Source of the DNA: Gemmatimonadaceae bacterium
GTDB lineage: Bacteria; Gemmatimonadota; Gemmatimonadetes; Gemmatimonadales; Gemmatimonadaceae
Length of the DNA stretch: 64,000 nt
Assembly: GCA_036554285.1 (NCBI GenBank)
Contig: DATBNO010000109.1
Coordinates: forward strand, 248-64,247
Direction: 5' to 3'
Positions 1 to 64,000 of this stretch are shown one piece after another. The stretch's first letter is position 1, and each line of letters opens with the position of its first letter. Under the pieces are notes generated by a model. It did no database searches. It worked only from the letters and a program-made list of their open reading frames with translations, and was not told where the DNA came from. The position numbers were made by a program, and so were the translations under genes.

Positions 1-401
1 TCACCGGCCGGCCGCTGTTCCCGTTCGGCTTTGGTCTCTCGTACACGTCGTTCGCGTATTCGGCGCTCGCCATCACGCCCGACACGATCGGCGCCGACGG
101 CGCGGCGCGCGTGACGTGCCGTGTCACGAACACCGGCGCGCGCGACGGCGACGAAGTCGTGCAGCTCTATCTCCACCACGAACTGTCCCCGATCGCGCGA
201 CCGGTCATCCAACTCGCCGGCTTTGCACGCGTGCATCTCGCGCCCGGTGCATCGCGCGACGTGTCCTTCACGCTCGACACGGCACAGCTCGCCGCACTCG
301 ACCAGAACATGCGGCGCACGGTCGAGCCCGGCGCCTATCGCATCATGATCGGAGCGTCATCCACGGACATTCGGCTGCGCGGGTTTCTCGAAGTCCGTTA
401 G
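1..401 (+). CDS. Glycoside hydrolase family 3 (beta-glucosidase-like), C-terminal fragment; 5' end lies outside the window
   Basis: Frame 3 is open to the window edge. Translation TGRPLFPFGFGLSYTSFAYS... then VTCRVTNTGARDGDEVVQLYLHH... matches the conserved GH3 C-terminal/Fn3-like region. The TAG stop (399-401) lies inside a CGTTAGGC motif copy. Confidence 0.85.
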   Translation, partial: TGRPLFPFGFGLSYTSFAYSALAITPDTIGADGAARVTCRVTNTGARDGDEVVQLYLHHELSPIARPVIQLAGFARVHLAPGASRDVSFTLDTAQLAALDQNMRRTVEPGAYRIMIGASSTDIRLRGFLEVR

Positions 402-657
402 GCATCGCGCGGGCTACCGCGCCGGCGAGGCGCCTCACCATCAGGCAGTCGAGCACGAGGCCGAGCACGACACCGCGGTGCACGCTCACGTAAGGGTACC
501 AACGTCGCGATTACGCGTCCACCCTGTATTCGCTGTCGGTGGCCCCAGGGTCGGGCACCGCGCGCCCAGATCACCCTTGTCCCGTTCGCCTGGACATGTC
601 AAGTTGATGATTGGCTGCATGTGCCCTGTGGAAGGGGCAAGCCAAGGAGAGCGGACC

Positions 658-1839
658 ATGCGGATTGTCTCGATCGCCGCGCATTCCGCCGTGATGCACG
701 GCCTGTGCACCATGGGATCGGTTGCGGCCTTTCTCACGCTTGCCCTCGGGCCGCCCCCTCTCGCCGCGCAAAGCGCGATGCCCCAAGGCACCGTCAACGC
801 ACTCGTTCGCGACACCAGCGGCGCGGAAATCACCGGCGCCGAGGTGGGCATCGCCGGTACCGACTTGCATGGCTACACCGACAGCGACGGCCGCCTCCGC
901 CTTGGCCCGGTCGCCGCCGGACCCGTCCGCCTAACGGTGCGGCGGTTGGGCTTCCGCGCGATGACGGTCGACCTCTCCGTCGCCGCCAATGGCGCAACGG
1001 CCGATACAGTGCAGTTGGTGGAGGTCGCGCACCGCCTCGACCCAATCCTCGTGCGTGGCTCGATCCATTCGTACAGCGGAACGATGTCCGGCTTCTACGA
1101 ACGCCGCGGCCAAGGCTTCGGCCACTTCTTCTCGCGCGCGGAAATCGAAAAGACGCACGTCACGCGTCTGAGTGACTTGTTTCGATACGTGCCCGGCATG
1201 CGCCTGGTGTCCACCAGCACAATCCAGAACGCGGTGCGCATGCGCGGCGCTACCACGTGCCCGCCGCTGGTGTGGCTGGACGGAACGCCCGCCGCCACGT
1301 CCGAATACGACCTCGACACGATGGACCCGCTTTCCATTGACGGCATCGAGATCTACAGCGGCCCGGCCGAAGTGCCCATGCAGTTCAAACCTCCTCTGGA
1401 CGTTGTGGCGTGCGGCGCGATCGTGATCTGGTCGCGGCGGGGCGAGCGGCACGACGAGTCGCCGTACGCGTCCGATCCCGACACATTGCAGAAGTTGGTG
1501 GCCGCGCTCACGATTTATACGGCCGACGAAGTGGACACGCCGGCGCATCAGGACACGGCGGTGCGCGTCCAGCCGGTCTATCCGGAAGCGCTCTTCATGT
1601 CGGGAACGAGCGGCAGGGTCGTCGCCGAATTCCTGGTCGACACGATGGGTCTCGTGTCGATGCCAACCTTTAGCGCCATCTCGTCCACCGACCCGGAATT
1701 CACGATTGCCGTTAGGCAGGCGTTGGAGAAAGCACAGTACGTGCCGGCCGTGCGCAAGGGCCAGAAGGTGCAGCAAGTGGTCGAACAGCCCTTCACGTTC
1801 GTCAGCGACAGCACCCTCGCCAAACGGCGCCGCGGCTGA
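658..1839 (+). CDS. Exported protein with carboxypeptidase-regulatory-like, TonB-receptor plug-like and TonB C-terminal-like domains
   Basis: ATG 658 is preceded by AAGGAGA (644-650) and followed by a hydrophobic signal-like N-terminus. Domain-like stretches: GTVNALVRDTSG...TDSDGRLRL (CarboxypepD_reg-like), FFSRAEIEK...VPGMRLV...VRMRG...LDG...IEIYSGPAEVP (plug-like), PVYPEALFMSGTSGRVVAEFLVD...PAVRKGQKV (TonB_C-like). The ORF-track start at 478 is judged too far upstream. Confidence 0.8.
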   Translation: MRIVSIAAHSAVMHGLCTMGSVAAFLTLALGPPPLAAQSAMPQGTVNALVRDTSGAEITGAEVGIAGTDLHGYTDSDGRLRLGPVAAGPVRLTVRRLGFRAMTVDLSVAANGATADTVQLVEVAHRLDPILVRGSIHSYSGTMSGFYERRGQGFGHFFSRAEIEKTHVTRLSDLFRYVPGMRLVSTSTIQNAVRMRGATTCPPLVWLDGTPAATSEYDLDTMDPLSIDGIEIYSGPAEVPMQFKPPLDVVACGAIVIWSRRGERHDESPYASDPDTLQKLVAALTIYTADEVDTPAHQDTAVRVQPVYPEALFMSGTSGRVVAEFLVDTMGLVSMPTFSAISSTDPEFTIAVRQALEKAQYVPAVRKGQKVQQVVEQPFTFVSDSTLAKRRRG

Positions 1840-1844
1840 CGATG

Positions 1845-1871
1845 AGGCCGGCCGGCCCACTCGGCCGGCCT
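1845..1871. terminator. GC-rich hairpin between convergent genes (AGGCCGGCC-loop-GGCCGGCCT), overlapping a GCCTAACG copy
   Basis: A 9-10 bp perfect stem read directly (1845-1853 pairs with 1863-1871). No U-tract on either side, so terminator function is uncertain. Confidence 0.35.
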
Positions 1872-1881
1872 AACGGAGAGG

Positions 1882-2628
1882 CTACAGGACCGTCAGCGAG
1901 TCGGACTCGCCCGAGAGCGCGTCCAGATATTGCTGCATCTCGAGCACCCGTTTCTGCCCCTCGCGCTTGGCGGCGTCGCTCTGCAGCAATTTCGGCATCT
2001 CGACCATCTGCTGCCTGATCGCCGCCACCGCGTGCGCGAGGTCGGGCGTGAATTTCTCGCGCGTCGTGAGCGAGATGATGCGCGCCACGTCGATGGCACC
2101 CAGGAAGTCGAGGATGTCCGCGTCGCGAAACAGCACCGCCACGCGGAGCGTGTCGGGCGGCCGGTAGTACTGGTGATGGTCGATGATCTCCTTCACCAGC
2201 GCCGATTTCTCCATCGGGAATCCCGCGTCGCGGAGCACGCTGTCGACGAGCTGGATCGACCGGTCGCCGTGGTCCACGTTGGGCAGCGCGTAGGGCGGAA
2301 TGCCGCCCATGTCGTGCAGGTAGGCCGCGGCGTAGAGCGCGTCGTCGTCCACCGTCAGGCCTTCGGCCTTGGCCAGTGCCAGCGTCGTCTCGTAATCGCG
2401 GCGGCCGTGCGCCGGGCCCCATGCGGTGTGCTGCAGGTGCGCCTCGGCGAATGCCAATACTTTGGCACGCCACGGCGCCTGGGCGCCCGTGTCGCCCGGG
2501 GGCACCCGCCTAACGGCGACGGCGTGCGGCGCCGGCTTCGCCACCGCCGCAGCGCCGCCCGCCAACAGCGCGACCGGAAGGAGCACGACCAACACGGTAC
2601 CGCCACGACGCCGTCCGGTGTCACGCAT
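1882..2628 (-). CDS. HD-domain phosphohydrolase with N-terminal signal/anchor
   Basis: Contains YLHDMGGIP...DHGDRS...IIDHHQYY HD-domain histidine/aspartate pattern. Internal Met start MRDTGRRRGGTVLVVLLPVALLAGGAA chosen at 2628. Confidence 0.8.
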   Translation of the reverse strand: MRDTGRRRGGTVLVVLLPVALLAGGAAAVAKPAPHAVAVRRVPPGDTGAQAPWRAKVLAFAEAHLQHTAWGPAHGRRDYETTLALAKAEGLTVDDDALYAAAYLHDMGGIPPYALPNVDHGDRSIQLVDSVLRDAGFPMEKSALVKEIIDHHQYYRPPDTLRVAVLFRDADILDFLGAIDVARIISLTTREKFTPDLAHAVAAIRQQMVEMPKLLQSDAAKREGQKRVLEMQQYLDALSGESDSLTVL

Positions 2629-3037
2629 GGGGAGCTCGCGAGTGAATGGAGGGTGACGAGGCGCGCTCGGCCACGTCCGGCGCCGGCAGCGCATCGAGCG
2701 GGGATTGGCCTAACGCATCGGGCGCCGGCCGCCACCGCCGCGACCGCGTCACCATCCAGAGGCAGTAGAGCGCCAACGGCGGTACGCCGATCCAGAGCGC
2801 GATCTCGAGCGCCGTCGCCGATGCGATGTGCGTTGCCTTGCCGAACTCCGACACGGTGATCGAGAGGAGCGAATTGTCGAACGAGGCGTTCACCGTCGAT
2901 GTGTCCTTGGGCATATGCGTCGCGTGAATCATCGCGAGAATCGTCGGCGTGAGCGTCACGCCGGCCAACCCGACCCAGTACACACACCACGCCGTGATCA
3001 CGTGCCACGGCCGCCATCGAGCCAGAAACGACTTCAT
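2621..3037 (-). CDS. Hypothetical small membrane protein
   Basis: This is the C-terminal 139 codons of ORF 2621..3796, starting MKSFLARWRPWHVITAWCVYWVGLAG, with 2-3 hydrophobic segments. The part upstream of 3037 is antisense to hlyD and looks non-coding. No family recognised. Confidence 0.5.
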   Translation of the reverse strand: MKSFLARWRPWHVITAWCVYWVGLAGVTLTPTILAMIHATHMPKDTSTVNASFDNSLLSITVSEFGKATHIASATALEIALWIGVPPLALYCLWMVTRSRRWRPAPDALGQSPLDALPAPDVAERASSPSIHSRAPHA

Positions 3038-3070
3038 GACCGCCTCCCGCCAGAAAGCAAGACCTTGACG

Positions 3071-3103
3071 ATTCAAACAGTCGTTTAATACAATTGTTTG
3101 AAT
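3071..3103. promoter_or_regulatory. Perfect 9-bp inverted repeat ATTCAAACA-N15-TGTTTGAAT in an AT-rich divergent promoter region; candidate operator for the operon-encoded TetR
   Basis: Read directly. It lies 46 nt upstream of the hlyD ATG and is flanked by TTGACG (3065-3070) and TTGACA (3103-3108) -35-like hexamers. Confidence 0.45.
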
Positions 3104-3148
3104 TGACACGCCGGCCCCAAAACGTCGCTGGTCCGGAGCCCGACACTC

Positions 3149-4210
3149 ATGACTCGAAAACAGCTGGCCGCGGGAGGAGGCGCTGCGCTCCTCGTCGCCG
3201 TCGTCATCGTCTACATCGTCACGCGCTCGCCTGCACCCCTCGAGCTCACCGGCGTCGTCACCACGAACGATGTCATCGTGAGTCCGCAGGTCGGCGGCCA
3301 ACTGAGCCGGCTCCTCGTCGCCGAAGGCGATTCGGTGACGCAGAACCAGCTGCTCGCCGTCCTCGAACCCGGTGAGCTCGCGGCCGATCAGTCGTACTAC
3401 GCTCAAAACGCGCAGGCGATGGCGTCGCAGGTTCACGAATCCGCCGCCGATTTGCATTACCAGGAAACGCAGGCGGATCAACAGGTCCGTCAGAGCGAGG
3501 CCACACTCGCCGCCGCGATTGCCCAAGCCGTAATGGACTCTGCCACCATGGCCAACGCCAAGCAAGTGTACGACCGCTACGGTCCCCTGCTCCACGCGGG
3601 CGCCGTGTCGTCCCAACAAGTCGACTCCGCTCGCACAGGATACACCGTCGCGCTCTCCCGGTTCGACGCCTCGTCCAAGCAGGTCGACGCGCAGCGCGCC
3701 GCCCTCGCGATGGCGCACGCCACCGAAGACCAGGTCCAGGCCAAACGAAGCGCCTTGGCGGGCGCCCGCCAGGCGCAGGCGGCGGCGCAGGCGCAAACGC
3801 GGAAGGCCGACGTGCGGCTCGCCTACACCGAGCTGCGCGCGCCGATCGCCGGCATCATCGACGTCCGCGCCGCCCGCGCGGGCGAGTACGTGGGCCCGGG
3901 CCAGCCCGTGGTCACGCTCATCAACCCCGACAGCCTCTGGGTGCGCGCCGACGTCGAGGAAACGTACATCGACCGCGTTCGGTTAGGCGAGCACCTCACC
4001 GTGCGGCTGCCATCCGGCGAGGAGCGCCAGGGCACCGTATTCTTCCGCGGCATCGACGCCGACTTCGCGACGCAGCGCGACGTGAGCCGCACCAAGCGCG
4101 ACATCAAGACGTTCGAGATCCGCCTGCGCATCGACAACCGCGACCGCCGGTTGGCCGACGGCATGACGGCCTACGTGCTGTTGCCCCTCGACGCACGGCA
4201 CGCCTCGTGA
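3149..4210 (+). CDS. HlyD-family membrane fusion / secretion protein
   Basis: N-terminal TM, then LTGVVTTNDVIVSPQVGGQLSRLLVAEGDSVTQNQLLAVLEP lipoyl-like hairpin, a long coiled-coil and a C-terminal beta-barrel (LRAPIAGIIDVRAARAGEYV). Confidence 0.9.
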   Translation: MTRKQLAAGGGAALLVAVVIVYIVTRSPAPLELTGVVTTNDVIVSPQVGGQLSRLLVAEGDSVTQNQLLAVLEPGELAADQSYYAQNAQAMASQVHESAADLHYQETQADQQVRQSEATLAAAIAQAVMDSATMANAKQVYDRYGPLLHAGAVSSQQVDSARTGYTVALSRFDASSKQVDAQRAALAMAHATEDQVQAKRSALAGARQAQAAAQAQTRKADVRLAYTELRAPIAGIIDVRAARAGEYVGPGQPVVTLINPDSLWVRADVEETYIDRVRLGEHLTVRLPSGEERQGTVFFRGIDADFATQRDVSRTKRDIKTFEIRLRIDNRDRRLADGMTAYVLLPLDARHAS

Positions 4211-5196
4211 CCGTCTCCATCGACGTCCGCGACATCGTCAAGCGGTTCGGCGATTTCACGGCCGTGGACGGCATCTCGTTCGCCGTCGACGACGGCGAGA
4301 CGTTCGGGCTCCTCGGGCCTAACGGCGCCGGCAAGTCCACGCTCATCCGCATGCTGACCACGCTGCTCCTGCCCACGTCGGGCACGGCAGTCGTGGGCGG
4401 ATACGACATCGTGAAGGACGCCGATCGCGTGCGCCGGGCGATCGGCGTGATTCCGCAGGCGCTCACGAGCGACCTCGATCTCACGGCCGAGGAGAACCTG
4501 TCGATCTTCGCCAAGCTCTACGGCGTGCCGCGCGAGCGCCGCAAGGCATTGATCGCCGATCTCCTGGCGTCGGTCGAGTTGAGCCAATGGGCGGACAAAC
4601 CGGTGAAGAATCTGTCGGGCGGCATGCGGCGCCGCGTCGAGATCGCGCGCGGGCTGGTGCACGAGCCGCGCATTCTGTTTCTCGACGAGCCGACCACGGG
4701 CCTCGATCCGGTGTCGCGGACGTCGGTGTGGGAGATGCTGCGCACCATCAAGAGCGAACGCCGCCTAACGGTGCTGCTCACGACGCACTACATGGACGAA
4801 GCCGACAAGCTCTGCGACCGCATCGCGATCGTGGATCATGGCAGCCTCAAGGCGCTCGACTCGCCGATGAAGCTCAAGGCGGCGATCCCCGGCGAGAACA
4901 CGCTCGAGGTGAGCTTCGCCCGCGAGCCCGCCGACTGGGCGGCGCGCCTGGCCGCGCTCCCCGCCGTGGTGCGCGTGGAAGGCGAGCCGCCGGTGTTCCG
5001 CATCGTGTCCACGAGCGGGCCGCAAACGACCAACGCACTCATGACGATGGCCGCCGCCGCCGGCGTCTCGATCAGCTCGCTCTCGGTGCAGAGCACATCG
5101 CTCGACGACGTGTTCGTGCACTACACGGGTCACCAGCTGCGCGACGCGCTCCAGGAGCCGGCGCCCACCGACAGCCGTTTCATGATGAGACGTTAG
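4207..5196 (+). CDS. ABC transporter ATP-binding protein (ABC-2/DrrA type)
   Basis: Walker A GPNGAGKST, signature LSGGMRRRVEIARGL, Walker B ILFLDEPTTGLD. The GTG start overlaps the hlyD stop (GTGA). The TAG stop is inside CGTTAGGC (5191-5198). Confidence 0.95.
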   Translation: MTVSIDVRDIVKRFGDFTAVDGISFAVDDGETFGLLGPNGAGKSTLIRMLTTLLLPTSGTAVVGGYDIVKDADRVRRAIGVIPQALTSDLDLTAEENLSIFAKLYGVPRERRKALIADLLASVELSQWADKPVKNLSGGMRRRVEIARGLVHEPRILFLDEPTTGLDPVSRTSVWEMLRTIKSERRLTVLLTTHYMDEADKLCDRIAIVDHGSLKALDSPMKLKAAIPGENTLEVSFAREPADWAARLAALPAVVRVEGEPPVFRIVSTSGPQTTNALMTMAAAAGVSISSLSVQSTSLDDVFVHYTGHQLRDALQEPAPTDSRFMMRR

Positions 5197-5198
5197 GC
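5191..5198 (-). repeat. Copy of the over-represented 8-mer (CGTTAGGC on + strand) acting as an intercistronic junction
   Basis: It contains the TAG stop of the ATPase gene and ends 2 nt before the ATG (5201) of the permease gene. The context is CGTTAGGCATATG. Confidence 0.9.
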
Positions 5199-5200
5199 AT

Positions 5201-6319
5201 ATGCAGCGGACCTGGGCCATCATCGAGCGCGACCTGCGCCGCTTCCGCCGCAGCCCGGCGCTCATCATCATGTCGCTGCTCATGCCGATCGTGCAGCTCG
5301 TGGTGTTGGGCTACGCGTTCGGCGGCAATGTGAAGCACCTCAAGGTGGCGCTGGTGGACGAGGACGGTGGCGTCCCCGCTGTGCGCCTCCACGCACTCGC
5401 CAACGCCGTCGCCGAGAACGCGCAGACGTTCGAGACGATTCCCTACGGCGATCGCGGCCAGGCACTCGCCGCCCTGCGCAACGGCGCCGTCAACGGCGTC
5501 CTCACCATTCCGCCGGGGTTCTCGCGCCGCGTACTGGAGAAGGACGACCCGCGCGTCGCCCTCATCGAGGACAACACCGACAACTTCGTCACGGCGGCGC
5601 TGGCCGGCACCTTCGGCAGTCTGTTAGGCGCCTACAACCGGCCCCCGCCCAGCACGCGCCGGCTTTCGTCCGACCCGACGCTCGAGACGGTCGAGCTCTA
5701 TCCGTACGTGCCCTACATCCAGTACCTGCTGCCCGGCTCCATCGTGATGTCGATCTTCATGATGGTGATGATCGGCGGCGGGATCATCTACATCGATGAC
5801 AAAGCCCGCGGCCTGCACGAGGGCTACCTCGTCACGCCCATCACCCGCCTCGAGCTGATCTTCGGGTTCAACGCGGCGGGCGCGATCAAAGCCATCATCG
5901 CCGGCGGCGTGCTCATGACAATCGGGTCGCTCATCGCGGGCATCCCGAATCCGTTCGATCCGGTCCGGTTGGTGCGGCTCTTCATCGTGATCGCGGTGTC
6001 GTCGGTGGCGCTGGTGAGCATGATGTTCTTGCTCATGGTGCGCATGAACGATCCGCTCTTGCCGCGCGCCTTGTTCGGGGTGCTGAACACGCTGCTCTGG
6101 TTCCCGAGCGGCGCCATCTATCCGCAACAGGCATTCCCGAAATGGATGCGCGCGCTCGCGACGGTCGACCCGTTCACGTACGCCGTGCACGCCCTCAAGA
6201 GCCTGCTGCTCAAGAACACGGGCTTCTCGGCCATCTGGTTCGACCTGCTGTACCTCGCCGTGTTCTCGGTGCTCACCATGATCGCGGCCACGCTGCTCTT
6301 CAAGCGCACGCTGTCATGA
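5201..6319 (+). CDS. ABC-2 type transporter permease
   Basis: N-terminal TM, large extracytoplasmic loop, and C-terminal 5-6 TM bundle typical of ABC-2 permeases. Follows the ATPase gene directly. Confidence 0.9.
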   Translation: MQRTWAIIERDLRRFRRSPALIIMSLLMPIVQLVVLGYAFGGNVKHLKVALVDEDGGVPAVRLHALANAVAENAQTFETIPYGDRGQALAALRNGAVNGVLTIPPGFSRRVLEKDDPRVALIEDNTDNFVTAALAGTFGSLLGAYNRPPPSTRRLSSDPTLETVELYPYVPYIQYLLPGSIVMSIFMMVMIGGGIIYIDDKARGLHEGYLVTPITRLELIFGFNAAGAIKAIIAGGVLMTIGSLIAGIPNPFDPVRLVRLFIVIAVSSVALVSMMFLLMVRMNDPLLPRALFGVLNTLLWFPSGAIYPQQAFPKWMRALATVDPFTYAVHALKSLLLKNTGFSAIWFDLLYLAVFSVLTMIAATLLFKRTLS

Positions 6320-6975
6320 CCGCCCGCCGCCACGCGCCTAACGGAACAGAGTCGGATACGGCCACGCACGGGCGCCTCCTCGCCGCGGCCACACGCCTGT
6401 TCGCCCAACACGGGTTTCACGCCGTGAGCGTGCGCGACATCGCGCGCGCGGCCCGGGCGAACGTGGCCGCCGTGAATTACCACTTCGACGGCAAGCTCGG
6501 CCTCTATCGCGCTGTGGTGCGCGCCGCCGTGCACGCCATGCGCGCCGGCGACGACGCCTATCTCACCGCCCAAACCGACGCGTCGCCCGAAGACCAGCTG
6601 CGCACGTACGTGTCAGGCTACCTGCCGCGCATCGCGTCGACCGACGATCGCACGGCGTGGATTCACGATCTCATGCGCCACGAGATGTCCGAACCCACGC
6701 CGCTCGCACCGTGGATCGCCGAGCACGGCATCATGCCGCGCATCGAGTTCCTGTCCGGTGTGGTCGCGAAGCTCCTCGGCTGCAAGCCGGCCGACAAGCG
6801 CGTCGCCCGCTGCGTCATCAGTATCCAAGCGCAGTGTTTGTTCTATCGACCCGATCGATTTCGCACCGCGGCGTTCAAGGAATGGGCGGTCACCGTCGCC
6901 GATCTCGCCGCGGTCGCCGATCACATCGTCGAGTTCTCGCTCGCCGGCATCAAGCGGATCGCGACGCGTGGTTAG
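6316..6975 (+). CDS. TetR/AcrR family transcriptional regulator
   Basis: HTH region LLAAATRLFAQHGFHAVSVRDIARAARANVAAVNYHF. The ATG overlaps the permease stop (ATGA). Confidence 0.9.
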   Translation: MTARRHAPNGTESDTATHGRLLAAATRLFAQHGFHAVSVRDIARAARANVAAVNYHFDGKLGLYRAVVRAAVHAMRAGDDAYLTAQTDASPEDQLRTYVSGYLPRIASTDDRTAWIHDLMRHEMSEPTPLAPWIAEHGIMPRIEFLSGVVAKLLGCKPADKRVARCVISIQAQCLFYRPDRFRTAAFKEWAVTVADLAAVADHIVEFSLAGIKRIATRG

Positions 6976-8453
6976 GGACTCTGCATCGCCACGCGCGGCG
7001 GCCGGCGCTTCATCAGCGCTTCGACTTCCGAGATCTCGCGCGGCGCGTCGCTCGACATCCGCTTCAGCCCGTTCGCCGTCATCACGTAGTCGTCCTCGAT
7101 GCGGACGCCCACGTTCTGGTAGCGCAGCACCACGGGCCGCACGCGCGCGATGAATGCGCGATTGCGTGGGGTGTCGGGCAGCGCATCGAGCGTGCGCGTA
7201 CTGATGTAAATCCCCGGCTCGATCGTGAACGCGTCGCCCGGTTTGTAGGCGTTCGTGCCATAGTAGAACTGCACGGGATCGTGCACGGCGAGACCGAGTC
7301 CATGGCCGAGGCCATGGATCATCCAGAGGAGCGCTTGCGTGCACGCTCTCGGGTTCTTGGCGCAGTCCGGACTCCCGGGTGGATCGATCTGCGCGTTGGC
7401 GCTGTCGATCAAGCCGAGCGCGGCCAATCCGCGCGCGCGAACCGCGAAGGCTGAGTCGCTGGCTGCCACCGCGCTTGCGCCGGGGGTGCTGGCCCTTTCC
7501 GCCGCCGCCTGTGCGTCGCGCACGAGTTGATAGATCTTCCGCTGCTCGGCTGTGAACACGCCGCTCACCGGCAGCGTGCGCGTGATGTCCGCGGCGTAGC
7601 CGTGATACTGCGTGGCCGCATCGATCACGACGAGATCGCCGGGCTTGGCGGCCGACGTGTCCAACATGTAGTGCAGCTGCGTGCTGTTGAGCCCCGCGCC
7701 CACGATGGACCCGTACGCCGGACGGTCGCCGCCTAACCGCTTGAAGGTGTACTCGGCCACCGCTTGCCATTCGTATTCGTGCTTGGGCTCGGGCGATTCC
7801 ATAATCGCGCGATGTCCGGCCGCGCTGATGGTTGCCGCCCGCTCGAGCAGCGCGATCTCGGCCGGCGACTTGCGCGCGCGCAGCTCGTCGACCACCGGCT
7901 CGGCGTCGTCGAGCTTGACCGATGCATGGGCGGCATGAAAGGCGTTCAGGAACATCCGCCCGCGCGTGAGCGAATCCTCGCGGGTGAAGTCGTCATCCTC
8001 GACGTCCGGGATCGCGTACACCGTTAGGCCGGACGATGCGAGCGAATCCATCAGGGGCGCCAGCGCCGAGAACGGACGCGCCGTTAGGCCGTTGTCGCGC
8101 GCGATCTGCGACGAGTCGGGCCGGAATCCGTAGTAGAACGCGAGATGCGGATCCACCGGCGTGGTGAAGAGCGTCGTGGTCTGGCGGCCGCCGCGCATCA
8201 CCATCACGAACGCCGCGTCGGGCTGTTGGTAGTCCGTGAGATAACGGAATGATGCCAGTTGGTAGAACGGGCCGAAGTCGGTGACCGGCGTGCGCGCCCC
8301 GAACGCGATGACGATGCCGCTGTCGAGCCGCGCCGCCAGCGAGTCGCGGCGCGCGGCGTACTCGGCCTGCGTGATCTGCGCCGCCGCGGAGGTGCCGGCG
8401 CACAGCGCGATAAGACCTGCGAGCACACATCGTCTGGCAACGGATGGAGACAT
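6972..8453 (-). CDS. Xaa-Pro aminopeptidase (peptidase M24B) with signal peptide
   Basis: Start MSPSVARRCVLAGLIALCAGTSAAAQ. Creatinase/prolidase N-domain, then the M24 metal-ligand region HGLGHGLGLAVHD...FTIEPGIY...VRIEDD. The ORF-track extension to 8978 is rejected. Confidence 0.9.
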   Translation of the reverse strand: MSPSVARRCVLAGLIALCAGTSAAAQITQAEYAARRDSLAARLDSGIVIAFGARTPVTDFGPFYQLASFRYLTDYQQPDAAFVMVMRGGRQTTTLFTTPVDPHLAFYYGFRPDSSQIARDNGLTARPFSALAPLMDSLASSGLTVYAIPDVEDDDFTREDSLTRGRMFLNAFHAAHASVKLDDAEPVVDELRARKSPAEIALLERAATISAAGHRAIMESPEPKHEYEWQAVAEYTFKRLGGDRPAYGSIVGAGLNSTQLHYMLDTSAAKPGDLVVIDAATQYHGYAADITRTLPVSGVFTAEQRKIYQLVRDAQAAAERASTPGASAVAASDSAFAVRARGLAALGLIDSANAQIDPPGSPDCAKNPRACTQALLWMIHGLGHGLGLAVHDPVQFYYGTNAYKPGDAFTIEPGIYISTRTLDALPDTPRNRAFIARVRPVVLRYQNVGVRIEDDYVMTANGLKRMSSDAPREISEVEALMKRRPPRVAMQSP

Positions 8454-8617
8454 GATGTTCACCGGAGCATTGTGAAAGTGAGGAGCGCAAACTGGTCGTG
8501 GCGCCGGCGCGAGTGTCCAGACTATAGCGATACCCGATAGCGTGCGGAAGCCGGGACGATGCTGCTTGAAGTCCGCGGGGTCGCGGGTTCCCGTGACCCC
8601 GGCGGAGCGCCGAGCGA

Positions 8618-9124
8618 TCAGCCGTAGCGATAGACCAACGCCGGCCCGTTGTAGAAGTCGATCTCCGTGTCGAACACGGCGCCTAACGATTGGGCCACGC
8701 GAATCGACCCGGCATTCGCCGGCCGAATCACGCTGATGATGTTGGTGCGACCGAGCACGGTATGCGCATAGGTGAGCGCCGCCGCCGCGCCTTCGCGCGC
8801 AAAGCCGCGTCTCCAGAATGGTTGGCCGAGTGTGTAGGCGATCTCGAAGCCCGGGAAGCCCTCGGGTTGCTGACATCCGATGCGTCCCATGAGTGCGCCC
8901 GTCGCTTTCTCCTCCACGGCCCACAGTCCGAAGCCGAGCAGCGTCCAGTGTCCGAGGATCATGGCCATTTGTCGCCATGCGTCCGTTCGCGACAGCGGTT
9001 TTCCATCGCCGAGGTATTTGGTGACTTCCGGGTCGCCAATGATGGCGGCGTATTCATCGATGTCGCGTTGCACGAAGGCGCGCAGCACGAGACGATCGGT
9101 GATGAGTGTGGGAATCGCAGTCAT
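8618..9124 (-). CDS. GNAT family N-acetyltransferase (RimJ/RimL-like)
   Basis: Start MTAIPTLITDRLVLRAF...; includes FWRRGFAREGAAAALTYA acetyl-CoA binding motif A. Confidence 0.9.
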   Translation of the reverse strand: MTAIPTLITDRLVLRAFVQRDIDEYAAIIGDPEVTKYLGDGKPLSRTDAWRQMAMILGHWTLLGFGLWAVEEKATGALMGRIGCQQPEGFPGFEIAYTLGQPFWRRGFAREGAAAALTYAHTVLGRTNIISVIRPANAGSIRVAQSLGAVFDTEIDFYNGPALVYRYG

Positions 9125-9214
9125 GTGCTTGCTCTTCGTCGTTCGCGATACGAGAATGGTGTCTGACGTCCGATTGTCCGCCCGCCCGCAACTGCCGCTT
9201 TCGGAGCCCTCATC

Positions 9215-10623
<1,409 letters not shown>

Positions 10624-10627
<4 letters not shown>

Positions 10628-11421
10628 CGGGAATTGCGCGTCGGATGGTCTTCATCGGTGCTGTCGCGCGACGCCGTCACCGCATCGTCGACGTCGAGGT
10701 ACGGCACATCGCGCGTCGGCAGCTTCCAGATCGCCGTTCCGTTAGGCAGCATCCAGTGCAGGCGCACCAGATGCCCGTCCGCCTTGGATACCCACGCCAC
10801 GGTCGTCGGCGACTCCTGGACCACCAGGCACGCCACGGTCCCGGTCGCCGTGCGCAGCGCCGTCGTCCCCGTCACATGGTAGGCCGCCATGCGGACCGCG
10901 ACCTCCGGCGTGTTCGACACCGGAAGCCGCAGCGTGCTGTCCGGCGTCAGCGGGAACGCGGCGAGGAACGACTCCGTCATCAAGCCGTGGAAGAACGGCG
11001 CGCCTAACGGAATGTCGACGGCCGTCCGGCCGGAGTCGGCCGACCACGCGGTGCCGGTGAGCCGCCCGTCGTGGAAGCGCAGGTCCTGGCCGCTCGTCGC
11101 ATTGATCTGGACGATCCGCATCGGCTCGAGCGTCGCCGCGACCACGTCGAGCGTGTCCACTTCGCTCCCGCCGGCGGCGGACGTGTAGTCCTGTGTCTCG
11201 CGAAACACCGCCACGCCGCTGTCGCGCGCCTCCTCCACGCGGCGTACGAGCGTCCCGGCAATCCGTTGGGCGCTGTCCTTCGGAATCAGCACCAGGCTGA
11301 TCGAGTCGGTGTACGGATGAATGCGTCCCGGGTGCAACAACGGGCTCCCGGGAACCACCGTCTGGGCCACTGCCGACGATGCCGCGACCACCACCGCGGC
11401 ACAGCACCACACGATCCGCAT
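10624..11421 (-). CDS. Hypothetical exported protein
   Basis: Start MRIVWCCAAVVVAASSAVAQT (signal peptide). Coding-like composition, no family recognised. Its 3' end overlaps dtpT by 4 nt. Confidence 0.65.
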
Positions 11422-11520
11422 GCGGAAACTCCGAACGTGAGGGGACGGGTGCGCGACTCTGCCATCAATCACCGCAGTCGTTTGCATGTTCCGCCCAACG
11501 CGATCAGGCCGACCGGCGCG

Positions 11521-11787
11521 CTACGCGAAGCGCCGCCGAGCGCGCTCCTTGGCCTTGCGGGCCTCCTCGTCGCGATTCCGTGGCGGCGTCCGGATCTCGA
11601 GCGAGTCGATGAGCCGCCGCGCCGACGCCGTCACTTCGTCCACGGCGCGGGTGAACGCCTCTTCGTTAGCCCGCGACGGGTGCGTGCTGCCGCTCAACTT
11701 CCGCACGAACTGCAACGCCGACGCGCGCACTTCGTCATCGCTTGCCGGCGGCGCGAAATTCGCCAGCGTCTTGATGTTTCGGCACAT
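11521..11787 (-). CDS. DUF2277 family protein
   Basis: MCRNIKTLANFAPPASDDEVRASALQFVRKLSG... is the characteristic DUF2277 N-terminus. Confidence 0.8.
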   Translation of the reverse strand: MCRNIKTLANFAPPASDDEVRASALQFVRKLSGSTHPSRANEEAFTRAVDEVTASARRLIDSLEIRTPPRNRDEEARKAKERARRRFA

Positions 11788-12019
11788 GAGCCTGTCTCCG
11801 GAAGACGTCCGCCGCCGGGTCTGGCCGCCGGCGGTCCACCCTCAACGATACACCCGCAATTCCGTAAATTTGGAGGGGTGAACTCGTCCTTGTCGAGGCC
11901 GGCTCAGGAGGGAACATCGGCCGGTCGAAACGACTATGATATGTGTTGGGGTGGGACACGCACGCGAGCCGGATGTGTTGAGCCCGGGTGTCGCGGATTC
12001 TTCAGCACCACGAGGACAC

Positions 12020-12646
12020 ATGCGCAGACACGTCGTTCGCACCGCTGGCCTTGCCGGCGCACTGGCGTTGGCTCTCACCGCCGCACCATCGGCCGGGGCG
12101 CAGGCGCCTAACGAGGCGGCCGCGTCACAGCCGGCCCAGCCGTCGTCCCCGGTGTACCAGGGAGATCACGCCATGGATCATTACAAGAAGCCGAGCGACG
12201 CCGACCTCCAGAAGACGCTCACGCCGCTCGAGTACCAGGTGACGCAGAAGGCGTTTACCGAGTCGCCGTTCCACAATGAGTACTGGGACAACCACCAGGC
12301 CGGCATCTACGTGGACGTCGTCTCGGGCGAGCCGCTGTTCAGCTCTCTCGACAAGTTCGATTCGGGCACGGGCTGGCCGAGCTTCACCAAGCCGCTCGAG
12401 TCCAAGAACATCAAGACGGACACGGACAATTCGGACTTCATGGTGCGGACCGAGGTTCGCTCGAAGCACGCGAACTCGCACCTGGGCCACGTGTTCGACG
12501 ACGGGCCGAAGCCGACCGGGCTGCGCTACTGCATGAATTCGGCGGCGATGCGGTTCGTGCCCGTCGATTCGCTCAAGGCCGAGGGCTACGGACAGTTCCT
12601 GCCGTTGTTCGACAAAGCGGCGGCCGACGCCAAGACCCACAAATAG
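12020..12646 (+). CDS. msrB: Peptide-methionine (R)-S-oxide reductase MsrB with signal peptide
   Basis: SelR domain: [28 protein letters not shown]...[10 protein letters not shown]...RYCMNS. Internal ATG start [29 protein letters not shown]. Confidence 0.92.
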
Positions 12647-12658
12647 CGTTAGGCACGG

Positions 12659-15310
12659 TCAGTCGCTGCGCAGCGCGGCCACGGGATCGAGCCGCGTTGC
12701 GCGCCGCGCCGGGATCCATGCCGACAGCGCGGCAATGGCGGCCAGCGCGACCGCCACCCACACGAACGTCACCGGATCATTGGGCTTCACGCCGAAGAGC
12801 AGCGTGCCCATGAGGTGTGTGAGGCTCAGCGCGCCGGCGACGCCGGCCACCAGTCCGATCGCCGCCAGCTCGAGCCCGCTCCGGATCGCCATCGACAGCA
12901 CCGAGGCCCGTTGCGCGCCTAACGCCATCCGGATGCCGAATTCGCGCCGGCGCTGCTGCACCGTGTAGGCGCCGAGACCGTAGATCCCGATCATGGCCAG
13001 CACGAGTCCGATGACGCCGAACGTCGCGAACAGCACGGTGTCGAGGCGCGTGTCACCCACCGCCGCCGCCGCCAAGTCGGACATCGGGGTGATGTCCGCG
13101 ACGGCCTGCGCCGGATCGATGTCGCGCAGCGCGGCGCGCAACGGCGCCGCCACCGCGAGCGGGTCGCCCGCCGTGCGGAGCACGAACGTCATGCCGCTGT
13201 AGGGAAACTGCTCGAGCGGCAAGTACATCTCCATGTACGGCTCGGTGCGCGGCCCGTCGTGATGGACGTCGCCGGCCACACCGACGATGCGCGCGGTGTG
13301 CCATCCGGTCCACTCGTACTTGAGCTCGTGGCCCACGGCCGATCCGTTAGGCCAGAACGTGCGCGCGAGCGTATGGCTCACCACCACGACCTCGGCGCTG
13401 CCACGGCGGTCGGTGGACTCGATACCGCGCCCCGACTCGATCGGGATGGTCATGGCCGCGAAGTAACCCGGCGTGATGGCGCGAAAGTCGCCCACCGGCT
13501 CCTCGCCCAACGGCGGAACGGGCAGCCCGACCACCGTAAAGGTGCTCGCGGACCGCAGACCGGTGAGCGGCAGCCAACTGATGGCTCCCACGGCACGCAC
13601 GCCCGGCAGGGACGCGAGCCGTTGCTCCGCCTGCTCGAAGAAGGTGACGGCCGTGGTGTCGTTGTTGTACGCGCGGCCGTGCAGGATGACTTGCGCCGCG
13701 AGCACGTCCCGCGTGTCGAAGCCTAACGGAACGCGGCGCAGGTCGGACAACGTCCGCACCATGAGCCCGGCGCCCGCGAGCAGCACCACCGCCAGCGCGA
13801 TCTCGACGACCACCAGCGCCGCCCGCAGCCTGCCGGCGCGCCGTGTCCCGCTCCCGCCGCGCCCACCCTCGCTCAGCGCGTCCTTGGGATCGTTGCGCGC
13901 GCTCTGCAGCGCCGGGGCCAGGCCGAACGCGATGCCGGTGGCCATCGCCACGCACACCGCGAACACCAGCACGCGTCCATCGATGCCGATCCCGCTCACG
14001 GCGGCGACGCCCAATTGCGCCGGCGCCATGGTGCCCAACACACGCGTCCCGATCCACGCGCCGGCAATGCCTAACGCAGTGCCGGCGAGCGCCAGCATCA
14101 GGCTCTCGGTGAGCATCTGGTGCACGATCCTTCGCGGCGCCGCGCCGAGCGCCACGCGTACGGCCATCTCGCGCCGCCGGTCGCCCGCGCGCGCCAGCAT
14201 CAGGTTCGCGACGTTGGCGCACGCGATCGCCAGGAGAAAACCCACCGCCCCGAGCAGCACCAGGAGGGGCGTCCGCGATCCCCCCACTAGGTCCACACGG
14301 AGGGGGCTCGCGAGCGCGGTCCAGTTGGCATTGAGCTCCGGCATTTCGACCGCTCGACGCCGCGCGATCGCCCGCATCTCGCGGTCTGCCTGTTGCCACG
14401 TCACGCCCGGCTTGAGCCGCGCCAGCACCCGCAAGTAGCGGCCACCCGACGTGCGATCGGTGTTGTCGAAGCGCATCGGCATCCAGACGGACGCCGGTTC
14501 GAAGAACGCGAAACCCTTGGGCAGCACGCCCACGATGGTCACGGCGTTCCCGTTGATTTGGACCGTGCTGCCGACGACGTCGCGCCGACCGCCGAAGCGC
14601 CGTTGCCACAATCCGTAGTCGATCACCGCGACCCGCGCGGCGGACGGCTGGTCCTCGGCCTCGGAGTACAACCGGCCGACGACCGGCTTGACGCCTAACA
14701 TTGGTAGGAGCGCCGCGTTCGCGTAGCGCGACTGCTCGGACGCCGGATCGCCGCCCGCCGTCACGACGGTCACCCGCGTGCCGACGAAGGCGGCCATGGC
14801 GGAGAACGACCGCGCTTCGTCGCGCCAGGCGAGGAAGTTGGCCGGTCCCGCCACGTTGTGCGCGTCCCCGAACGACACGTGGTGCTCCCAGAGCATCACC
14901 AGTCCGCCCGGGTCGGCGTACGGCAGCGGCTTGAGCAGCACCGCATCCACGACCGAGAAGATGGCCGTCGTGGCGCCGATGCCTAACGCGAGGGTCGCGA
15001 TCGCCGCCGCCGCGTAGACGCGCGCGTGGAGCAGCGACCGCGCGCCGAAGCGCACGTCCTGCGCGATGTGGTCGGCGAACGCGCTCCGGTACTCGTCGCG
15101 CGCCGCGTCGCGCCAGCGCTCGCGGCCGCCGAACGCGACCAGCGCCCGGCGCCGCGCATCGGCGGGATCGGCGCCGGCGCGGACGAGCGCCTCGGTCTGC
15201 ATGTCGACGTGGAAGCGCATCTCGTCCGTTAGGCGCGCCTCGCGCTGGCGGCGGCCCACGAGGCCGCCCACCCGGGCCATCGCCCCCGCGAGTGTGTCGA
15301 GCAACCGCAT
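12659..15310 (-). CDS. ADOP-family ABC transporter permease (MacB-like periplasmic core domains plus two FtsX modules)
   Basis: 883 aa. Cytoplasmic prefix helix ([21 protein letters not shown]), then two TM-periplasmic domain-3TM units. Sits immediately downstream of a PadR gene. Confidence 0.92.
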
Positions 15311-15326
15311 GCGATCTCCCCGGGCC

Positions 15327-15668
15327 TCAGGTAGACGAGAGTTGTAGGATCATCTCGATGGCGCGCGACATCCGCACCCAGTTCGCGCGCTCGTCGGCCA
15401 AGCGCGTGCGGCCGCGGGGCGTGAGCGCGTAGTACCGCGCCCGCCGGTTGTTCTCGGTGGTCTGCCACGAGGACTTGATGAAGCGCTGCCGCTCCAGCCG
15501 GTACAACGCCGGGTAGAGCGAGCCCTGCCCCACCTGGAGCACGTCGGCCGATCCCCGCTGCAGCAGCTCGGTAACGCCCCACCCGTGCATGGGGCCGAGC
15601 TGCAGCGTCTTGAGGACCAGCATGTCGAGGGTACCCTGCAGCAGGTCGTTGCGTGCGTCGTCGGACAC
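15327..15668 (-). CDS. PadR family transcriptional regulator
   Basis: [23 protein letters not shown]...[16 protein letters not shown]...[11 protein letters not shown] winged-helix PadR pattern. Confidence 0.93.
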
Positions 15669-15744
15669 GTGCGCTCCTATCGGCGGTCGAAAGGACGATG
15701 CACTGTCTTCTTTCGATCGTCAAGGGGAGGCGCCGCCGCGCCGG

Positions 15745-18261
15745 TCAGTCGGCGCGGATGGCGATGACGGGATCGATCCGTGCCGCCCGGCGCGCCGGAC
15801 CGTACACGGCCACTATCGCCACCGCCGCGAGCACGACCGCCGCGACCCCGAGCGCCGCCGGATCCGTGGTCGTCGTCTCGAACAACATCGCCCGCATCAC
15901 GCGCGCAAAGGCGGCCGCGAGCAGCGCGCCGCCGACGGCGCCCGCGGCGACGAGCCCGATCGCTTCGCGCACCACCAGCCACACCGCGCGAGCCTCGGTT
16001 GCTCCTAACGCCATGCGGACGCCGATCTCGCGTGTGCGTTGGGCGACACCGTACGCCGCGATGCCATAGAGACCGATCGCGGCGAGCAGCAACGCCAGTC
16101 CGGCGAATCCCGTCACGACGGTCGTCAGAAATCGCCGCTGCGGGCCGATCTGCGCCGCGCCGCCGCCCGTCACCGACGGTCTGGACATGAACCGGATCGC
16201 CGGCTCGACCTCGCGCACGGTCTTCTCGACCACGCGCTGCGCGCGCTCGGCGTCGGTGGCGCGCACGTCGAACGTCATCCACGGCCAGACTTCCAGCGTG
16301 TACGGCAGATAGACTTCGCCCCCCGTGTCCTGCGCCGGGCCGTACTCGTGCACGTCGCCAACGATGCCGATGACCGGCAGCGTGATCGGTTGCCCGAAGT
16401 CGGCACGCGCCTGCGACTGCCGCTGGATCGTGATACGGCGGCCGATCGGGCTTCCTCCTAACTGGCGGGCGAGGGTCTGGCTCACCACCAGGCCGCCATC
16501 CATCGGTGCGCGCATGTCGGCGTCGGTGAACCAACGGCCCGCGACCAACCGAATGCGCATGGCGCGACGGTAGTCGGCCGACACGGGGTGATAGAGCGCT
16601 TGCAGCAGCGGCTGACCGCTCGTCGGCGCGCCATCGAACGACACCGGCGTCGGCAGCAGCGCGCCGCCGGCAGCCGCCGCGGCCTCGACGCCGGGCACGG
16701 CGCGTTCGGCGTCGAGAATCCGGGCGTAGAGCGCCGCCGCGGCGGCCGGCGTGTCGTAGGCGTGCGTCGTGGGCGCGATGGCAAACGAGATGACGCCGTT
16801 CGGGTCATAGCCTAACGGAACGTCGACGAGCCGTCGAAAACTCTGCAGCAGGAGGCCCGCGCCTAACAGCAGCGACAGCGCGAGCGCGAATTGCAGCACC
16901 ACGAGCAGATCCCGGGCCCGGCGCTCGCGCCGGCCCCCCACCGCGCCGGTGGTCCCGCTCCGGATGAGGTGCATCGCCTGCACGGCCCTCACGTGCAGCG
17001 CCGGCGCCGAACCAACGATGAGCGCCGTCACCATCGACGCGGCGCCGGTGAACGCGACCGCCCGACCGTCGACGCCGAGCCGCGCCGCGAAAGGGAGGAG
17101 ATAGCCGAGCCTGTGCCGCGTGAAGGCGACGAGCGCGACGGCGAGCGCCAACCCGAGACCGCCGGCGGCAATCGCGACCAGCAGCGTCTCGCAGACCGGC
17201 TGCCGCACCAACCGCCATCGCGATGCGCCTAACGCACTGCGCACCGCGGTGTCCCGCGCGCGCCCGCCGGCCCGGATGAGGAACAGCGTCGCGACGTTCG
17301 CGCAGGCCAGGAGCATCACCAGCCCCACCGCGCCGGCCACGAGCGCCAGCGATCGCTGCACGCCGCCGAACAGCTCGTCGGCCATCGACTGCAGATCCAC
17401 CGACGTCCAGTGGGCCTGATCGACGGGATAGACGGCCCCGAGGCGGCGCTCGATGGTCTGCATCACGATGACGGCACGCGCCGAATCGATACCGGAATGC
17501 AGTCGCACGATGGTTCTGCTGTCGACGTGCAAGCCGCGCCGCTGCAGCACCTCCGGATGTGTCGCGGCAAACGCCGCGATCGGTTCCCACAAGGCCGGCG
17601 GGAACCAGCTGTCGCCGCCGAAGTTCGGGTAGGCGAAGTGCGGCGGCATGACGCCGATGATCGTCGTCGGGATGCTGTCCACATCGATCACGCGCCCGAC
17701 CACCGAACGCTGCGCACCGAAGCGGTCGACGAAGAGACCGTACGATAGCATTGCCACGCGCGCGCCTCGTGCTTCTTCCTCCGGCGAGAACGTGCGGCCT
17801 AACAGCGGCGCGGACCCCATGAGGCGGAAGAATCCGGGCGACACGTACGCGGCGATCTTTCTGTCCTCGTCTTCGTCGCCGGCCAGGGAGACGCCGTCGC
17901 CGCGCACGAACGCGAAACCGTCGATCGCGCCGGCGGTCGCGCCCTGCATCGTCTGCGCCTGCCAGTCCTGAAACGTCGGATACGATGGCGTGCGCGCCTT
18001 TCCGTCATCCGAATGTTCGTAAATCGTGCGCAACTGGTCGGCGTCCCGATACGGCATCCCCCGCAACACCACCGTGTCGAGCACGCTGAACGCCGCCGTC
18101 GCGCTTGCGATTCCGAGCGCGAGGACGGCAACCGCAATCGCCGTGAACGCCGGCGCGCGACGAAGCGCGCGCGCGGCGTGGCGAATGTCGCGTAGGAGGC
18201 CGCCGGACGATCGATTGAGGTTCACGGACGCTCGCATCACGAGGGTCGAGCGAATGGACAT
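15745..18261 (-). CDS. ADOP-family ABC transporter permease (second paralogue, without the N-terminal prefix helix)
   Basis: Same MacB_PCD/FtsX architecture. Start chosen at MSIRSTLVMRAS (18261); the ORF-track start is 18330. Confidence 0.88.
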   Translation of the reverse strand: MSIRSTLVMRASVNLNRSSGGLLRDIRHAARALRRAPAFTAIAVAVLALGIASATAAFSVLDTVVLRGMPYRDADQLRTIYEHSDDGKARTPSYPTFQDWQAQTMQGATAGAIDGFAFVRGDGVSLAGDEDEDRKIAAYVSPGFFRLMGSAPLLGRTFSPEEEARGARVAMLSYGLFVDRFGAQRSVVGRVIDVDSIPTTIIGVMPPHFAYPNFGGDSWFPPALWEPIAAFAATHPEVLQRRGLHVDSRTIVRLHSGIDSARAVIVMQTIERRLGAVYPVDQAHWTSVDLQSMADELFGGVQRSLALVAGAVGLVMLLACANVATLFLIRAGGRARDTAVRSALGASRWRLVRQPVCETLLVAIAAGGLGLALAVALVAFTRHRLGYLLPFAARLGVDGRAVAFTGAASMVTALIVGSAPALHVRAVQAMHLIRSGTTGAVGGRRERRARDLLVVLQFALALSLLLGAGLLLQSFRRLVDVPLGYDPNGVISFAIAPTTHAYDTPAAAAALYARILDAERAVPGVEAAAAAGGALLPTPVSFDGAPTSGQPLLQALYHPVSADYRRAMRIRLVAGRWFTDADMRAPMDGGLVVSQTLARQLGGSPIGRRITIQRQSQARADFGQPITLPVIGIVGDVHEYGPAQDTGGEVYLPYTLEVWPWMTFDVRATDAERAQRVVEKTVREVEPAIRFMSRPSVTGGGAAQIGPQRRFLTTVVTGFAGLALLLAAIGLYGIAAYGVAQRTREIGVRMALGATEARAVWLVVREAIGLVAAGAVGGALLAAAFARVMRAMLFETTTTDPAALGVAAVVLAAVAIVAVYGPARRAARIDPVIAIRAD

Positions 18262-18428
18262 TGGGAAGCGCTTCCCATCAACTCGATCGGCCGCGATCCG
18301 GTCACATCGCCGTCGGCGAGGCAGCGCCATTCACCGGGTGGCTATTTTGATGTACGGCCGCGCTCACTTGCCCGCCCACCGGCGCCACGGCACAATAGAT
18401 CCATTCCTCACACTCTCCGGAGCCCTCG

Positions 18429-18983
18429 ATGCGTCGCCTCGCACTCGCCACCGCCCTCGCGTTAGTCACCGCCCTTCCCGCCGGCGCGCACGCGCAGGTG
18501 ATGGCCAGCGAGCACGGCATGGTGCAGCAACGCGTCGATGGCACGACGATCACCATCGAGTACTATCGCCCGCAGCGCCGCGGCCGCAACAACCTGTTCG
18601 GCGGCGTCGTTCAATGGGGCAGCACGTGGACGCCAGGTGCCAACTGGGCGACCACGATCGACGTCGACCACGACGTGAAGATCGACGGCCACGCGCTCGC
18701 CAAGGGCAAGTACTCGATCTGGATGGTGCCGCAGTCCAACGCATGGACGGTGATCTTCAGCACCGCCTGGAAGCGGTTTCACGTCCAGGGCCCCGATGCC
18801 TCCGCGCCCCAAGTGAAATTCGACGTGAAATCCGACAGCGCGCCGATGGTCGACGTGCTCACCTTCTCGTTCCCCGACGTCGCGCCCGATTCCACGACCC
18901 TGGTAATGCAATGGGGCACGACGGCGGTGCCGCTCCACATCGAGGTGCCGGCGTCCAATCAAGCGCCCCCGCCGGGCGCATAA
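18429..18983 (+). CDS. DUF2911 domain-containing exported protein
   Basis: Signal peptide MRRLALATALALVTALPAGAHA, then ITIEYYRPQRRGRNNLFGGVVQWGSTWTPGAN...GKYSIWMVP, typical of DUF2911. Confidence 0.85.
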   Translation: MRRLALATALALVTALPAGAHAQVMASEHGMVQQRVDGTTITIEYYRPQRRGRNNLFGGVVQWGSTWTPGANWATTIDVDHDVKIDGHALAKGKYSIWMVPQSNAWTVIFSTAWKRFHVQGPDASAPQVKFDVKSDSAPMVDVLTFSFPDVAPDSTTLVMQWGTTAVPLHIEVPASNQAPPPGA

Positions 18984-18985
18984 CG

Positions 18986-20803
18986 TCAGAACCCGGGCGG
19001 CGTCTCGTGCACCACGCCTAACGAACGCTCGAGCGCCAGCCCCACGCGGGCCATCGTGCCCTCCTCGAACAACTTGCCGATGAGCGTCACGCCGTGCGGC
19101 ACGCGCCGCGGCGGATTGAATTTGGGCAGCGGATGCGCGGGATCGGGCGCCCAGTCGCTGCGCGCCTCCGAGACCTGTACGAAGCCCGCGCGCATCGTGA
19201 GCGACGGCTGCCCGGTGAAGTTGGTCGTCGTCAGAGTCTCGTCGCGCAGCGCCGGCACCAGCAGCACGTCGACCTGCGACATGATCCGCTCCATCTCTTG
19301 CGCCAGCTTCCGCCGCAGCCGGTCGGTCTGCACGAAATCGACCGCCGAGAGGAATCGCGCGCTCCGGAACAAGTTCGGCCACGCGTCCGGCGTCTGCATC
19401 TTGAGCATGTCGTCCTGGTGCGACAGCGTCATCTCCTCGAACGCCGCGGCCGCCTCGGCGAACAACACGACGTTGAGCGAGTCGACGGGCCAATCGGGGA
19501 ACGTGACCGCGACCGGCGTCATGCCTAACTTGCTAACGGTGTCGAGCACCGCACGATCGACGTCGGTGGCCGGCGCCTCCTTCATCCAACCCGGCACGTA
19601 GCCGACGCGCAGGCCCTTCACCCCCGCGTTCGCATCGAACTCCAACTTGCTCGGCACGCTCGCCACGTCGCCGGCGTCGGGACCCGTGATCGCCTGCAGC
19701 ACGAGCATCGTGTCCTCCACGCTGCGCGTCATCGGCCCGAGCTTGTCCAACGACCAACAGAGCGTCATGGCACCGGTGCGCGGCACGCGGCCGTACGTTG
19801 GGCGAAGGCCGGTGATGCCGCACCGCAAGCTCGGGCTCACAATGCTGCCCTCGGTCTCGCTGCCAATCGAGAACCCGACGAGCCCCGCCGCCGTTGCCGC
19901 ACCCGGCCCGGCGCTCGAACCCGACGCGCCCTCCTCGAGCAGCCACGGATTCATCGTCTGCCCGCCGAACCAGATGTCGTTGAGCGCCAGCGCGCCCATG
20001 CTGAGCTTCGCGACCAGTACCGCGCCGGCCTGATACAGCCGCGCAACCACCGCCGAGTCTGCTTGCGGCACGCGATGCTGGAACGGCTCGGCGCCGTAGG
20101 TGGTGAGGATGCCGGCGGTGTCGAGCAAGTCCTTCACGCCGAACGGAACGCCATGCAGCGGACCGCGGTAGTGTCCCGCGGCAATCTCGGCGTCGGCTTT
20201 CTTTGCCTGCGCGAGCGCCTGATCGCGCGTGAGCGTGATCACGCAGCGCAGCTTGGGATCGAACTGCTGCAATCGGCTCAGATAGATGTTCGTGAGACGC
20301 TCGGACGTGATCGCGCGTGACTGAATCCAGTGCGACAGGTGCGACACGGGCGAGAACGCGATTTGGGCGTCGGTCGACGGCAACGGACCCGGCGCGTCGC
20401 TGCTGCGCACGAACCGGTTCTGCGCCGGGCCGGCGGACGCGCCCATCGCCGGATTCCAGTGTGTGGCCGGCGCGAGGCTCGGCTCCAGCGCCAGCTTGCG
20501 CGGACCGGTGCGCCGTTCGTAGTAGGGCGCCATGGCCTTCGGCCAGTTGTCCGCCGCCATTTTCCGCTGCGCGTCGGTCATCGTCACCTGGGCGAGCTTC
20601 TCCGACTCGACGAACGTGCCGGGCGTGACCGCGGGACCGACAGCCGGCGCACTGGCAAAGGTGGGCGGCGCGCCCGGCGTGGCCGGCGCGGCCGCCTGTC
20701 CGTTTGCGTTAGGCGCAGGCGCGGCGCCATGGTCGCGGCAGGCCACGGCGACGCCGAGCAAGCCAATGGGCGCGCGAATCAGGAATCGGCGACGCGAATT
20801 CAC
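18986..20803 (-). CDS. Amidase (amidase-signature family) with twin-arginine signal
   Basis: Tat motif MNSRRRFLIRAP. The GGSSGGSA-type AS region appears here as GASGSSAGPGAATAAGLVGFSIGSETEGS. Confidence 0.9.
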   Translation of the reverse strand: MNSRRRFLIRAPIGLLGVAVACRDHGAAPAPNANGQAAAPATPGAPPTFASAPAVGPAVTPGTFVESEKLAQVTMTDAQRKMAADNWPKAMAPYYERRTGPRKLALEPSLAPATHWNPAMGASAGPAQNRFVRSSDAPGPLPSTDAQIAFSPVSHLSHWIQSRAITSERLTNIYLSRLQQFDPKLRCVITLTRDQALAQAKKADAEIAAGHYRGPLHGVPFGVKDLLDTAGILTTYGAEPFQHRVPQADSAVVARLYQAGAVLVAKLSMGALALNDIWFGGQTMNPWLLEEGASGSSAGPGAATAAGLVGFSIGSETEGSIVSPSLRCGITGLRPTYGRVPRTGAMTLCWSLDKLGPMTRSVEDTMLVLQAITGPDAGDVASVPSKLEFDANAGVKGLRVGYVPGWMKEAPATDVDRAVLDTVSKLGMTPVAVTFPDWPVDSLNVVLFAEAAAAFEEMTLSHQDDMLKMQTPDAWPNLFRSARFLSAVDFVQTDRLRRKLAQEMERIMSQVDVLLVPALRDETLTTTNFTGQPSLTMRAGFVQVSEARSDWAPDPAHPLPKFNPPRRVPHGVTLIGKLFEEGTMARVGLALERSLGVVHETPPGF

Positions 20804-21049
20804 GATGGTTCTCCGATGGACGTTCGGTCACGAATCACGACCGGTTGCCGGCGGGCGAGCCCGCGGCGAGGCCGGGATAGAATGGCCGGAGGCGCGCGCC
20901 GGCGCAAGCCGCGTCCCCGCCTAACGGACGCACGCCGCGCCGGCGGCCGGCACCGCGGGCTACCCATTGCGTCGCAAGGGGAGAGCACGTAGCATCCGAA
21001 GAGGGCAACTGCCCATCTGAATCCCCGCGTCTCGACCACGAGTCCGCCA

Positions 21050-21397
21050 ATGACCGACCTCGACATCAACCTCATGCGCGGCACCCTCGACCTGCTGATC
21101 CTCAAAGCCCTCACGTGGGGGCCGCGACACGGCTACGCCGTGGCCGAGTGGATCGGACAAGCGACCGACGCTACGCTGCTCGTTGGCGAAGGGACGCTGT
21201 ATCCGGCGCTGCACCGCCTCGAGCGACAGCGGTTCGTGGAGGCCGAGTGGGGCGTGTCGGAGAACAATCGCAGCGCGAAGTTCTACCGCTTGAGCCCGGC
21301 CGGGAAGCGGCGGCTGGCTGTGGGCAGCTCGTCCTGGCACCATTTCGTGGAGCTCGCCAGCCGCGCACTGCGCGCGACGTCGCCCGAGCCGGCATGA
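21050..21397 (+). CDS. PadR family transcriptional regulator
   Basis: MRGTLDLLILKALTWGPRHGYAV...GTLYPALHRLERQRFV...NNRSAKFYRLS. Confidence 0.93.
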   Translation: MTDLDINLMRGTLDLLILKALTWGPRHGYAVAEWIGQATDATLLVGEGTLYPALHRLERQRFVEAEWGVSENNRSAKFYRLSPAGKRRLAVGSSSWHHFVELASRALRATSPEPA

Positions 21398-21424
21398 GGC
21401 CTAACGCAACGGCCGCCGACGCCG

Positions 21425-21976
21425 TCAGAGCAGCAGGTCGCTCACGGCGCAGGTGAAGCCCGGCAGCACGTCCTCGCCGTCCAAGGTCGTCGCACCAACC
21501 GTAGCGGTGCCGGCGGCGCGATGCACCGCCGCCACGCCGTCCCGCGGATCGATGACCCATACGAGCTTCACGCCCGCGGCGAGCCAATCGGCTACCTTTG
21601 CGCGCACCTCAGCCGGCCGATCGCCCGACGATAGAATTTCCGCAACGAGATCGGGAGCGATGCGCGCATAGCCGCGATCCTGCATCGCACCCGCGCGCTC
21701 TCGAGCGAGGAAGGCAACGTCGGGCGCCCGCACCGTGTCGGGATTCGACTCGATGTGGAAGCCCGTGTCCTGCGCGTACAGCACGCCAAGCCGCCTTCGA
21801 TAGACGAAGTCGCCGAGGTAGTACGTGAGCCTCGACGCGATCGAGCCGTGTTGCGCACCTGGTGGCTCGCGCACGACGAGCTGGCCCCGAACGAGCTCAG
21901 TGACCTTGTTGGGCCACGACACGTGCACGAGCTCTTCGGCAGTCATGCCGCTCGAAGATGGACCTGTCCTGGACAT
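21425..21976 (-). CDS. Uma2 (DUF820) family endonuclease
   Basis: ELVRGQLVVREPPGAQHGSIASRL...RAPDVAFL...APDLVAEILSSGD...KVADWLAAGVKLVWVIDP is the PD-(D/E)xK Uma2 pattern. An alternative Met start lies at 21946. Confidence 0.88.
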   Translation of the reverse strand: MSRTGPSSSGMTAEELVHVSWPNKVTELVRGQLVVREPPGAQHGSIASRLTYYLGDFVYRRRLGVLYAQDTGFHIESNPDTVRAPDVAFLARERAGAMQDRGYARIAPDLVAEILSSGDRPAEVRAKVADWLAAGVKLVWVIDPRDGVAAVHRAAGTATVGATTLDGEDVLPGFTCAVSDLLL

Positions 21977-22144
21977 TGCGCACCATAGCCGAGCCCGCTT
22001 GCCGAGTCAAGCCCGGCCACCGGGCGGGCGAGACCGTGTCCGTGCCTAACGCATGACTCGCCGTTCGGCGCGATCACCGGTGCCGTTGACACCGACGGCG
22101 CGGCGCTGCACTTTCCCCGGAACGCTTCCGGGAAGGACGGTCCG

Positions 22145-24805
22145 ATGCCACGCGATCCCTCGAGCCGCATCGCCGGCGTGCGACGCCTGCTGCACCTCCC
22201 ATCCGTTCGCCACGACATCGACGACGAGCTCCGCTTCCACGTCGAGTCCCGCGTCGACGCGCTGCTCGCCCAGGGGCTCGACCGCCGAACCGCCGAACGC
22301 ACCGCCTGGCGCGAGTTCGGCGACCTCCCGTCCGCCCGCGCCGAGCTCGAGGCCATCGACCGACGCCGCGCGCGCGGCATCGCCCTCGGCGAATGGATCG
22401 AGTCCGTTAGGCAGGACGCGCGCGTCGCGCTGCGCGGCCTGGTGACGCGCCCCGTGTTTTCGCTCACTGTCGTGTTCACGATCGCCCTCGGCGTCGGTGC
22501 CAACGCCGCCATCTTCAGCGTGCTCGACGCGGTGCTGCTGCGCGCCCTGCCCTACGCGCATCCCGATCGGCTGGTCCACCTCTGGGAAACCTTCCACTCG
22601 AACGTCGCCAACCAATCCGAAGCGTCGTATCCCGACTATCTCGATTGGCGCGCACGCAATCGCGTGTTCGCCGACATGGGCGGCTACCGCGGCGCCGCCT
22701 ACGTACTCGGCTCCCAACAGCCGACGGTCGAGCGAGGGGCCCAGAGCACCGCGAACTTCTTCGACGTTCTCGGCGTGCATGCCGCCATCGGCCGGACGTT
22801 CTTGCCCGGCGAAGACGATGTGGGCGCCCCGCGCGTCGCGCTCTTGAGCGACGGACTGTGGAGACGAGCGTTCGCGAGCGACCGCTCGGTGATCGGGCGA
22901 ACGATCACGGTCGACGGGACGTCGGCCACGGTGGTTGGCGTGCTGCCCGCCGGCTTCACCTTCGCGCCGGTTCGCGACGCCGGCATCTGGATGCCCATCG
23001 ACGCGAGCGCCGAGTGGCGACGAGAACGCGGGAGTCACTGGTTGAACGTGGTCGCGCGGCTCGACCCGGGCGCGACGGTTGCGTCCGCGGCGCGCGAGAT
23101 GTCGTCCGTGATGACGCAAATGGGGCGCGAGTATCCCGGCGACGACGCGGCGCGTGACGCCCGCATCGCCCCGCTCCGGGACACGCTCGTCGGCTCCGTT
23201 AGGCCGCTGATCCTGCTGCTCTACGGCGCCGTGGCCGTGCTGCTGCTCGTCGCGTGCGTCAATTGCGCCAACCTGATGCTCATCCGCGGCGCCGACCGCC
23301 GCCGCGAAATGGCCGTGCGCATTGCGCTCGGCGCCGGCCGTGCGCGGCTTGTTAGGCAACTGATGACGGAGAGCGCGTTGCTCACGGCCGCCGGCGGCGC
23401 CCTGGGACTCGTCGTCGCGCGCCTCGGCCTTGCCGGGCTGCTCGGCTTGATTCCGCCGGGCGCGGTCACGCCGGTCCTCGCGGCCGCGACCATCAACGGC
23501 CCGGTGCTCATCTACAGTATCGGCATTTGCGTCGTGACGGCGATGCTCGTGGGTCTGGTGCCGGCGCTGCGCGAATCCGGCGCGGGGCCGGCCGACGGGC
23601 TCAAGCTCGGAGCGCGCGGGAACTCGCGTGCCGGCGCGCTGCGCGACACGCTGGTGGTCACGGAAGTGGCGCTGACGGTCGTGCTCGTTTCCGGCGCCGC
23701 CCTCTTCGGCCGCAGTCTCGTCAAGCTCATGTCGATCGAGCTCGGCTTCAACGCCGAGCATCTGACGACGGCGTCGATCGACCTGCCTAACGCAACGTAT
23801 CCGGACGCCGCCACTCGCGTACACGCGTTCGATCGGATCGTCAGCGCCGTCCGGGCGTTGCCCGGTGTGGACGGCGCCGGTCTGGTGACGCGGCTGCCGT
23901 TGGACTGGGGCACTTCCACCAGCTTCACGATCGTTGGGCAGCCGGCGCCCGCGCCCGATCAAGAACCGAGCGCCAGTTATCGCACGTCGTCGCCCGGGTA
24001 CTTCGCCGCGTTGGAAACGCCGTTGGTCGACGGCCGCGACTTCCGCACAGCGGACGATACGACCGCGCCGCTCGTCGCCATCGTGAATCGCGCGTTCGGG
24101 CGCGCGTACTTCGACGGGGCGACCGCGGTCGGGCAGCGGATTGTCCTCCATGGCACGGACTCGGTGCGGATCGTCGGCGAGGTCGGCGATGTCCCGATCG
24201 GCAACATCGACGACCGCGTCCCGCCAACGCTGTACATGGCATTCGCGCAGGACGCCGACAACGCGATGCACATCGCGATTCGGTCGCGCGGCGATGCCGG
24301 CGATCTCCCCCGCGACATTGCACGTATCGTCGACCAACAGGCACCGGGCGGAGCCGTCGTGCAGGCGATGCCAATGGATGAGCTGCTCGCGCAATCATCG
24401 TCGGTGTTCATGCGACGCTTTCCGCTGCTCCTCGTCGGCGCGTTCGCTCTCGTGACGATGGTCCTCGCGATGGTCGGCATTTACGGTATGGTGAGCTACT
24501 CGGTGTCGCAGCGCCGTCGAGAGCTGGGAATTCGCCTCGCACTCGGCGCCCAACCGCGGTCGCTGGTGTCGCTCGTCGTGCGGCACGGCGGCACGTTGGC
24601 CGGCGCCGGCATTCTCATCGGCCTAACGGTGGCGATCGTCCTGGCACGATTCATCGCGAGCATGTTGTACGGCGTGAGCCCGAACGACCCCGCTGCCTAC
24701 GCAGCGGCAGCGATCGTGCTCGCCGTCGTCGCGATCGCCGCCGGCGTTCTGCCTGCCCGCCGCGCGACCCGCGTGAACCCGGCCACCGTGCTTCGGAGCG
24801 ATTGA
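22145..24805 (+). CDS. ADOP-family ABC transporter permease (third paralogue)
   Basis: 886 aa. Prefix helix DIDDELRFHVESRVDALLAQG plus MacB_PCD/FtsX duplication. Confidence 0.92.
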   Translation: MPRDPSSRIAGVRRLLHLPSVRHDIDDELRFHVESRVDALLAQGLDRRTAERTAWREFGDLPSARAELEAIDRRRARGIALGEWIESVRQDARVALRGLVTRPVFSLTVVFTIALGVGANAAIFSVLDAVLLRALPYAHPDRLVHLWETFHSNVANQSEASYPDYLDWRARNRVFADMGGYRGAAYVLGSQQPTVERGAQSTANFFDVLGVHAAIGRTFLPGEDDVGAPRVALLSDGLWRRAFASDRSVIGRTITVDGTSATVVGVLPAGFTFAPVRDAGIWMPIDASAEWRRERGSHWLNVVARLDPGATVASAAREMSSVMTQMGREYPGDDAARDARIAPLRDTLVGSVRPLILLLYGAVAVLLLVACVNCANLMLIRGADRRREMAVRIALGAGRARLVRQLMTESALLTAAGGALGLVVARLGLAGLLGLIPPGAVTPVLAAATINGPVLIYSIGICVVTAMLVGLVPALRESGAGPADGLKLGARGNSRAGALRDTLVVTEVALTVVLVSGAALFGRSLVKLMSIELGFNAEHLTTASIDLPNATYPDAATRVHAFDRIVSAVRALPGVDGAGLVTRLPLDWGTSTSFTIVGQPAPAPDQEPSASYRTSSPGYFAALETPLVDGRDFRTADDTTAPLVAIVNRAFGRAYFDGATAVGQRIVLHGTDSVRIVGEVGDVPIGNIDDRVPPTLYMAFAQDADNAMHIAIRSRGDAGDLPRDIARIVDQQAPGGAVVQAMPMDELLAQSSSVFMRRFPLLLVGAFALVTMVLAMVGIYGMVSYSVSQRRRELGIRLALGAQPRSLVSLVVRHGGTLAGAGILIGLTVAIVLARFIASMLYGVSPNDPAAYAAAAIVLAVVAIAAGVLPARRATRVNPATVLRSD

Positions 24806-24806
24806 C

Positions 24807-25130
24807 ATGGCCGATTTGGATCTCTTGCAGGGCACGCTGGACACCTTGGTGCTCAAAGCGCTCACGTGGGGTCCGCGGCACGGCTACGCCGTGGCCCGGT
24901 GGCTCAAGGACACGAGCTCGGGCACGATCGAGGTGGAAGACCGCGCGCTTTACGTCGCGCTCCACCGTCTCGAGGAGCGCGGGTGGGTCGACTCGCAGTG
25001 GGGCCTGTCGGAGAACAACCGCAGGGCCAAGTACTATCAGCTCACGGCGGCGGGCCGCCGGCAGCTCCGGCAGAAGAGCGCGGACTTCACCACCTATGCC
25101 ACCGCGATGTTCAAGGTGCTTCGCGCCTAA
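24807..25130 (+). CDS. PadR family transcriptional regulator
   Basis: LQGTLDTLVLKALTWGPRHGYAV...RALYVALHRLEERGWV...NNRRAKYYQLT. Starts 1 nt after the permease stop. Its TAA stop is inside GCCTAACG. Confidence 0.93.
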   Translation: MADLDLLQGTLDTLVLKALTWGPRHGYAVARWLKDTSSGTIEVEDRALYVALHRLEERGWVDSQWGLSENNRRAKYYQLTAAGRRQLRQKSADFTTYATAMFKVLRA

Positions 25131-25132
25131 CG
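25125..25132 (+). repeat. GCCTAACG copy providing both stop codons of a convergent, 4-nt overlapping gene pair
   Basis: TAA (25128-25130) ends PadR on the + strand. TAG (complement of 25127-25129) ends DinB on the - strand. Confidence 0.95.
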
Positions 25133-25627
25133 CAACGACGCGCGGCGCTCCGCCACTTGGCGCAGGTGGTGTTTGAGATGGGCCACGTAGTCGCGCATGA
25201 AATACTCGAGTGTCGCCGGCTGGTCCGCCGGCACGGCCTGCCACGCGATCTGGTCGAGGTTGTGGCGGCGGTGCTCGCGCCGCGCGACGTCGGCCGGCAC
25301 CGTGGTCATCACGCGAGCGACGTGGCGGTTGTATGTGTGCCACAGCGTCACCAGATCATCCCACGACGCCGACTGGTAGTCCTCCGCCGCCACCCAATCA
25401 TCCTGTTGGTAGCCCTGAAACACGAGATCGTCCTGCCAGCGTGCGCGGACGAAGCGTTGGTGGTTGTGCGATGCCGAGTCGATGAGATGGCCGATGATCT
25501 CCTTGATCGACCACCTGCCCGGCGCCGGCCTAACGCCCGCCAGATCTTCGGAGATCGTGCGGAGGTCGGCGGCCGCGCGGGTTACCGTGTCGCGGAGATC
25601 GGTCGCGTACGCTGGTTCGGTGTGCAT
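25127..25627 (-). CDS. DinB-family (DinB_2) metal-dependent protein
   Basis: WSIKEIIGHLIDSASHNHQRF...YVAHLKHHLRQV shows the histidine triad spacing of the DinB superfamily. Confidence 0.88.
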   Translation of the reverse strand: MHTEPAYATDLRDTVTRAAADLRTISEDLAGVRPAPGRWSIKEIIGHLIDSASHNHQRFVRARWQDDLVFQGYQQDDWVAAEDYQSASWDDLVTLWHTYNRHVARVMTTVPADVARREHRRHNLDQIAWQAVPADQPATLEYFMRDYVAHLKHHLRQVAERRASLR

Positions 25628-25661
25628 GAGGCAGCCGGATGGAAGGATCGCGCGTGAAACG

Positions 25662-25697
25662 CCACGGGGCCCCGCGGACGTGTCCGCGGAGCCCCGT
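25662..25697 (-). terminator. Strong hairpin downstream of pilC (17-bp stem with one mismatch); candidate intrinsic terminator or 3' stabiliser
   Basis: CACGGGGCCCCGCGGAC-GT-GTCCGCGGAGCCCCGTG read directly. On the - strand it is followed by GCGTTTCAC, which is only a weak U-tract. Confidence 0.45.
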
Positions 25698-25723
25698 GAA
25701 ATATGCGTGCCTTCTGCTCGGCG

Positions 25724-26914
25724 CTACTGCACGGCGTTGATCATGTCGAAGATCGGCAGGTACATGGCGACCACCATGCCGCCGACGATGACGCCCAAGA
25801 ACACGATCATGATCGGCTCCATCAAGCTCAACAACCCGCTGACGGCCGTGTCGACTTCGGTGTCGTAGAAGTCGGCGATCTTGGTGAGCATCTCGTCCAG
25901 ACCACCGGTTTGTTCGCCGACGGCGATCATCGAGATCACCATGGGCGGGAACACGGCGCTTTTTTGCAGCGGCGCGCTGATCGTGTCGCCGCCGGCGATG
26001 GACGAACGCGACTCCATGATGGCGTTGTGGATGACCTGATTGCCGGCCGTCTTGGCCGTGATCTCGAGGCCGTCGAGGATGCTGACGCCCGAGCTGATGA
26101 GTGTGCCTAACGTACGGGTGAAGCGTGACACGGCGCTCTTGCGCAGCATGTCGCCCAGGACCGGCATGTGGAGCATGAAGTTGTCGATCAGGAGGCGGCC
26201 GGGTGGCGTTTTGTAATACTGGCGGAGCATGAAGACGCCACCCCAGATGCCGCCGCCGAGCAGCCACCAATAGTGCTTGAGGAACGACGACAGCCCGATC
26301 ACGACGCGTGTCGGCAGCGGGAGCGACAGGTTCACGCTGGCGAACATGGTCTGGAAGACCGGGATCACGAAGATGAGCAACACGACAATGGCAATGAACG
26401 CCACGCTCATGATGACGGTCGGATAAATCATGGCGCTCTTCACCTTGCCGACGAGGGCGTCGTTCTTCTCGAGGAAGGTGGCGAGTCGCAGCAGAATCGT
26501 GTCGAGAATACCGCCCGCTTCACCGGCGGCAACCATGTTCACGTACAGATCCGTGAACGCCTTGGGGTGGCGGCGCAGGGCGTCGGCCACGGTGTGTCCG
26601 GACTCGACGTCGTACACCACCTGATGCGTGACGGCCTGCAGCGCCTTGTTCTCGCTCTGGCGCGACAGAATGTCGAGGGCCTGGACTAACGGAAGGCCGG
26701 CGTTGATCATCGTCGCGAACTGCCGGGTGAAGATGACGATGTCGCGCGTCTTGATGCGGCCGAGCCGTTTCTTGGCCTTCTCTTCGTCGATCTTGACGAC
26801 GATCAGTTTTTGCCGGCGCAGCTGCGCGACCACCTCGTCGCGAGTGGCGGCATCCATCGTGGCGGTCTTGAGCTCACCGCCGAGCGTACGCGCGGTATAG
26901 GCGAATGTGGGCAT
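25724..26914 (-). CDS. pilC: Type IV pilus assembly platform protein PilC (GspF family)
   Basis: Duplicated T2SSF domains (FTRQFATMINAGLPLVQAL...; FTRTLGTLISSGVSILDGL...). 396 aa. Confidence 0.95.
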   Translation of the reverse strand: MPTFAYTARTLGGELKTATMDAATRDEVVAQLRRQKLIVVKIDEEKAKKRLGRIKTRDIVIFTRQFATMINAGLPLVQALDILSRQSENKALQAVTHQVVYDVESGHTVADALRRHPKAFTDLYVNMVAAGEAGGILDTILLRLATFLEKNDALVGKVKSAMIYPTVIMSVAFIAIVVLLIFVIPVFQTMFASVNLSLPLPTRVVIGLSSFLKHYWWLLGGGIWGGVFMLRQYYKTPPGRLLIDNFMLHMPVLGDMLRKSAVSRFTRTLGTLISSGVSILDGLEITAKTAGNQVIHNAIMESRSSIAGGDTISAPLQKSAVFPPMVISMIAVGEQTGGLDEMLTKIADFYDTEVDTAVSGLLSLMEPIMIVFLGVIVGGMVVAMYLPIFDMINAVQ

Positions 26915-26936
26915 GGATTAGTCTCTGTCTCGCGGC

Positions 26937-28115
26937 CTAACGCTTGCCCGCTATCGATGCGATCTTCATCGCGTCGCGGGAGCTCTTGCCGCTCTTCACC
27001 AGGTCGGCGGCATCGGCGGTGAGCGGTTGTTCGCCGATCATGCGCATGAATTCGTTCGGGTCCGAGGTAACGCGCAGGCACTCGTCCATCTCGACTTCGC
27101 GCCCGACGTACAGCTGGTAGAGCGAGTCGTTGAGCGTCTGCATGCCGTACTTTTTGCCGCCCTGCATGAGGCCGTAGATCTGGTGGACCTTGGCGTCGCG
27201 AATGAGCGCGCGAATGGCTGGTGTGACCACGAGGATCTCGACGGCCATCGCCCGGCCGCGGCCCTTGGCGCGTGGAAGCAGCGTTTGCGTGATGATGCCT
27301 TCGAGCGAGAACGCCAGCTGCGCGCGCACCTGTTCTTGCTGGTGCGAGGGGAACACGTCGATGACGCGGTTGATGGCTTCCGCCGCGGAATTGGTGTGCA
27401 GCGTGGCCAGACACAAGTGACCGGTCTCTGCGATTGTCAGTGCGGCCTGGATGGTTTCGAGGTCGCGCATTTCGCCGACGAGGATCGTGTCGGGGTCTTC
27501 GCGGAGGGCGTACTTGAGCGCGGTGGCGAAGCTCTTGGTGTCGGTGCCGACTTCGCGCTGGTTGACGATGCAGCTTTGATGGCGGTGGATGAACTCGATC
27601 GGGTCTTCCACCGTGATGATGTGGCCTTTGCGTTCGCGGTTGATCTTGTCGATCATGGCCGCGAGCGTGGTGCTCTTGCCCGATCCCGTTGGTCCCGTGA
27701 CGAGGACGAGTCCGCGCGGCTTTTCCGCCATGCGTGCAGTGGCGGCGGGGAGGCCAAGCTCCTCGAAGGTGCGGACGTTGAAGGGGATTTGGCGGATGAC
27801 GAGAGAGACGCAGCCGCGCTGCTTGAAGCAGTTGCCTCGGAAGCGCGCGAGGTTCTGGATGCCGAAGGAGAAGTCGAGCTCGTCTTCGGTCTCGAATCGC
27901 TTTTTCTGATTCTCGGTGAGGATCGAATACGCCAATTGCATCGTGTCTTTTGGGGAGAGCACGATGTCGACGTTGGCATTTTGGATGTCGCCGTCGATGC
28001 GCAGTTTCGGTTTGTCGCCCGCCGTGATGTGCAGGTCGGACGCATCGCGCTCGATCATCTCTTCGAGGAGCGAGCGGAGGTTGACCGACGAAGGAGCTGG
28101 AGCGGGAGACGTCAT
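26937..28115 (-). CDS. pilT: Type IV pilus retraction ATPase PilT family
   Basis: ASDLHITAG, Walker A GPTGSGKSTT, Asp/His boxes, AIRALIRDAKVHQIY PilT signature. Start MTSPAPAP at 28115. The TAG stop is inside the motif copy at 26935-26942. Confidence 0.95.
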   Translation of the reverse strand: MTSPAPAPSSVNLRSLLEEMIERDASDLHITAGDKPKLRIDGDIQNANVDIVLSPKDTMQLAYSILTENQKKRFETEDELDFSFGIQNLARFRGNCFKQRGCVSLVIRQIPFNVRTFEELGLPAATARMAEKPRGLVLVTGPTGSGKSTTLAAMIDKINRERKGHIITVEDPIEFIHRHQSCIVNQREVGTDTKSFATALKYALREDPDTILVGEMRDLETIQAALTIAETGHLCLATLHTNSAAEAINRVIDVFPSHQQEQVRAQLAFSLEGIITQTLLPRAKGRGRAMAVEILVVTPAIRALIRDAKVHQIYGLMQGGKKYGMQTLNDSLYQLYVGREVEMDECLRVTSDPNEFMRMIGEQPLTADAADLVKSGKSSRDAMKIASIAGKR

Positions 28116-28257
28116 GGCCTGTATCGGGAGGGAAGTCGGAACGGCGTTACACGATAGACTTGCGAGCGGCAACGGTGGTAAAACGGCGCTCGACCTTTCG
28201 GACGACCGATCGAATCACCCCGCGCACCGAGGCAGTCACCCTTCTCTCGCTCGTCGA

Positions 28258-30084
28258 TCAAGCCGCCGTTTCGCGGATTACCTGCTCGAGGGTCGTGATG
28301 CCCTTCATGATTTTGAGCATGCCGTCCATGCGGAGTGTGAGCATGCCATCGGAGATGGCTGCTTCGCGGATCTCGACGGCGCCGACGTTTTGGAGAATGA
28401 GTTTGCGGACGCGGGGCGTCATGGCCATGACTTCGTACAGGCCTTGGCGCCCTTTGAGTCCCGAGCCGGCGCACGCGTCGCATCCGCGGCCGCGCCACAG
28501 GGGCACTTGCTCGATGGTGGTATCGAGACTGAAGTCGGCGACGATCGCCTGTGCATCGGCGGTGGCGCCGCGCTTCATGTTCTGGACGGCTTCCTCGGTA
28601 TAGTGCAGCTCACGAAGACTCATTTTCGGGCCGACTTTCGCCGCGCGGTACTCATCATCTCCCCACTCGTACCGCTCTCGACAGCGATTACAGATGCGGC
28701 GGACGAGGCGTTGTGCGAGCACCAGGTTCAGCGCCGACGCGACGTTGAACGGCTCGAGACCCATGTCCAACAGTCGCGTGACCGTTTCGGGCGCCGAGTT
28801 GGTGTGGAGGGTGGACATGACGAGGTGACCGGTGAGGGCCGCCTTGATGGCGATACCACCGGTCTCGAGGTCTCGGATCTCACCGATCATGATGATGTTC
28901 GGGTCTTGCCGCAGGAATGCTTTGAGGGCTGCGGCGAACGAGAGCCCGATATCGGTGCGCACCAGAACCTGATTGATCCCGTACAGATTGTATTCGACGG
29001 GATCTTCGGCGGTCATGATGTTGACGTCGATGTTGTTGACCTTGGACAGCGCCGAATAGAGCGTGGTGGTTTTGCCGGATCCCGTTGGGCCGGTGACGAG
29101 CACCATGCCGTACGGGTTGGACACGGCTTCCATGAGGTCTTGTTCGGCGCGCGGCTCGATGCCGAATTTCTCGAGGTCGAGGGTGAGGTTTCCCTTGTCG
29201 AGAATTCGGAGCACGACCTTTTCACCGAACAGCGTTGGCAACGTGGAGACGCGGTAGTCGATGACTTTCTTGCCGATCTTGAGCTTGATGCGGCCGTCTT
29301 GGGGAACGCGCCGTTCGGCAATGTTGAGGTTCGCCATGATCTTGAAGCGTGAGATCAGGGCGGCCTTGAGTTTCATGGGCGGCCTCATGACTTCCTGCAG
29401 AGCACCGTCGACGCGGTAGCGGACACGCATCTCGTGTTCGTAGCACTCGAAGTGGATGTCTGAAGCGCCGCGTTTCACGGCGTCGGTGAGGAGGCCGTTG
29501 ATCAGCTTGACGACGGGTGCGTCATCGATGGCCGCGGCGAGGGCCGTGGCGTTGATCTCTTCTTCGCGGTCTTCGACGACTTCGACATCGCCATCGTCGC
29601 CGATATCGGCGAGAAGGTTTTGGAGCGCATCGTCCGGCGTTTCGCCGTAGTGGCGCTCGATGGCGTTGCGGAGCGTGTACTCGCCGGCGATGACCGGAAA
29701 GATGTCGTACCGCGTGATGAACTTGAGGTCGTCGATGACGCCGAGGTCAGAGGGGTCGGCCATCGCGACGGTGAGGGTGCGTCCTTCGCGCTTGAGGGGG
29801 AGCACGAGGTGACGCTGAGCCAGCTCGGAGGGGATGAGCTTGGCGATGCGTGCATCGACCTCGAAATTGCTGAGGTCGACAGCAGGCATCCGGTATTGGC
29901 GCGCGAGCATCCTGGTGAGGTCGACTTCGTCGATGAAGCCGAGCTTGACCAGGTTGTAGCCCACGCGCATGCCCGTGTTTTTCTGCTCCTGGAGGGCTTT
30001 ATCGAGTGCTTCGCGTGTGATGAGCCCTTCACGAATGAGGAGCTCGCCGATGCGCTCGCCAGATGCAGCTACGGGTGCAGCCAT
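28258..30084 (-). CDS. pilB: Type IV pilus assembly ATPase PilB (GspE family) with N-terminal T2SSE_N/MshEN domain
   Basis: GELLIREGLITREALDKAL N-domain, Walker A GPTGSGKTTT, and tetracysteine C-terminal motif (CNRC...CDAC). Confidence 0.95.
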   Translation of the reverse strand: MAAPVAASGERIGELLIREGLITREALDKALQEQKNTGMRVGYNLVKLGFIDEVDLTRMLARQYRMPAVDLSNFEVDARIAKLIPSELAQRHLVLPLKREGRTLTVAMADPSDLGVIDDLKFITRYDIFPVIAGEYTLRNAIERHYGETPDDALQNLLADIGDDGDVEVVEDREEEINATALAAAIDDAPVVKLINGLLTDAVKRGASDIHFECYEHEMRVRYRVDGALQEVMRPPMKLKAALISRFKIMANLNIAERRVPQDGRIKLKIGKKVIDYRVSTLPTLFGEKVVLRILDKGNLTLDLEKFGIEPRAEQDLMEAVSNPYGMVLVTGPTGSGKTTTLYSALSKVNNIDVNIMTAEDPVEYNLYGINQVLVRTDIGLSFAAALKAFLRQDPNIIMIGEIRDLETGGIAIKAALTGHLVMSTLHTNSAPETVTRLLDMGLEPFNVASALNLVLAQRLVRRICNRCRERYEWGDDEYRAAKVGPKMSLRELHYTEEAVQNMKRGATADAQAIVADFSLDTTIEQVPLWRGRGCDACAGSGLKGRQGLYEVMAMTPRVRKLILQNVGAVEIREAAISDGMLTLRMDGMLKIMKGITTLEQVIRETAA

Positions 30085-30183
30085 GTTCGCCCGGATGGGG
30101 TTATTGCGTGTAGTTGCGCCGAATGAATTTTGGGGGGCGTCGGCGTGCGACGAGGTCGAAGGCCGAGCAGCGGAGCGACGAGC

Positions 30184-30819
30184 CTAGGGAGGATCGGACA
30201 CGCGGACGCGGCTGCGGCGTGGCTTTCGGACGGCCCCTCGCCCGCCCGGTTGATCCACACGGTGAGGACGCGGTTGTAGGGAGAACGTCACATGTGGCGC
30301 GAGGATGCGTGCGAGTGCGGGACCGATGCCGCGCACGCGTTGGAGCTCTTGCATGGAGCCGAATGGACCGAGCGAATCGCGGTCGGCGACGATGCGTGTG
30401 GCGAGCGCTGGACCGATGCGCGGGAGTCGTTCGATTTCGCCGGCGGACGCAACGTCGACATCCACTTGCAGACTCGCGGAAGCCGAGTCGCGCGGTTTGC
30501 GCGAGCGTCGCGGGAGTTGGACGAGCTCGGGCGTATTTGGATTCGTTGGTGGAGTCTGGGCGGTGGCGGCGCCCGGTGGAACGTTGACGGCTGTGGCCGT
30601 GTCGGCACCCTTCGACCGGCGGCTCCGAGTTTTGCGCGCCGGTTTCTTCTCGCGGCTGCGCGCCGTGTCGACATTTTGGATTTGGCGATCGAGATCGGCC
30701 GATTCTTGGGAGGATGGTGTAGTGTGAGTGGCGAGCGCGGCGTAGGCGCGGACCGAGCCGCCCAGTACAAGGAGAGAGGCCAGGAAAAAGAGCGCGCGGC
30801 GTTCAGCGGGTGTTGGCAT
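30184..30819 (-). CDS. comEA: ComEA-like helix-hairpin-helix DNA-binding protein (N-terminal anchor, low-complexity linker, C-terminal tandem HhH)
   Basis: VDVASAGEIERLPRIGPALATRIVADRDSLGPFGSMQELQRVRGIGPALARILAPHVTF matches the ComEA HhH module. Lies directly upstream of pilB. Confidence 0.82.
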   Translation of the reverse strand: MPTPAERRALFFLASLLVLGGSVRAYAALATHTTPSSQESADLDRQIQNVDTARSREKKPARKTRSRRSKGADTATAVNVPPGAATAQTPPTNPNTPELVQLPRRSRKPRDSASASLQVDVDVASAGEIERLPRIGPALATRIVADRDSLGPFGSMQELQRVRGIGPALARILAPHVTFSLQPRPHRVDQPGGRGAVRKPRRSRVRVSDPP

Positions 30820-30909
30820 CGTGGCCGCACCATAGGCAGGGTGGGTGCGGCCATCATCATCGAAACATTTTGGCCGGCGCGAATTCGTGCGCCGAGTTGG
30901 GCGGGCGGA

Positions 30910-31881
30910 CTACTGCGACGTTAGGAGCCTGGTCGCGACGTCACCGACCACTTGAAGGCTCTGCGCCGACACTTTATCGAAGGTATCCTGGGGCGTATGA
31001 TGCCACGGGTAGTCGATGTCGATGACGTCGATGACGTGGAGCCCGACATTGAGGAGTGGGACGTGGTCGTCGGTGATAACTTGGCCGGGGGCGGGGATGA
31101 AGTACCGTGAGTAGCCCAGGTCGGCGGCGGTGTTCCAGACGAGGGAGACGACTTCGGGCGCTTGCTGCAGCGAGTGTCCTTCCTGGTAGATGTCGAGGTC
31201 GCGATCGCCGATCATGTCCCAGAGGATGCCGTACAAGGGTTTATAGTTAGGCGACGGCAGGTGTTGGGCGAAGTACGTGGAGCCGAGGAGGACGTCGACC
31301 AACTGGGACGGGTCGCCGTTGCCGAACTCGCCGTAGTCCTCGCCGTCGACGAACACGAGGTCGACGCCGACGGTGGGCGGCGTCTTGCGGAGGGCATCGC
31401 CTAACGCAACAAACAAGGCCACGCCGGACGCGCCGTCGTTGGCGCCGGGCATGGGGAGCGCGCGTTGGGCGGGATCGGTGGCGCCGTCGGAGATGGGGCG
31501 CGTGTCCCAATGCGTCAGGTAGAGCACACGTTGGGCGGCATCCGGGCGGAATCGCGCGATGATGTTCCGCAGCGGCAGGGTGTCGCCGTGCGCGGTGATG
31601 TGGGTCCACCGTTGTTCGAAAACGGTGTCGGCGCGCTGTTTCATTTGGGCGACGATCCAGTCGCCGGTCTTTTCGTGGGCGGGCGAGCCCGGGATGCGGG
31701 GGCCGAAGTCGAGCTGCGTCTTGACGAATCCGAGCGCCTCTTGTCCGTTGAACGAGGTCTTGGGACCGGTTTCGCGCGAGCACGCGGCGAGAGCGAAAGC
31801 GAGGGGCAGCATCCAGCATCGGGCGCGCAAAGACCGCTCCGGGATCGAAGTAATGAGTGGTGGGAAAGGTAGCATCGGCAC
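30910..31881 (-). CDS. M28 family metallopeptidase (glutaminyl-cyclase-like), probable lipoprotein
   Basis: LYLTHWDTRP...GANDGASGVALFVALG...VFVDGEDYG...WHHTPQDT metal-ligand pattern. Lipobox LAFALAAC suggests the true start may be 31812. Confidence 0.88.
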   Translation of the reverse strand: MPMLPFPPLITSIPERSLRARCWMLPLAFALAACSRETGPKTSFNGQEALGFVKTQLDFGPRIPGSPAHEKTGDWIVAQMKQRADTVFEQRWTHITAHGDTLPLRNIIARFRPDAAQRVLYLTHWDTRPISDGATDPAQRALPMPGANDGASGVALFVALGDALRKTPPTVGVDLVFVDGEDYGEFGNGDPSQLVDVLLGSTYFAQHLPSPNYKPLYGILWDMIGDRDLDIYQEGHSLQQAPEVVSLVWNTAADLGYSRYFIPAPGQVITDDHVPLLNVGLHVIDVIDIDYPWHHTPQDTFDKVSAQSLQVVGDVATRLLTSQ

Positions 31882-31984
31882 TGGAACGCGGGGACCGACC
31901 GGGTCGGCGCCTTCGCGGGGGCGCCGCGCGTCTTAGATTTGGGCAGATTACCTCGTCGCGCAGAGCGAACGCGAGTCCATATCG

Positions 31985-33622
31985 GTGAAGATTCTTCCGC
32001 GGTACGTGATCCGCGAGCACGTTGGGCCGCTCATCTTCTCGCTGTCGGCCCTGACGATCCTGCTCCTGCTCAATCAGGTGGCGAAGCAATTCGGCCAACT
32101 GGTTGGCAAGGGCTTATCGTGGGGCGTGATCGGCGAGTTCTTTTTGTTGTCGATTCCGTTCATCGTGGCGATGACGCTGCCGATGGCGGTATTGGTGGCG
32201 GTGCTGTACAGTTTCAGCCGGTTGGTGGCGGAGAACGAGGTGACGGCGCTGCGCGCCTCGGGCGTGAGCGTGCACCGCATCGTCGCTCCCGTGATGGCGG
32301 GTGGTGTGGTGTTGGCCCTGCTGATGCTGCTGTTCAACGATCAGGTGTTGCCGAGGGCGAATCATCGCCTTCGCACGCTGCAGACGGACATCGCGCGCAA
32401 GAAACCGACGTTCGCGTTGCGCGAGCAGGTGATCAACGAGGTGATCCCGGGCCGGATCTATCTCAAGGCGGGGCACATCGACAACGCGACGAACCGGTTG
32501 CGCGAGGTGTTCATCTACAACTTCGAGGATCCGGCGCACCGCAAGACGATCTACGCCGACAGCGGCCTCATGGGGCTCACGAGCGATGAAAGTACGCTCG
32601 AGATGACGCTGCAGCACGGCTTCGTGCTCCAGACGCCTAACGATGACCCGTCGTCGCTGCAGCGACTCTACTTCACCACCGACGTGGTGCGCGTGCGCGG
32701 CGTGACGAACAAGTTCGAGAAGACGGAGAAGGACGACTACCGGGGCGAGCGCGAGATGACCGTCTGTCAGATGAACCAGGAGTATCAGACGGGCGTCTAC
32801 CAGCTGGACCTGGCGCGGAGCGAGCTCGCGTCCACGTTGGGCAACACCGCACACTACGCGGCGACGGGCGAGCGAGCGCCGGTGAGCGCGCTGCCGACGC
32901 GACGCGAGCGCCAGACGTCGGGCGAACTCTACTGCGACATGATTCGCGGCGCACTGGGCGCCGTGGGGGTGCCGTCGGCGGAAGCGGCCGAGGTCCCGCG
33001 GGCGCAACACGGCACGGCGGCGCAACAGCCTAACGGAAAGGCGAAAGCCAAGCACCCGCCGCCCCACCCCGCTCCGACGACGCTCGGCGGCCTGCATCCG
33101 TTGACGACGACGCCCGGCCGGCCGGCGACGGTGCCCGTGTCGCCGCAGTTAGGCATGACGCCGATTCCGTACGTGACGCCGGCGCAGATCGAAGTGGTCA
33201 AGTCGCGCATCATCGACGCGCGCATCACCATGGCCCGGTATCAGGTCGAGATCCAGAAGAAGTTCGCCCTCGCGGCGGCGTGCATCATCTTCGTGATGTT
33301 CGGCGCGCCCATCGCGCTCAAGTTTCCGCGCGGGGGCGTGGGCGTGGTCATCGTCGTCAGCGTCATCGCGTTCGGCATCTACTATGTGTGCCTGATCGGC
33401 GGGGAGGCGCTCGCCGACAAGTTGATCCTGAGTCCCTTCTGGGCGATGTGGGCGGCGAACGCGATATTCGGCGTGATCGGCGGCGTGCTGCTGGTGCGGT
33501 CACAGAAAGTCGGCGCCACCGCGGTCGGACGCGATTCGTCGGAGCTCGTCGACCGCGCGCGACTGTGGTTAGGCCGACAGGCGGCGCGCATCGGTTTTGG
33601 CAAGATGCGGAGGACCGCGTGA
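31985..33622 (+). CDS. lptF: LptF/LptG-family LPS export permease (LptF-like) with an enlarged Pro/Ala-rich periplasmic insert
   Basis: GTG start. (M)KILPRYVIREHVGPLIFSLSALTILLLLNQ YjgP/YjgQ N-terminus. C-terminal 3 TM. Confidence 0.85.
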   Translation: MKILPRYVIREHVGPLIFSLSALTILLLLNQVAKQFGQLVGKGLSWGVIGEFFLLSIPFIVAMTLPMAVLVAVLYSFSRLVAENEVTALRASGVSVHRIVAPVMAGGVVLALLMLLFNDQVLPRANHRLRTLQTDIARKKPTFALREQVINEVIPGRIYLKAGHIDNATNRLREVFIYNFEDPAHRKTIYADSGLMGLTSDESTLEMTLQHGFVLQTPNDDPSSLQRLYFTTDVVRVRGVTNKFEKTEKDDYRGEREMTVCQMNQEYQTGVYQLDLARSELASTLGNTAHYAATGERAPVSALPTRRERQTSGELYCDMIRGALGAVGVPSAEAAEVPRAQHGTAAQQPNGKAKAKHPPPHPAPTTLGGLHPLTTTPGRPATVPVSPQLGMTPIPYVTPAQIEVVKSRIIDARITMARYQVEIQKKFALAAACIIFVMFGAPIALKFPRGGVGVVIVVSVIAFGIYYVCLIGGEALADKLILSPFWAMWAANAIFGVIGGVLLVRSQKVGATAVGRDSSELVDRARLWLGRQAARIGFGKMRRTA

Positions 33623-34707
33623 AGCGGCTGATGCATCCGCTCGACCGCTACGTCCTCGCCGAGTTCACCAAGATTCTCGTCGCCGCGTCACTCGGCTTCC
33701 CGCTCTTGGCGATCGTGATCGACGCCACCGATCACTTGCAGAAGTACTTGAGTCGCAACTTGAGTTGGGGACAAATCGGTCTCAGTTATCTGTACTGGGT
33801 CCCCGACTCGATGTTCATGGTGCTGCCGGCCGCCGTGCTGTTCGCGGCCGTGTTCTCGATCGGCGCGTTCACGCGGCACTCGGAAGTGACGGCCGCCAAG
33901 GCATCGGGCATCAGCTTTCATCGGCTCATCGCGCCGATTCTGGTCGCCTCCGTTTTCACGGCGCTGTTCACGGTGTTTTTAGGCGAGCTCGTGCCGGTGA
34001 CGGATCGCAAGCGGAACGACATCCTCGAGGAGCGCAAGTTCTCCGGCGTCAGCGACCGGTTCAACTTCGCATACGAGGCGCAGCACGGACGCGTCTACCA
34101 GATCTCGGCGCTCAACGTCGACCGGCGCGCGATCGATCACGTCACCATCGAGCGCAAAGGCAACGGCCCGGCGTATCCCACGTTCCTCGTCGCCGCGCAA
34201 ACGGCGAATTGGGACACGACGCGGCACGTGTGGATGTTGCGGCACGGCGAGCTGCACGTGATCCCCGACTCGCTGCAGACCATGTCGATTCACTTCGACT
34301 CGCTCCGGGACAACACGTTCACCGAAGGGCCGACGGACCTCACGGCGACACCGCCCAGCCCCGACGAGATGCGCTACGTGGAGCTGCGCCGGTTCATCTC
34401 GGCGCTCGAGCGATCGGGCGCGGACACGAACGAGCTCAAGGTGGAGCTGGCGCTCAAGATCGCGATTCCCGTCACGTGCATCATCATCGCCGTGTTCGGG
34501 GCGCCGCTGGCGACGAGCTCCCAACGAGGCGGCGCGGCATTCGGCATCGGGATCAGCCTCGCGACGACGATGATTTTCCTGATGCTCATCCAACTCACCA
34601 AGGCCGTCGGTCAGGGAGGCGTGGTGCCGCCGGCCTTGGCCGCGTGGTTGCCTAACATTCTGTTCGCCGCGATCGGCCTGGTGCTCATCGTGCGGGTCCG
34701 GACGTGA
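33619..34707 (+). CDS. lptG: LptF/LptG-family LPS export permease (LptG-like)
   Basis: HPLDRYVLAEFTKILVAASLGFPLLAIVID... YjgP/YjgQ pattern. GTG at 33619 overlaps the lptF stop (GTGA); an alternative ATG lies at 33631. Confidence 0.88.
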   Translation: MKRLMHPLDRYVLAEFTKILVAASLGFPLLAIVIDATDHLQKYLSRNLSWGQIGLSYLYWVPDSMFMVLPAAVLFAAVFSIGAFTRHSEVTAAKASGISFHRLIAPILVASVFTALFTVFLGELVPVTDRKRNDILEERKFSGVSDRFNFAYEAQHGRVYQISALNVDRRAIDHVTIERKGNGPAYPTFLVAAQTANWDTTRHVWMLRHGELHVIPDSLQTMSIHFDSLRDNTFTEGPTDLTATPPSPDEMRYVELRRFISALERSGADTNELKVELALKIAIPVTCIIIAVFGAPLATSSQRGGAAFGIGISLATTMIFLMLIQLTKAVGQGGVVPPALAAWLPNILFAAIGLVLIVRVRT

Positions 34708-34729
34708 GGCGCGGGGCGCGGAGGATCGC

Positions 34730-35587
34730 GTGAGCGCCAGCGTCTATCCGAGGCACAGCGGCCAGCGACCGACCAGCTCGTTTCCGGTGCCGCAGCGCGC
34801 CGCGATCCTGTTCTTCCGTCGCGTCGCGCGGATCACCATCGCCATCTTCAGCGAAGTCGGGTGGCGCGTGCACTTCCTCAGCGAGATCATGCGCGCGGTG
34901 ACCGAGCCGCGCACGTGGCTGCCGCTCACCATCACGCAGATGAAAAACATCGGCGTGGACTCGCTGCCGTTAGCCGGCATCGTCGCCGCGTTCATCGGTG
35001 CGGTGACCGCGTACCAGACCGTCTACCAGCTCTTCCCCGGCGTGCAGCTGTCGGCGGTCGGGTGGATCGTGCGCCAGAGCGTGGTGCTCGAGCTCGGGCC
35101 GTTGCTCACGGCGCTCGTGTTGGCCGGGCGCGTCGGCGCGCGCATGACGGCGGAGATCGGGACGATGCGGGTGACGGAGCAGATCGACGCGCTCGAGACG
35201 CTGGCCTACGATCCGATCGCGTATCTCGTGGTGCCGCGGACGGTCGCGGGCCTAACGATGGTGCCCATGTTGACAATCCTGTCGATCGCGATCGGGATCG
35301 TGTTCGGCGGGTTGACGGTGATCGTGGCCACGAAGGTTCGGCTCACGGACTACACTACTGGCCTGCACCTCACCTTCATTCCGTTTCAGGTATACTACGC
35401 GTTGATCAAAGCCACGCTGTTCGGCACGTCCATCGCGCTGATTTGCTCGTACGAAGGCTACGTGACGGAGACCGGCGCTGAGGGTGTGGGCCGGGCAACG
35501 GCGCGCGCCGTCGTGATCTCGTCGGTGGTCATCCTGCTGTTGGACGCGCTGACCGCGCTCTACCTCGCCCCTGCCCTCGCGCCATGA
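34730..35587 (+). CDS. mlaE: MlaE-family ABC transporter permease
   Basis: LGPLLTALVLAGRVGARMTAEIGTMRVTEQIDALETLAYDP conserved MlaE core. GTG start with GAGGA 4 nt upstream. Confidence 0.92.
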   Translation: MSASVYPRHSGQRPTSSFPVPQRAAILFFRRVARITIAIFSEVGWRVHFLSEIMRAVTEPRTWLPLTITQMKNIGVDSLPLAGIVAAFIGAVTAYQTVYQLFPGVQLSAVGWIVRQSVVLELGPLLTALVLAGRVGARMTAEIGTMRVTEQIDALETLAYDPIAYLVVPRTVAGLTMVPMLTILSIAIGIVFGGLTVIVATKVRLTDYTTGLHLTFIPFQVYYALIKATLFGTSIALICSYEGYVTETGAEGVGRATARAVVISSVVILLLDALTALYLAPALAP

Positions 35588-36537
35588 AGCGACGTGACGA
35601 AGTAATCGTTGGTGTGTTCGTGACCGTGGCGGTCGTGATCGGCGTCGTCGGGACGCTCTGGCTCGCGCGCCGCGGATTCAGCAAGTCGTATCCCATGTAC
35701 GCCCAGTTCGAGTGGGGCAACAACCTGAAGACGGGTCAGCCCGTGGAGCTGGCGGGCGTGCAAATCGGCTCGGTCGATCAGGTGACGCTGAATCCGGCCG
35801 GGTATCTGGACGTGACGATGGAGATCGACAAGCAGTGGAAGATCCCCGAGGGCACGTCGGCGACGGTGCAGAACGAGGGATTCTTCGGCGACAAGTCGAT
35901 CGCGCTGCACCCATGCCGGCGTCCGCAGGCGACGGTGGGAGCCGAAGGCGCGGCGCCGATCCCGGCGGCCAAGGATTCGACGCCGGTGTGTCGGCCTAAC
36001 GCATTCCTGCCACAGGGCGACACGATTCCGACGGGGAAGCCGGCGCCGAGCATGGACGAGCTACTCGGCCGCGTGGATTCGATGAGCACACAGATGTCGC
36101 TCATCGTGCACGCCTTGCAGGTGGAGTTGGTGCAGAAGAACGGCGTGCAGGACATCCACCAGACGATTCAGTCGACGAACGCACTGTTGGTCGAGCTGCA
36201 CAAGGTGGCGGCGCAACAATCGGAGGCGTTGTCGATGACGTTGGCGTCGATCCGGCGCAGCGCGGCGGCGTTGGACAGCGCGGCGCTCGACACGACGGTG
36301 CACAACGTGGCGGCGACGACGCGCAATCTGCAGGCGATGACGGCGGATCTGCAACGGACGTCGTCGCGGCTGGATTCGGTGATCACACAGGTCCAGCACG
36401 GGGACGGCACGGTGAGCAAGTTCTTGAACGATCCGGGCGTGTACAATCAGCTGCGGACGTTGTTGGCGCGAATGGATTCGTTGACGGCGGACGTGAAGGC
36501 GAATCCGAAGAAGTATTTCAACGTGAAGGTGTTCTAG
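35584..36537 (+). CDS. mlaD: MlaD/MCE-family substrate-binding protein
   Basis: N-terminal TM, then MCE fold LKTGQPVELAGVQIGSVDQVTL..., followed by a long helical C-terminus. ATGA overlap with mlaE. Confidence 0.9.
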   Translation: MKRRDEVIVGVFVTVAVVIGVVGTLWLARRGFSKSYPMYAQFEWGNNLKTGQPVELAGVQIGSVDQVTLNPAGYLDVTMEIDKQWKIPEGTSATVQNEGFFGDKSIALHPCRRPQATVGAEGAAPIPAAKDSTPVCRPNAFLPQGDTIPTGKPAPSMDELLGRVDSMSTQMSLIVHALQVELVQKNGVQDIHQTIQSTNALLVELHKVAAQQSEALSMTLASIRRSAAALDSAALDTTVHNVAATTRNLQAMTADLQRTSSRLDSVITQVQHGDGTVSKFLNDPGVYNQLRTLLARMDSLTADVKANPKKYFNVKVF

Positions 36538-36645
36538 AAAACGGGGAAGCGCGCGCTGGGGGAGGCGCTGCGCTGGGGGAAGCGGCGGCTCGCGCCGCCC
36601 TCGGAAACGGAGAACGGCGGAGCGTGGGAAGTGAGGCGTGGGCCG

Positions 36646-37212
36646 TTAGGCCGTCGAAAGGCGGCGGGCGTAGTCGGCGAGGCGGATCAGCAGGCGTTGG
36701 ACGAAGCCGCGGGTCGTGGCGTCCGTTAGGCGGAGGTTGGCATCGAACTTGGTCGCGGCGGCGCCGACGAGCACCTCGGGACCGGGTAGCACGTACGACT
36801 GCGTGAACACGAACGACTGACGGAGCGCCAGTTGTGCGCGCGTCGTGCCCGACGTGCCCGTGGTGGCGCCCATCAGCGCGATGGGTTTGCGGTGCAACGA
36901 CGAGTCCGACGGAGGGCGAGACGCCCAGTCGATGGCATTCTTGAGCGCGGCCGTCGGCCCGAAATTGTACTCGGGACTCGCGATGAGGAGTCCATCGGCC
37001 GCACGAACGGCGTTGCGCCACGCGACCGCCTGCGGTGGGCCACCGTTCGTATCGATGTCGGGATTGTAGAGCGGCAGGTCGCCGATCCCGACGTATTCCT
37101 CGATCACCATGTCAGGCGGCGCGAGCTCGATCGCGGCGTGGAGCAACGCGCGATTGTAGGACTTGGCGCGCAGGCTGCCGGACACGCCGAGGATGCGAAG
37201 TGGTGTCGTCAT
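36646..37212 (-). CDS. NADPH-dependent FMN reductase
   Basis: Start MTTPLRILGVSGSLRAKSYNRALL...LLIASPEYNFGPTAALKNAIDW. The TAA stop is inside motif copy 36644-36651. Confidence 0.9.
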   Translation of the reverse strand: MTTPLRILGVSGSLRAKSYNRALLHAAIELAPPDMVIEEYVGIGDLPLYNPDIDTNGGPPQAVAWRNAVRAADGLLIASPEYNFGPTAALKNAIDWASRPPSDSSLHRKPIALMGATTGTSGTTRAQLALRQSFVFTQSYVLPGPEVLVGAAATKFDANLRLTDATTRGFVQRLLIRLADYARRLSTA

Positions 37213-37246
37213 AGTCGCACGATCGTTCGAATGCGTCGACGAGAAT

Positions 37247-38791
37247 CTACACGGAATCCATGCCGGCGGCTGACGCGGCGCGTTTGGCACGGCGGCGCGC
37301 GGCCACACTGTAAAGCGCCGCACCGATCGCGTTCGCCACGCCGATCGTGAGCACGATCCGCACCCCGAACGCCCACCGACTCACCACGCCCACGATCGGG
37401 ACCACCGACAGCACGATGTAGAGCAGCGTCATGAGAAAGCCCGACACCGCGGCGACCACGAGCAGGCGCGGCGGGCGGCTGCCTAACCGGCGAGCGGCCA
37501 GTACCGGCAGCGCGAACATCGCGAGATACGTGAGCGCGTACAGCACACCCGACGCGGTGTCGAGCATCTGAAACGCCTCCTGGAGCCCGACGCCCGTGAT
37601 GCCGAACAGTAGAATCGCGAACGTGATCGCGGCCACGAATGCGATCGAATTGACGGGCGTCCGCCACCGCGGGTGCAGCGTGGTGAACCACGAGGGCAAG
37701 AGACCGTCCCAACCCGCGACCATGGGCAGCCGCGTATTGCCGGTGAAGAGCAGATTCGCGTTGGCAACGGCGCGCACGAACAGCAGCATCACCAGGAACG
37801 GCGCGACGGCGCCGAGCACTCCGGACGATCCGTACGCGAGGCGAAGGGCTTGCGGAATCGGCGCGACGAGATCGATGCCGGTGCCCTGCACCAGCGAAAA
37901 CACCGCGCTCGTGCCGAGGATGAACATCACGGCGATGATGGGCGTGGCCACGAAGACGGACCGCGAGATGCTGCGACTTGGATCGCGCGATTCGCCGGCC
38001 ATGATCGCCACCCACTCGAATCCGCTCAGCGCACCCATGCCTAACTTGCCCAATACGTTGGCGCTGAAGAGCGAGATGGTGGGAACGCCGCCGCCGAGCG
38101 GATGGTAGGTCACGTGCACGCCGCGCGCGGCAGCGACGAGCGGCGCCACGATCAGCGCGGCGAACGCGAGCAGTTGGGCGAGACCGCCGAAATTGTGGAC
38201 CCATTTGCCAATGCGCAGGCCGAAAATCGCCACCGTGACCATCAAGGCGATGAGCGCCACGCCGACGAGCAACTGGAATCGTTCCGTCCCTGCCAGTGCC
38301 GCCGCGCGCGGGCCGACGGCATACGCGAGCGTGCTCGATACCGCGAGACTGGTCGCGGCGAGCAACACCAGGGTGTAGACCCAGAGATTCCACGCCGTGA
38401 GAAATCCCCAGAACTCACCGAACCCGACTTTGGTCCATTGATACAGTCCGCCCTCGAGGGGCAGGCGCCGGGTGAGGTAGATCACCACCGCCGCCTGCGG
38501 CAAATAGAACAAGACGATGGCGAGGAGCCAAAACGCGCTTTGCGATTCGCCTAACCGCGCGGCGACGCCGACCCACGAGGAGCCGACGACGTAGAGAAGC
38601 TGCGTGAGGACGAGGTCGCGGAGCGCGAGCGGCCGCTTGAGCGCGGCACTCTGCTCCTCGACCTTGGCGAGAGATTGGCTCAGACGCGAAACGGCGGGCA
38701 GAGCCCGCCGATGGAAGCGGCAGTCGTCGGGACCGCCTGGAAACCGCCAGCAACCGTACGGTCGCGTGGACGGCCCGCGTCGCGAAGACAC
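37247..38791 (-). CDS. APC superfamily amino-acid permease
   Basis: 12-TM profile with LTRRLPLEGGLYQWTKVGFGEFWGFLTAW. The only canonical in-frame start is GTG 38791, which gives an odd 50-aa N-terminal extension, so the start is uncertain. Confidence 0.85.
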   Translation of the reverse strand: MSSRRGPSTRPYGCWRFPGGPDDCRFHRRALPAVSRLSQSLAKVEEQSAALKRPLALRDLVLTQLLYVVGSSWVGVAARLGESQSAFWLLAIVLFYLPQAAVVIYLTRRLPLEGGLYQWTKVGFGEFWGFLTAWNLWVYTLVLLAATSLAVSSTLAYAVGPRAAALAGTERFQLLVGVALIALMVTVAIFGLRIGKWVHNFGGLAQLLAFAALIVAPLVAAARGVHVTYHPLGGGVPTISLFSANVLGKLGMGALSGFEWVAIMAGESRDPSRSISRSVFVATPIIAVMFILGTSAVFSLVQGTGIDLVAPIPQALRLAYGSSGVLGAVAPFLVMLLFVRAVANANLLFTGNTRLPMVAGWDGLLPSWFTTLHPRWRTPVNSIAFVAAITFAILLFGITGVGLQEAFQMLDTASGVLYALTYLAMFALPVLAARRLGSRPPRLLVVAAVSGFLMTLLYIVLSVVPIVGVVSRWAFGVRIVLTIGVANAIGAALYSVAARRRAKRAASAAGMDSV

Positions 38792-38809
38792 GGGCCTCCC
38801 ATCACGCCG

Positions 38810-39317
38810 TTAGAAACTCAACCGCGCCGACAGCTGCAACTGATAGTAGTTCGTCGGGTTGTTCGAGATCAAGAATTTCTGGAATGCCGGATTGAAGGTA
38901 AAGGTCGGCTGGCCGGTCACCGGGCCCGTACCGGTGTGCGAGGACACGTTCATGAGGTTCTGGCAGGGATTCCGCCAGGTGTCGCGGACGAGGATCTGTC
39001 CGCGCGCATCGTGCAAGCAGAGCGTGCTCTTGATGAAGTTCTCGAACGCGGCCGCCTGCGTGGCCGGGAGACTCGGCGGTTTGCCGCCGCTCTGCGTGAT
39101 GTGGCGAACTCGATCTACGACGCGTCGAATACACTCGTCGGATATAGATGAGGTCGTTGCCGGCGATGCCACACGCATTCAAGTCGCCGCGGCCGCCGCT
39201 GCCCGCGTAGACGTCGTCGTACGGGCCGCCCGACTGTCCGATGTACTGCAGCGAGAGATCGGTACGCCACGTCTTCCACGGCATCTGAACTTGGTGCGCG
39301 TCCGACGAACGCGTCAA
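38810..39317 (-). pseudogene. C-terminal remnant of a TonB-dependent/carboxypeptidase-regulatory-like outer-membrane receptor; 5'-truncated and frameshifted
   Basis: Two overlapping frames together read ...GDLNACGIAGNDLIYI / SDECIRRV...QAAAFENFIKS...RDTWRNPCQNLMNVS...YYQLQLSARLSF*, ending with the terminal aromatic residue of an OMP beta-signal. The frame changes near 39140. No N-terminal plug or barrel is present. G+C is lower than in the flanks. Confidence 0.7.
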
Positions 39318-39349
39318 GCAAGCCGCTGTGAGCGTTTACAACGCGTCGG

Positions 39350-40702
39350 TCACGGTTCCACCGGCGCGCGCGTGACGCTGCCGCGGCGTCCAACGGTGGC
39401 GTAGTAGACGGGTATTCCGAGCGCGATACCACCCAGCACGGCGACCGTCGCCCAACGACTGGCCGGCGCGGCCACGGAGTTCACGAGCAGGTACACCGTC
39501 GCCAGAATGAACAGCGCGGGAACGACCGGGTAGCCGGGCACGCGGAACGGCGGATCGTACGAGGGGCGGCGACGCATGACGAATACCGCGCCCACGCCTA
39601 ACGCCAGGAACGGCACGATGGCGATCACGAACGCGTCGGCCAATTGCTGGAAATCGCGGACGAGCACGAAGATGATGCCAAGCATCGCACACAGCGCGAT
39701 GGATACGTAAGGCGTGCCGAAGCGCGGGTGCACGCTCGCCACCTTGCGCACGAAGAGGCCGTCGTCGGCCATCGCGAAAAAGATACGCGGCGCGGTGAGG
39801 ATCGAACCGTTGAGCGTGCCGAACGCCGACAGCATCACCGTAACTGCGACGAACACGACGCCGACCGGACCGACGACGCGCTCCGCCACGTCGGCGGCGA
39901 CGAGGGGCGAGCTCGCGATCTGGTCGACGGGTAGTACGGCGAGATACGCGAGGTTCGCCAGCGCGTAGATGAAAATCACGGCGAGCGTCCCAATGATGAT
40001 GCCGCGCGGCAAGTTGCGTCGCGGATTGTCGACTTCGCCGGCGACGAACGTCACGTCCTCCCAACCGTCGTACGCCCACAGAATGGACACGAGCGCGAGG
40101 CCGAACGCGGAGACGCTGATGCTGCCCGGCGGGAAAGCGGGCGAGAAATGACCGCCGGTATGCGGAAGCCCGAGCGCCAGCGCGAGCAGCACGATGAACA
40201 ACAGGCCGCCGTACTTGGCGACCGTCGTCACGTTCTGCACCAACGAACCCCACTTGAGACCCACGTAGTTGAAGGTTGCCGTGAGCGCGATGGCGACCGC
40301 GGCGATGTAGTGGACGTAGGCGTCGTATGGCGCCACGGCCGGGTTGTGGCCGAGCACGCGCAGCAAATACTCGGCGAATGTGGTAGAGATGGCGCCGAGC
40401 GCGGCCGCGCGGATGATCGCCAGCTCCGCCCAACCGAAGAGGAAGGCAGGTAGACGGCCCCACGCCTCTCGAAGAAACACGTAAATGCCGCCCGTGTCGG
40501 GCATCGCTCCGGCGATCTCCGCCAACGTGAGTGCGCCACAGAGCGCGAGGCAGCCACCGGTCACCCAGACCAGAATGAGAGGCAACGGTCCCGGGAGTTT
40601 CTGCGCGATGCCGGCCGGCGAGCGAAAGATTCCCGACCCGATCGTGGAGCCCACGAGGACGGCGACGGTGCTGAGCAAACCGAGCTGGCGGCGCAGAGGC
40701 AT
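39350..40702 (-). CDS. APC superfamily amino-acid permease
   Basis: Start MPLRRQLGLLSTVAVLVGSTIGSGIFRSPAG, the classic APC TM1 motif. 12 TM. Confidence 0.92.
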   Translation of the reverse strand: MPLRRQLGLLSTVAVLVGSTIGSGIFRSPAGIAQKLPGPLPLILVWVTGGCLALCGALTLAEIAGAMPDTGGIYVFLREAWGRLPAFLFGWAELAIIRAAALGAISTTFAEYLLRVLGHNPAVAPYDAYVHYIAAVAIALTATFNYVGLKWGSLVQNVTTVAKYGGLLFIVLLALALGLPHTGGHFSPAFPPGSISVSAFGLALVSILWAYDGWEDVTFVAGEVDNPRRNLPRGIIIGTLAVIFIYALANLAYLAVLPVDQIASSPLVAADVAERVVGPVGVVFVAVTVMLSAFGTLNGSILTAPRIFFAMADDGLFVRKVASVHPRFGTPYVSIALCAMLGIIFVLVRDFQQLADAFVIAIVPFLALGVGAVFVMRRRPSYDPPFRVPGYPVVPALFILATVYLLVNSVAAPASRWATVAVLGGIALGIPVYYATVGRRGSVTRAPVEP

Positions 40703-40745
40703 GAATGAATAAAGGGAAGAGGGAAGCGTCCGCTGGCGCGGGCTT

Positions 40746-40767
40746 GGGGAAACGGGGAACGGGGAAC
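40746..40767. repeat. Three tandem GGGGAA(A)C units in the divergent promoter region upstream of the ctaA operon
   Basis: GGGGAAAC GGGGAAC GGGGAAC read directly. Confidence 0.6.
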
Positions 40768-40794
40768 CGCCAATGCGGACGTAGGGGCGTGGTG

Positions 40795-41163
40795 ATGGGC
40801 GTGAATCGTTCAACTACGCGCGCACATGGTCCGCGGGTTGCTTCCGCACTTCGCTACGGCGATTTTACGGTGTTTCGACTCCAAAAAACAATCCCGTTGC
40901 GTCTCAACTTATTCTGGCTTGCCGTCGTGTGCTGCGTGGTCGCGCAGATCGAGATCGTGCGCTCCGCGTTCAAGGCGCCTGCGGCGAGTGATGGAACCGT
41001 GCCCGCGCCCTCGCGCTGGACCGAGGTTTTGTGGACGGTCGTGCCGGCGATCGGCCTGGCGCTGGTTCTCGCGTTCACGTGGCGCGCCATTCACGCGCGA
41101 CAGCAAGCCGATGCGATGCGGCCCGCGACATCGAGCGCGGTGATCGTCGAGCAGCCATCGTGA
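40795..41163 (+). CDS. Hypothetical two-TM membrane protein upstream of ctaA
   Basis: Hydrophobic segments LNLFWLAVVCCVVAQI and VLWTVVPAIGLALVLAFTW. Start uncertain, no family recognised. Confidence 0.5.
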   Translation: MGVNRSTTRAHGPRVASALRYGDFTVFRLQKTIPLRLNLFWLAVVCCVVAQIEIVRSAFKAPAASDGTVPAPSRWTEVLWTVVPAIGLALVLAFTWRAIHARQQADAMRPATSSAVIVEQPS

Positions 41164-41173
41164 GGCCCATCCG

Positions 41174-42166
41174 ATGAAGGCGCTCAGACGTCTGTCGTAC
41201 GTGGCGCTGGTTGTTGCCGTCACGCAAATCGTGTTCGGCGCCATCGTTCGCATCAGCGGGTCGGGAATGGGATGCGGCAATCACTGGCCCAAGTGCTATG
41301 GGCGTTGGTTCCCGCCGCTCGACCAACCCAATCTGGTCATCGAGTGGACGCACCGGATGATCGCCGCCGCCCTGTTCGTGGCGCTGGCGACGCTGGTCGC
41401 CGCGGCGTATGTGAACCGCCGCGAGCCGATGGTGGGCGGACGCGGCGGCGTGTTGCGCGCGGCGCTGCTCGCCCTCGCGATGTGGCCGGCGCAGGCGCTC
41501 CTCGGCGCGATCACGGTGTGGTTAGGCAATGTGTGGTACGCGACCGCCGCGCATTGGCTCCTCGCGGCAACGTTGTTGGCGGCGCTGGCGGCGGCGGTGA
41601 TGCGGGCCGGTGGGTTAGGCGGCGCGTGCGCGCGCCGCGAGCGGACCTCGGCGCGGACGGCGCGCGGCGCCATCGCGGGCGCCGGGATTGCGTTGGTCAC
41701 GATCTGCCTGGGCGGCGTGACCGCCACGTTTCCGGGCGCCAACGTGGCCTGCTCGGCGTTTCCGCTCTGCGGCGTGGGGCTCGCGTCGGCCGTGGTGCCC
41801 GATGGACGCGTCATCCAGATGACGCACCGCGTGCTCGCGCTGCTGCTCACGCTGCACGTGTTCGGATTGCTGTGGGGCGTGTGGCGACGGCGCGAAGGCG
41901 TGGTGGTGCTGCGCGCAGTGGCGATTGCCGCGGCGCTCGTGGTTGCACAGATCGGCATTGCCGCCTCGATGATTGCGCTCGAGTTGCCGCCGGTCCTGCG
42001 GTCGCTGCATCAGGGCACGGGCGCGCTCATCTGGCTCACGCTGTTCTCCGCCGCCTACCTGGCGCGGATGGCATCGCGCGCCACAAACGAGGCGGCCGCG
42101 CGCGCGACGGCAGGCGACGCACCGGCGGCACGCGCGCTGTCGCCGGCTCCGGGAGCAGTGCGATGA
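41174..42166 (+). CDS. ctaA: Heme A synthase (COX15/CtaA)
   Basis: VTQIVFGAIVRISGSGMGCGNHWPKCYG...EWTHRMIAA shows the conserved Cys pair and His ligands. 8 TM. Confidence 0.9.
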   Translation: MKALRRLSYVALVVAVTQIVFGAIVRISGSGMGCGNHWPKCYGRWFPPLDQPNLVIEWTHRMIAAALFVALATLVAAAYVNRREPMVGGRGGVLRAALLALAMWPAQALLGAITVWLGNVWYATAAHWLLAATLLAALAAAVMRAGGLGGACARRERTSARTARGAIAGAGIALVTICLGGVTATFPGANVACSAFPLCGVGLASAVVPDGRVIQMTHRVLALLLTLHVFGLLWGVWRRREGVVVLRAVAIAAALVVAQIGIAASMIALELPPVLRSLHQGTGALIWLTLFSAAYLARMASRATNEAAARATAGDAPAARALSPAPGAVR

Positions 42167-43056
42167 CGGGCGCGGTGGTGGCCAAGGAGGGGACGACGTC
42201 CCTGGCGCACGACCTGGTGATGCTCACCAAGCCGCGCATCATCTCGCTCCTCCTGGTGACGACGATCGCCCCGATGTACGTGGCCGGATCGCCGAGCCTG
42301 CTGCTCGTGGCGGCGGTTGCGTTAGGCGGATACTTGATGGCCGGCGGCGCGAACGCGGTCAACATGTACCTCGACCGCGACATCGACGACCGCATGGCGC
42401 GCACGCGGCTGCGTCCCCTGCCCAGCGGGCGCATGGACCCGCGCGCCGTGTTGGCCTACGGACTGGCGTTGGCCACGGCGGCCACCGCGCTGTTCGCCTT
42501 CACGGTGAACGTGTTGAGTGCCGCGCTCGCGCTGGCTGGGTTCTACTTCTACGTGTTCGTCTACACGCGGTGGCTCAAGCGTCGCACGCCGCAGAACATC
42601 GTGATCGGCGGCGCGGCGGGCGCCTTCCCTCCTCTGGTGGGTTGGGCGGCCGTCACCGGACGCGTGGATCTCGTCGCCGTGTATCTGTTCCTCATTGTGT
42701 TCTATTGGACGCCGCCGCATTTCTGGGCGTTGGCGCTTCTCAAGCAGCACGACTACGGGCGCGCCGGCGTGCCGATGGCGCCGCTTGTGTGGGGCGAGCG
42801 CGAGACCATGCGGCAGATGTTCTGGTACACGCTCATTCTCCTCCCGATCACGCTGCTGCCGGCGGCGTTCGGCGCATTCGGGATCATCTACGCCGTGTCG
42901 GCCAGTGCGTTAGGCGCGCTCCTGCTCGCGGGCGTGGTGCGCGTGATGCGCGCCAAGCCCTGGGCGAAGGCGGCATGGAGCGTCTACAAGTATTCGCTGC
43001 TGTATCTCGCGCTGCTGTTCGTCGCGATGGCGGTGGATCGCGCCGTGGCGCGGTGA
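42163..43056 (+). CDS. ctaB: Protoheme IX farnesyltransferase (heme O synthase)
   Basis: UbiA motif NAVNMYLDRDIDDRMARTRLRPLPSG. ATGA overlap with ctaA. Confidence 0.93.
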   Translation: MTGAVVAKEGTTSLAHDLVMLTKPRIISLLLVTTIAPMYVAGSPSLLLVAAVALGGYLMAGGANAVNMYLDRDIDDRMARTRLRPLPSGRMDPRAVLAYGLALATAATALFAFTVNVLSAALALAGFYFYVFVYTRWLKRRTPQNIVIGGAAGAFPPLVGWAAVTGRVDLVAVYLFLIVFYWTPPHFWALALLKQHDYGRAGVPMAPLVWGERETMRQMFWYTLILLPITLLPAAFGAFGIIYAVSASALGALLLAGVVRVMRAKPWAKAAWSVYKYSLLYLALLFVAMAVDRAVAR

Positions 43057-43340
43057 TGGCCGGCACTGAACTCCCCGATGCGCCCGGTCCCGACGAACTC
43101 GGTGTCCTCGTGGCCGCGGGCGACGGCGAGTCGGAGCGTCTGGTGATGCTCGGCAAGCCGGTGCGGGGTCGCGTCCACCTCCGCGAGTGGTCGGCGCACA
43201 ATTGGTCCGGGCCGCCCGAGGAACGCGACGCGCCCGTGGCCGACGTGCTGGCGCTGTTTCAGCGCGCCTACGACGCCCGGCGCCGGATGAGCGCGGGACT
43301 GGCGCAGATCCGCGCATGGCTCGACGGCCGTCCGGTTTGA
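43056..43340 (+). CDS. Hypothetical small protein
   Basis: 94-codon ORF whose ATG shares 1 nt with the ctaB stop (TGATG). Codon pattern is plausible, no family recognised. Confidence 0.45.
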   Translation: MAGTELPDAPGPDELGVLVAAGDGESERLVMLGKPVRGRVHLREWSAHNWSGPPEERDAPVADVLALFQRAYDARRRMSAGLAQIRAWLDGRPV

Positions 43341-45139
43341 CTAACGCGGGCGCCGCGGGCGCGACCGCGGAGCCGGTCACACGCAAGATTCCATCGCCGA
43401 GCGCCCTGCGTCCGCTGCTCTCGCGCATGCGGCCCTACCGCGTGCAGATCGCACTGGCGGCGGTCGCGCTCTTGGTGAGCGCGGGCATCACGCTCGCCTT
43501 TCCGCTCGTCGTGCGATATCTGCTCGACGCGGCATTCGTGCGCGCGAACGCGCCGGCGCTCAATCGCATCGCGCTCATCCTCGCCGGATTGTTCGCGGCG
43601 CAAGGACTGCTCAACTTCGGCCAGGTGTGGGTGCTCACCGCCGCGGCCGAGCGCATCGTGGCCAAGCTGCGCGACGATTTGTTCGCGCACCTGATCCGGC
43701 TCTCGCCGGGCTTTTTCACCGAGCGCCGGTCGGGCGAGCTGACGAGCCGCCTCGCGACCGACGTCACGCTGCTGCAATCGGTGATGACGTATCAGGCCAC
43801 CGAGCTGTCGCGCCAGGTGCTGTTTCTGTTAGGCGGCGTGGTCATGCTGACGCTCACGCACCCGCAGCTCACGATCACGACGCTGGCCGTGGTGCCGGTG
43901 ATCGTCGGCACGGCGTGGCTCTTCGGCCGCGCGCTCAAGAAGGCGAGCACCGGCGTGCAGGATCGCGTCGCCGACGCGATGGGCAGCGCCGACGAAGCGT
44001 TCGCGCAGATCCGCACGGTGCAGAGCTTCACGCGCGAGGTGGTCGAAGCGCGCCGATTCAGCACGCAGCTCCGCGATGTGGTGATCGCCGCCGTGCGGCG
44101 GGCCAAAATTCGCGGGGCGTTCTTCGGCGTGATCACGTTCTGCGCGTTCGGCGGCGTCGTGATCGTGCTGTGGCAAGGCGGCCGCCTCGTCCTGGCGCGC
44201 GAGCTCACGCCTGGCGCGTTAGTCGAGTTCCTGTTCTACGCGTTCTTCGTCGCGGCCGCCGTGGGCTCGCTCGCATCGCTGTTCGGCAACTACCAAGAAG
44301 CGGTTGGCGCCGCGCATCGCGTGTTCGAGCTCCTGGCCACGACGCCGACGGTGGTGGATCCCGTCACGCCCGTGGCGCTGCCGCGACCGGTGCGCGGCGA
44401 CGTGCGATTCGAGCACGTCACGTTCGCCTACGGCCCGGAGCTGCCCACCGTACTCCACGACGTGACCTTCCACATCGCACCCGGCGAGGTAGTGGCGCTG
44501 GTGGGCCCATCGGGCGCGGGCAAGACGACGGTGGCCTCGCTCATCACGCGCTTCTGGGACGTGCCTAACGGAACGGTGACGCTCGACGGCATCGACGTCC
44601 GGCGCCTGTCGCTGCTCGACCTGCGCGGCGCGGTCGGCCTCGTCCCGCAGGATCCGGCGCTCTTCAGCGGCACCGTGCGCGACAACATCGCGTACGCGCG
44701 CCCCGATGCATCGGATGACGATGTAATCGCCGCCGCACGCGCCGCGCACGCGTGGGAGTTCATCGAGCGCCTCCCCGACCGCCTCGAGACGCGCGTCGGC
44801 GAGCGCGGCGTGAAGCTCTCGGGCGGCCAACGCCAACGCATCGCGATCGCGCGCGTGTTTCTCAAGGATCCGGCGGTGGTCGTGCTCGACGAAGCAACAT
44901 CGAGCCTCGACAGCGAGAGCGAGCGCCTCGTGAACAGCGCCATGGAGCACCTGTTGACGGGCCGCTCGACGCTCATCATCGCGCACCGTCTGTCCACGGT
45001 GCGCCGGGCCGACCGTCTGCTGGTGCTCGACGGGGGCCGGATCGTGGAGGAGGGCTCGCACGCCGAGCTGCTGGCGGGACAGGGCGTGTACGCGCGGCTC
45101 TACCGCGTGCAGTACCCCGAAGAGGCGGCGGCCACCTGA
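43316..45139 (+). CDS. ABC exporter, fused permease/ATPase (MsbA/ABCB-like)
   Basis: Six-TM domain, Walker A GPSGAGKTT, signature LSGGQRQRIAIAR, Walker B VVVLDEATS. Start is ATG 43316, or TTG 43337 overlapping the upstream stop. Confidence 0.92.
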   Translation: MARRPSGLTNAGAAGATAEPVTRKIPSPSALRPLLSRMRPYRVQIALAAVALLVSAGITLAFPLVVRYLLDAAFVRANAPALNRIALILAGLFAAQGLLNFGQVWVLTAAAERIVAKLRDDLFAHLIRLSPGFFTERRSGELTSRLATDVTLLQSVMTYQATELSRQVLFLLGGVVMLTLTHPQLTITTLAVVPVIVGTAWLFGRALKKASTGVQDRVADAMGSADEAFAQIRTVQSFTREVVEARRFSTQLRDVVIAAVRRAKIRGAFFGVITFCAFGGVVIVLWQGGRLVLARELTPGALVEFLFYAFFVAAAVGSLASLFGNYQEAVGAAHRVFELLATTPTVVDPVTPVALPRPVRGDVRFEHVTFAYGPELPTVLHDVTFHIAPGEVVALVGPSGAGKTTVASLITRFWDVPNGTVTLDGIDVRRLSLLDLRGAVGLVPQDPALFSGTVRDNIAYARPDASDDDVIAAARAAHAWEFIERLPDRLETRVGERGVKLSGGQRQRIAIARVFLKDPAVVVLDEATSSLDSESERLVNSAMEHLLTGRSTLIIAHRLSTVRRADRLLVLDGGRIVEEGSHAELLAGQGVYARLYRVQYPEEAAAT

Positions 45140-45166
45140 CCGCCCGGTCCGCCTAACGGACTCGGA

Positions 45167-45952
45167 TCAGGGCGCCGGCGTGAACACCACGCTCGCCGAC
45201 GCGGCGCGTTTTGCCGCCACGTGGATGGTGGTGTCCCTTTCGCCTAACGCAGGCTGCCACACGGCCAGCCGGTAGTCGCCCGGCGGCACCGAATCGATCC
45301 GGAAGCTGCCGTCGCGGCCCGTCACGGTGAAATACGGATGGTCGAACACCCGGATCCACGCGCGCGTGACCGGGTGCACGTCGCATCGCACGGTCACGAG
45401 TCCGGGGTGCGCGAGCACCGCCGCCGTCGGAACCACCTGGCCCGCGTCGCTCTGGTCGACGACGTCGACGGTCGCGCCGCCGGCGACGAACCGCGTCTTG
45501 TGCGTGATCGGATCCAGGCTCTGGACGTCGAGCATCCCGCCGGCAATCGCCGCCTGCGTCATCGGCCGCGCTGCGCAATGTCGCGTGGTGAGCTCGTAGC
45601 GTCGCAGCAACGGCAGCGGCTTCCCGGCGCGAATCCCCTCGAGCCACACCACGGCGCCGGCGATGCGATCGCCGCTGCCCTCGACCAACGTCACGCGGCG
45701 CGACGACCGGCACCACCCGGTGTCTGCGACGTCGGTCATCACCGAGTCCCGTCGGACGTGCCCATGCACGGTCACGCGACCGGTGACCTGGCCGCCATCC
45801 GTGACCGACACCACGCGGTACGCCGAATCATCGCGCGACGACGGCGTGACGGCGGCTTGCGCCTCTCGCGGAGAGTCCGACGCGCGCTGGCCAGCGGCGT
45901 CGCACCCCGCGATCGCGCACGCGCCGAGGAGCAGCGCCAGCACCCGCATCAC
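45167..45952 (-). CDS. Hypothetical lipoprotein (beta-rich, carboxypeptidase-regulatory/cupredoxin-like C-terminus)
   Basis: Lipobox MMRVLALLLGACAIAGC. The C-terminal FTVTGRDGSFRIDSVPPGDYRLAVW motif is typical of CarboxypepD_reg-like folds. Confidence 0.7.
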   Translation of the reverse strand: MMRVLALLLGACAIAGCDAAGQRASDSPREAQAAVTPSSRDDSAYRVVSVTDGGQVTGRVTVHGHVRRDSVMTDVADTGWCRSSRRVTLVEGSGDRIAGAVVWLEGIRAGKPLPLLRRYELTTRHCAARPMTQAAIAGGMLDVQSLDPITHKTRFVAGGATVDVVDQSDAGQVVPTAAVLAHPGLVTVRCDVHPVTRAWIRVFDHPYFTVTGRDGSFRIDSVPPGDYRLAVWQPALGERDTTIHVAAKRAASASVVFTPAP

Positions 45953-47298
45953 TTTCGCCTCCGCACGACGAGAAACACCACGACGCCCACGGCCAGGATC
46001 GCGGTGCCGAGCAGCGACATTCGCAGCGACTTGTAGAACGAGCTGACGATGCCGGCGATCGCGGCGAGCACGAAAAACGCGGGGACGACAGGATACCCCA
46101 ACGCGCGATACGGCCGCGTTGCGTTAGGCATGGAGCGGCGCAGCGCGAACACGCTGGCGGCGCCGAGTCCGAAGAAGATCCAGTCGGCGAACACCACGCC
46201 GCTCAAGAGCGTGCCGAGGTTGCCGCCGCTCAGCACGAGCAGCGCGATCGACCAGACGGCCATCACGATGATCGCCACGTGCGGCGAGCCGAATCTCGGA
46301 TGCACACGCGCCGCCGCGTCGATGAACAACCCATCACGAGCCATGGCGTACACGATGCGGGAATTGGCGAGAATGGTGACGTTCACGAAGCCAAAAATCG
46401 AGACCATCGCGGCCAGCGCGATGAAGGTCGCACCGGAGGCGCCGAACATGCGCGTCGCGGTGTCGGCGGCGACGGCGGTCGATGCGGCGAGGCCATCGCG
46501 GCCGAGCGCCCGCAAGTACGCGGCGTTGGCACCCAGATAACAGACGACGACGATGGCGATCCCGATAGCGAGCGCGCGCGGGATGTTGCGACCCGGGTCG
46601 CGAATCTCGCCGGCCACCATGTTCATCTGCTGCCAGCCGCCGATCGTGAACAACACGGGCACGAACGCCGCGCCGAGGCCGGCCACGATCGTGGCGCGCG
46701 GCACCGGCGGGTGCGCGACGGGCGGCGGCGATCCCAGCCGCCCCCACAAAATCGCGCCGCCGAGAATGAGGATGCCCAACGCGATGATCTTGGCGACGGT
46801 CATGACGTTCTGCACCACGGCGCCGGGTTTGACGCCGAGGTAATTCACCACGGCGAGGGCAGCGATCGTGATGCCGGCCACGCCTAACTCACCGCCCACG
46901 GGGGCGAGCGACACGAAATGCGCAACGTAGCCGGCGAATCCCACGGCAACGGCGGCGATCGCGCCCGACGCGATGAGCAAGAGCGACATCCACCCGTAGA
47001 GAAACGCCGGCAGGGCGCCGAACGCTTCGCGGATGTACACGTACGCGCCGCCGGCGTCCGGCATCAGCGCGCCCAACTCGGCGTACGTGAGCGCGCCGGC
47101 AAACGCCACCACTCCGCCTAACGCCCACACCAGCAGCACCCATCCCGCCGTGGGCAGCTCCTTGGCCGTCTCCGACGGCGTGAAGAAGATGCCGCTGCCG
47201 ATGATCCCGCCCACCACGAGCATCGCCGCCGAGAAGATGCCGAGCTCCCGGCGCAGCCCCGATGGGGCGCTCTCTCGGAGCTCGGGGACCGCGCTCAG
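45949..47298 (-). CDS. APC superfamily amino-acid permease (third paralogue); start probably non-canonical
   Basis: LRRELGIFSAAMLVVGGIIGSGIFFTP is the APC TM1 motif. The nearest canonical start downstream (ATG 47223) would delete half of TM1. The nearest upstream one (47673) overlaps about 380 nt of the M24 gene. A CTG at 47298 overlaps the M24 stop as CTGA. Confidence 0.8.
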   Translation of the reverse strand: MSAVPELRESAPSGLRRELGIFSAAMLVVGGIIGSGIFFTPSETAKELPTAGWVLLVWALGGVVAFAGALTYAELGALMPDAGGAYVYIREAFGALPAFLYGWMSLLLIASGAIAAVAVGFAGYVAHFVSLAPVGGELGVAGITIAALAVVNYLGVKPGAVVQNVMTVAKIIALGILILGGAILWGRLGSPPPVAHPPVPRATIVAGLGAAFVPVLFTIGGWQQMNMVAGEIRDPGRNIPRALAIGIAIVVVCYLGANAAYLRALGRDGLAASTAVAADTATRMFGASGATFIALAAMVSIFGFVNVTILANSRIVYAMARDGLFIDAAARVHPRFGSPHVAIIVMAVWSIALLVLSGGNLGTLLSGVVFADWIFFGLGAASVFALRRSMPNATRPYRALGYPVVPAFFVLAAIAGIVSSFYKSLRMSLLGTAILAVGVVVFLVVRRRK

Positions 47299-48473
47299 AC
47301 GACGATCAGGTCGCGCTGATACTCGCGCGGCGTGATGGTGACCGCGGTCTCGCCCACGTGCGCGTTCACTTCGCTGCGCACGCCGATCTCCCCTGCGATG
47401 TAGATGCCCGGCTCGATCGAAAACGCCACACCCGGAATGAGCCGCCGCTCTTCGCGCGTCTCGAAGTTGTCGATGTGCGGTCCCGATCCGTGCAGCTGGA
47501 TCGAGTCGATCGAATGGCCCGTGCGGTGCGTGAAGTATTGGCCGAAGCCGCGCGACACGATCACGGCGCGCGCCGCATCGTCGACGTCGGCGCCGCGGAT
47601 CGGCGCGCCGCCCAACGCGCGCTCGCGAACCACGGTGATCGCGGCGTCGCGGGCGTCGCGCACCGCTTCCCACACCGTCACGGCCCGCGGACTCGGCGCC
47701 CCGATCGACCCCATCCAGGTTTGGTCGGCGAAGATGCCGCCCTTCTCTTTCGCCCAGAGATCGACGAGCAGCAGCGCGCCGGACACGATCTTGCGCGGCC
47801 GGCTGGCCGACGGCGCGTAATGCGGATCAGCTGCGTTAGGCCCGGCGGCGACGATGGCCGGATGGTCGAAGTCGAGGTTCGCGCGCTCGAACCGCTCGAC
47901 GATCCACCGCTGAAGCTCGTGCTCCATGATCGGCGTCCCGGCGGCCGCGCGCGCGCCGGCTTCGGCAATCGCCTCGCGCCCAACGGCGGCGACGATCTCC
48001 GCCGCGCGCAGGTGCGACGCCAACTGGTCGGCCGTCCATAACGCGTAGAATTGCGTGACCAGCTCCGCCGATGGAACCACGTCGGCGCCTGCCGCGCGCA
48101 CCAGCTCGAGGACTCCGGCCGGCACGCGGTCCACGTAGGGCACCGCGTCGCCCGGCGAATACTCCATCGCGATGCGCTTGCCGCGCACGAGCGACGCCAC
48201 CGCATCCTCGAGCGACCGCCACGTGCTGTACTTCTCGCGTCCCCACTCGGCGGGCCAATCGCGCCACGGGCCCTGCTCGATCGCATGTGTGATCGCCACC
48301 GGCTTCCCCTGCCGCGGGATGAACGCGAACACGCGGCGCGTCACCATCCCCTTGAGTCCGAGCACACCGCCTGCGACCGGGTTCGTTCCCTGGAAGTCGA
48401 ACAGGAGCCAGCCGTCGATCCCGGCTTCAGTCAATGCGCGCTGCACGCTGGGCAGCGTCTCCTTCGTCAACAT
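47295..48473 (-). CDS. M24 family Xaa-Pro dipeptidase/aminopeptidase
   Basis: FTHRTGHSID...AFSIEPGIYI...VRSEVN metal-ligand pattern with an N-terminal creatinase-like domain. Confidence 0.92.
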   Translation of the reverse strand: MLTKETLPSVQRALTEAGIDGWLLFDFQGTNPVAGGVLGLKGMVTRRVFAFIPRQGKPVAITHAIEQGPWRDWPAEWGREKYSTWRSLEDAVASLVRGKRIAMEYSPGDAVPYVDRVPAGVLELVRAAGADVVPSAELVTQFYALWTADQLASHLRAAEIVAAVGREAIAEAGARAAAGTPIMEHELQRWIVERFERANLDFDHPAIVAAGPNAADPHYAPSASRPRKIVSGALLLVDLWAKEKGGIFADQTWMGSIGAPSPRAVTVWEAVRDARDAAITVVRERALGGAPIRGADVDDAARAVIVSRGFGQYFTHRTGHSIDSIQLHGSGPHIDNFETREERRLIPGVAFSIEPGIYIAGEIGVRSEVNAHVGETAVTITPREYQRDLIVV

Positions 48474-48504
48474 GGTCGCGCCGGTTGAAAGTTAGGCGAA
48501 GGCG

Positions 48505-49158
48505 TCACGCCGCTCCCGCGTTGTCCGCTGTTTCGTCCCGATGGATGGACCGCCACTCGGCGCGCCATTCGCACGTGCCCTCCCCGCGAGCGGCGCACCG
48601 CACGTGATCGACCGATCCGCCGCTCGCACCGAGCAACCGGAGCAGCTCCCGAAAGAACGACTCGTAGTACGCGCACCCGACACCGCGCGGCGACACGTCG
48701 ACCGTGGCCGACCGCGGCACCTCGAGAATCAGGAACGACCCGTGGCGCCGCACCGAGCCGTTGAGATACTTGCCGGCGATGCGCTGGGTTTGACGGAGCG
48801 CGATCGGACGCGCGAGCAACGATGGCAGCGATGCGATCAGTCCGCGCGACGCCGATGGAATCGACTGATAGGTCTGTGCCGCGAGATACCGGCCCGCGGC
48901 ACGGAACACCGCTTCGGCGTCGGGCCGTCGGCCGAGCAGCTTCGCGATGCCGACAGTTTCTTCGTACTCGGTTCGTTGATGCTTCTTCGCCGCGTCCGTG
49001 AAGCGCTGAATCTGCGCATAGACGGTATCGCTCAACCCGAGGCGTTTGTTCCGCAATTCGGGGACGAGCTCCGCGTCGAGGTCGTCGTCGGGGCTGTCCA
49101 CGCTGCGAACCGCCTCGAGAAAACTCAGCGGGAGAAGCGCGTCGACCGTTGTATGCAT
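48505..49158 (-). CDS. Hypothetical protein, possible V4R-like (Cys-containing small-molecule-binding) C-terminal domain
   Basis: Start MHTTVDALLPLSF at 49158. The C-terminus GCAYYESFFRELLRLL...VRCAARGEGTCEW resembles V4R domains; this assignment is tentative. Confidence 0.6.
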   Translation of the reverse strand: MHTTVDALLPLSFLEAVRSVDSPDDDLDAELVPELRNKRLGLSDTVYAQIQRFTDAAKKHQRTEYEETVGIAKLLGRRPDAEAVFRAAGRYLAAQTYQSIPSASRGLIASLPSLLARPIALRQTQRIAGKYLNGSVRRHGSFLILEVPRSATVDVSPRGVGCAYYESFFRELLRLLGASGGSVDHVRCAARGEGTCEWRAEWRSIHRDETADNAGAA

Positions 49159-49323
49159 TGAATGAGGCAGGAACGCTGAATGGCAGCACCCAAGGTAACG
49201 GGCGTGAGAGGGGGGTTCAAGATTTTTGGGAACCGATCGCACCACCCAATGCTTCAACATCGGAACGATCGCCGAGCCGTGAGGGCTCACTAACCGGGGC
49301 CTGGGTCTACAATCGAGAGCGGA

Positions 49324-49605
49324 ATGAACACCACTCCACACCCGGACGACAGGTCCTCAATGACGTGCACCGAGGTACTCCAACGAATCTACGAGTATCT
49401 CGACGGCGAGCTCACTCCGGAAATCGAGCTCAAAATTCGCGATCACTTGGCGTGTTGCCAACGGTGCTTTCCGCACTTCCGCCATGAGCAAGTTTTCTTG
49501 CGATTCCTGGAACGGCGAGCCACGATCGTCAATGCCCCTCCGGCACTGCGCCGCCGCATCATGCAAATGTTGATCGACGAGGAAGCCTCGCGCCCGTTGG
49601 AGTGA
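49324..49605 (+). CDS. Zinc-binding anti-sigma factor (ZAS / RsrA-like)
   Basis: CTEVLQRIYEYLDGEL...DHLACCQRC contains the HxxxCxxC ZAS motif. An alternative Met start lies at 49360. No sigma-factor gene is adjacent. Confidence 0.8.
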   Translation: MNTTPHPDDRSSMTCTEVLQRIYEYLDGELTPEIELKIRDHLACCQRCFPHFRHEQVFLRFLERRATIVNAPPALRRRIMQMLIDEEASRPLE

Positions 49606-50390
49606 TCGCGCGCACGGCTGTCGGGTTCGCGTTGGCGTGCGCGATCTCGTTGGTCGCGTGGCGCGCACGCGCGCTGTCGCGCAGTGGCGCACTGACGGCA
49701 ATAATCGTCGGTACGGCAGCGCTCGCCGCGGGCTGGTCGTGGGGCGCTCTTCTTTTTGCTTTCTTTGTGACCGGCACCGCGCTTTCGCGCGCCCAACGCG
49801 AAAACAAGTTGCGCCGCACGGAATCCGTCGTCGCCAAAGGCGGAACACGAGACGCGGTGCAAGTGCTGGCCAACGGCGGCCTGTTTGCCCTGGCGGCACT
49901 AGCGTCTCTCGTGGCTCCGGCCATTGCCTGTATGGCGATCGGTGGTGGGGCACTTGCAGCCGCTTCGGCGGATACATGGGGTACGGAGGTGGGAACACTT
50001 TCGTCCCGGTCCCCTCGATTGATCACTACGTGGCGACGGGTCGCTACCGGAACGTCCGGTGGCGTCACGATCGTCGGCCTCCTCGCAAGCGTCGCCGGGG
50101 GGGTGTTCGTCGGGGTAATGGCGTGGCTCGTGCACTGGCCACCACACGTTGCGGTCGCCGCGGCCGCAGGCGGAATAGCAGGCGCGTTGGCGGATTCGTT
50201 CGCCGGCGCAGTCCTGCAGTCTCGACGGCGATGCGCCCGATGCGGGGCGCTAACCGAACGAGCCGTGCACACCTGCGGCGACGTCACGCAACGGATCGGA
50301 GGCATTCCATGGTTGGACAACGACGGGGTGAATCTGCTGGCGGGGCTCACGGGAGCGGCGGTCGCGCTCATGCTAGCCGGACACCGATAA
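49602..50390 (+). CDS. DUF92 (TMEM19/VTE6-like) integral membrane protein
   Basis: SRSGALTAIIVGT...KGGTRDAVQVLANGG...ADTWGTEVG...TSGGVTIVGLLAS are the conserved DUF92 blocks. The GTG start overlaps the anti-sigma stop (GTGA). Confidence 0.88.
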   Translation: MIARTAVGFALACAISLVAWRARALSRSGALTAIIVGTAALAAGWSWGALLFAFFVTGTALSRAQRENKLRRTESVVAKGGTRDAVQVLANGGLFALAALASLVAPAIACMAIGGGALAAASADTWGTEVGTLSSRSPRLITTWRRVATGTSGGVTIVGLLASVAGGVFVGVMAWLVHWPPHVAVAAAAGGIAGALADSFAGAVLQSRRRCARCGALTERAVHTCGDVTQRIGGIPWLDNDGVNLLAGLTGAAVALMLAGHR

Positions 50391-50416
50391 GGGCGGCGCT
50401 CGCGCGCGCGGCATGC

Positions 50417-50833
50417 GTGGCGCTGGCGGTCGTGGCGGTGGCCTGCATCGACACGACGCCGACGCAATACTTCAATCAGGGCGGCTTCAATTCGAACGGC
50501 TCGAGCGGCGGCGGCGGTTCGGGCGGCGCAATCGACAGCAATCTCGTCGGGACGTGGACGGAGACGATCGTCGACACGGTGAACGGCGATCCGACGAACC
50601 AGCAAACGATTTGGGCGTTCAACGCCAACGGCACAGCGTCGCTGACGGTGATAACGTTCGACATCACCACGAGCGCCGCGGACACGACGATCAAGAACGG
50701 CACGTGGACGGCCGACGGCAGCACGGTGACGATCACGTTCCAGGCGCCGAACACGGGGACTGAGGAGTTTACGTACGTCATCAATGGCAGCACACTCTTG
50801 CTCGGACAAACAGAGTTCGTGCGAACAGGGTGA
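50417..50833 (+). CDS. Hypothetical small lipoprotein (Gly/Thr-rich beta protein)
   Basis: The frame of ORF 49637..50833 becomes protein-like only from ALAVVAVAC (lipobox) onward (GTWTETIVDT...GTWTADGSTVTITF). The only nearby start is GTG 50417, so the start is uncertain. Confidence 0.5.
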   Translation: MALAVVAVACIDTTPTQYFNQGGFNSNGSSGGGGSGGAIDSNLVGTWTETIVDTVNGDPTNQQTIWAFNANGTASLTVITFDITTSAADTTIKNGTWTADGSTVTITFQAPNTGTEEFTYVINGSTLLLGQTEFVRTG

Positions 50834-50903
50834 CGACGCGCCCCGGTCCGCTCCGTTAGGGCGCGGCCGACCGGCGGCGTCTTCGCCGCCGTCGCGCCCG
50901 CGG

Positions 50904-52334
50904 GTGCTCCTCGTGAGCACCAATCGAGAGCGGCAGCCGATGCCCGTCGTGCCTAACGGCGTGGCGTGTGTGGCATCGGCGTTGGACCAAGCCGGATACA
51001 CGGTGCGGGTGGCGGATCTGTGTTTCGCCTCCGATCCTCATGCCGCCGCCCGCGCCGCGGCCCGCTCCTTCCAGCCGGACGTCATCGGCGTCTCGGTCCG
51101 CAACATCGACAACAGCGACCTCATCGCGCTCGAGCACTACACGCCCGAGGCGAGCGCCGTGTTGCGCACGCTGCGCGACGCGGCGCCCGACGCGCGCGTG
51201 ATCGCCGGCGGCGCGGCGTTCGGCGTCGCACCGGCGTCGTTGTTCGACGAGTTAGGCGTGGAGTTCGCCGTGGCCGGCGACGGCGAGCGGGCGACCACGG
51301 CGCTTCTCGATGCGCTCTCCGCGGGACGCGACCCGGCCGGCATTCCCGGCGTGGTGTCCCGCGGCCAGACGGCCACCGTCGTGACGCCGCCCGGCGGCGA
51401 TCCGGACGTGGATGCCTTCCCCTCGGCGCGCATGCATCGCTGGCTCGATCTCGCCAGGTACGAGCGGCGCGGCGGCACGGTGCCGATACAGACCAAGCGC
51501 GGCTGCGTGTTCAAGTGCATTTACTGCACGTATCTCAACGTCGAGGGTTGGGGGTATCGCCTGCGCGATCCCGAGCACGTCGTCGACGAAATGGAAGAGT
51601 TGGTGCACGACGCGGGTGTGCGGCACTTCGAGTTCGTGGACTCGACGTTCAATGCTCCGCCCCGCCATGCGGCCGCGATCTGTGAAGCGATCACGCGTCG
51701 CCCGCTGCGCGTCAAGCTGGACACGACCAACTTCACACCGGCTGCCGTGCCGCCCTACTTGCTCGACCCGATGCGCGCCGCGGGGTTCCGCTGGTTAGGC
51801 ATCACCGCCGAGAGCGCGAGCGACCCGGTGCTCGAGCGGCTCGAGAAGGGATTCGACGCGGCGCGCGTGAGGCAAGTGGCGGGCGAGGTCGAACGCGCCG
51901 GCATCGGCGTCCTCTGGATTTTTCTCGTCGGCGGTCCGGGCGAAACGATGCGGACGCTGAACGAAACGCTCGCCTTCGCGGTCGAGCGACTCGAGCGCGG
52001 CGACGCGGTGTACCTCACCGTTGGGCTGCGAGTGTATCCGGGCACGACGCTCCACCGGGTCGCGCTCGACGAGGGCGTCGTCGAACACGGTGATCCGCTC
52101 CTCGTGCCGCGATTCTATTTCTCGAGCGCGCTCTCGTTCGAGGCGGCGGTCGCGCGGCTGCGCCAAGTTGCGGCCCGCCATCCGCGGTTCATGTTCTCGG
52201 CCGACTCGCGGTCGGCGATTCTGCCGTACTTGACGCGGCTCGCATCGGTGTTGCACTTGCCGCGTCCGCATTGGCGGTACATGGGACTGTTCCAGCGAGT
52301 GGCCCGGTTGGGCGACCGCGTGCGCGCCGGCTAA
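50904..52334 (+). CDS. B12-binding-domain radical SAM protein (class B)
   Basis: N-terminal Rossmann-like B12 domain (VLLVSTNRE...VIGVSVRN), then CVFKCIYC (CxxxCxxC) radical-SAM cluster motif. GTG 50904 is preferred over ORF-track ATG 50784, which overlaps the lipoprotein gene. Confidence 0.9.
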   Translation: MLLVSTNRERQPMPVVPNGVACVASALDQAGYTVRVADLCFASDPHAAARAAARSFQPDVIGVSVRNIDNSDLIALEHYTPEASAVLRTLRDAAPDARVIAGGAAFGVAPASLFDELGVEFAVAGDGERATTALLDALSAGRDPAGIPGVVSRGQTATVVTPPGGDPDVDAFPSARMHRWLDLARYERRGGTVPIQTKRGCVFKCIYCTYLNVEGWGYRLRDPEHVVDEMEELVHDAGVRHFEFVDSTFNAPPRHAAAICEAITRRPLRVKLDTTNFTPAAVPPYLLDPMRAAGFRWLGITAESASDPVLERLEKGFDAARVRQVAGEVERAGIGVLWIFLVGGPGETMRTLNETLAFAVERLERGDAVYLTVGLRVYPGTTLHRVALDEGVVEHGDPLLVPRFYFSSALSFEAAVARLRQVAARHPRFMFSADSRSAILPYLTRLASVLHLPRPHWRYMGLFQRVARLGDRVRAG

Positions 52335-53561
52335 GTGACGCGCGCGCAGGTGATCGTGGTTGGCGCCGGGCCGGCGGGCAGCTCCACGGCGTGGCATCTG
52401 GCACGACTCGGCATCGACGTGCTGGTGCTGGACCGCGCGCGGTTTCCGCGCGACAAACCCTGCGCCGAGTACTTGAGTCCCGAGGCATCGCGGCTGCTGG
52501 ACGCGATGGGCGCGCTTGCGGCGTGCGAAGCGGCGGGCGCGGCGCAGCTCGCGGGCATGGTGGTGCGCGCGCCTAACGGAACGCTGTTGCGCGGCGATTT
52601 CGCGGCCGCGCACGGCTTTCGCGGATTCCGGGACCGCGGATTGGCGCTCCGCCGGTCGGTGCTCGACGCGCTGCTGCTCGAGCGCGCGCGCGCCGCAGGC
52701 GCGCGCGTGGTCGAGGAGCAGCGCGTGACAGGCCTCGTGCGGGACGCACGAGGCGCCGTGACGGGCATCGAAACGCTCGATGCAAGCGGACACACGGCCG
52801 AGCGGCAGGCGGCGATCATCGTGGGCGCCGACGGATTGCGATCGGTGGTGGCGCGCCGGCTCGGTCTCTCGCGCGCGCGACGGCGCCCCAAGCGGGTGGC
52901 GATGATCGCGCATTATCACGGCGTGGCGGGCATGGGAGCGTACGGCGAGATGCACGTGGAGCGGGATGGGTATGCGGGGTTTGCGGACGTGGGGAGTGGT
53001 GTGACCAACGTCGCCGTCGTCGCCCCGGCGACGCGCGTCAAGCGCGCCGCCATGGCGCCGGCGGCCTTCTTCGACGCATGGCTCGCAGCGCATCCACACT
53101 TGGGCGCCCGCCTGGCGGGCGCCCAGCGTGTGGATGCGGTGCGAGCGACGGGGCCGTTCGCCCACCACGCGCGCCGCGCGTGGGCGCGCGGCGCGGCGCT
53201 GGTGGGCGACGCGGCTGATTTCTTCGATCCGTTCACCGGCGAAGGCATCTACGCGGCGCTCCGCGGCGGCGAGATGCTCGCGCCGCACATCGTCGCCGCG
53301 CTCGACGCGCGGTCGCCGCGCGATGCCGATGCCGCCCTCGCGGCGTACGACGCCGAGCGACGTCGCACGTTCGCCGGCAAGTGGAGGGTCGAGCGACTCG
53401 TCGCCCTCGCGGTCGCGGTCCCCGCCCTCATGAATCGCGCAGCGGCCACACTCGGCCAGCGAAAAGACATGGCCGATTTGTTCGTCGGCGTCGCCGGCGA
53501 CTTCGTGCCGCCGAGCGAAATTCTGTCGGTGCGCTATCTTCTCCGCCTGCTTGCCACCTGA
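52335..53561 (+). CDS. FAD-dependent oxidoreductase of the geranylgeranyl-reductase family
   Basis: VIVVGAGPAGSSTAWHLARLG dinucleotide fold, GADGLRSVV, GDAADFFDPFTGEGI. The GTG start abuts the rSAM stop with a 0-nt gap. Confidence 0.9.
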   Translation: MTRAQVIVVGAGPAGSSTAWHLARLGIDVLVLDRARFPRDKPCAEYLSPEASRLLDAMGALAACEAAGAAQLAGMVVRAPNGTLLRGDFAAAHGFRGFRDRGLALRRSVLDALLLERARAAGARVVEEQRVTGLVRDARGAVTGIETLDASGHTAERQAAIIVGADGLRSVVARRLGLSRARRRPKRVAMIAHYHGVAGMGAYGEMHVERDGYAGFADVGSGVTNVAVVAPATRVKRAAMAPAAFFDAWLAAHPHLGARLAGAQRVDAVRATGPFAHHARRAWARGAALVGDAADFFDPFTGEGIYAALRGGEMLAPHIVAALDARSPRDADAALAAYDAERRRTFAGKWRVERLVALAVAVPALMNRAAATLGQRKDMADLFVGVAGDFVPPSEILSVRYLLRLLAT

Positions 53562-53577
53562 CGGAGCTCCCGCCGAC

Positions 53578-54051
53578 ATGATCGATGCCCCGACGTTTCG
53601 CAGCACGCTCGGCCGCTTTGCCACCGGCGTGACGGTGCTCACGGCGCGCGACGCGAGCGGCCGCGATCACGGCATGACCGTGAGCGCGTTCTGCTCGGTG
53701 AGTCTCGATCCGCCGCGCGTGTTGTGCTGTGTCGAGCGCAGCGCCGACATGTATCCCATCATCCAGGCCGCGTCGCACTTCGCGATCAATATTCTGACGA
53801 CGGCGCAGGAGCCGATTTCGCGGCGGTTCGCCGAGGAGCGCGACGACCGGTTCGACGGGTTGGGCTACACCCGCGGCCTAACGGGATTGGTGCTGCTCGA
53901 GGACACGCTCGCCTACCTCGAGTGCGCGGTGGCGGCGCGGTACGACGGCGGCGACCATCTCGTCGTGTTGGGCGACGTGATCGCCGGCGCGGCGTCGGAC
54001 GGCCGCCCGCTGCTGTACTACCGCGGCGGCTACGCGCAGATGGAGCGGTGA
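53578..54051 (+). CDS. Flavin reductase-like (FMN-binding split-barrel) protein
   Basis: FRSTLGRFATGVTVLTA...GMTVSAFCSVSLDPP...HFAINIL. An alternative TTG start at 53551 overlaps the upstream gene. Confidence 0.88.
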   Translation: MIDAPTFRSTLGRFATGVTVLTARDASGRDHGMTVSAFCSVSLDPPRVLCCVERSADMYPIIQAASHFAINILTTAQEPISRRFAEERDDRFDGLGYTRGLTGLVLLEDTLAYLECAVAARYDGGDHLVVLGDVIAGAASDGRPLLYYRGGYAQMER

Positions 54052-54761
54052 TCGCCGTCACGCCGCGTCCGCGCCGCGGGCGCGAATATCTGGATGACGC
54101 CGAGCAGATGGACACGCTCGTCGTCCGCCAATCGTTAGGCGATGTGGCGCGCGCCAACGCGCTCTTCGGCGGCACGCGGGCGGTGCTGGCGGAGCTCGCC
54201 CGTGCGGTGCGACACGCAGGGGATGGACGGCGGCCGGTCACGCTGCTCGACGTGGGCACGGGCCGCGGCGACATCCCGGCGGCGGCGGCGGCCTGGTGCA
54301 CCCGCCACGGCGTGGTCCTCGAAACGGTGGGCATCGAGAAATCCGAGTCGCTGGCGCGCATCGCGGCCGATCACACCACGGTCCTCTCCGCCGACGCGCT
54401 GCACCTGCCCTTCGCGAATCGGAGTGTCGACATCGTGATGTGCTCGCAGGTCCTCCACCACTTCGAGCGCGCCGATGCGATGACGGTGTTGCGTGAGATG
54501 CACCGCGTGGCGCGCCGTCGCGTGGTCGTGAGCGATCTGCATCGCAGCTGGCTCGCCGCCGCCGGCATCTGGCTCGCCTCGTATCCGCTCCTATTCCATC
54601 CGGTGAGCCGGCACGACGGTGTGCTGTCGGTGTTGCGCGGCTTCACCCGCGGCGAGTTGGGCGAGTTGGTGCGCCAGTCCGTTGGGCAGGACGCTCACGT
54701 CCGCTACCGGTTGGGCTTTCGCGTGACGGCCTCGTGGACGCCCGCGGAGCGCGACCAGTGA
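54048..54761 (+). CDS. Class I SAM-dependent methyltransferase
   Basis: Motif I LLDVGTGRGDIP and post-I/II region LPFANRSVDIVMCSQVLHHF. GTGA overlap with the upstream stop. Confidence 0.85.
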   Translation: MIAVTPRPRRGREYLDDAEQMDTLVVRQSLGDVARANALFGGTRAVLAELARAVRHAGDGRRPVTLLDVGTGRGDIPAAAAAWCTRHGVVLETVGIEKSESLARIAADHTTVLSADALHLPFANRSVDIVMCSQVLHHFERADAMTVLREMHRVARRRVVVSDLHRSWLAAAGIWLASYPLLFHPVSRHDGVLSVLRGFTRGELGELVRQSVGQDAHVRYRLGFRVTASWTPAERDQ

Positions 54762-55282
54762 CGGACCCCCGCATCGCGTTGCGTGATCCGGTTCGACTGC
54801 CGGCCATGCCCGACGGATGGTCGATGCGCGTGATCGACGAGCGCGTGGTCAAGGCGAGCGTCCGCACGATGTTTGCGCTGGCACGCGAGGTGGATCGGTG
54901 GCCGGAACATCTCGCGCACTATCGGTGGGTGCGATTCGACCAGCGCGACACGGAGGGAGGCGGTCTCGTCGCGATGTCAGCGTCTCGTCCGTTTGGGCGA
55001 ATGGTGTGGCCAACGTGGTGGACGTCGGAGATGGGCATCGACGATGCGCGTCCGGCGATTCGTTTTCGTCACGTGCACGGCGTCACGCGAGGCATGGAAG
55101 TGGAGTGGACGTTCACGGAGCGGAATGACGGCGTGCTCGTTCGCATCGTACATTGCTGGAACGGGCCGGGGTGGCCGTTGATTGGTGTCGCAGCGGCCCG
55201 ACACGTCATCGGGCCCGTGTTCATTCATGGCATCGCGAGTCGAACGCTGGCTGGGTTGGCCGCGGTCGCGGAGCGCCGGTGA
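54758..55282 (+). CDS. SRPBCC (polyketide cyclase/dehydrase-like) family protein
   Basis: VKASVRTMFALAREVDRWPEHLAHY...EVEWTFTERNDGVLVRIVH is typical of the Polyketide_cyc2/START-like fold. GTG 54758 overlaps the upstream stop; an alternative ATG lies at 54734. Confidence 0.8.
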   Translation: MTDPRIALRDPVRLPAMPDGWSMRVIDERVVKASVRTMFALAREVDRWPEHLAHYRWVRFDQRDTEGGGLVAMSASRPFGRMVWPTWWTSEMGIDDARPAIRFRHVHGVTRGMEVEWTFTERNDGVLVRIVHCWNGPGWPLIGVAAARHVIGPVFIHGIASRTLAGLAAVAERR

Positions 55283-55324
55283 CGGCGCGCGCAACTTCAT
55301 CTCGAGCACACGGCACATAACGAC

Positions 55325-56563
55325 ATGTCACGTCGCGTAGTGATTACCGGCATCGGCTGCATCACTCCCATTGGCAGCACCGTCGATGGTTTGTGGTGCG
55401 GACTGCAGGCGCAGCGGTCCGCGGTCACCGAACTGTCGCGGTTCGATCCGTCGCCGTTCCGGAGTCACCTGGCGGCGGAAGTGCGCGACTTCGAGCCTAA
55501 CGACTTCCTGGATCGCAAGCGGGCGCGCCGGTTGGACCGGTTCGGGCAATTTTCCGTGGTGGCGGCGCGGATGGCGATCGAGGACGCGCACCTGGACCTC
55601 GCCGTCGAGGACAAGGAGCGCATCGGCACCATGATGGGCACTGCGTTAGGCGGCGTGGGCTACGCCGAGGAGCAGTGCGGCGTGTACTATCGCGGCGGTC
55701 TCCGGGACGTGGATCCGGCGCTGGCACTCATGGTGTTCGGCGGCTCGTCCAGCTGCAACATCGCGATCGAGTTCGGCGTGCAGGGGCCGAACAGCACCAA
55801 CGCGATGAGCTGTGCGTCGGGCACGATCGCGATCGGCGATGGCTTCCGGCAGATCCGCGACGACTACGCGGACGTGATGATCTGCGGCGCGGCGGAAACG
55901 CCGCTGTGGCCGTTGTGCTTCGGCGCGTTCGCGATCATTCGCGCCATGTCGACCCGCAACGCCGATCCGGCGAGCGCCAGCCGTCCGTTCGACCGCGATC
56001 GCGATGGATTCGTGATGGCCGAAGCGGCGGCGGTGCTGGTGATGGAAGAGCGCGACCGCGCGATCGCGCGCGGGGCGCCGATCTACGGCGAGGTGTTGGG
56101 CTTCGGCATGTCCAACGACGCCTACCACATGACGGCGCCGCGCCCCGATGGCTCACAGGCGGCGAAGTCGATGCGCCGCGCGCTCGACGACGCGCACGTG
56201 CGTCCCGAGGAAATCGACTACGTGAACGCGCACGGCAGCTCGACGCCGCTCAACGACACCACGGAAACGCTGGCGATCAAGCGGGTGTTCGGCGAGCGCG
56301 CGTACCGGATCCCGGTGAGCGGCACCAAGGGCTACTACGGCCATGCGTTAGGCGCGAGCGGCGCGATCGAGGCGGCCATTTGCGCGCTGGCGATGACGCG
56401 CGACTGGCTGCCGCCCACGGTGAATCTGGCCACGCCCGACGAGGGCTGCGACCTGGACTACATCCCGCGCATCGGCCGCGCCGCCCAGCCCGAGCTGCTG
56501 TTGTCGAACTCGTTCGGCTTCGGCGGGATCAACGCCGCGCTCGTGCTGCGGAAGGCGAGCTGA
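55325..56563 (+). CDS. Beta-ketoacyl synthase (KAS I/II, FabF-like), stand-alone
   Basis: RVVITGIGCITPIG, active-site Cys MSCASG, His contexts DAYHMTAP and NAHGSSTP, and C-terminal GFGGINAALVL. Confidence 0.95.
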   Translation: MSRRVVITGIGCITPIGSTVDGLWCGLQAQRSAVTELSRFDPSPFRSHLAAEVRDFEPNDFLDRKRARRLDRFGQFSVVAARMAIEDAHLDLAVEDKERIGTMMGTALGGVGYAEEQCGVYYRGGLRDVDPALALMVFGGSSSCNIAIEFGVQGPNSTNAMSCASGTIAIGDGFRQIRDDYADVMICGAAETPLWPLCFGAFAIIRAMSTRNADPASASRPFDRDRDGFVMAEAAAVLVMEERDRAIARGAPIYGEVLGFGMSNDAYHMTAPRPDGSQAAKSMRRALDDAHVRPEEIDYVNAHGSSTPLNDTTETLAIKRVFGERAYRIPVSGTKGYYGHALGASGAIEAAICALAMTRDWLPPTVNLATPDEGCDLDYIPRIGRAAQPELLLSNSFGFGGINAALVLRKAS

Positions 56564-57998
56564 CGGGATTCGTTCCGTTAGGCGACCCGCCAAGCGCCTT
56601 GCGCAGCGCGCGCTGCACGGTGCGCTCGAGCGAGCGGGAGTCGGTGAACGGGTGGACGCGCCGCCAGGCCTCGAGATCCATCACGGCCTTGGCCATCACC
56701 GGATGGCCGCCGGCGCTGCCGTAGCGCTTGAACTCGGCCCGCAGGCGCTCGCCTAACCGGGCAGCCGGCGACAACGCGCGCGTGCTCATCACGAGGTTCG
56801 TCCCGAACACGCCCGACACGGCCGACACCGACGCGCCCGCCATCCCCAGGCAGAACTCGGCCAGCTGGGCCACGATGTGCTCCTGGTCTTCCGGCAACCG
56901 GCCCAAGTGCACGTAGGCCAGTCCCTCGTGCACGCGCGGGCGCTGCAGCGCATCGCCGAACCGCTTGAGCGCGAGCGTGCCGTACGACGGATGCTGAATG
57001 CGCCGCAGCATCGCCTGATCGGCCCGCGGGAACAGATACGCGAACATCTGCAGGTCGTCGTCGCTCGCCGAGCGCGAGAGCGACTTGGTGTCGGTCACGA
57101 TGCCGTAGAGCAGCGCCGTCGCCAACGGCGTCGCGATCTCCTGCTCGTCGGACGCCAACAGATACTCGGCCGCCATTGTGGCGCTCGCGCCGAACCACGT
57201 GCGCACGTCGCGGAAGCCCGAGCGATACGCCCCGGTGGTGGGGTGGTGGTCGACCACCGCCGCGACCTCGGGCAACGGGACCGTGAAGTAGGGCGGCTGC
57301 ACGTCGACGAGCACGAGCGGCGCCGATGCGGCGAGCTCCCGGCGCGTGACGTGCGCGACGACGACGCCCAACTCCTCGATCAGCCGGCGATTCTCGGGCC
57401 GCGTGACGTAGCCTAACGTAATGATCGGCGAGCGCTCGGGACGCATGCCTAACGCTCGGCGCAGCGCGAGGGCCGAGGCGATCGCGTCGGGGTCGGGGTC
57501 GTTCTGGACGAGGAACGCGCAGGTGCGCCGGCCGCGCAGCGCGCGCCGGAGACCGCGCAGGCGCTTGTGCGAGGCGACGCGCCGCAGCACCAGCTCGATC
57601 GCATCGGCCAGCAGCTCGCCCTCGTCAAGCCAGCGCAGTCCATCGCGGGCCGGTCCGTGGTGCGCCTTCCGCCAGTGGTCGATGACGAGGATCGACGCCG
57701 GCGGGAACGCGCCGCGCACCGCGCGCGCGACGCGCCGGGCGCGCGTCTCATCGGCGAGATCGATGACGGCGATCGCATCGCGCCCCTCGAGCGGCGCGAA
57801 CGTTTCCGACTTCGCCGGATCGCCGCGCAACGGCACCGACCAGTTAGGCACACGATGGTGGTCGCCGGTCCACAGGAACACCTCGCGGCCGGCGAGCGCG
57901 GATTGGCGCAACGCCTGCAAACGACCCGGCTGGTCGGACACGAACAGCACGCCGACCTTCGATCCGGACGATGGCACCGCTTTCGTACGATCGGTCAC
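56529..57998 (-). CDS. DHH/DHHA1 family phosphoesterase (NrnA-like) with N-terminal Rossmann/TrkA-N-like domain
   Basis: DHH motif AAVVDHHPT and DHHA1 GGH motif GSAGGHPVMAKA. GTG 57998 overlaps the ppa stop (GTGA). The 3' end overlaps the convergent KAS gene by 35 nt. Confidence 0.85.
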   Translation of the reverse strand: MTDRTKAVPSSGSKVGVLFVSDQPGRLQALRQSALAGREVFLWTGDHHRVPNWSVPLRGDPAKSETFAPLEGRDAIAVIDLADETRARRVARAVRGAFPPASILVIDHWRKAHHGPARDGLRWLDEGELLADAIELVLRRVASHKRLRGLRRALRGRRTCAFLVQNDPDPDAIASALALRRALGMRPERSPIITLGYVTRPENRRLIEELGVVVAHVTRRELAASAPLVLVDVQPPYFTVPLPEVAAVVDHHPTTGAYRSGFRDVRTWFGASATMAAEYLLASDEQEIATPLATALLYGIVTDTKSLSRSASDDDLQMFAYLFPRADQAMLRRIQHPSYGTLALKRFGDALQRPRVHEGLAYVHLGRLPEDQEHIVAQLAEFCLGMAGASVSAVSGVFGTNLVMSTRALSPAARLGERLRAEFKRYGSAGGHPVMAKAVMDLEAWRRVHPFTDSRSLERTVQRALRKALGGSPNGTNPVSSPSAARARR

Positions 57999-58540
57999 GG
58001 GCCGGACACGACCACGAACTGTTCGTCGTACCGGCGGATCGCGTCGTCGATGACGCGCACGGCGACGTCGCTCTTCTCCCATCCGACCACTTGAACGCGT
58101 TTGCCTTCGAGATCCTTGTAGATGTGGAAGAAGTGCTCGACTTCTTTCAGATAGTGCTGCGGAATGTCGGCGATGTCGAAGTACTCGTCGTAGAACGGAT
58201 CGTGGCTCGGGACGCCCAAGATCTTGTAGTCGAGCTCGCCGCGATCGAGCATCCGTAGCACGCCAATGGGGCGCGTATCGACGAGGCAGCCGGGAAACGT
58301 GGGCTCATTGAGCAGCACCAACACGTCGCACGGGTCGTGATCCTCGGCCAACGTGCGCGGGATGAAGCCGTAGTCGCCCGGATAGTGGACGGCGGAGAAC
58401 AGCACCCGATCGAGGCGAAAGAGTCCTGATTTCTTGTCCAACTCGTACTTGTTCTTGCTGCCGCTCGGGATCTCGACCACGGTCGTGACCTCATCCGGCA
58501 CGTGGGGCCCGGGCGGCAGGTCGTGCCATGGGTGGATCAC
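57995..58540 (-). CDS. ppa: Inorganic pyrophosphatase (family I)
   Basis: VVEIPSGSKNKYELD...HYPGDYGFIPRT...DHDPCDVLVL...DYKILGV. GTG 58540 overlaps the AKR stop (GTGA). The ORF-track extension to 58771 is rejected. Confidence 0.93.
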   Translation of the reverse strand: MIHPWHDLPPGPHVPDEVTTVVEIPSGSKNKYELDKKSGLFRLDRVLFSAVHYPGDYGFIPRTLAEDHDPCDVLVLLNEPTFPGCLVDTRPIGVLRMLDRGELDYKILGVPSHDPFYDEYFDIADIPQHYLKEVEHFFHIYKDLEGKRVQVVGWEKSDVAVRVIDDAIRRYDEQFVVVSGP

Positions 58541-59604
58541 GACGCGGCGCGCGCCGGCTCGGACGCGGCGCCCGGCTCGCGGTGCATCGTGCCCTTGTAG
58601 GCCATCGGCTCTTCGGCCACGCCGAAGTTGCGTTGGGCGAGCTCGGCGACGCGGCGCATCTGGTCGCCGGTGAGCGGCGGCGCATCCGAGGCGCCGGCGA
58701 ATTCGGCGAGCTGCTCGCGATCGTAGATGTTGGGCAGCGTGGTGACCACGCGCGGCTCGGCGAGGAGCCACTGGAGCGCCGCTTGGCCTAACGTAACGCC
58801 CCGGCTGGCGAGGAAGTCGAGCGTTTGCATTTTCCGCACGCCGTTGACGAGCCAGGACCGCGGGCGGTGGCGGCGGTGATCGTTCTCGGGGAACACCGTG
58901 TCTTCGGTGTACTTGCCCTCGAGCATGCCCGACGCGTGCGTGACGCGGATGTTGAACACACAGTTAGGCGCGTGGGTCTTGGCCGCGTCGAGCATGGCCG
59001 TGCCCGGATGCTGCTCGAGGATGTTCCAGATCATCTGGATGGTGTTGATGTCGCGCTCGCGCTCCACCAACTCCACCGCTTCGTACAACCAGCCGATGGC
59101 GGGACCGAAGGCGGCGCCCCACGCGCGGATTTTCCCTTCCCGGGTGAGCGCGCGCAGCGTGTCCCACACGAGCGGATCGCGGACGTGCGCCATCTTCACG
59201 TTGTGCAGCTGCAGCACGTCGATGTAGTCGGTGTTCAAGCGGCGCAGGCATTCGTCCACGGCGCGGCGCATGAACGCGGGCTCGAAGCGCTGCGGCAGCT
59301 CGCTCTGTCCGCGGCGGGCGGATTGGGCGGCCGTATCGTAGATGTCGTAGCCGATCTTGGTGCCGTAGACGACGCGGTCGCGCATCGTGCCGAAGGCGGC
59401 GGCGAGCTGCCGCTCGCTGCGTCCGTTGCCGTAGGCATCGGCGGCGTCGAAGAACGTGATGCCGTGCGCGTCGTACGCGTCGCGCAGCATCGCGACCGCT
59501 TGGTCGTCCGTCTTGTCGCCCCACCAGCCCGTCGAGAGGGTCCAGAGGCCGAATCCAACTTCGCTCACCGAGACGCCGGTGCCGGGGAACTCCCGATGGT
59601 GCAT
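58537..59604 (-). CDS. Aldo/keto reductase
   Basis: GTGVSVSEVGFGLW...GITFFDAADAYGNGRSERQL...IDVLQLHN. ATG at 59604; an alternative TTG at 59619. Confidence 0.92.
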   Translation of the reverse strand: MHHREFPGTGVSVSEVGFGLWTLSTGWWGDKTDDQAVAMLRDAYDAHGITFFDAADAYGNGRSERQLAAAFGTMRDRVVYGTKIGYDIYDTAAQSARRGQSELPQRFEPAFMRRAVDECLRRLNTDYIDVLQLHNVKMAHVRDPLVWDTLRALTREGKIRAWGAAFGPAIGWLYEAVELVERERDINTIQMIWNILEQHPGTAMLDAAKTHAPNCVFNIRVTHASGMLEGKYTEDTVFPENDHRRHRPRSWLVNGVRKMQTLDFLASRGVTLGQAALQWLLAEPRVVTTLPNIYDREQLAEFAGASDAPPLTGDQMRRVAELAQRNFGVAEEPMAYKGTMHREPGAASEPARAAS

Positions 59605-59629
59605 CGTGCCACTCTCCAACGCGTCCGCA

Positions 59630-59649
59630 GCCTAACGTCCCGCCTAACG
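59630..59649 (+). repeat. Two direct GCCTAACG copies 12 nt apart (GCCTAACGTCCCGCCTAACG) in the hemB-AKR intergenic gap
   Basis: Read directly. The second copy contains the hemB TAG stop (complement of 59644-59646). Confidence 0.95.
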
Positions 59650-60615
59650 GAGCCGAGTGGCCGCGTCGATCGCGAAATACGAGATGATGATGTCCGCGCC
59701 GGCGCGGCGAATGGCGGTGAGCGACTCCATCATCGCGCGCTCGCCGTCGAGCCACCCGCGCTCGGCAGCCGCTTTAATCATAGCAAATTCGCCGCTCACC
59801 TGATAGGCGGCGAGGGGGACCAACGTCGTGCGCCGAACGCGCGCGATCACGTCGAGATACGGGCCCGCGGGCTTTACCATCACGGCATCGGCGCCTTCGT
59901 CCAGATCGAGCCGCACCTCGCGCACCGCTTCGCGCGCGTTGGACGGGTCCATCTGATAGCCGCGCCGATCGCCCGAGCGCGGCGTCGATTCCGCTGCCTC
60001 ACGAAACGGCCCGTAAAATACCGACGCAAACTTGGCCGCGTACGAGAGAATCGGCGTGTGCGCGAAGTGCGCGTGGTCGAGCGCGCGGCGAATGGCCGCG
60101 ACGCGCCCGTCCATCATGTCGCTCGGGGCGACGATGTCCGCGCCCGCGTGCGCATGCGACACCGCTTCGCGCGCGAGCAGCTCGAGTGTCGCATCGTTGT
60201 CGACGTCGCCGTTCGCGAGCACGCCGCAGTGTCCGTGGTCCGTGTACTCGCAGAGGCAGACGTCGGTGATGACGACCAGCTCCGGGAGCTCGCGCTTGAG
60301 CGCGCGCACCGCGTGTTGCACCGGTCCATTGTCGTCCCATGCATGTGAGCCGGTGGCGTCTTTCTCGTCGGGAATTCCGAACAGCAGCACGCCGCCCACG
60401 CCGTGCGTGGCCGCGCGCTCGGCGTCGCGCAGCATCTCGTCGACCGACGTTTGGCTGACGCCGGGCATGGCGTCGATGGGACGGCGCACGTTGGCGCCGC
60501 CGCGCACGAACAGCGGGAGGACGAGCTGCTCCGGCGCCAGGTGCGTCTCGCGCACGAGGCGGCGCAACGATTCGGTGCGCCGGAGCCGGCGCGGGCGGTT
60601 GACGGGGAATGCCAT
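59644..60615 (-). CDS. hemB: Porphobilinogen synthase (delta-aminolevulinate dehydratase)
   Basis: RPRRLR...LVLPLFV..., [15 protein letters not shown], and Schiff-base lysine region [13 protein letters not shown]. Confidence 0.95.
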
Positions 60616-60678
60616 ATGCCTAACGCAACGAAATTGAATGAACCGGCCGGCGCGCGCGCGCCGGATCGAGTGGCGACG

Positions 60679-61704
60679 TCATTCGGGCTGCGGCACCGGC
60701 ACGGCGGCGAGACCGCGGAGCACCGCGAGAATCTCGCCCGCGCCCTTCTGTAACAACTCGGATGCGAGGCGCATCCCGGCGTCCGCCGGATGCGCCGCAT
60801 CCACGGACGTGCTGCCGCGCAGAACGCGGCGTCCCTCCACGTCGGCGATGAGACCGTGGAGCACCAGCCCGGCCGACGTCTCCATCACGAGCGCGCCGAT
60901 CGGCACCTGGCATCCCCCTTCGAGCGCGGCGAGAAACGCACGCTCGGCCGTCGTGGCCACGCCGGTGGGGGCGTGGTGCAGCGTGGAGAGGATGCCTAAC
61001 GCAGAGGCATCGTCCGCGCGCGCCTGGACCGCGATGGCGCCCTGCCCCGGCGCCGGCAGCCATTCCGGCGCATCGAGCCAGGCCGAGATGCGGCCCTGCG
61101 CATCGAGACGCCGCAGTCCCGCCGCGGCGAGAATCGCCGCGTGCACCTGCCCCTCATCCACTTTTCGCACGCGCGTCGGCACGTTGCCGCGCAGATCGAC
61201 GACATCGAGATCGGGACGCGCCGCGCGCAATTGGGCACGGCGCCTCAGACTTGACGTGCCGACCCGGCTGCCGCGTGGGAGGTCGGCCAACGATTCGGCA
61301 TCGATGTTCTCGTTCACGACGAGTACGTCGCGCGGGTCTTCGCGCTCGAGCTGCGCGGCGATCGTTAGACCGGGCGGCGAATCGGTGGGCAGGTCCTTGA
61401 GCGAATGCACGCAGCAGTCGACTCGTCCGGCGATGAGCGCGGCCTCGAGCTCGTGGGTGAACAGGCCCTTGGCGCCGATCTCGCGCAGCGGTTGGTCGGC
61501 CTTCTTATCGCCCGCGGTCTTGAACGGGACCAGCTCGGCCTCGACACCGCGCGCCGCGAGCAGGGATGCCACCTGTCGCGCTTGCCGCATGGCGAGCTCG
61601 GACGCTCTCGTGGCTATGCGAAGCGAAGTGGTCGGCACCGAAAGGGGCGTCGGCATTGCGTCGTAATCTATACCCCGCGAATGCGACCGGCGGCGCGGGG
61701 CCAC
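60679..61704 (-). CDS. hemC: Hydroxymethylbilane synthase (porphobilinogen deaminase)
   Basis: LRIATRASELAMRQA...TAGDK...GLFTHELE...VHSLKDLPT...RGNVPTR. An alternative Met start lies at 61656. Confidence 0.93.
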   Translation of the reverse strand: MAPRRRSHSRGIDYDAMPTPLSVPTTSLRIATRASELAMRQARQVASLLAARGVEAELVPFKTAGDKKADQPLREIGAKGLFTHELEAALIAGRVDCCVHSLKDLPTDSPPGLTIAAQLEREDPRDVLVVNENIDAESLADLPRGSRVGTSSLRRRAQLRAARPDLDVVDLRGNVPTRVRKVDEGQVHAAILAAAGLRRLDAQGRISAWLDAPEWLPAPGQGAIAVQARADDASALGILSTLHHAPTGVATTAERAFLAALEGGCQVPIGALVMETSAGLVLHGLIADVEGRRVLRGSTSVDAAHPADAGMRLASELLQKGAGEILAVLRGLAAVPVPQPE

Positions 61705-61708
61705 GCCT

Positions 61709-63256
61709 CTAACGCAGACCGACTACCACCGCGTCGACGAGCGCGTCGATCGTCGCCGTGGCCGCCTCGGCGTGCACGGCGAAGCCAAGCGACCGCGCGG
61801 CGGCGCTGGTCACCGGCCCCATGGTGATCACACGCGCCTCGCCCACCACATCCGCGCTGCCGCCGGCATCGACGAAGAATCGCACGGTGGACGCCGAGGT
61901 GAACGTGATCGCATCCACGGAGCCGGCCTCGAGCGCCTCACGCGCCGCCCTCGCACCCGACGCGTCGGCCACTGTCCGATAGGCGACGACCTGGTCGACG
62001 GCAGCGCCGACGCGCCCGAGCGTGTCGGGCAGCGTGTCACCCGCGCCCTCGGCTTTCACGAACAACACGCGCGCACCTCGCACATCGGGGCGATCGCGCA
62101 GGGCGTCGGCCAAGCCTTCGGCCGTGGAACGCGCCGGGATGACGTCGGCCGCGATGCCCCGCGCGAGGAGCGCGCGTGCGGTTGCCTGCCCAACCGCGCC
62201 CACGCGCACACCGGCGAACTGCCGCGCGTCGCCGCCCGCGGCGCGGAGGATGTCCCACGCGATCTCGACCGCGTTCTGCGACGTGAACAGCACCCACTGG
62301 CACTCGGTCAGACGCTCGAGCGCGGCGCGGATGGGCGCCGGGTTGGCCGCCTCGATCACGATGGCCGGCGCCTCGATCACATCTGCGCCTAACTCAGTTA
62401 GTCGAGCGGCCAGATCCGATGCCTGCGCGCGCGCGCGCGTCACGATGATGCGGCGGCCGGAGAGCGGCCGCCGGTCGAACCACGCGATCTCGTCGCGCAG
62501 CCGCGCCACTTGGCCCACGATCGTGATCGACGGCGCCGTCACCTTGGCGTCGCGCGCGGCGTCGACGATTCCCGCGAGCGTCGCGCACACGGTGCGCTGC
62601 CGCGGCCACGTGCCCCATTCCACCACCGCGGCCGGTGTGTCACCCGACAACCCCGCCTTCGACAGTGCAGCCACGATCCCCGGCAGCCGCTTGACGCCCA
62701 TGTAGAGCACGAGAGTCCCGCCGGCGCGCGCCAACGACCCCCAATCGACGTCGCTTTCGGACTTCGCCGGATCCTCGTGTCCCGTCACGAACGTCACGGC
62801 CGATGCGAGACCCCGATGCGTCACCGGAATCCCTGCGTAGGCGGGTGCGGCAACGCCCGCGGTCACGCCGGGCACGATCTCGAACGTGACACCAGCCGTC
62901 GCCAGCGCCTGCGCTTCCTCGCTGCCGCGCCCGAACACGAACGGATCGCCGCCCTTGAGGCGCACCACGCGCTTGCCCTCCCGCGCCAGCCGCACGAGGA
63001 GCGCGGTGATTTCGTCCTGCGGCGTCGACCGCGAGCCGCCGCGTTTGCCCACATCGTGGAGCTCTGCACCGGCGCGCACCCCACCGTCATGCAGGATGCG
63101 CGGATTCACGAGGGCGTCGTACACCACCGCGTCGGCGGCGCCGAGCAGCGCGTGCGCTTTCATCGTTAGCAGGCCCGGATCACCGGGGCCTGCCCCAACG
63201 AGCGAGACGAATCCGCTTGGCTTGGGGGGCGACGAGTCCCCGGAGGAAACGTGCAT
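61709..63256 (-). CDS. Fused uroporphyrinogen-III C-methyltransferase / uroporphyrinogen-III synthase (CobA-HemD)
   Basis: VSLVGAGPGDPGLLT...VVRLKGGDPFVFGRG...VPGVTAG (SUMT domain), followed by a HemD-like domain (RIIVTRA...VLFTSQNAV). Start MHVSSGD at 63256. Confidence 0.9.
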   Translation of the reverse strand: MHVSSGDSSPPKPSGFVSLVGAGPGDPGLLTMKAHALLGAADAVVYDALVNPRILHDGGVRAGAELHDVGKRGGSRSTPQDEITALLVRLAREGKRVVRLKGGDPFVFGRGSEEAQALATAGVTFEIVPGVTAGVAAPAYAGIPVTHRGLASAVTFVTGHEDPAKSESDVDWGSLARAGGTLVLYMGVKRLPGIVAALSKAGLSGDTPAAVVEWGTWPRQRTVCATLAGIVDAARDAKVTAPSITIVGQVARLRDEIAWFDRRPLSGRRIIVTRARAQASDLAARLTELGADVIEAPAIVIEAANPAPIRAALERLTECQWVLFTSQNAVEIAWDILRAAGGDARQFAGVRVGAVGQATARALLARGIAADVIPARSTAEGLADALRDRPDVRGARVLFVKAEGAGDTLPDTLGRVGAAVDQVVAYRTVADASGARAAREALEAGSVDAITFTSASTVRFFVDAGGSADVVGEARVITMGPVTSAAARSLGFAVHAEAATATIDALVDAVVVGLR

Positions 63257-63503
63257 CACAGGAAAATTTGCTTCGCCATGTTCGGTCAATTCGCAGTCCT
63301 TATGCCGAGGCGCCGCCTGGTGAGCTCCTCTGAAGTTGTTGAAAATGATAACTAAAGGGATGCGAGTGATGGGGAAGATCGCTCGGCCGCACATCCAAAG
63401 TCACCGGTGCACCCGCCTGGATGCGTTCACGCGCGTTTGCGATGCACACGCCGTCGCGCCGGGGGCGTGCATCGAGCGCCCCGGACACGTATGATCAAGG
63501 GAC

Positions 63504-64000
63504 ATGACCACGTCAGCGGGCACGTCCGCCGCGACTCACACCGTCCTCGCGGGTTGTTCGTTCGCGGGACTCGAGTACCTCTATCGCACCGTGCGGCGTC
63601 GCGGTCGGTTCCCGCATGGGGCGATGACGGTCATCGATCCGCGTCCCATTCATTCGTACATCCCCCTGGCGCACGAAGTGACCGGCGGCGTGCGCGAGGC
63701 GGATGACCTGCGCTTCGATGCGGCGGCCTTCTGCCGTGCGATCGGCGCCGAATGGATCCAGGGCGCCGTCGCCACCCTGGACCGCGAGCGCCGAGTGGTG
63801 GGGCTGGCCGACGGCAAATCGGTGCCCTACGATAGGCTGGTGATCGCGATCGGCAGCGTGCCTAACCTGCCGGAGGCGTTCGCGCGATCGCCGGCGGTGA
63901 TTCCCGCCAAATTCGTGGATGACGCGGCGGCGCTGCGCCGTCGGCTACACGTGCTGAGGGTGTCGGGCGCGAGCGTGTTGCGCGTCGCGGTGATCGGCGG
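63504..64000 (+). CDS. FAD-dependent pyridine-nucleotide-disulfide oxidoreductase (NDH-2-like), N-terminal fragment running off the window
   Basis: Not in the ORF track because there is no stop in the window. My reading from ATG 63504 gives MTTSAGTSAATHTVLAGCSFAGLEYL...IDPRPIHSYIPLAHEV...YDRLVIAIGSVPN...LRVAVIG, which fits NDH-2-type Rossmann spacing. Confidence 0.7.
   Translation, partial: MTTSAGTSAATHTVLAGCSFAGLEYLYRTVRRRGRFPHGAMTVIDPRPIHSYIPLAHEVTGGVREADDLRFDAAAFCRAIGAEWIQGAVATLDRERRVVGLADGKSVPYDRLVIAIGSVPNLPEAFARSPAVIPAKFVDDAAALRRRLHVLRVSGASVLRVAVIG

Follow-up and report, generated by a model that had tools for sequence, protein, structure and literature searches.

GCCTAAC(G), a hyper-abundant asymmetric word in a Gemmatimonadaceae genome, and its possible role as an uptake-sequence-like self signal

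Why should one short, asymmetric word recur about once per kilobase in the DNA of a soil bacterium of the family Gemmatimonadaceae? Within the 64-kb stretch analyzed here (the window), an exact search located GCCTAACG 48 times and CGTTAGGC 22 times on the + strand, giving 70 8-mers and reproducing every position of the original prediction, with none missing and none extra. A further 28 copies carry the GCCTAAC core with another 3' base (GCCTAACH), which brings the 7-mer total to 98; this second set had been counted correctly and 25 of its positions were exact, whereas three were off by 1-10 nt (true starts 31246, 34650, and 57843). The 8-mer reaches a density of 1.1/kb and the 7-mer 1.5/kb, and the base at position 8 is G in 70 copies, T in 11, C in 10, and A in 7.

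Excess of the word over expectation

The excess of GCCTAAC(G) is genuine. The window has a G+C content of 67.5%, not the roughly 70% first estimated, and models of order 0, 1, and 2 predict 2.4, 1.06, and 1.2 copies of the 8-mer, an excess of 30-60-fold that bears out the earlier estimate of about 2 copies and 30-fold. By z-score, the word tops all 8-mers of the window for over-representation, while GCCTAAC is the top over-represented 7-mer (98 observed vs 2.5 expected) and GCCTAACH occurs 28 times vs 1.16 in dinucleotide shuffles. In a synonymous-codon shuffle, which holds every protein and the codon pool constant, genic 8-mers number 1.1 ± 1.0 (5 at most in 300 shuffles) vs the 54 observed. 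The maximal-order Markov comparison suggested as a check yields 54-70 copies at orders 4-6, but this fit is circular because nearly all CCTAA, CCTAAC, and GCCTAAC occurrences of the window already lie inside the word, and it does not refute the excess.

The flanks are without information except for an A at +2 (60%), and GCCTAACGSAACG is the extended form of 11 copies; a weak 3' extension, nA, belongs to GCCTAAC(G). No longer repeat unit contains the word, and with unconserved flanks the original rejection of MITE, REP, and CRISPR elements holds. Spacing between copies is indistinguishable from random (CV 0.87-0.90 vs 0.98). One-mismatch variants at positions 1-7 show no excess (64 vs 59 expected), and neither closely spaced inverted pairs nor terminator-like hairpins were seen, the close pairs present being direct.

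Placement relative to genes and recoding of codons

Most 8-mers (54) lie inside coding sequence, with 6 over stop codons and 10 intergenic, although the density of ~2.5/kb in the 6.4 kb of non-coding DNA vs 0.93/kb in genes makes the word 2-3 times denser outside genes. Of the 58 gene ends, 11 bear a copy that overlaps the stop codon or follows it within 12 nt. Four frames, both orientations, genes of either strand, and non-coding DNA all carry the word. Copies at stop codons and between genes, together with the pilus genes of the window, are as follows:

396..403, - strand: stop-codon copy; TAG at 399-401 ends the + strand gene finishing at 401
5191..5198, - strand: stop-codon copy; TAG of gene 4207-5196 (+), 2 nt before the ATG of an ABC-2 permease (5201)
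25125..25132, + strand: stop-codon copy; TAA at 25128-25130 ends the PadR-like gene 24807-25130
26935..26942, + strand: stop-codon copy; TAG of pilT (26937-28058, -)
36644..36651, - strand: stop-codon copy; TAA of gene 36646-37212 (-)
59642..59649, + strand: stop-codon copy; TAG of hemB (59644-60615, -)
59630..59637, + strand: intergenic copy, 12 nt from the 59642 copy as a direct pair; between hemB and an aldo-keto reductase gene
60618..60625, + strand: intergenic copy upstream of hemB, with 2 nt between it and the ATG; CGTTAGGCATATG on the - strand
12647..12654, - strand: spacer copy filling most of the 12-nt gap between convergent msrB (end 12646) and ADOP permease (end 12659) genes
1868..1875, + strand: intergenic copy flanked by the ends of convergent genes at 1839 and 1882
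21399..21406, + strand: intergenic copy between convergent genes, 2 nt past a stop codon
45151..45158, + strand: intergenic copy flanked by the ends of convergent genes at 45139 and 45167
2708..2715, + strand: intergenic copy in a divergent promoter region
20919..20926, + strand: intergenic copy in a divergent promoter region
12106..12113, + strand: copy upstream of the called msrB start; its intergenic status hinges on the start codon chosen
22044..22051, + strand: copy upstream of the called ADOP permease start; its intergenic status hinges on the start codon chosen
25724..30084, - strand: pilC, pilT, and pilB (type IV pilus assembly/retraction), given as context only

In pilC, pilT, and pilB the word is sparse, and just 8 sites there are compatible with it by synonymous codon choice.

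The commonest route to the word inside genes is synonymous recoding of Leu-Gly (TTA GGC) and Pro-Asn (CCT AAC). Across the window, the core contains 80% of TTA, 49% of CCT, and 33% of CTA codons, and the word writes 22 of 36 Pro-Asn and 45 of 172 Leu-Gly dipeptides. Among the sites compatible by synonymous choice, 54 of 149 are occupied by the 8-mer and 82 of 256 by the 7-mer, evenly across genes. Motif-poor orthologues encode the same residues through the common codons CTG/CTC GGC and CCG/CCC AAC. Four coding copies illustrate the comparison:

57411..57418, + strand: DHH-family gene, ACG TTA GGC (Thr-Leu-Gly); motif-poor orthologues ACC CTC GGC / ACT CTG GGC
57447..57454, + strand: GCG TTA GGC (Ala-Leu-Gly); motif-poor orthologues GCC CTC GGC / GCG CTG GGT
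50951..50958, + strand: B12/radical-SAM gene, GTG CCT AAC (Val-Pro-Asn); motif-poor orthologues GTC CCG AAC / GTG CCG AAC
53876..53883, + strand: GGC CTA ACG (Gly-Leu-Thr); orthologues Gly-Val-Thr or Gly-Ile-Ser

The site at 57411..57418 is also present in the relative L327. A 91%-identical relative has most word sites in common, and more distant motif-bearing relatives carry the word at other sites. These comparisons show that the word was created in place by point substitutions, and at 53876..53883 it accompanies an amino-acid change. A DNA-level directional force overriding codon preference holds the word at ~1-1.5 copies/kb, and this force acts on all four stop-free frames, both orientations, non-coding DNA, and at least two phage contigs.

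Strand asymmetry and distribution among relatives and phages

The 48:22 split between DNA strands (69% on one strand; binomial p = 0.0025) agrees with the bias of about 2:1 noted originally, and this asymmetry is real. Compatible sites are occupied in 36 of 77 cases in one orientation vs 18 of 72 in the other (Fisher p = 0.007; Mantel-Haenszel odds ratio 2.3). The asymmetry is seen in genes of both orientations, that is, independently of gene direction, and the + orientation is ahead in 7 of 8 bins, uniformly across the 64 kb. The replication-associated GC3 skew is 0.016, with a 95% CI of -0.02 to 0.06 from which the leading strand is not identifiable. Strand asymmetry is typical of Chi-like polar motifs, and to our knowledge none of this kind is described for Pasteurellaceae USS; it counts against an uptake reading.

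Enrichment of the word extends to the relatives L327 and L008, and L007, L329, L330, L333, Longimicrobium, and 70 other phyla-wide loci show it weakly or not at all; the word is specific to one Gemmatimonadaceae sub-clade and missing from sister lineages. The latter contain intergenic inverted blocks of tandem heptamers, whose unit is lineage-specific and which are not dispersed. In several contigs the word itself forms short direct intergenic runs, whose periods are 9, 12, and ~20 nt.

Two phage contigs are ~40-fold enriched in CCTAACG (L336, 0.83/kb; L416, 0.67/kb), compared with 6 copies in 357 kb from 28 related high-GC phage loci. Their copies have no clear polarity (8:6 and 3:7), and position 1 is soft in phages and other contigs, as position 8 is in this genome. 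The motif-rich phages probably infect this Gemmatimonadaceae bacterium. One of them has genes for a DNA polymerase of its own and for a QueE-like enzyme; if virulent, such a phage would be beyond the reach of an uptake drive, which counts against that reading. Pasteurellaceae temperate phages accumulate their hosts' USS (PMC6776037), a pattern that the build-up in L336 and L416 parallels.

Candidate drives behind the word

Our leading, though tentative, reading is that GCCTAAC(G) could be a self word resembling uptake sequences, disseminated through biased uptake together with recombination. By analogy with Neisseria DUS and Pasteurellaceae USS, the molecular drive would most likely be sequence-biased DNA uptake followed by homologous recombination. 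A putative surface receptor, plausibly in the type IV pilus apparatus, would prefer word-bearing fragments, and this preferential binding would over-transmit alleles with the word; copies would build up where the protein tolerates them (Leu-Gly, Pro-Asn, stop codons, and convergent-gene spacers) until most kb-sized fragments hold one, and long-resident prophages would gain the word by the same route. Type IV pili are the kind of machine used for DNA uptake in DUS/USS species, and pilB, pilT, and pilC are present in the window, although such genes are widespread and thus lend weak support. Hin-USS saturates at roughly 750 per Mb (PMC6776037), a level that the density of 1.1/kb (core 1.5/kb) matches.

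The likeness to uptake sequences proposed originally stands in part. Like Neisseriaceae DUS (GCCGTCTGAA and dialects) and Pasteurellaceae USS (AAGTGCGGT / ACAAGCGGT), the word is short, asymmetric, genic and intergenic, and present at ~1/kb in both orientations; it is denser in non-coding DNA and gene ends, arises by point substitution with effects on codon and residue choice, and is clade-specific, soft at outer positions, and accumulated in phages that probably infect its host. It differs in its unrelated sequence, its occurrence in Gemmatimonadota (known to date from MAGs/metagenomes only), its 2:1 DNA-strand asymmetry, and its lack of inverted-pair terminators and one-mismatch excess, and both its uptake bias and its receptor are putative. 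USS have a large one-off halo; the missing one-mismatch excess at positions 1-7 and the missing inverted pairs count against an uptake origin, as does the fact that the analysis turned up no receptor candidate. In our literature search no publication connected Gemmatimonadota with uptake sequences; a word of this kind is without earlier description for the phylum, and the finding is novel.

More doubtful is a Chi-like or other polar self signal that a recombination nuclease or a translocase (RecBCD, AddAB) would recognize intracellularly. The enzyme would degrade DNA up to a correctly oriented word, selection would keep the word frequent, mainly on one of the two replication strands, and mimicry of the word would protect phages from being degraded. 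Chi (crossover hotspot instigator) is likewise an over-represented, asymmetric 5-8-mer with moderate one-strand bias that varies between taxa. This 7-8-mer, too, varies among related lineages; it has few one-off variants and lies 69% on one strand, uniformly and regardless of gene direction. Its enrichment in phages, one with its own replication genes, also fits, and Chi is reported to be over-represented in lambdoid phages without recombinases (PMC3784561). However, the word is 5-7 times denser than E. coli Chi, with an excess ~10 times larger, and it employs the rarest rather than common codons while filling about one-third of compatible sites; with several thousand attenuator sites, per-site selection would be expected to fall far short of what such occupancy requires. 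Known Chi and KOPS sequences are G-rich and the word is not, the GC3 skew gives neither the leading strand nor co-orientation with replication, and the phage copies are without clear polarity. KOPS and AIMS (FtsK-orienting and architecture-imparting octamers) share asymmetry and strand bias, but AIMS are G-rich, ~1 per 5-30 kb, and >80-90% polar, whereas the word occurs ~1 per 0.7-0.9 kb and is 62-69% polar, below the >90% that the original prediction took as pointing to KOPS.

We consider unlikely a process resembling HIP1 (GCGATCGC), in which a methyltransferase for (G)CCTAAC and a mismatch-correcting nuclease would bias repair towards the word, and near-cognate sites would be converted in any DNA, phage DNA among it, that replicates or recombines in the cell. 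HIP1 is hyper-abundant in all frames with non-preferred codons (PMC5861425), as is this word. HIP1 and the alternate HIPs of cyanobacteria are also 8-mers, up to one per gene, conserved among relatives, with some lineages lacking or having replaced them. Recoded phages, highly saturated compatible sites, and a very sharp core, soft only at outer positions (8 here; 1 in phages and other contigs), agree with such a process. HIP1 variants, as Elhai reportedly described in 2015, show softness at outer positions, and type IIG/III/BREX methyltransferases typically target asymmetric 6-7-mers. Yet HIPs are palindromes tied to orphan methyltransferases, whereas the word is non-palindromic and strand-biased and has no methyltransferase known for it, with no DNA methyltransferase or Vsr-like gene within the 64-kb window. 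Even for HIP1 itself the repair model lacks proof, and TTA from CTG/CTC takes two substitutions, for which mismatch-correction bias alone is insufficient.

Quite improbable is a dense binding site for an abundant chromosome-organizing or replication-associated protein, or a spread-out form of the sister-lineage heptamer arrays. No protein is known to us to require a site per 0.7 kb within genes at rare-codon cost, the spacing is random-like, and the sister-lineage heptamers are not dispersed, even if the direct intergenic runs, the lineage-specific inverted blocks of sister lineages, and the strand asymmetry are compatible with this explanation.

Least credible by far is a by-product of codon, dipeptide, or oligonucleotide usage, or of mobile-repeat fragments: high-order Markov models reach the observed count only circularly, the word occupies four frames, both orientations, and non-coding DNA between unconserved flanks, and motif-poor orthologues, in relatives with the same proteins, together with the codon-preserving shuffle (1.1 vs 54) refute it.

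Abundance, form and placement of the word

The word GCCTAAC(G) is certainly over-represented in the window (64,000 bases; 67.5% G+C). An exact search recovered 48 copies of GCCTAACG and 22 of CGTTAGGC, at precisely the 70 positions listed in the original prediction. The 28 additional GCCTAAC cores reported there, followed by A, C or T, were confirmed in number; 25 of their positions were exact and three were displaced by 1–10 nt. Across the 64-kb window, these copies correspond to 1.1 8-mers and 1.5 7-mers per kb, and by z-score the word is the top over-represented 8-mer, as GCCTAAC is the top 7-mer (98 copies vs 2.5 expected).

The excess persists under increasingly demanding expectations. 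For both strands, the 70 observed 8-mers compare with 2.4 expected from base composition (order 0), 1.06 under an order-1 Markov model and 1.2 under order 2, while the variant GCCTAACH occurs 28 times against 1.16 expected from a dinucleotide shuffle. The strictest null that we built, a synonymous-codon shuffle that leaves all proteins and the pooled codon usage intact, predicts 1.1 8-mers in genes (sd 1.0, maximum 5 among 300 shuffles) against 54 observed. The original prediction had proposed a maximal-order Markov expectation as the yardstick; orders 4–6, which we ran, yield 54–70 expected 8-mers. Such an expectation is circular for this word and does not refute the excess, because almost all CCTAA, CCTAAC and GCCTAAC (104, 103 and 98 in the window, respectively) are already part of the word.

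Positions 1–7 are sharp, with 64 pooled one-mismatch variants vs 59 expected. The sole clear excess among these variants is GCCCAACG (20 vs 5.4), the TTG-GGC intermediate. At position 8 the base varies (G 70, A 7, C 10, T 11), and A stands at +2 downstream in 60% of copies (0.8 bit), giving the reading GCCTAACGSAACG in eleven; beyond this A, the 12–15 nt flanks carry no information. None of the repeat families, tandem arrays, Rfam families and tRNAs checked accounts for the copies, and with unconserved flanks we found nothing to indicate an origin in a longer repeat, an RNA or a tRNA. REP, MITE and CRISPR elements possess a conserved unit longer than the word, together with structure or an array, and their earlier dismissal is borne out by the lack of flank conservation, arrays and Rfam matches. 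The NTS/Ssn repeats, hairpins of 28 nt that seldom lie in genes, do not match the word. Spacing is statistically like random placement (CV 0.87–0.90 vs 0.98), neither even nor periodic beyond chance in the 64 kb.

Our 58 gene calls cover 90% of the window, and those between 46 and 64 kb are largely concordant with database calls. The gene content is typical of Gemmatimonadota/Acidobacteriota.

Gene groups in the window
ADOP duplicated permeases with PadR regulators: three
pilC-pilT-pilB
lptF/G, mlaE/D and an msbA-like gene
B12/radical-SAM lipid cluster with fabF
hemB-hemC-cobA/hemD

Setting of the 8-mers
Coding sequence: 54
Holding a gene's stop codon: 6
Intergenic: 10
Frame xCG TTA GGC (Leu-Gly): 23
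Frame xxG CCT AAC G (Pro-Asn): 17
Frame xGC CTA ACG (Leu-Thr): 9
Frame C GTT AGG C (Val-Arg): 5

The six stop-codon copies, which include the pilT and hemB stops, supply TAA in GCC TAA CG or TAG in CGT TAG GC. Five of the ten intergenic copies follow a stop by 1–12 nt, most of them in the narrow gaps that separate gene ends, and density rises from 0.93 per kb in genes to about 2.5 per kb outside them, where non-coding DNA totals 6.4 kb. Of the copies inside genes, 26 run in the direction of the gene and 28 against it; an RNA-level role, such as a signal at translation starts or stops, is therefore excluded.

Within genes, all four stop-free frames are in use, and the word is made up of the rarest codons of this genome. 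For instance, the core holds 44 of the 55 TTA codons (80%), 22 of 45 CCT, 9 of 27 CTA and 7 of 32 AGG; at the dipeptide level, the word encodes 22 of the 36 Pro-Asn and 45 of the 172 Leu-Gly. Among coding sites where synonymous choice would permit it, the 8-mer occupies 54 of 149 (17 of 20 in the Pro-Asn frame) and the 7-mer 82 of 256, about a third, evenly over genes. A 4.4-kb stretch over pilT-pilB is free of the motif. Foreign DNA need not be invoked for this gap: pilT and pilB offer three compatible sites, or eight when pilC is counted, and this scarcity accounts for it.

The two orientations are unequally represented. The plus orientation makes up 69% of the 8-mers (binomial p = 0.0025) and leads in seven of eight 8-kb bins. 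It also prevails both in plus-strand genes (14:7) and in minus-strand genes (22:10). Compatible sites are occupied more often in the plus (36/77) than in the minus orientation (18/72; Fisher p = 0.007), with a Mantel-Haenszel odds ratio of 2.3 across frames, and the 7-mer is split 61:37. A decomposition of GC3 skew in the window gave a replication-associated component of 0.016 (95% CI -0.02 to 0.06), not different from zero.

Recoding in relatives and in phages

Contigs 99.8–99.9% identical to the window occur in the NCBI MAG GCA_025449955.1 and in five JGI metagenomes, and among six near-identical contigs of one population no SNP falls inside a copy. Among the matches listed, HemB is 73–75% identical to proteins of Gemmatimonadaceae MAGs; the matches from the genome collection are dominated by other phyla, with two useful Gemmatimonadaceae loci among those listed.

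Window genes beyond about 43 kb were compared by alignment with their orthologues in the motif-poor loci L329, L330, L328 and L007. At most copies the orthologues keep the residues (ALG, TLG, ELG, RLG, APN, VPN or GPN) and encode them as CTG/CTC GGC or CCG/CCC AAC; at a minority the residue changes (VPD/VPE to VPN, GVT to GLT, SLA to SLG). No indels are involved at the aligned copies. We conclude that point substitution, under directional DNA-level pressure, is how the word spreads. The codon shuffle, the orthologue codons and the dipeptide coding of relatives together exclude an artefact or a by-product of codon usage.

Dipeptides encoded as in the word (Leu-Gly as TTA-GG; Pro-Asn as CCT-AAC)
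Window: 30%; 47%
L327, a relative with 91% protein identity: 44%; 50%
L008, a more distant motif-bearing relative: 17%; 25%
Five motif-poor Gemmatimonadota loci (83 kb of genes): 0.5%; 7.5%

The closer relative, L327, has most sites in common with the window, and L008 carries the word at other sites. Over short evolutionary distances the word is stable; over longer ones it turns over. An 80% relative (L328) has four GCCTAAC cores, none with G next, and in L329, a 72% relative, 21 kb hold three 8-mers. Enrichment is seen in none of the roughly 70 loci of other phyla. In several high-GC metagenome contigs the word occurs with less stringency at its first base. A triple-core pattern retrieved mostly tandem repeats of unrelated low- to mid-GC organisms (loci L207–L326) and about seven short motif-rich contigs, too few for a test of orientation against skew. 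Gapped short-word patterns gave a poor harvest of motif-rich genomes from the metagenome collection.

Viral contigs were searched for two word copies within 30 nt. The matches were mostly due to chance, and the same search also returned several contigs of 66–69% G+C with many dispersed copies, four of which are bona fide phages.

Word-rich phage contigs
L120/L416: tail module with tape-measure gene
L113/L336: QueE-like gene, DNA polymerase A, helicase, terminase, portal and head genes
L088: terminase
L185: tape-measure gene

To guard against ascertainment bias, control phages were fetched by protein relatedness, not by the word. CCTAACG occurs six times in 28 high-GC control loci (357 kb), whereas L336 holds 14 copies in 16.9 kb and L416 nine in 13.4 kb (0.7–0.8 per kb); Leu-Gly is written TTA-GG in 13–22% of cases in word-rich phage genes vs 0.7% in control phages. 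Both contigs come from one JGI sample (L336, IMGVR_UViG_3300020577_002214, 1–16939; L416, IMGVR_UViG_3300020577_001838), and the QueE-like radical-SAM enzyme of L336 suggests 7-deazaguanine DNA modification. In Pasteurellaceae, USS frequency identified all 12 known temperate phages among 2045 Caudovirales, and large, probably lytic phages were USS-poor (PMC6776037). The present word could act as a tag assigning phages to hosts, and as a sequence tag to place metagenome contigs in this host clade.

Candidate explanations

Any explanation has to cover a sharp asymmetric heptamer with a soft eighth base at about 1–1.5 copies per kb, created by substitution where proteins allow, overturning codon preference and enriched where constraint is weakest. 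It must also cover clade specificity, spill-over into phages and the 2:1 DNA-strand bias.

Sequence-biased DNA uptake followed by recombination, the molecular drive behind DUS and USS, would cover most of these facts, and we tentatively place the probability of such a drive a little below even. Like DUS and USS, the word is short, non-palindromic, far over expectation at about one per kb, dispersed in both orientations through genes and intergenic DNA, and made by substitution, not transposition. DUS and USS are shared within clades as dialects; this word occurs in L327, in L008 and in a number of metagenome contigs, its positions 1 and 8 being soft, and is absent from sister lineages. Temperate phages accumulate uptake sequences; the two phage contigs enriched in the word may be temperate or virulent. 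Under a drive, the per-site force would be independent of site number and the equilibrium density would lie near one per kb. Genes of a type IV pilus machine are present; the known systems involve a ComP-type minor pilin receptor (Neisseria) and competence genes, whereas only pilB, pilT and pilC are in view in the window. DUS and USS also frequently form inverted-pair terminator hairpins, but here gene-end copies are single and the close pairs seen are direct. An uptake drive does not predict this absence of inverted pairs, the strand bias or the missing one-off halo.

The strand bias and phage mimicry are predicted by a Chi-like self signal for a recombination nuclease, which we regard as possible but unlikely. 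Chi sequences are asymmetric, over-represented 5–8-mers, as is the word; RecBCD/AddAB read them, which attenuates degradation and stimulates recombination. The majority orientation of Chi is co-directional with replication and switches at ori and ter. The word holds 69% on one strand throughout the window, where the replication-associated skew is not different from zero. Such a signal hardly accounts for a 50-fold excess in rare codons: with thousands of attenuator sites, the selection on each would presumably be negligible. KOPS/AIMS show strand skews above about 80–90%, and the word (48:22 for the 8-mer, 61:37 for the 7-mer) falls below that range.

A cell-internal, sequence-directed conversion that writes the word into all DNA in the cell, phages included, seems quite unlikely. 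Candidates would be an asymmetric-site methyltransferase with biased mismatch correction, or a nuclease acting in favour of strands that bear the word; unequal conversion on the two replication strands would yield the 2:1 bias. If true, it would constitute a new kind of genome-wide "signature-writing" system, not an uptake tag. We consider a HIP1-like word coupled to methylation or repair improbable: it would account for the sharpness of the core beside softer outer positions, for the large share of compatible sites occupied and for the phages, but it lacks precedent for an asymmetric site and has no enzyme in view. HIP1, another hyper-abundant word whose function is still open after 30 years, is a palindromic octamer holding an orphan methyltransferase site; our word is not a palindrome, and the window contains no DNA methyltransferase gene. 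An abundant architectural binding protein is weakly supported and very doubtful.

We rate the word as a genomic word of the DUS/USS/HIP1 type in a new phylum, with unusual strand asymmetry. To our knowledge, uptake-type self words have been experimentally established in only two proteobacterial families; this would be a third such word, unrelated and strand-asymmetric, in an abundant yet scarcely cultivated soil phylum. A full-text search found no literature linking the word or Gemmatimonadota with uptake sequences or hyper-abundant motifs. A metagenomic study has argued for widespread competence-linked recombination among abundant soil bacteria, this phylum included (PMC7305173). The word would offer a concrete, testable handle on natural transformation and recombination in soil bacteria. 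It would also provide a strong natural experiment on the extent to which drive at the DNA level overrides codon usage, as the word occupies a third of permissible sites and holds 80% of TTA codons.

Tandem heptamers and other local features

Sister Gemmatimonadaceae without the dispersed word carry inverted intergenic blocks of tandem heptamers, with lineage-specific units (CCCTGAA/CCCTGCA, GGAAACA or GGGGGAC). The apparent dialects CCTGAACC (L330) and GGAAACA (L333) belong to such clustered blocks and were rejected as dispersed words. The dispersed word has a heptamer core as well, a resemblance of uncertain significance. Separately, several motif-bearing contigs contain short direct tandem runs of the word, with periods of 9, 12 or about 20 nt, mostly intergenic or at gene ends (the L120 pair is called inside a gene); their arrangement fits a protein-binding array better than a terminator.

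Heptamer blocks and tandem runs
L330, 2768–2913, 7015–7148 and 12661–12781: heptamer blocks
L333, 8543–8641 and 9960–10054: heptamer blocks
L007, downstream of hemB: heptamer block
Window, 40747–40767: (GGGGAAC)x3 only
L239, 3005–3032: tandem run of the word
L312, 2366–2406: tandem run
L237, 8129–8188: tandem run
L088, 1981–2170: tandem run
L120, 6605–6624: tandem run
Window, 59630–59649: tandem run

In the window, hemB is bracketed by copies: the one at 59642–59649 supplies its TAG stop, and the one at 60618–60625 ends 2 nt before the ATG. The junction CGTTAGGCATATG is common to hemB and the start of an ABC-2 permease gene (5201), and three or four start codons lie 0–2 nt past a copy vs about 0.1 expected by chance. 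The three ADOP genes, at 11521–25130, each adjoin a small PadR-type regulator gene, and the paralogues have stretches of 70–80% identity in common (repeat families D3, I1 and I2). The conserved lipid-type cluster at 50904–56563, syntenic in all Gemmatimonadaceae relatives fetched, encodes a B12-binding radical-SAM protein (TIGR04072 "ladder" family), an FAD oxidoreductase, a flavin reductase, a methyltransferase, a polyketide cyclase and FabF.

Follow-up and report, generated by a model that had tools for sequence, protein, structure and literature searches.

The closest described systems are the uptake sequences, which to our knowledge are known from two proteobacterial families only: the DUS of Neisseriaceae (GCCGTCTGAA, with its dialects and the receptor ComP) and the USS of Pasteurellaceae (AAGTGCGGT / ACAAGCGGT). 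How such sequences arose is debated, with molecular drive set against selection for own-kind DNA. A property list of uptake sequences includes a bias in reading frame and enrichment of the encoded peptides (PMC2817400), and their over-representation is graded by mismatch load (Bakkali 2007, PMC1939737). For Haemophilus, periplasmic DNA taken up from sheared genomic DNA has been recovered and sequenced (PMC3458573, PMC7811141). A second type of hyper-abundant octamer is HIP1 of cyanobacteria (GCGATCGC), which is palindromic, reportedly 15-300 times over-represented and read by two known methylases. HIP1 sites are reported to keep their positions between species (Xu et al. 2018, PMC5861425), and a study that correlated gene content with its density now proposes that it acts in DNA uptake (PMC13756078).

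Here, we describe a word of 7 to 8 letters, GCCTAAC(G) on one strand and (C)GTTAGGC on the other, that is hyper-abundant in a soil Gemmatimonadaceae bacterium and for which a literature search found no published description in this sense. The window, meaning the whole stretch of 64,000 nt that was analyzed, carries 98 copies of the 7-mer (61 + 37) and 70 of the 8-mer. Across the 3.98-Mb genome, which was assembled from a metagenome and is 96.6% complete, there are 5,926 copies of the 7-mer, or one per 670 bp, and 3,896 of the 8-mer, the 7-mer being split 2,965 vs 2,961 between the strands. This amounts to 1,491 copies per Mb, compared with 11 per Mb in motif-less relatives (~136 times). Most copies lie inside genes, at 1.45 per kb in coding and 1.31 per kb in intergenic DNA, and the density in ribosomal-protein genes equals that elsewhere. 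The features of the window used below are as follows, with reading frames judged against GC3-based gene calls.

1..64000, both strands: dispersed GCCTAAC / GTTAGGC, 98 copies; 45 as G·TTA·GGC, 23 as G·CCT·AAC, 9 as GC·CTA·AC, 6 as GTT·AGG·C, the other 15 lying outside any called gene or spanning a gene end
929..936, plus strand: Leu-Thr example, xGC CTA ACG
1710..1717, plus strand: Val-Arg example, C GTT AGG C, for which two rare codons are needed
4317..4324, plus strand: Pro-Asn example, GGG CCT AAC GGC GCC GGC AAG, encoding GPNGAGK, the Walker-A loop of an ABC-transporter ATPase (by family match; gene 4207-5196)
25724..30819, minus strand: operon of comEA-like (HHH_3), pilB, pilT and pilC genes, a candidate DNA-uptake machine
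42320..42327, plus strand: Leu-Gly example, xCG TTA GGC
59642..59649, plus strand: stop-supplying copy, whose CTA (59644-59646) reads as the TAG stop codon of a minus-strand gene (59644-60615)

In many respects the word resembles DUS and USS, as it is short, non-palindromic, present in thousands of copies, equal in its orientations and free of replication polarity. Even spacing, a frame bias linked to codon cost, enriched peptides, graded one-mismatch variants, family-wide sharing and weaker flanks around a strict core are likewise common to all three. It departs from them in its phylum (Gemmatimonadota), in a core of only 7-8 bp, in forcing the very rarest codons, ribosomal-protein genes included, and in being patchy down to species within one genus.

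The initial annotation had read the word at 35 sites in genes as Pro-Asn, Leu-Thr, Val-Arg or Leu-Gly and had proposed that it overrides codon preference. GCCTAAC or GTTAGGC is present at 35/35 of these sites and the claimed frame is correct at 35/35. The annotation had also proposed comparing the codon pairs used for each dipeptide with the prediction from single-codon frequencies; genome-wide, the pairs that spell the word exceed this prediction 19-50 times:

Leu-Gly as TTA-GGC (frame xxG·TTA·GGC, 3,287 copies, the commonest class with 63% of in-gene copies): observed 29%, expected 0.6%, 50 times
Pro-Asn as CCT-AAC (frame xxG·CCT·AAC, 1,026 copies): observed 46%, expected 2.5%, 19 times
Leu-Thr as CTA-ACG (frame xGC·CTA·AC, 615 copies): observed 8-11% (10.7%), expected 0.5%, 22 times
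Val-Arg as GTT-AGG (frame GTT·AGG·C, 295 copies, the rarest class): observed 3.5%, expected 0.09%, 39 times

The strong frame bias tracks codon cost. Outside the word, TTA and CTA each make up 1.0% of Leu codons and AGG 1.8% of Arg codons. The statement in the annotation that almost every TTA, CTA and AGG codon belongs to a copy is too strong, as it holds for TTA and fails for the other two. The word contains 74% of TTA codons genome-wide (3,287/4,444; 45/58 in the window), 35% of CTA (9/27 in the window) and 15% of AGG (6/30 in the window), along with 32% of CCT and 5% of GTT genome-wide. Stop-free frames are used as the annotation described, but it omitted that the stop-containing frames are used as well, as real stops: 27% of TAA and 16% of TAG stop codons in the genome lie inside the word.

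The scarcity of TTA outside the word, together with a single tRNA-Leu(UAA) gene in the genome, could recall TTA as a translational regulator, as with bldA of Streptomyces, where selection would act on the codon. However, enrichment of the word is equal in the other three frames, and it extends to the opposite orientation, to spacers and to stop codons, and the TTA codons that it accounts for sit in the full word, with G before and GGC after. These frame and spacer data refute the regulatory reading, to which we give practically no credence.

That selection or drive acts on the DNA word rather than on the proteins, as the initial annotation had argued from the rare codons with which in-gene copies are written, is supported by five results. 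The first is the excess of motif codon pairs given above. Second, a motif-less species of the same genus writes the same Leu-Gly residues without TTA: in 81 of its orthologues, 70/99 Leu-Gly motif sites keep both residues, as CTC/CTG-GGC. Third, the flank preferences (Y-GCCTAAC-G-N-A-A) are identical for intergenic and coding copies. Fourth, where residues are retained between species, 86-100% of copies are retained too, beyond the 16-46% predicted from four-fold sites. Fifth, the proteins themselves are altered, with Pro-Asn enriched 1.55 times and Leu-Gly 1.13 times; the sister genome has both residues at only 6/23 Pro-Asn motif sites, and the word also reshapes proteins. The strength of this force is seen in the rise of TTA from 0.10% of Leu codons in the motif-less species of the orthologue comparison to 3.7% with the word, in the changed proteins and in the writing of ribosomal-protein genes. 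TTG makes up 13.9% of Leu codons here vs 4.3% in the sister genome, which fits a stepwise path CTG -> TTG -> TTA.

A mutational or repair bias that regenerates the word, for instance very-short-patch repair tied to a cytosine methylase, would account for some of the one-mismatch variants, which are enriched in a graded way (GNCTAAC 10-21 times and, the clearest case for such a bias, GCCCAAC 6 times). We regard this as very improbable, as neither Vsr nor a C5-methylase was found in the 96.6%-complete genome, and several positions must change, CTC/CTG -> TTA alone being two substitutions. Moreover, copies are conserved in place and not just replenished, and interference in their spacing is unexpected from a local bias. 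With eligible dipeptide sites as the null, copies are more evenly spaced than chance: gaps between them shorter than 100 bp are depleted to 0.33-0.43 of the expected number, and those of 200-800 bp are 1.2-1.5 times as frequent as expected.

As an asymmetric, over-represented 8-mer, the word also has the look of Chi or of the FtsK-orienting KOPS/AIMS octamers. No replication polarity was seen when a 299-kb contig from this genome and the 5.3-Mb Gemmatirosa chromosome were examined, and orientation tracks gene strand only. Chi in E. coli shows few-fold enrichment, orders of magnitude below that of the word, and no RecBCD/AddAB-type nuclease was found, the RecB/AddAB-type PDDEXK domain (PDDEXK_1) being undetected in the genome. 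A Chi-like or KOPS-like role is therefore close to refuted.

GCCTAAC / GTTAGGC fits the attC core consensus RYYYAAC / GTTRRRY letter for letter and equals the R'' of attC-aadB (PMC12901181), so that the word could be read as a secondary recognition site of an integron integrase. The integron integrase of this genome scores above the curated cut-off, and such integrases occur in 223/401 genomes of the family. Nevertheless, they are as common in motif-less genera (for example, 14/14 genomes in g21) as in motif-rich ones, and within the genus of this bacterium the integrase is present or absent in both motif states; this missing co-variation weakens the integron reading. Copies are also single, dispersed and in genes, unlike attC cores, which pair in a folded attC; at distances of 50-150 bp, inverted R''/R' pairs are outnumbered by direct ones, and thousands of in-gene integration sites would be harmful. 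Taken together, these points leave an integron origin highly doubtful.

Conservation in place links the word to HIP1, with which it also shares hyper-abundance, writing through genes, a lineage-patchy distribution and, in the case of HIP1, a function long unknown. A word read inside the cell, as a nucleoid, repair, defence or methylation self mark or as an architectural site kept by selection, would also be in line with even spacing, with the same density in genes and spacers, and with its presence on chromosome, megaplasmid and phage contigs. Contigs with phage tail, terminase and polymerase genes carry the word at 0.4-0.6 per kb, which is easier to explain by an intracellular reader, although such words could also build up in temperate phages whose hosts are competent. 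Unlike HIP1, the word is asymmetric, neither a C5-methylase nor a PF01555 methylase was found, and no methylase found here tracks it. The genome does have an adenine methylase of the Eco57I/MmeI type together with an SNF2 helicase (G000:C2:27040-32504) and a D12-class methylase, but both are equally present in motif-less species: the former was rejected as reader since it is found throughout the order, in each of its three families and also in motif-less genomes, and its divergence is even from end to end, without a jump in the specificity domain, and the latter since no genome of the genus lacks it, whatever the motif state. At ~6,000 copies the selection per copy would be minute, yet codon-usage selection is resisted even in ribosomal-protein genes. 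We consider an intracellular role unlikely, if clearly less so than the other alternatives; as HIP1 itself is now proposed for DNA uptake (PMC13756078), it may merge with the uptake reading.

Our best reading, to which we give an even chance, is that GCCTAAC(G) is a putative uptake-sequence-like "self" tag of the DUS/USS kind, spread by molecular drive. Some DNA-binding component of the machinery for uptake or recombination would prefer double-stranded DNA bearing the word, so that word-bearing fragments would replace homologous word-less ones more often than the reverse. Repeated over long times, such biased gene conversion could fix point mutations that create the word and would keep existing copies against codon-usage selection. 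Coding constraint would then set where copies settle, with only four stop-free frames available, each filled in inverse proportion to how many codons it forces and how rare these are, and with stop-containing frames used at gene ends. Among the points against this proposal, DUS and USS are under-represented in genes and their intergenic copies often form inverted pairs that serve as terminators, but the word is neither depleted in genes nor found in an excess of close inverted pairs.

Genes of DNA-uptake machinery are present, type IV pilus genes included: the ComEA-PilBTC operon, ComEC, DprA, a PilQ secretin and eight genes of prepilin type. Motif-less species of the same genus share the comEA-pil operon and ComEC, and the machinery genes therefore do not discriminate. 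No report of natural transformation in the phylum Gemmatimonadota was found in our literature search. No reader was found among the hand-picked candidates (methylases, integron integrase, ComEC, ComEA and two minor pilins), which do not track the word. ComEC was set aside because it is near universal, and the three genera lacking it (g72, g54 and g28), all motif-less, are too few to carry meaning. ComEA evolves fast everywhere and shows no step at the motif boundary. Two minor pilins from the C29 cluster share 73-95% identity across the motif clade, and in motif-less species of the genus they either fall to 38-54% identity or were not found; their nearest outside relatives (64-66%) are in the motif-less g84, and those in the motif-rich genera g71 and g19 reach 42-47%. 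As candidates for a cognate receptor, these two pilins look clade-specific within the genus but do not track the word across genera.

Many genera of Gemmatimonadaceae, but not all, are filled with this word; the carriers include the cultured Gemmatirosa kalamazoonensis (KBS708), which has it on chromosome and plasmid and in which the uptake idea is directly testable. Within one genus, half of the species carry ~4,000 copies of the 8-mer each; in the other half the 8-mer is rarer than a control word of the same composition, and one lineage lies in between. The motif-rich species, the sister G013 with half the density and the grade of motif-less species suggest one gain in the genus. Such a genus, with motif-rich, motif-less and intermediate lineages, is a natural experiment on the origin of uptake sequences. 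We put forward, with somewhat less confidence than the uptake reading itself, that this may be the first self-recognition word of the DNA-uptake type outside Proteobacteria, with its specificity gained within the genus; as other genera use the same 8-mer, its reader would have moved horizontally. A search of ~55 motif-less loci and of 235 kb from G011 gave no other word ("dialect") of comparable density, and the apparent match in one dialect candidate (L064) consisted of tandem octamer arrays.

In soil metagenomes, the word provides a sharp marker that can aid binning and reveal transferred DNA, and if it is an uptake tag, its inclusion in constructs could make hard-to-handle soil bacteria transformable. 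The largest motif-free gap in this genome is at most 6.4 kb, in an assembly from a metagenome that may lack islands. In the window, the comEA-pil operon lies mostly within a 4.3-kb stretch of lower G+C that has no copy of the word.

Each of the 35 sites listed in the initial annotation contains the word GCCTAAC(G) or its complement (C)GTTAGGC, and all 35 reading frames claimed for them agree with our gene calls, which were made by codon-position composition and gave 3,396 genes (91% coding) in the source genome. This metagenome-assembled Gemmatimonadaceae genome (G000; 3.98 Mb, 124 contigs, 96.6% complete) carries the 7-mer 5,926 times (every 670 bp on average; 2,965 vs 2,961 on the two strands) and the 8-mer 3,896 times, while the window, at 67.5% G+C, holds 61 + 37 and 70 copies, respectively. 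Inside genes, all four stop-free frames are filled as proposed (G·TTA·GGC 3,287; G·CCT·AAC 1,026; GC·CTA·AC 615; GTT·AGG·C 295), but both stop-containing frames are used too, with 144 of 537 TAA and 118 of 740 TAG stops lying inside the word. Similarly, the claim that almost every TTA, CTA or AGG codon belongs to a copy is valid for TTA only, as 74% of TTA codons fall within the word (45 of 58 in the window), but only 35% of CTA (9/27) and 15% of AGG (6/30); the values for CCT and GTT are 32% (22/52) and 5% (6/91). Single genes encode tRNA-Leu(UAA), tRNA-Leu(UAG) and tRNA-Arg(CCU), and the ribosomal-protein cluster carries 1.65 copies per kb, equal to the genome average. The proposal that the word overrides codon preference was borne out by the dipeptides themselves, for all four of which the motif codon pair lies 19x to 50x above expectation.

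Use of motif codon pairs in G000 (dipeptide; codon pair; observed; expected; ratio)
Leu-Gly; TTA-GGC; 29%; 0.6%; 50x
Pro-Asn; CCT-AAC; 46%; 2.5%; 19x
Leu-Thr; CTA-ACG; 10.7%; 0.5%; 22x
Val-Arg; GTT-AGG; 3.5%; 0.09%; 39x

Comparison with the motif-less congener G011 (81 orthologues, mean identity 76%) supports the view that selection or drive acts on the DNA word, as both residues of Leu-Gly word sites are also present in G011 at 70 of 99 sites, there written CTC/CTG-GGC. TTA makes up 3.7% of Leu codons in G000 vs 0.10% in the G011 orthologues, and CTA 1.5% vs 0.14%. TTG is also raised (13.9% vs 4.3%) and the one-mismatch variant GCCCAAC (GTTGGGC) is 6x enriched, which fits a stepwise path from CTG through TTG to TTA. 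At Pro-Asn word sites both residues are kept in G011 at only 6 of 23, and this dipeptide is 1.55x enriched in the G000 proteome. The force targets DNA and bends proteins as well.

The word has a core of seven strict positions and weaker flanks (a pyrimidine 5′ of the core, a G 3′, then A at +2 and +3) that are the same around coding and intergenic copies. Genes and spacers carry the word at the same density, 1.45 and 1.31 per kb, respectively. Its orientation tracks gene strand because the Leu-Gly frame predominates, with GC skew contributing just a few points, and no persistent polarity was found along long G000 contigs. Against a null in which copies are scattered across all eligible dipeptide sites, spacing is more even than expected, with gaps under 100 bp at 0.33-0.43x, gaps of 200-800 bp at 1.2-1.5x and gaps over 1.2 kb at 0.75-0.86x expectation; close inverted pairs show no excess. 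Four-fold sites are just 57-77% identical between species of the motif-rich clade, and where the residues are retained the word is retained at 86-100% in seven of eight species comparisons and at 3/5 in the remaining one.

Within the genus, 12 of 24 species sampled carry 1,400-2,100 8-mers per strand and G013, a half-density species, about 800, while the other congeners carry 2-37, fewer than a control word of the same composition. In identity ranks from three proteins, G013 adjoins the motif-rich clade and motif-less species are more distant, which suggests that the word may have been gained once, the gain being nested inside a motif-less grade. Among 400 genomes of the family, some genera are motif-rich throughout (including g19, g58, g64, g71, g76, g50, g83, g38, g79 and g87; per-strand counts reach 3,960) and many others are motif-less; samples of eight genera other than that of G000 share the core, with slightly different flanks. 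The family-wide counts include some genomes flagged as unpublished (G047, G074, G173, G287, G331, G430, G445, G506 and G507), and no claim depends on them alone. In Gemmatirosa kalamazoonensis (G079, whose contig 2 is identical to NZ_CP007129.1), the word occurs at 0.6-0.85 per kb on both the chromosome and the 1.1-Mb plasmid, with no polarity along 5.3 Mb. Two high-G+C IMG/VR viral contigs, L198 and L191, carry six copies each (0.4-0.6 per kb; 0.1-0.15 copies expected in motif-less DNA), a count biased by two since they were picked via a close pair of copies; one encodes tail and tape-measure proteins and the other terminase and DNA polymerase, and both presumably derive from phages infecting motif-rich hosts. 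In a different family of the order, word-dense contig ends (G027:C95:1-24000 and G025:C3:1-8000; about 600 bp per copy) occur in otherwise motif-less genomes, with 30 of 31 copies on a single strand in G027:C95, and represent either transferred DNA or chimeric binning.

The word shares most of the properties listed for uptake sequences by Findlay and Redfield (PMC2817400), point for point, and its mismatches are graded like those described by Bakkali (PMC1939737), but depletion in genes and terminator pairs are absent. Since the genome carries about 6,000 copies, a counting function would gain very little from any one of them, and copies withstand codon selection everywhere; we therefore infer that drive accounts for them better than site-by-site selection. 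An uptake-type drive has about an even chance of being responsible. A HIP1-like reader inside the cell seems rather unlikely, and HIP1 itself is now suspected of a role in uptake (PMC13756078); other rivals have low probability. Our literature search found no paper naming the word in this sense.

Uptake genes and other candidate readers were located as follows, together with neighboring genes of the window.

Window 12659-15310, 15745-18261 and 22145-24805: three paralogous ADOP-family duplicated permeases, all within 12 kb
Window 24807-25130: PadR-type regulator gene, after the third permease
Window 25724-30819, minus strand: comEA-like (HHH_3)-pilB-pilT-pilC operon
G000:C2:27040-32504 (L154:9040-14504): Eco57I/MmeI-type adenine methylase (1,085 aa) and SNF2-family helicase
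G000:C86:2842-3768, minus strand, outside the window: integron integrase (398 bits vs a curated cut-off of 265)

The comEA-pil operon lies mostly within a 4.3-kb word-free stretch, among the longest such gaps in G000, with G+C lowered to 62-63%. ComEC, DprA, a PilQ secretin and eight prepilin-type genes are encoded elsewhere in the genome, and the operon and other uptake genes occur in motif-less relatives too. None of the candidates tested co-varied with the word. Across all three families of the order, the methylase and helicase are conserved as a pair in single copy, which is odd for a restriction-type gene, and they were rejected as reader because they do not track the word; a D12 methylase was rejected because it is found in every genome of the genus. 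Two minor pilins looked clade-specific within the genus, but their closest relatives outside it belong to a motif-less genus. Integrons are unusually common in Gemmatimonadaceae, their integrases being present in 223 of 401 genomes (about 56-59%), and integrase occurrence is independent of motif state, which speaks against the integrase as a cause. Vsr, C5-methylase, PF01555 methylase and RecB/AddAB-type nuclease domains were not found in G000, at its 96.6% completeness.

In another metagenome-assembled Gemmatimonadaceae genome (L064), the octamer GTCCTACC forms tandem arrays at four places, a phenomenon distinct from the dispersed word.

L064:5500-5570: GTCCTACC array
L064:6840-6890: GTCCTACC array
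L064:15040-15060: GTCCTACC array
L064:16350-16390: GTCCTACC array

Follow-up and report, generated by a model that had tools for sequence, protein, structure and literature searches.

The copies of the 8-bp word GCCTAACG (reverse complement CGTTAGGC) that lie at tail-to-tail gene junctions in the window, a 64,000-nt stretch of DNA from a Gemmatimonadaceae bacterium, are not a separate element but ordinary members of a word dispersed through the whole genome. With a probability of roughly 60%, their concentration there reflects the local tolerance of the DNA for a word that is hyper-abundant throughout a clade, and not a function at the junction. The source organism is a soil Gemmatimonadaceae with a genome of 67% G+C.

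Abundance of the word and its distribution among junctions

The word, recovered from the sites named in a preliminary description of the window, occurs 3,896 times in the 3.98-Mb genome (G000), or 0.98 times per kb, with 1954 and 1942 copies on the two strands, and is the top 8-mer of that genome, 26 times over composition. The window holds 70 exact copies (48 on the plus and 22 on the minus strand, dispersed) versus 0.9 expected from dinucleotide-preserving shuffles. Position-by-position variant counts confine the constrained core to the 7 bp GCCTAAC/GTTAGGC, with G as the next base in 66% of copies; in G000 the flanks are weak and variants differing by a single base are rare. Among 25 species of one GTDB genus, 13 carry the word at about 1 copy per kb and the rest have it at background level (<40 per strand). 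The motif-bearing species form a subclade delimited by HemB identity of at least 85%, and samples of 17-40 kb from motif-less species yielded no alternative dispersed word.

The preliminary description listed ten convergent junctions in the window, seven with an exact copy near a stop codon and three with degenerate versions, and proposed that every convergent junction carries the word in one form or the other. A codon-likelihood gene caller combined with an ORF listing reproduced all ten, the seven exact copies lie at the positions given for them, and the degenerate sites do read GGTTAGGG, GCACTAACG, and GCATAACG (Table 1). An exact GCCTAACG or CGTTAGGC is found within 30 nt of a stop at eight of the ten, the eighth being 18983/18986, with its copy at 19016, exactly 30 nt off; when the 70 copies are placed at random (20,000 trials), 0.98 junctions are hit on average and never more than 6. 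It should be noted that GGTTAGGG and GCACTAACG alone are weak evidence, because any 4-nt convergent stop overlap must be [TC]TA[AG]; genome-wide, however, the density of one-mismatch variants is likewise raised at convergent junctions (7.1/kb versus 1.6/kb in coding DNA). The enrichment is real, but "every" is an overstatement, as an exact copy is present at about 40-50% of convergent junctions genome-wide. Within the window, 54051/54135 may be an eleventh convergent junction; its weak minus-strand ORF gave no Pfam hit.

Table 1. Copies of the word, degenerate sites and the variable module in the window (slashes separate the two gene ends of a junction)
Feature	Position	Strand	Context
Exact copy	1868..1875	+	42-nt spacer of 1839/1882; TonB/Plug-domain protein and HD-domain protein
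GGTTAGGG	6970..6977	.	6/8 match; TTAG 4-nt stop overlap at 6975/6972, shared by TetR-family gene 6142-6975 (+) and M24 peptidase gene 6972-8978 (-)
GCACTAACG (degenerate copy)	10621..10629	.	CTAA 4-nt stop overlap of POT-family transporter and DUF3108 genes
Exact copy	12647..12654	-	Occupies most of 12-nt spacer; MsrB/SelR stop 12646, ADOP permease stop 12659
GCATAACG	18978..18985	.	7/8 match; contains TAA stop of DUF2911 gene
Exact copy	19016-19023		Within amidase gene, 30 nt beyond GCATAACG
Exact copy	21399..21406	+	2 nt 3' of PadR TGA; 27-nt spacer before Uma2 stop
Left direct repeat GCCTAACGCA	22044..22051	+	Divergent spacer 21976/22145; bounds 3.08-kb ADOP permease + PadR module
Two-gene module	22145..25130	+	ADOP permease 22145-24805, PadR 24807-25130
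Exact copy, right direct repeat of the module	25125..25132	+	Both stops at 4-nt overlap 25130/25127: TAA of PadR, TAG of DinB_2
Exact copy	36644..36651	-	TAA is stop of FMN-reductase gene (36646-37323, -); end of 108-nt spacer
Exact copy	45151..45158	+	27-nt spacer 45139/45167
Exact copy	54133..54140	-	TAA of weak ORF 54135-54542 (-)
Exact copy	56576..56583	-	13 nt beyond fabF-like TGA, in variable C-terminal tail of convergent DHH-family gene

The genome-wide comparison of junction types, suggested in the preliminary description, places convergent junctions clearly highest. At gaps of at most 60 nt, a copy is present in G000 at 100-102 of 237 convergent junctions (42-43%), 87-98 of 1,030 tandem junctions (8-9.5%), and 2 of 108 divergent junctions (2%), the two counting scripts differing slightly; the Fisher P for convergent versus tandem is 8e-31. 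The genes came from a crude codon-likelihood caller (2,801 genes, 83% coverage) whose start codons are unreliable; the result is unchanged on high-confidence genes alone. It is replicated in the sister species G004 (1.15 Mb), where the values are 36/94, 23/243, and 1/30 (38, 9.5, and 3%). The number of copies per junction does not change with the length of the spacer (convergent 0.41, 0.51, and 0.40; tandem 0.09-0.17; divergent 0.02-0.08). Per gene 3' end the rate is about 0.2 at convergent and 0.1-0.17 at tandem junctions. There is a 3-5-fold excess from 0 to 60 nt downstream of stops, in both orientations, whereas divergent spacers have 0.25-0.5 copies/kb versus 0.93 in coding DNA.

These figures leave next to no likelihood to a trivial artefact, in which gene ends are mis-called or any word containing TAA or TAG is automatically enriched at stop codons. 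Since a gene end is by definition set by its first in-frame stop, and 28-32% of all TAA/TTA trinucleotides in the genome belong to the word, some enrichment exactly at stops is indeed automatic; however, spacer copies touching no stop codon still reach 6.8-8.9/kb in convergent spacers of 8-100 nt, the excess varies by junction type although every type has stops, and it is stable on high-scoring genes and in the second genome.

We infer that this distribution is set by how well the DNA tolerates the word and not by a function specific to junctions. A DNA-level pressure acting genome-wide would create and keep the word, the candidates being sequence-specific uptake or a self-tag drive, and selection for a protein-binding or recombination site. 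In a frame that reads TAA or TAG a copy can persist only as a stop codon, and in the other four frames it costs rare codons. Local density would thus track tolerance, being lowest in promoter-bearing divergent spacers, about 0.9/kb in genes, and highest within the tens of nt at and after stops. A convergent junction combines two 3' ends with a spacer lacking promoter and ribosome-binding site, and so would hold about 0.4-0.5 copies at any length. At 67% G+C few other stops are available, so that a copy in frame near the end of a gene becomes the stop, and one in frame with both genes gives a 4-nt overlap (CTAA). It should be recognized that relaxed constraint alone does not predict depletion of divergent spacers below the coding level, so that an explanation by tolerance needs the further premise that a copy in a promoter or 5' UTR does harm. 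The length-independent number of copies per junction could also mean a function at each gene end, and the in-frame excess near stops and the coincidence of module-indel breakpoints with the motif, far above chance, likewise count against tolerance.

Copies within genes, stop codons and hairpins

Most copies (79% of the 3,896) are intragenic and in non-stop frames, the four permitted frames being used 1494, 692, 487, and 230 times and the two stop frames about 0 times. They came about through synonymous changes (Leu CTS to TTA, Pro CCG to CCT), and in conserved genes their origin by point change can be followed at conserved dipeptides: xCG-CTS-GGC (A/T-L-G) became xCG-TTA-GGC, and CCG-AAC (P-N) became CCT-AAC. 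From G000 to G004, 83% of coding copies, 84% of stop copies, and 76% of convergent-spacer copies are conserved, compared with 42-45% for any 8-mer.

On one strand a single frame of the word reads TAA, and on the opposite strand a single frame reads TAG; copies peak sharply at the stop codon in both orientations (99 TAA-type, 80 TAG-type). The proposal that the word acts as a bidirectional stop holds insofar as it supplies stops on both strands: its TAA or TAG is the stop at 107 of 870 convergent gene ends (12.3%), and in 13 of the genome's 25 four-nt convergent overlaps one full motif serves both genes. Among 60 listed convergent-junction copies counted by hand, about 70% supply at least one stop, versus 56% at random phase; both stops are supplied by 13 of 102, versus 11% at random phase. 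Near stops, in-frame copies are about twice as frequent as each out-of-frame class. However, only about 21% of TAA stop codons stand in motif context, compared with the 28-32% of TAA trinucleotides in general, and there is thus no excess. Use of the word as a stop looks like a consequence of the abundance of a word bearing TAA and TAG, in a genome where stops are scarce, and not the reason for its presence.

As to structure, the earlier observation that the copies are single and mostly hairpin-free is borne out. Inverted neighbors within 30 nt number only 14, and close inverted pairs are rarer than random (0.9% versus 3.0%), with no short-distance excess. At seven of the ten window junctions the fold is no better than that of shuffles (z > -1), and a G+C-rich hairpin flanked by A/T runs, as in an intrinsic (Rho-independent) bidirectional terminator, was not found at most window junctions. 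The copy at 1868 overlaps the 3' arm of an 11-bp GC hairpin (fold z -1.45), and that at 45151 forms the loop of a small hairpin, GGTCCG-CCTAA-CGGACT (z -2.29). For short convergent junctions across the genome the folding energy is -31 to -35 kcal/mol, whether or not they carry the motif, versus -29.6 kcal/mol for coding 80-mers.

The preliminary description took the word to act as a bidirectional stop. In a wider form of this proposal, single copies at tail-to-tail junctions would be a hairpin-independent signal that halts translation both ways, or that ends converging transcription or keeps it apart, perhaps by means of a roadblock protein bound to them. The strong and specific excess at convergent junctions and the ability of one copy to end both genes fit such a signal, as does promoter-region depletion for a site that blocks RNA polymerase; moreover, short junctions that carry the motif are without hairpins, so that another termination mechanism must operate there. 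We nevertheless consider this function very improbable. A copy is present at only about 40-50% of convergent junctions, 10-17% of tandem operon ends, and about 20% of 3' ends, the same word occurs about once per kb in both orientations within genes that it does not end, it stops one frame per strand only, and spacer copies outside stops are equally enriched. Junction copies also turn over faster than coding copies. The copy at the fabF junction, translated S-P-N-G in the DHH-family tail, is present in 4/6 close species but has decayed by one base in G007 and is absent in G023 and G013, and motif-less sister species have hairpins or other repeats at the same junctions. A role as terminator or bidirectional stop is therefore not supported, the copies being single, mostly hairpin-free, and conserved no better than intragenic ones.

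Module gain and loss and the relation to integrons

Copies at gene ends are the exact breakpoints of presence/absence differences in gene modules between species. G000 has the ADOP permease + PadR module of the window, G004 and G007 lack it, and six further species carry other cargo in its place; the DinB_2/Uma2 site has four alternative states, and direct copies bound every filled one. In three of 25 clean indels between G000 and G004 a direct copy lies at each breakpoint and a single copy in the empty allele, versus 0.11-0.17 expected, and the window module is a fourth, missed by the tolerance of that survey. This excess is a hint that boundary copies do have a role in recombination; with tolerance as the explanation of the word's distribution, it is a demonstrated side effect that modules are precisely gained or lost by crossover at direct copies at gene ends. 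The minimal mobile elements of Neisseria carry variable cargo between conserved flanks and are exchanged by transformation. The DinB_2/Uma2 site resembles them in having different cargo in different species between the same conserved flanks, but differs in that direct copies of the hyper-abundant word delimit every cargo state.

It is possible, though unlikely, that the word serves as core site for a site-specific tyrosine recombinase, either the integron integrase of the lineage or one related to it, which would act on "attG-like" sites in double-stranded DNA. Genes and small modules would then enter and leave at gene ends like cassettes, and the boundary copies would be the functional ones. 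Its 7-bp core matches the attC/attI R-box consensus, being identical to an R''/R' box of the form RYYYAAC/GTTRRRY, and GCCTAAC is the R'' of the aadB attC, where it overlaps the ORF end (PMC12901181). A cassette R'' often contains the TAA of its ORF, as does the word at gene ends. True attC arrays in other families of the same order share the box (R'' G[CT]CTAACG, R' GTTAGGC), and integron integrase genes above the TIGR02249 cut-off are found in G000 (C86:2842-3768) and 12 other genomes of the genus. IntI is able to insert cassettes at double-stranded genomic GWT sites and to excise them again (bioRxiv 10.1101/2022.09.11.507474), although the published attG specificity is GWT only.

Several observations weigh against this role. 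The imperfect attC palindrome, R''-L''...L'-R' (a hairpin of about 55-140 nt), was found in the arrays of G027 and G025 but not for the copies in G000, which are isolated half-sites with neither L boxes nor a partner R'; R''...R' pairs of 7-mers show no excess (84 proper versus 81 reversed). The copies do not form same-orientation arrays beside intI, and no clear attC array was seen on the G000 intI contig, C86. Most copies arose by point substitution within conserved genes rather than by insertion, variants compatible with RYYYAAC are not favored over others, and the orientations are equally frequent at stops. Insertion in either orientation predicts equal numbers of copies in divergent and convergent spacers, but the former are about 20-fold poorer. 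IntI occurs in motif-bearing and motif-less species alike and is missing from several near-complete motif-bearing MAGs. The sole indel of resolved polarity is a deletion, which could equally reflect microhomology-mediated recombination between copies of the genome's commonest 8-11-bp direct repeat.

Comparison with uptake sequences and other abundant words

The comparison with DNA uptake sequences drawn in the preliminary description is apt. In Neisseria meningitidis, DUS also rank tail-to-tail > tail-to-head > head-to-head, with 375 in 268 tail-to-tail regions versus 104 in 270 head-to-head regions (Kingsford et al. 2007, PMC1852404, Table 4), and "permissive regions" are the accepted explanation for uptake sequences (bioRxiv 10.1101/2025.10.24.684340). 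The word resembles DUS (Neisseriaceae) and USS (Pasteurellaceae) in its frequency of about 1 copy/kb with strands equal, restriction to one clade with sister species lacking it, placement in genes in biased frames with stop frames avoided, conservation above background, and tail-to-tail enrichment. It differs in that its copies are single and do not form inverted-repeat pairs as terminator hairpins, are intragenic to the extent given above, and are scarcer in divergent than in coding DNA, in being spelled like an integron recombination core, and in its host phylum (Gemmatimonadota, not Proteobacteria). DUS/USS serve sequence-biased uptake of DNA by competent cells through a specific receptor (ComP, or predicted ComN); for the word, such uptake is a candidate role. 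By a rough estimate with assumed region lengths, head-to-head regions of Neisseria are not below the coding level. Competence-type genes (PilB/PilT/PilC, a ComEA-like HhH protein, and ComEC) are encoded here, and equally in motif-less relatives.

The REP/BIME elements of enterobacteria are common where genes converge, fewer where they stand in tandem, and almost lacking where they diverge, the same ranking as for the word; however, REPs are imperfect palindromes of about 35 bp, strictly extragenic and mobilized by RAYT transposases, whereas the word is 7-8 bp, non-palindromic, and mostly intragenic. HIP1 of cyanobacteria (GCGATCGC), Chi, and KOPS are, like it, hyper-abundant 8-mers written into genes, but HIP1 is palindromic, and Chi and KOPS are strongly polar to replication. 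Polarity of that type was not found for the word, which lies on the C-rich strand in only 56% of cases once gene strand is considered, the effect of gene strand being at least as large.

Sequence, Abundance, and Range of the Word

The motif, as read from the sites listed in the preliminary description, is GCCTAACG (reverse complement CGTTAGGC), and the window contains 70 exact copies (48 on the + strand and 22 on the − strand) compared with 0.9 expected from dinucleotide-preserving shuffles. The whole assembly of the source genome (G000; 3.98 Mb in 124 contigs, 67% G+C; the window is C14:248-64247) contains 3,896 copies (0.98/kb), nearly equally divided between the strands, and GCCTAACG is its top over-represented 8-mer, at 26 times the level given by composition. 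Single-base variants are rare and the flanks are weakly informative, with C or T preceding the word and A two bases downstream of it. The eighth position is loose, being G in 66% of copies, and the 7-mer GCCTAAC (5,926 copies) is therefore the constrained core. Copies are spaced more evenly than chance (0.9% of neighbor distances are 30 nt or less, versus 3.0% expected); the long-gap tail of the spacing fits an exponential, and the longest stretch free of the motif is 11 kb. A polarity like that of Chi or KOPS was considered and rejected, the bias being weak (56%). An Rfam search of the window gave no match, a literature search for the literal word returned primers only, and no paper was found that ties uptake sequences to Gemmatimonadota. 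By HemB, the best-matching named relatives are Gemmatimonadaceae MAGs, and the window sequence is present in soil metagenome runs; the sequencing runs comprise soil DNA and one metatranscriptome with 6% of the sampled words.

Among the 25 species of the GTDB genus, 13 carry the word at about 1 copy/kb and the others at background, and carriage coincides exactly with a HemB identity to the source genome of 85% or more. In G013, the most basal carrier, the word is half as dense (817 + 769 copies) and occupies only part of the coding sites common to the other carriers, a pattern that suggests stepwise accumulation of the word; none of the three convergent junctions in a 37-kb sample of G013, which holds those three junctions only, bears the motif. 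Candidate "dialect" words in the motif-less species (CCTGAACCC, GGAAACAGG, and CTGCTTTC) turned out to form inverted blocks of 7-nt tandem arrays, local in extent rather than dispersed.

Distribution at Gene Ends

A gene caller of our own, based on codon log-likelihood, yielded 2,801 genes, which take up 83% of the genome. It recovered nine of the ten convergent junctions reported for the window at the same coordinates; the tenth, involving a TetR-family gene that ends at 6975, is supported by the ORF listing and by Pfam. All seven exact copies previously placed at these junctions were found in their positions, and there is a further exact copy exactly 30 nt from junction 18983|18986, whereas random placement of 70 copies hits a mean of 0.98 junctions and a maximum of 6 (20,000 trials). 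The sequences of the three sites described as degenerate are as quoted, but two, TTAG and CTAA, are stop overlaps of 4 nt and on their own carry little evidential weight, because every 4-nt convergent overlap has the form [TC]TA[AG]. Genome-wide, one-mismatch variants occur at 7.1/kb at convergent junctions versus 1.6/kb in coding DNA.

The comparison of junction types that had been proposed was made genome-wide and in a sister species, G004, with 88.7% nucleotide identity to the source genome. The original wording, that every convergent junction carries the motif, is too strong, since about four to five in ten have an exact copy genome-wide, but the enrichment itself is confirmed and is statistically overwhelming (Fisher P = 8e-31 for convergent versus tandem junctions in the source genome). 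The fractions are unchanged when only high-scoring genes are used. As the genome-wide counts and G004 show the same pattern, the enrichment is a property of the genome and not a peculiarity of the window.

Junctions with a copy of the word and copies per junction (ranges for the source genome arise from two scripts whose margins differ slightly)
Junction	Source genome, gap ≤60 nt	G004 (1.15 Mb), gap ≤60 nt	Copies per junction, gap ≤40 nt	41-100 nt	101-250 nt
Convergent	100-102/237 (42-43%)	36/94 (38%)	0.41	0.51	0.40
Tandem	87-98/1,030 (8-9.5%)	23/243 (9.5%)	0.09	0.12	0.17
Divergent	2/108 (2%)	1/30 (3%)	0.02	0.03	0.08

In the source genome the copies form a sharp peak at the stop codon itself, with 99 genes ending GCC-TAA-CG and 80 ending CGT-TAG-GC, and are in 3-5-fold excess in both orientations over the 60 nt after the stop; there is no excess upstream of stop codons. 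Expressed per gene 3' end, the rate is about 0.2 at convergent versus 0.1-0.17 at tandem junctions. Most of the convergent effect therefore arises because two 3' ends share one short spacer that has no promoter or ribosome-binding site. Divergent spacers have 0.25-0.5 copies/kb, below the level within genes. The suggested resemblance to DUS and USS is borne out, in that the ranking of region types is the same as that published for the Neisseria DUS (375 in 268 tail-to-tail, 760 in 1,413 tail-to-head, and 104 in 270 head-to-head regions; Kingsford et al. 2007, Table 4, PMC1852404). The current reading of uptake sequences is that they accumulate in "permissive regions" (bioRxiv 10.1101/2025.10.24.684340).

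Stop Codon Use and Probable Passive Accumulation

The word was also described as a bidirectional stop. Genes on both strands do end in it, and 28-32% of all TAA/TTA trinucleotides in the source genome lie within it, but conservation, folding, and the per-junction counts argue against a dedicated stop or terminator function. A random stop is expected about once per 46 codons in spacer DNA of 68% G+C, so that an in-frame copy near a gene end becomes the stop because other stops are scarce. At short convergent junctions, about 70% of copies provide one stop or both (hand count, sample of 60), compared with 56% for random phase, and 13 of 102 provide both, compared with 11%. A role as back-up stops beyond the real one was rejected, in-frame copies not being the commonest downstream class. 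The copies were correctly described as single and mostly free of hairpins: inverted pairs of the word are not in excess in the source genome, and in the window folding is no better than that of shuffled sequence at seven of the ten junctions. Substitution of the motif for a terminator hairpin was likewise discarded, as folding energies are alike for junctions with and without it.

It should be noted that 79% of the copies are wholly intragenic (0.93/kb), where they are confined to the four frames that avoid stops (xCG-TTA-GGC, 1,494; CCT-AAC, 692; CTA-ACG, 487; GTT-AGG, 230). In a 13-kb syntenic block traced through 15 species of the genus, the word arises by point changes at conserved dipeptides, by CTC/CTG to the rare TTA in A/T-Leu-Gly and by CCG to CCT in Pro-Asn, and now and then alters the amino acid. 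In the comparison of the source genome with G004, 83% of the coding copies are preserved, versus 45% of arbitrary 8-mers; the figures are 84% for copies at stops and 76% for those in convergent spacers, and junction copies are thus not conserved better than intragenic ones. At the fabF junction, four close species have the copy, in G007 it has decayed by a single base, and G023 and G013 lack it. The point-change origin, the conservation, and the restriction to a single subclade together indicate a DNA-level pressure that writes and keeps the word in that subclade.

Taken together, the per-junction counts, stop supply, conservation, folding, and inverted-pair data favor tolerance over a dedicated role, and we consider it probable, at roughly 60%, that the junction enrichment reflects passive accumulation of a genome-wide tag at 3' ends, where the word would be tolerated, rather than stop or terminator function. 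The preliminary interpretation was thus half right. Tolerance does not cover the divergent deficit, which requires either that the word be harmful in promoter or 5'-UTR DNA or that the writing pressure be inactive there, and it leaves the more-even-than-random spacing unexplained. To our knowledge, sequence-tagged genomes have so far been essentially those of two proteobacterial families and the cyanobacterial HIP1 case. An uncultured clade of soil Gemmatimonadaceae now shows the genome-wide signature of DUS/USS genomes, tail-to-tail preference included, but lacks the terminator hairpins that are commonly invoked for that preference; this suggests that the 3'-end build-up of such words is independent of terminator function.

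Integron Core and Module Breakpoints

The abundant 7-mer is exactly an integron R box, as it matches the attC core consensus (R'' = RYYYAAC, R' = GTTRRRY; PMC12901181); R'' of the aadB attC is GCCTAAC and overlaps the ORF end (PMC12901181). Genomes from other families of the order contain arrays of GCCTAACG, with all copies in one orientation and 500-650 bp apart. The repeats of the three arrays examined, 95-105 nt in the form GCCTAACG-L''...L'-GTTAGGC, fold as bulged hairpins and are therefore bona fide attC sites of cassette arrays. These long arrays (R'' G[CT]CTAACG, R' GTTAGGC, cassettes of 500-650 bp) are chromosomal integron cassette arrays or CALINs. The copies in the source genome are not attC sites or remnants, since properly oriented R''...R' pairs (84) do not exceed reversed ones (81) and RYYYAAC-compatible variants are not preferred. 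Integron integrase (IntI) genes above the TIGR02249 cut-off are present in the source genome (398 bits) and 12 other genomes of the genus, and do not discriminate, being found in carriers and non-carriers alike, as are ComEC and a ComEA-like gene. An inverted pair, GCCTAACGCGTGTTAGGC, lies about 230 nt past the 3' end of the source-genome integrase gene, and three same-orientation copies on this contig reach the contig edge; no clear attC hairpins were found around the integrase.

Coordinates of features
Feature	Sequence	Position
Exact copy near 18983|18986	Window	19016
Copies bounding ADOP-PadR segment	Window	22044, 25125
Extended direct repeat	Window	22051-22080
Extended direct repeat	L056	~1700-1760
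ADOP-family permease genes	Window	12659-15310, 15745-18330, 22145-24805
PadR gene adjoining third ADOP gene (Pfam-confirmed)	Window	24807-25130
Second PadR gene	Window	21050-21397
Segment without motif copy (4.46 kb)	Window	26943-31398
ComEA-like HhH gene (Pfam HHH_3)	Window	30184-30819
IntI gene	G000 C86	2842-3768
Inverted pair	G000 C86	2592-2609
Same-orientation copies	G000 C86	713, 1347, 2592
Longest motif desert	G000 C65	28909-39932
Segment with pilin-like genes	L197	16896-19706 (G004:C9:636896-639706)
attC array	L144	G027:C95:1-20000
attC array	L146	G027:C80
attC array	L145	G025:C3
7-nt repeat blocks	L029	10986-11132, 15233-15367
7-nt repeat blocks	L033	8268-8433, 15305-15443
7-nt repeat blocks	L030	8543-8639, 9960-10052
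7-nt repeat blocks	L034	12887-12965
REP-like palindrome	L030	~16900-16980
REP-like palindrome	L034	~11510-11590
REP-like palindrome	L036	~8224-8254

Alignment of G004 with the source genome over 1.0 Mb gave 25 clean indels of at least 300 bp. In three of them, direct copies of the 7-mer mark each breakpoint and the empty allele has one copy, compared with 0.11-0.17 such cases expected; the excess holds with random and with intergenic control positions alike. A fourth case, in the window, falls outside the three only by the 20-nt tolerance. It is a 3.08-kb segment with an ADOP permease gene and a PadR gene, flanked on both sides by GCCTAACGCA, and the right copy is the one that ends both genes at 25130|25127. 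The segment is missing in G004 and G007, whose empty site has one copy and left and right flanks that match the respective source-genome flanks. The cargo at this site differs in other species: two citrate-synthase-family genes on about 2.45 kb in five of them (G017, G008, G012, G018, and G021), and a citrate synthase gene plus an ADOP-type permease gene in reversed orientation on 5.6 kb in G024. The filled states are bounded by direct copies wherever both ends are readable, one of them decayed in G018; the DinB_2-side boundary in G021 is unmapped. The direct repeat on either side of the ADOP-PadR segment may reach about 28 nt (GCCTAACGCA..GAC..CGCCGTTCGGC), and 12-15 nt downstream it includes the word in imperfect inverted form, CGTTCGGC. 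A 13-kb stretch of the window contains three ADOP-family duplicated permease genes, and at least one ADOP-PadR pair behaves as a variable module.

Another indel case is a single TPP-enzyme gene (source-genome contig C90) whose stop is the TAG of the motif, with another copy 10 nt before its start; as the gene is present in ten other carriers and G004 alone lacks it, the difference is a precise deletion. In a further case, direct GTTAGGC copies enclose a 3.1-kb segment of G004 that the source genome and G007 lack and that contains two pilin-like (N_methyl) genes. Their proteins carry the type IV pilin N-terminal methylation motif; the type IV pilin-like class supplies the DUS receptor in Neisseria.

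IntI inserts cassettes at double-stranded genomic GWT sites and also excises them (bioRxiv 10.1101/2022.09.11.507474), which makes a site-specific mechanism plausible. An integron-type system that uses the boundary copies as functional recombination sites nevertheless seems unlikely, and microhomology, in the form of recombination between copies of the commonest 8-11-bp direct repeat of the genome, selected at gene ends, accounts equally well for the resolved case. Insertion is also not the main cause of the convergent excess, because divergent spacers would gain as many copies. A broader proposal, which we regard as quite improbable, is that the word is an integron-derived recombination tag spread chromosome-wide, with an IntI-type recombinase or a relative reading GTTAGGC wherever present and the gene-end copies dividing the genome into cassettes that can be exchanged; the tail-to-tail junctions would then serve as safe insertion and excision sites for modules such as ADOP-PadR, citrate synthases, pilin-like genes, and single enzymes. 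If a recombinase does read the sites, integron biology would be linked to chromosome-wide gene flux; if none is involved, a hyper-abundant word alone would reshape gene content by short-repeat recombination and rewrite stop codon usage. The exact integron-core spelling and the boundary copies as precise module breakpoints make the case testable beyond description.

In motif-less species of the genus there are inverted arrays built from the tandem 7-nt units (CCTGAAC)n, (GGAAACA)n, and (CTGCTTT)n; in G005, G041, and G010 they occupy the fabF convergent junction in place of the short, 8-mer-bearing spacer of the carriers. Convergent junctions of the motif-less G005, G009, and G019 contain a family of REP-like palindromes, GACGGGGTCAGGT...ACCTGACCCCGTC. 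The window segment without a motif copy spans pilT, pilB, and the ComEA-like HhH gene, whose protein has about 50% identity between carriers and non-carriers, compared with 80% for HemB, and thus diverges much faster.
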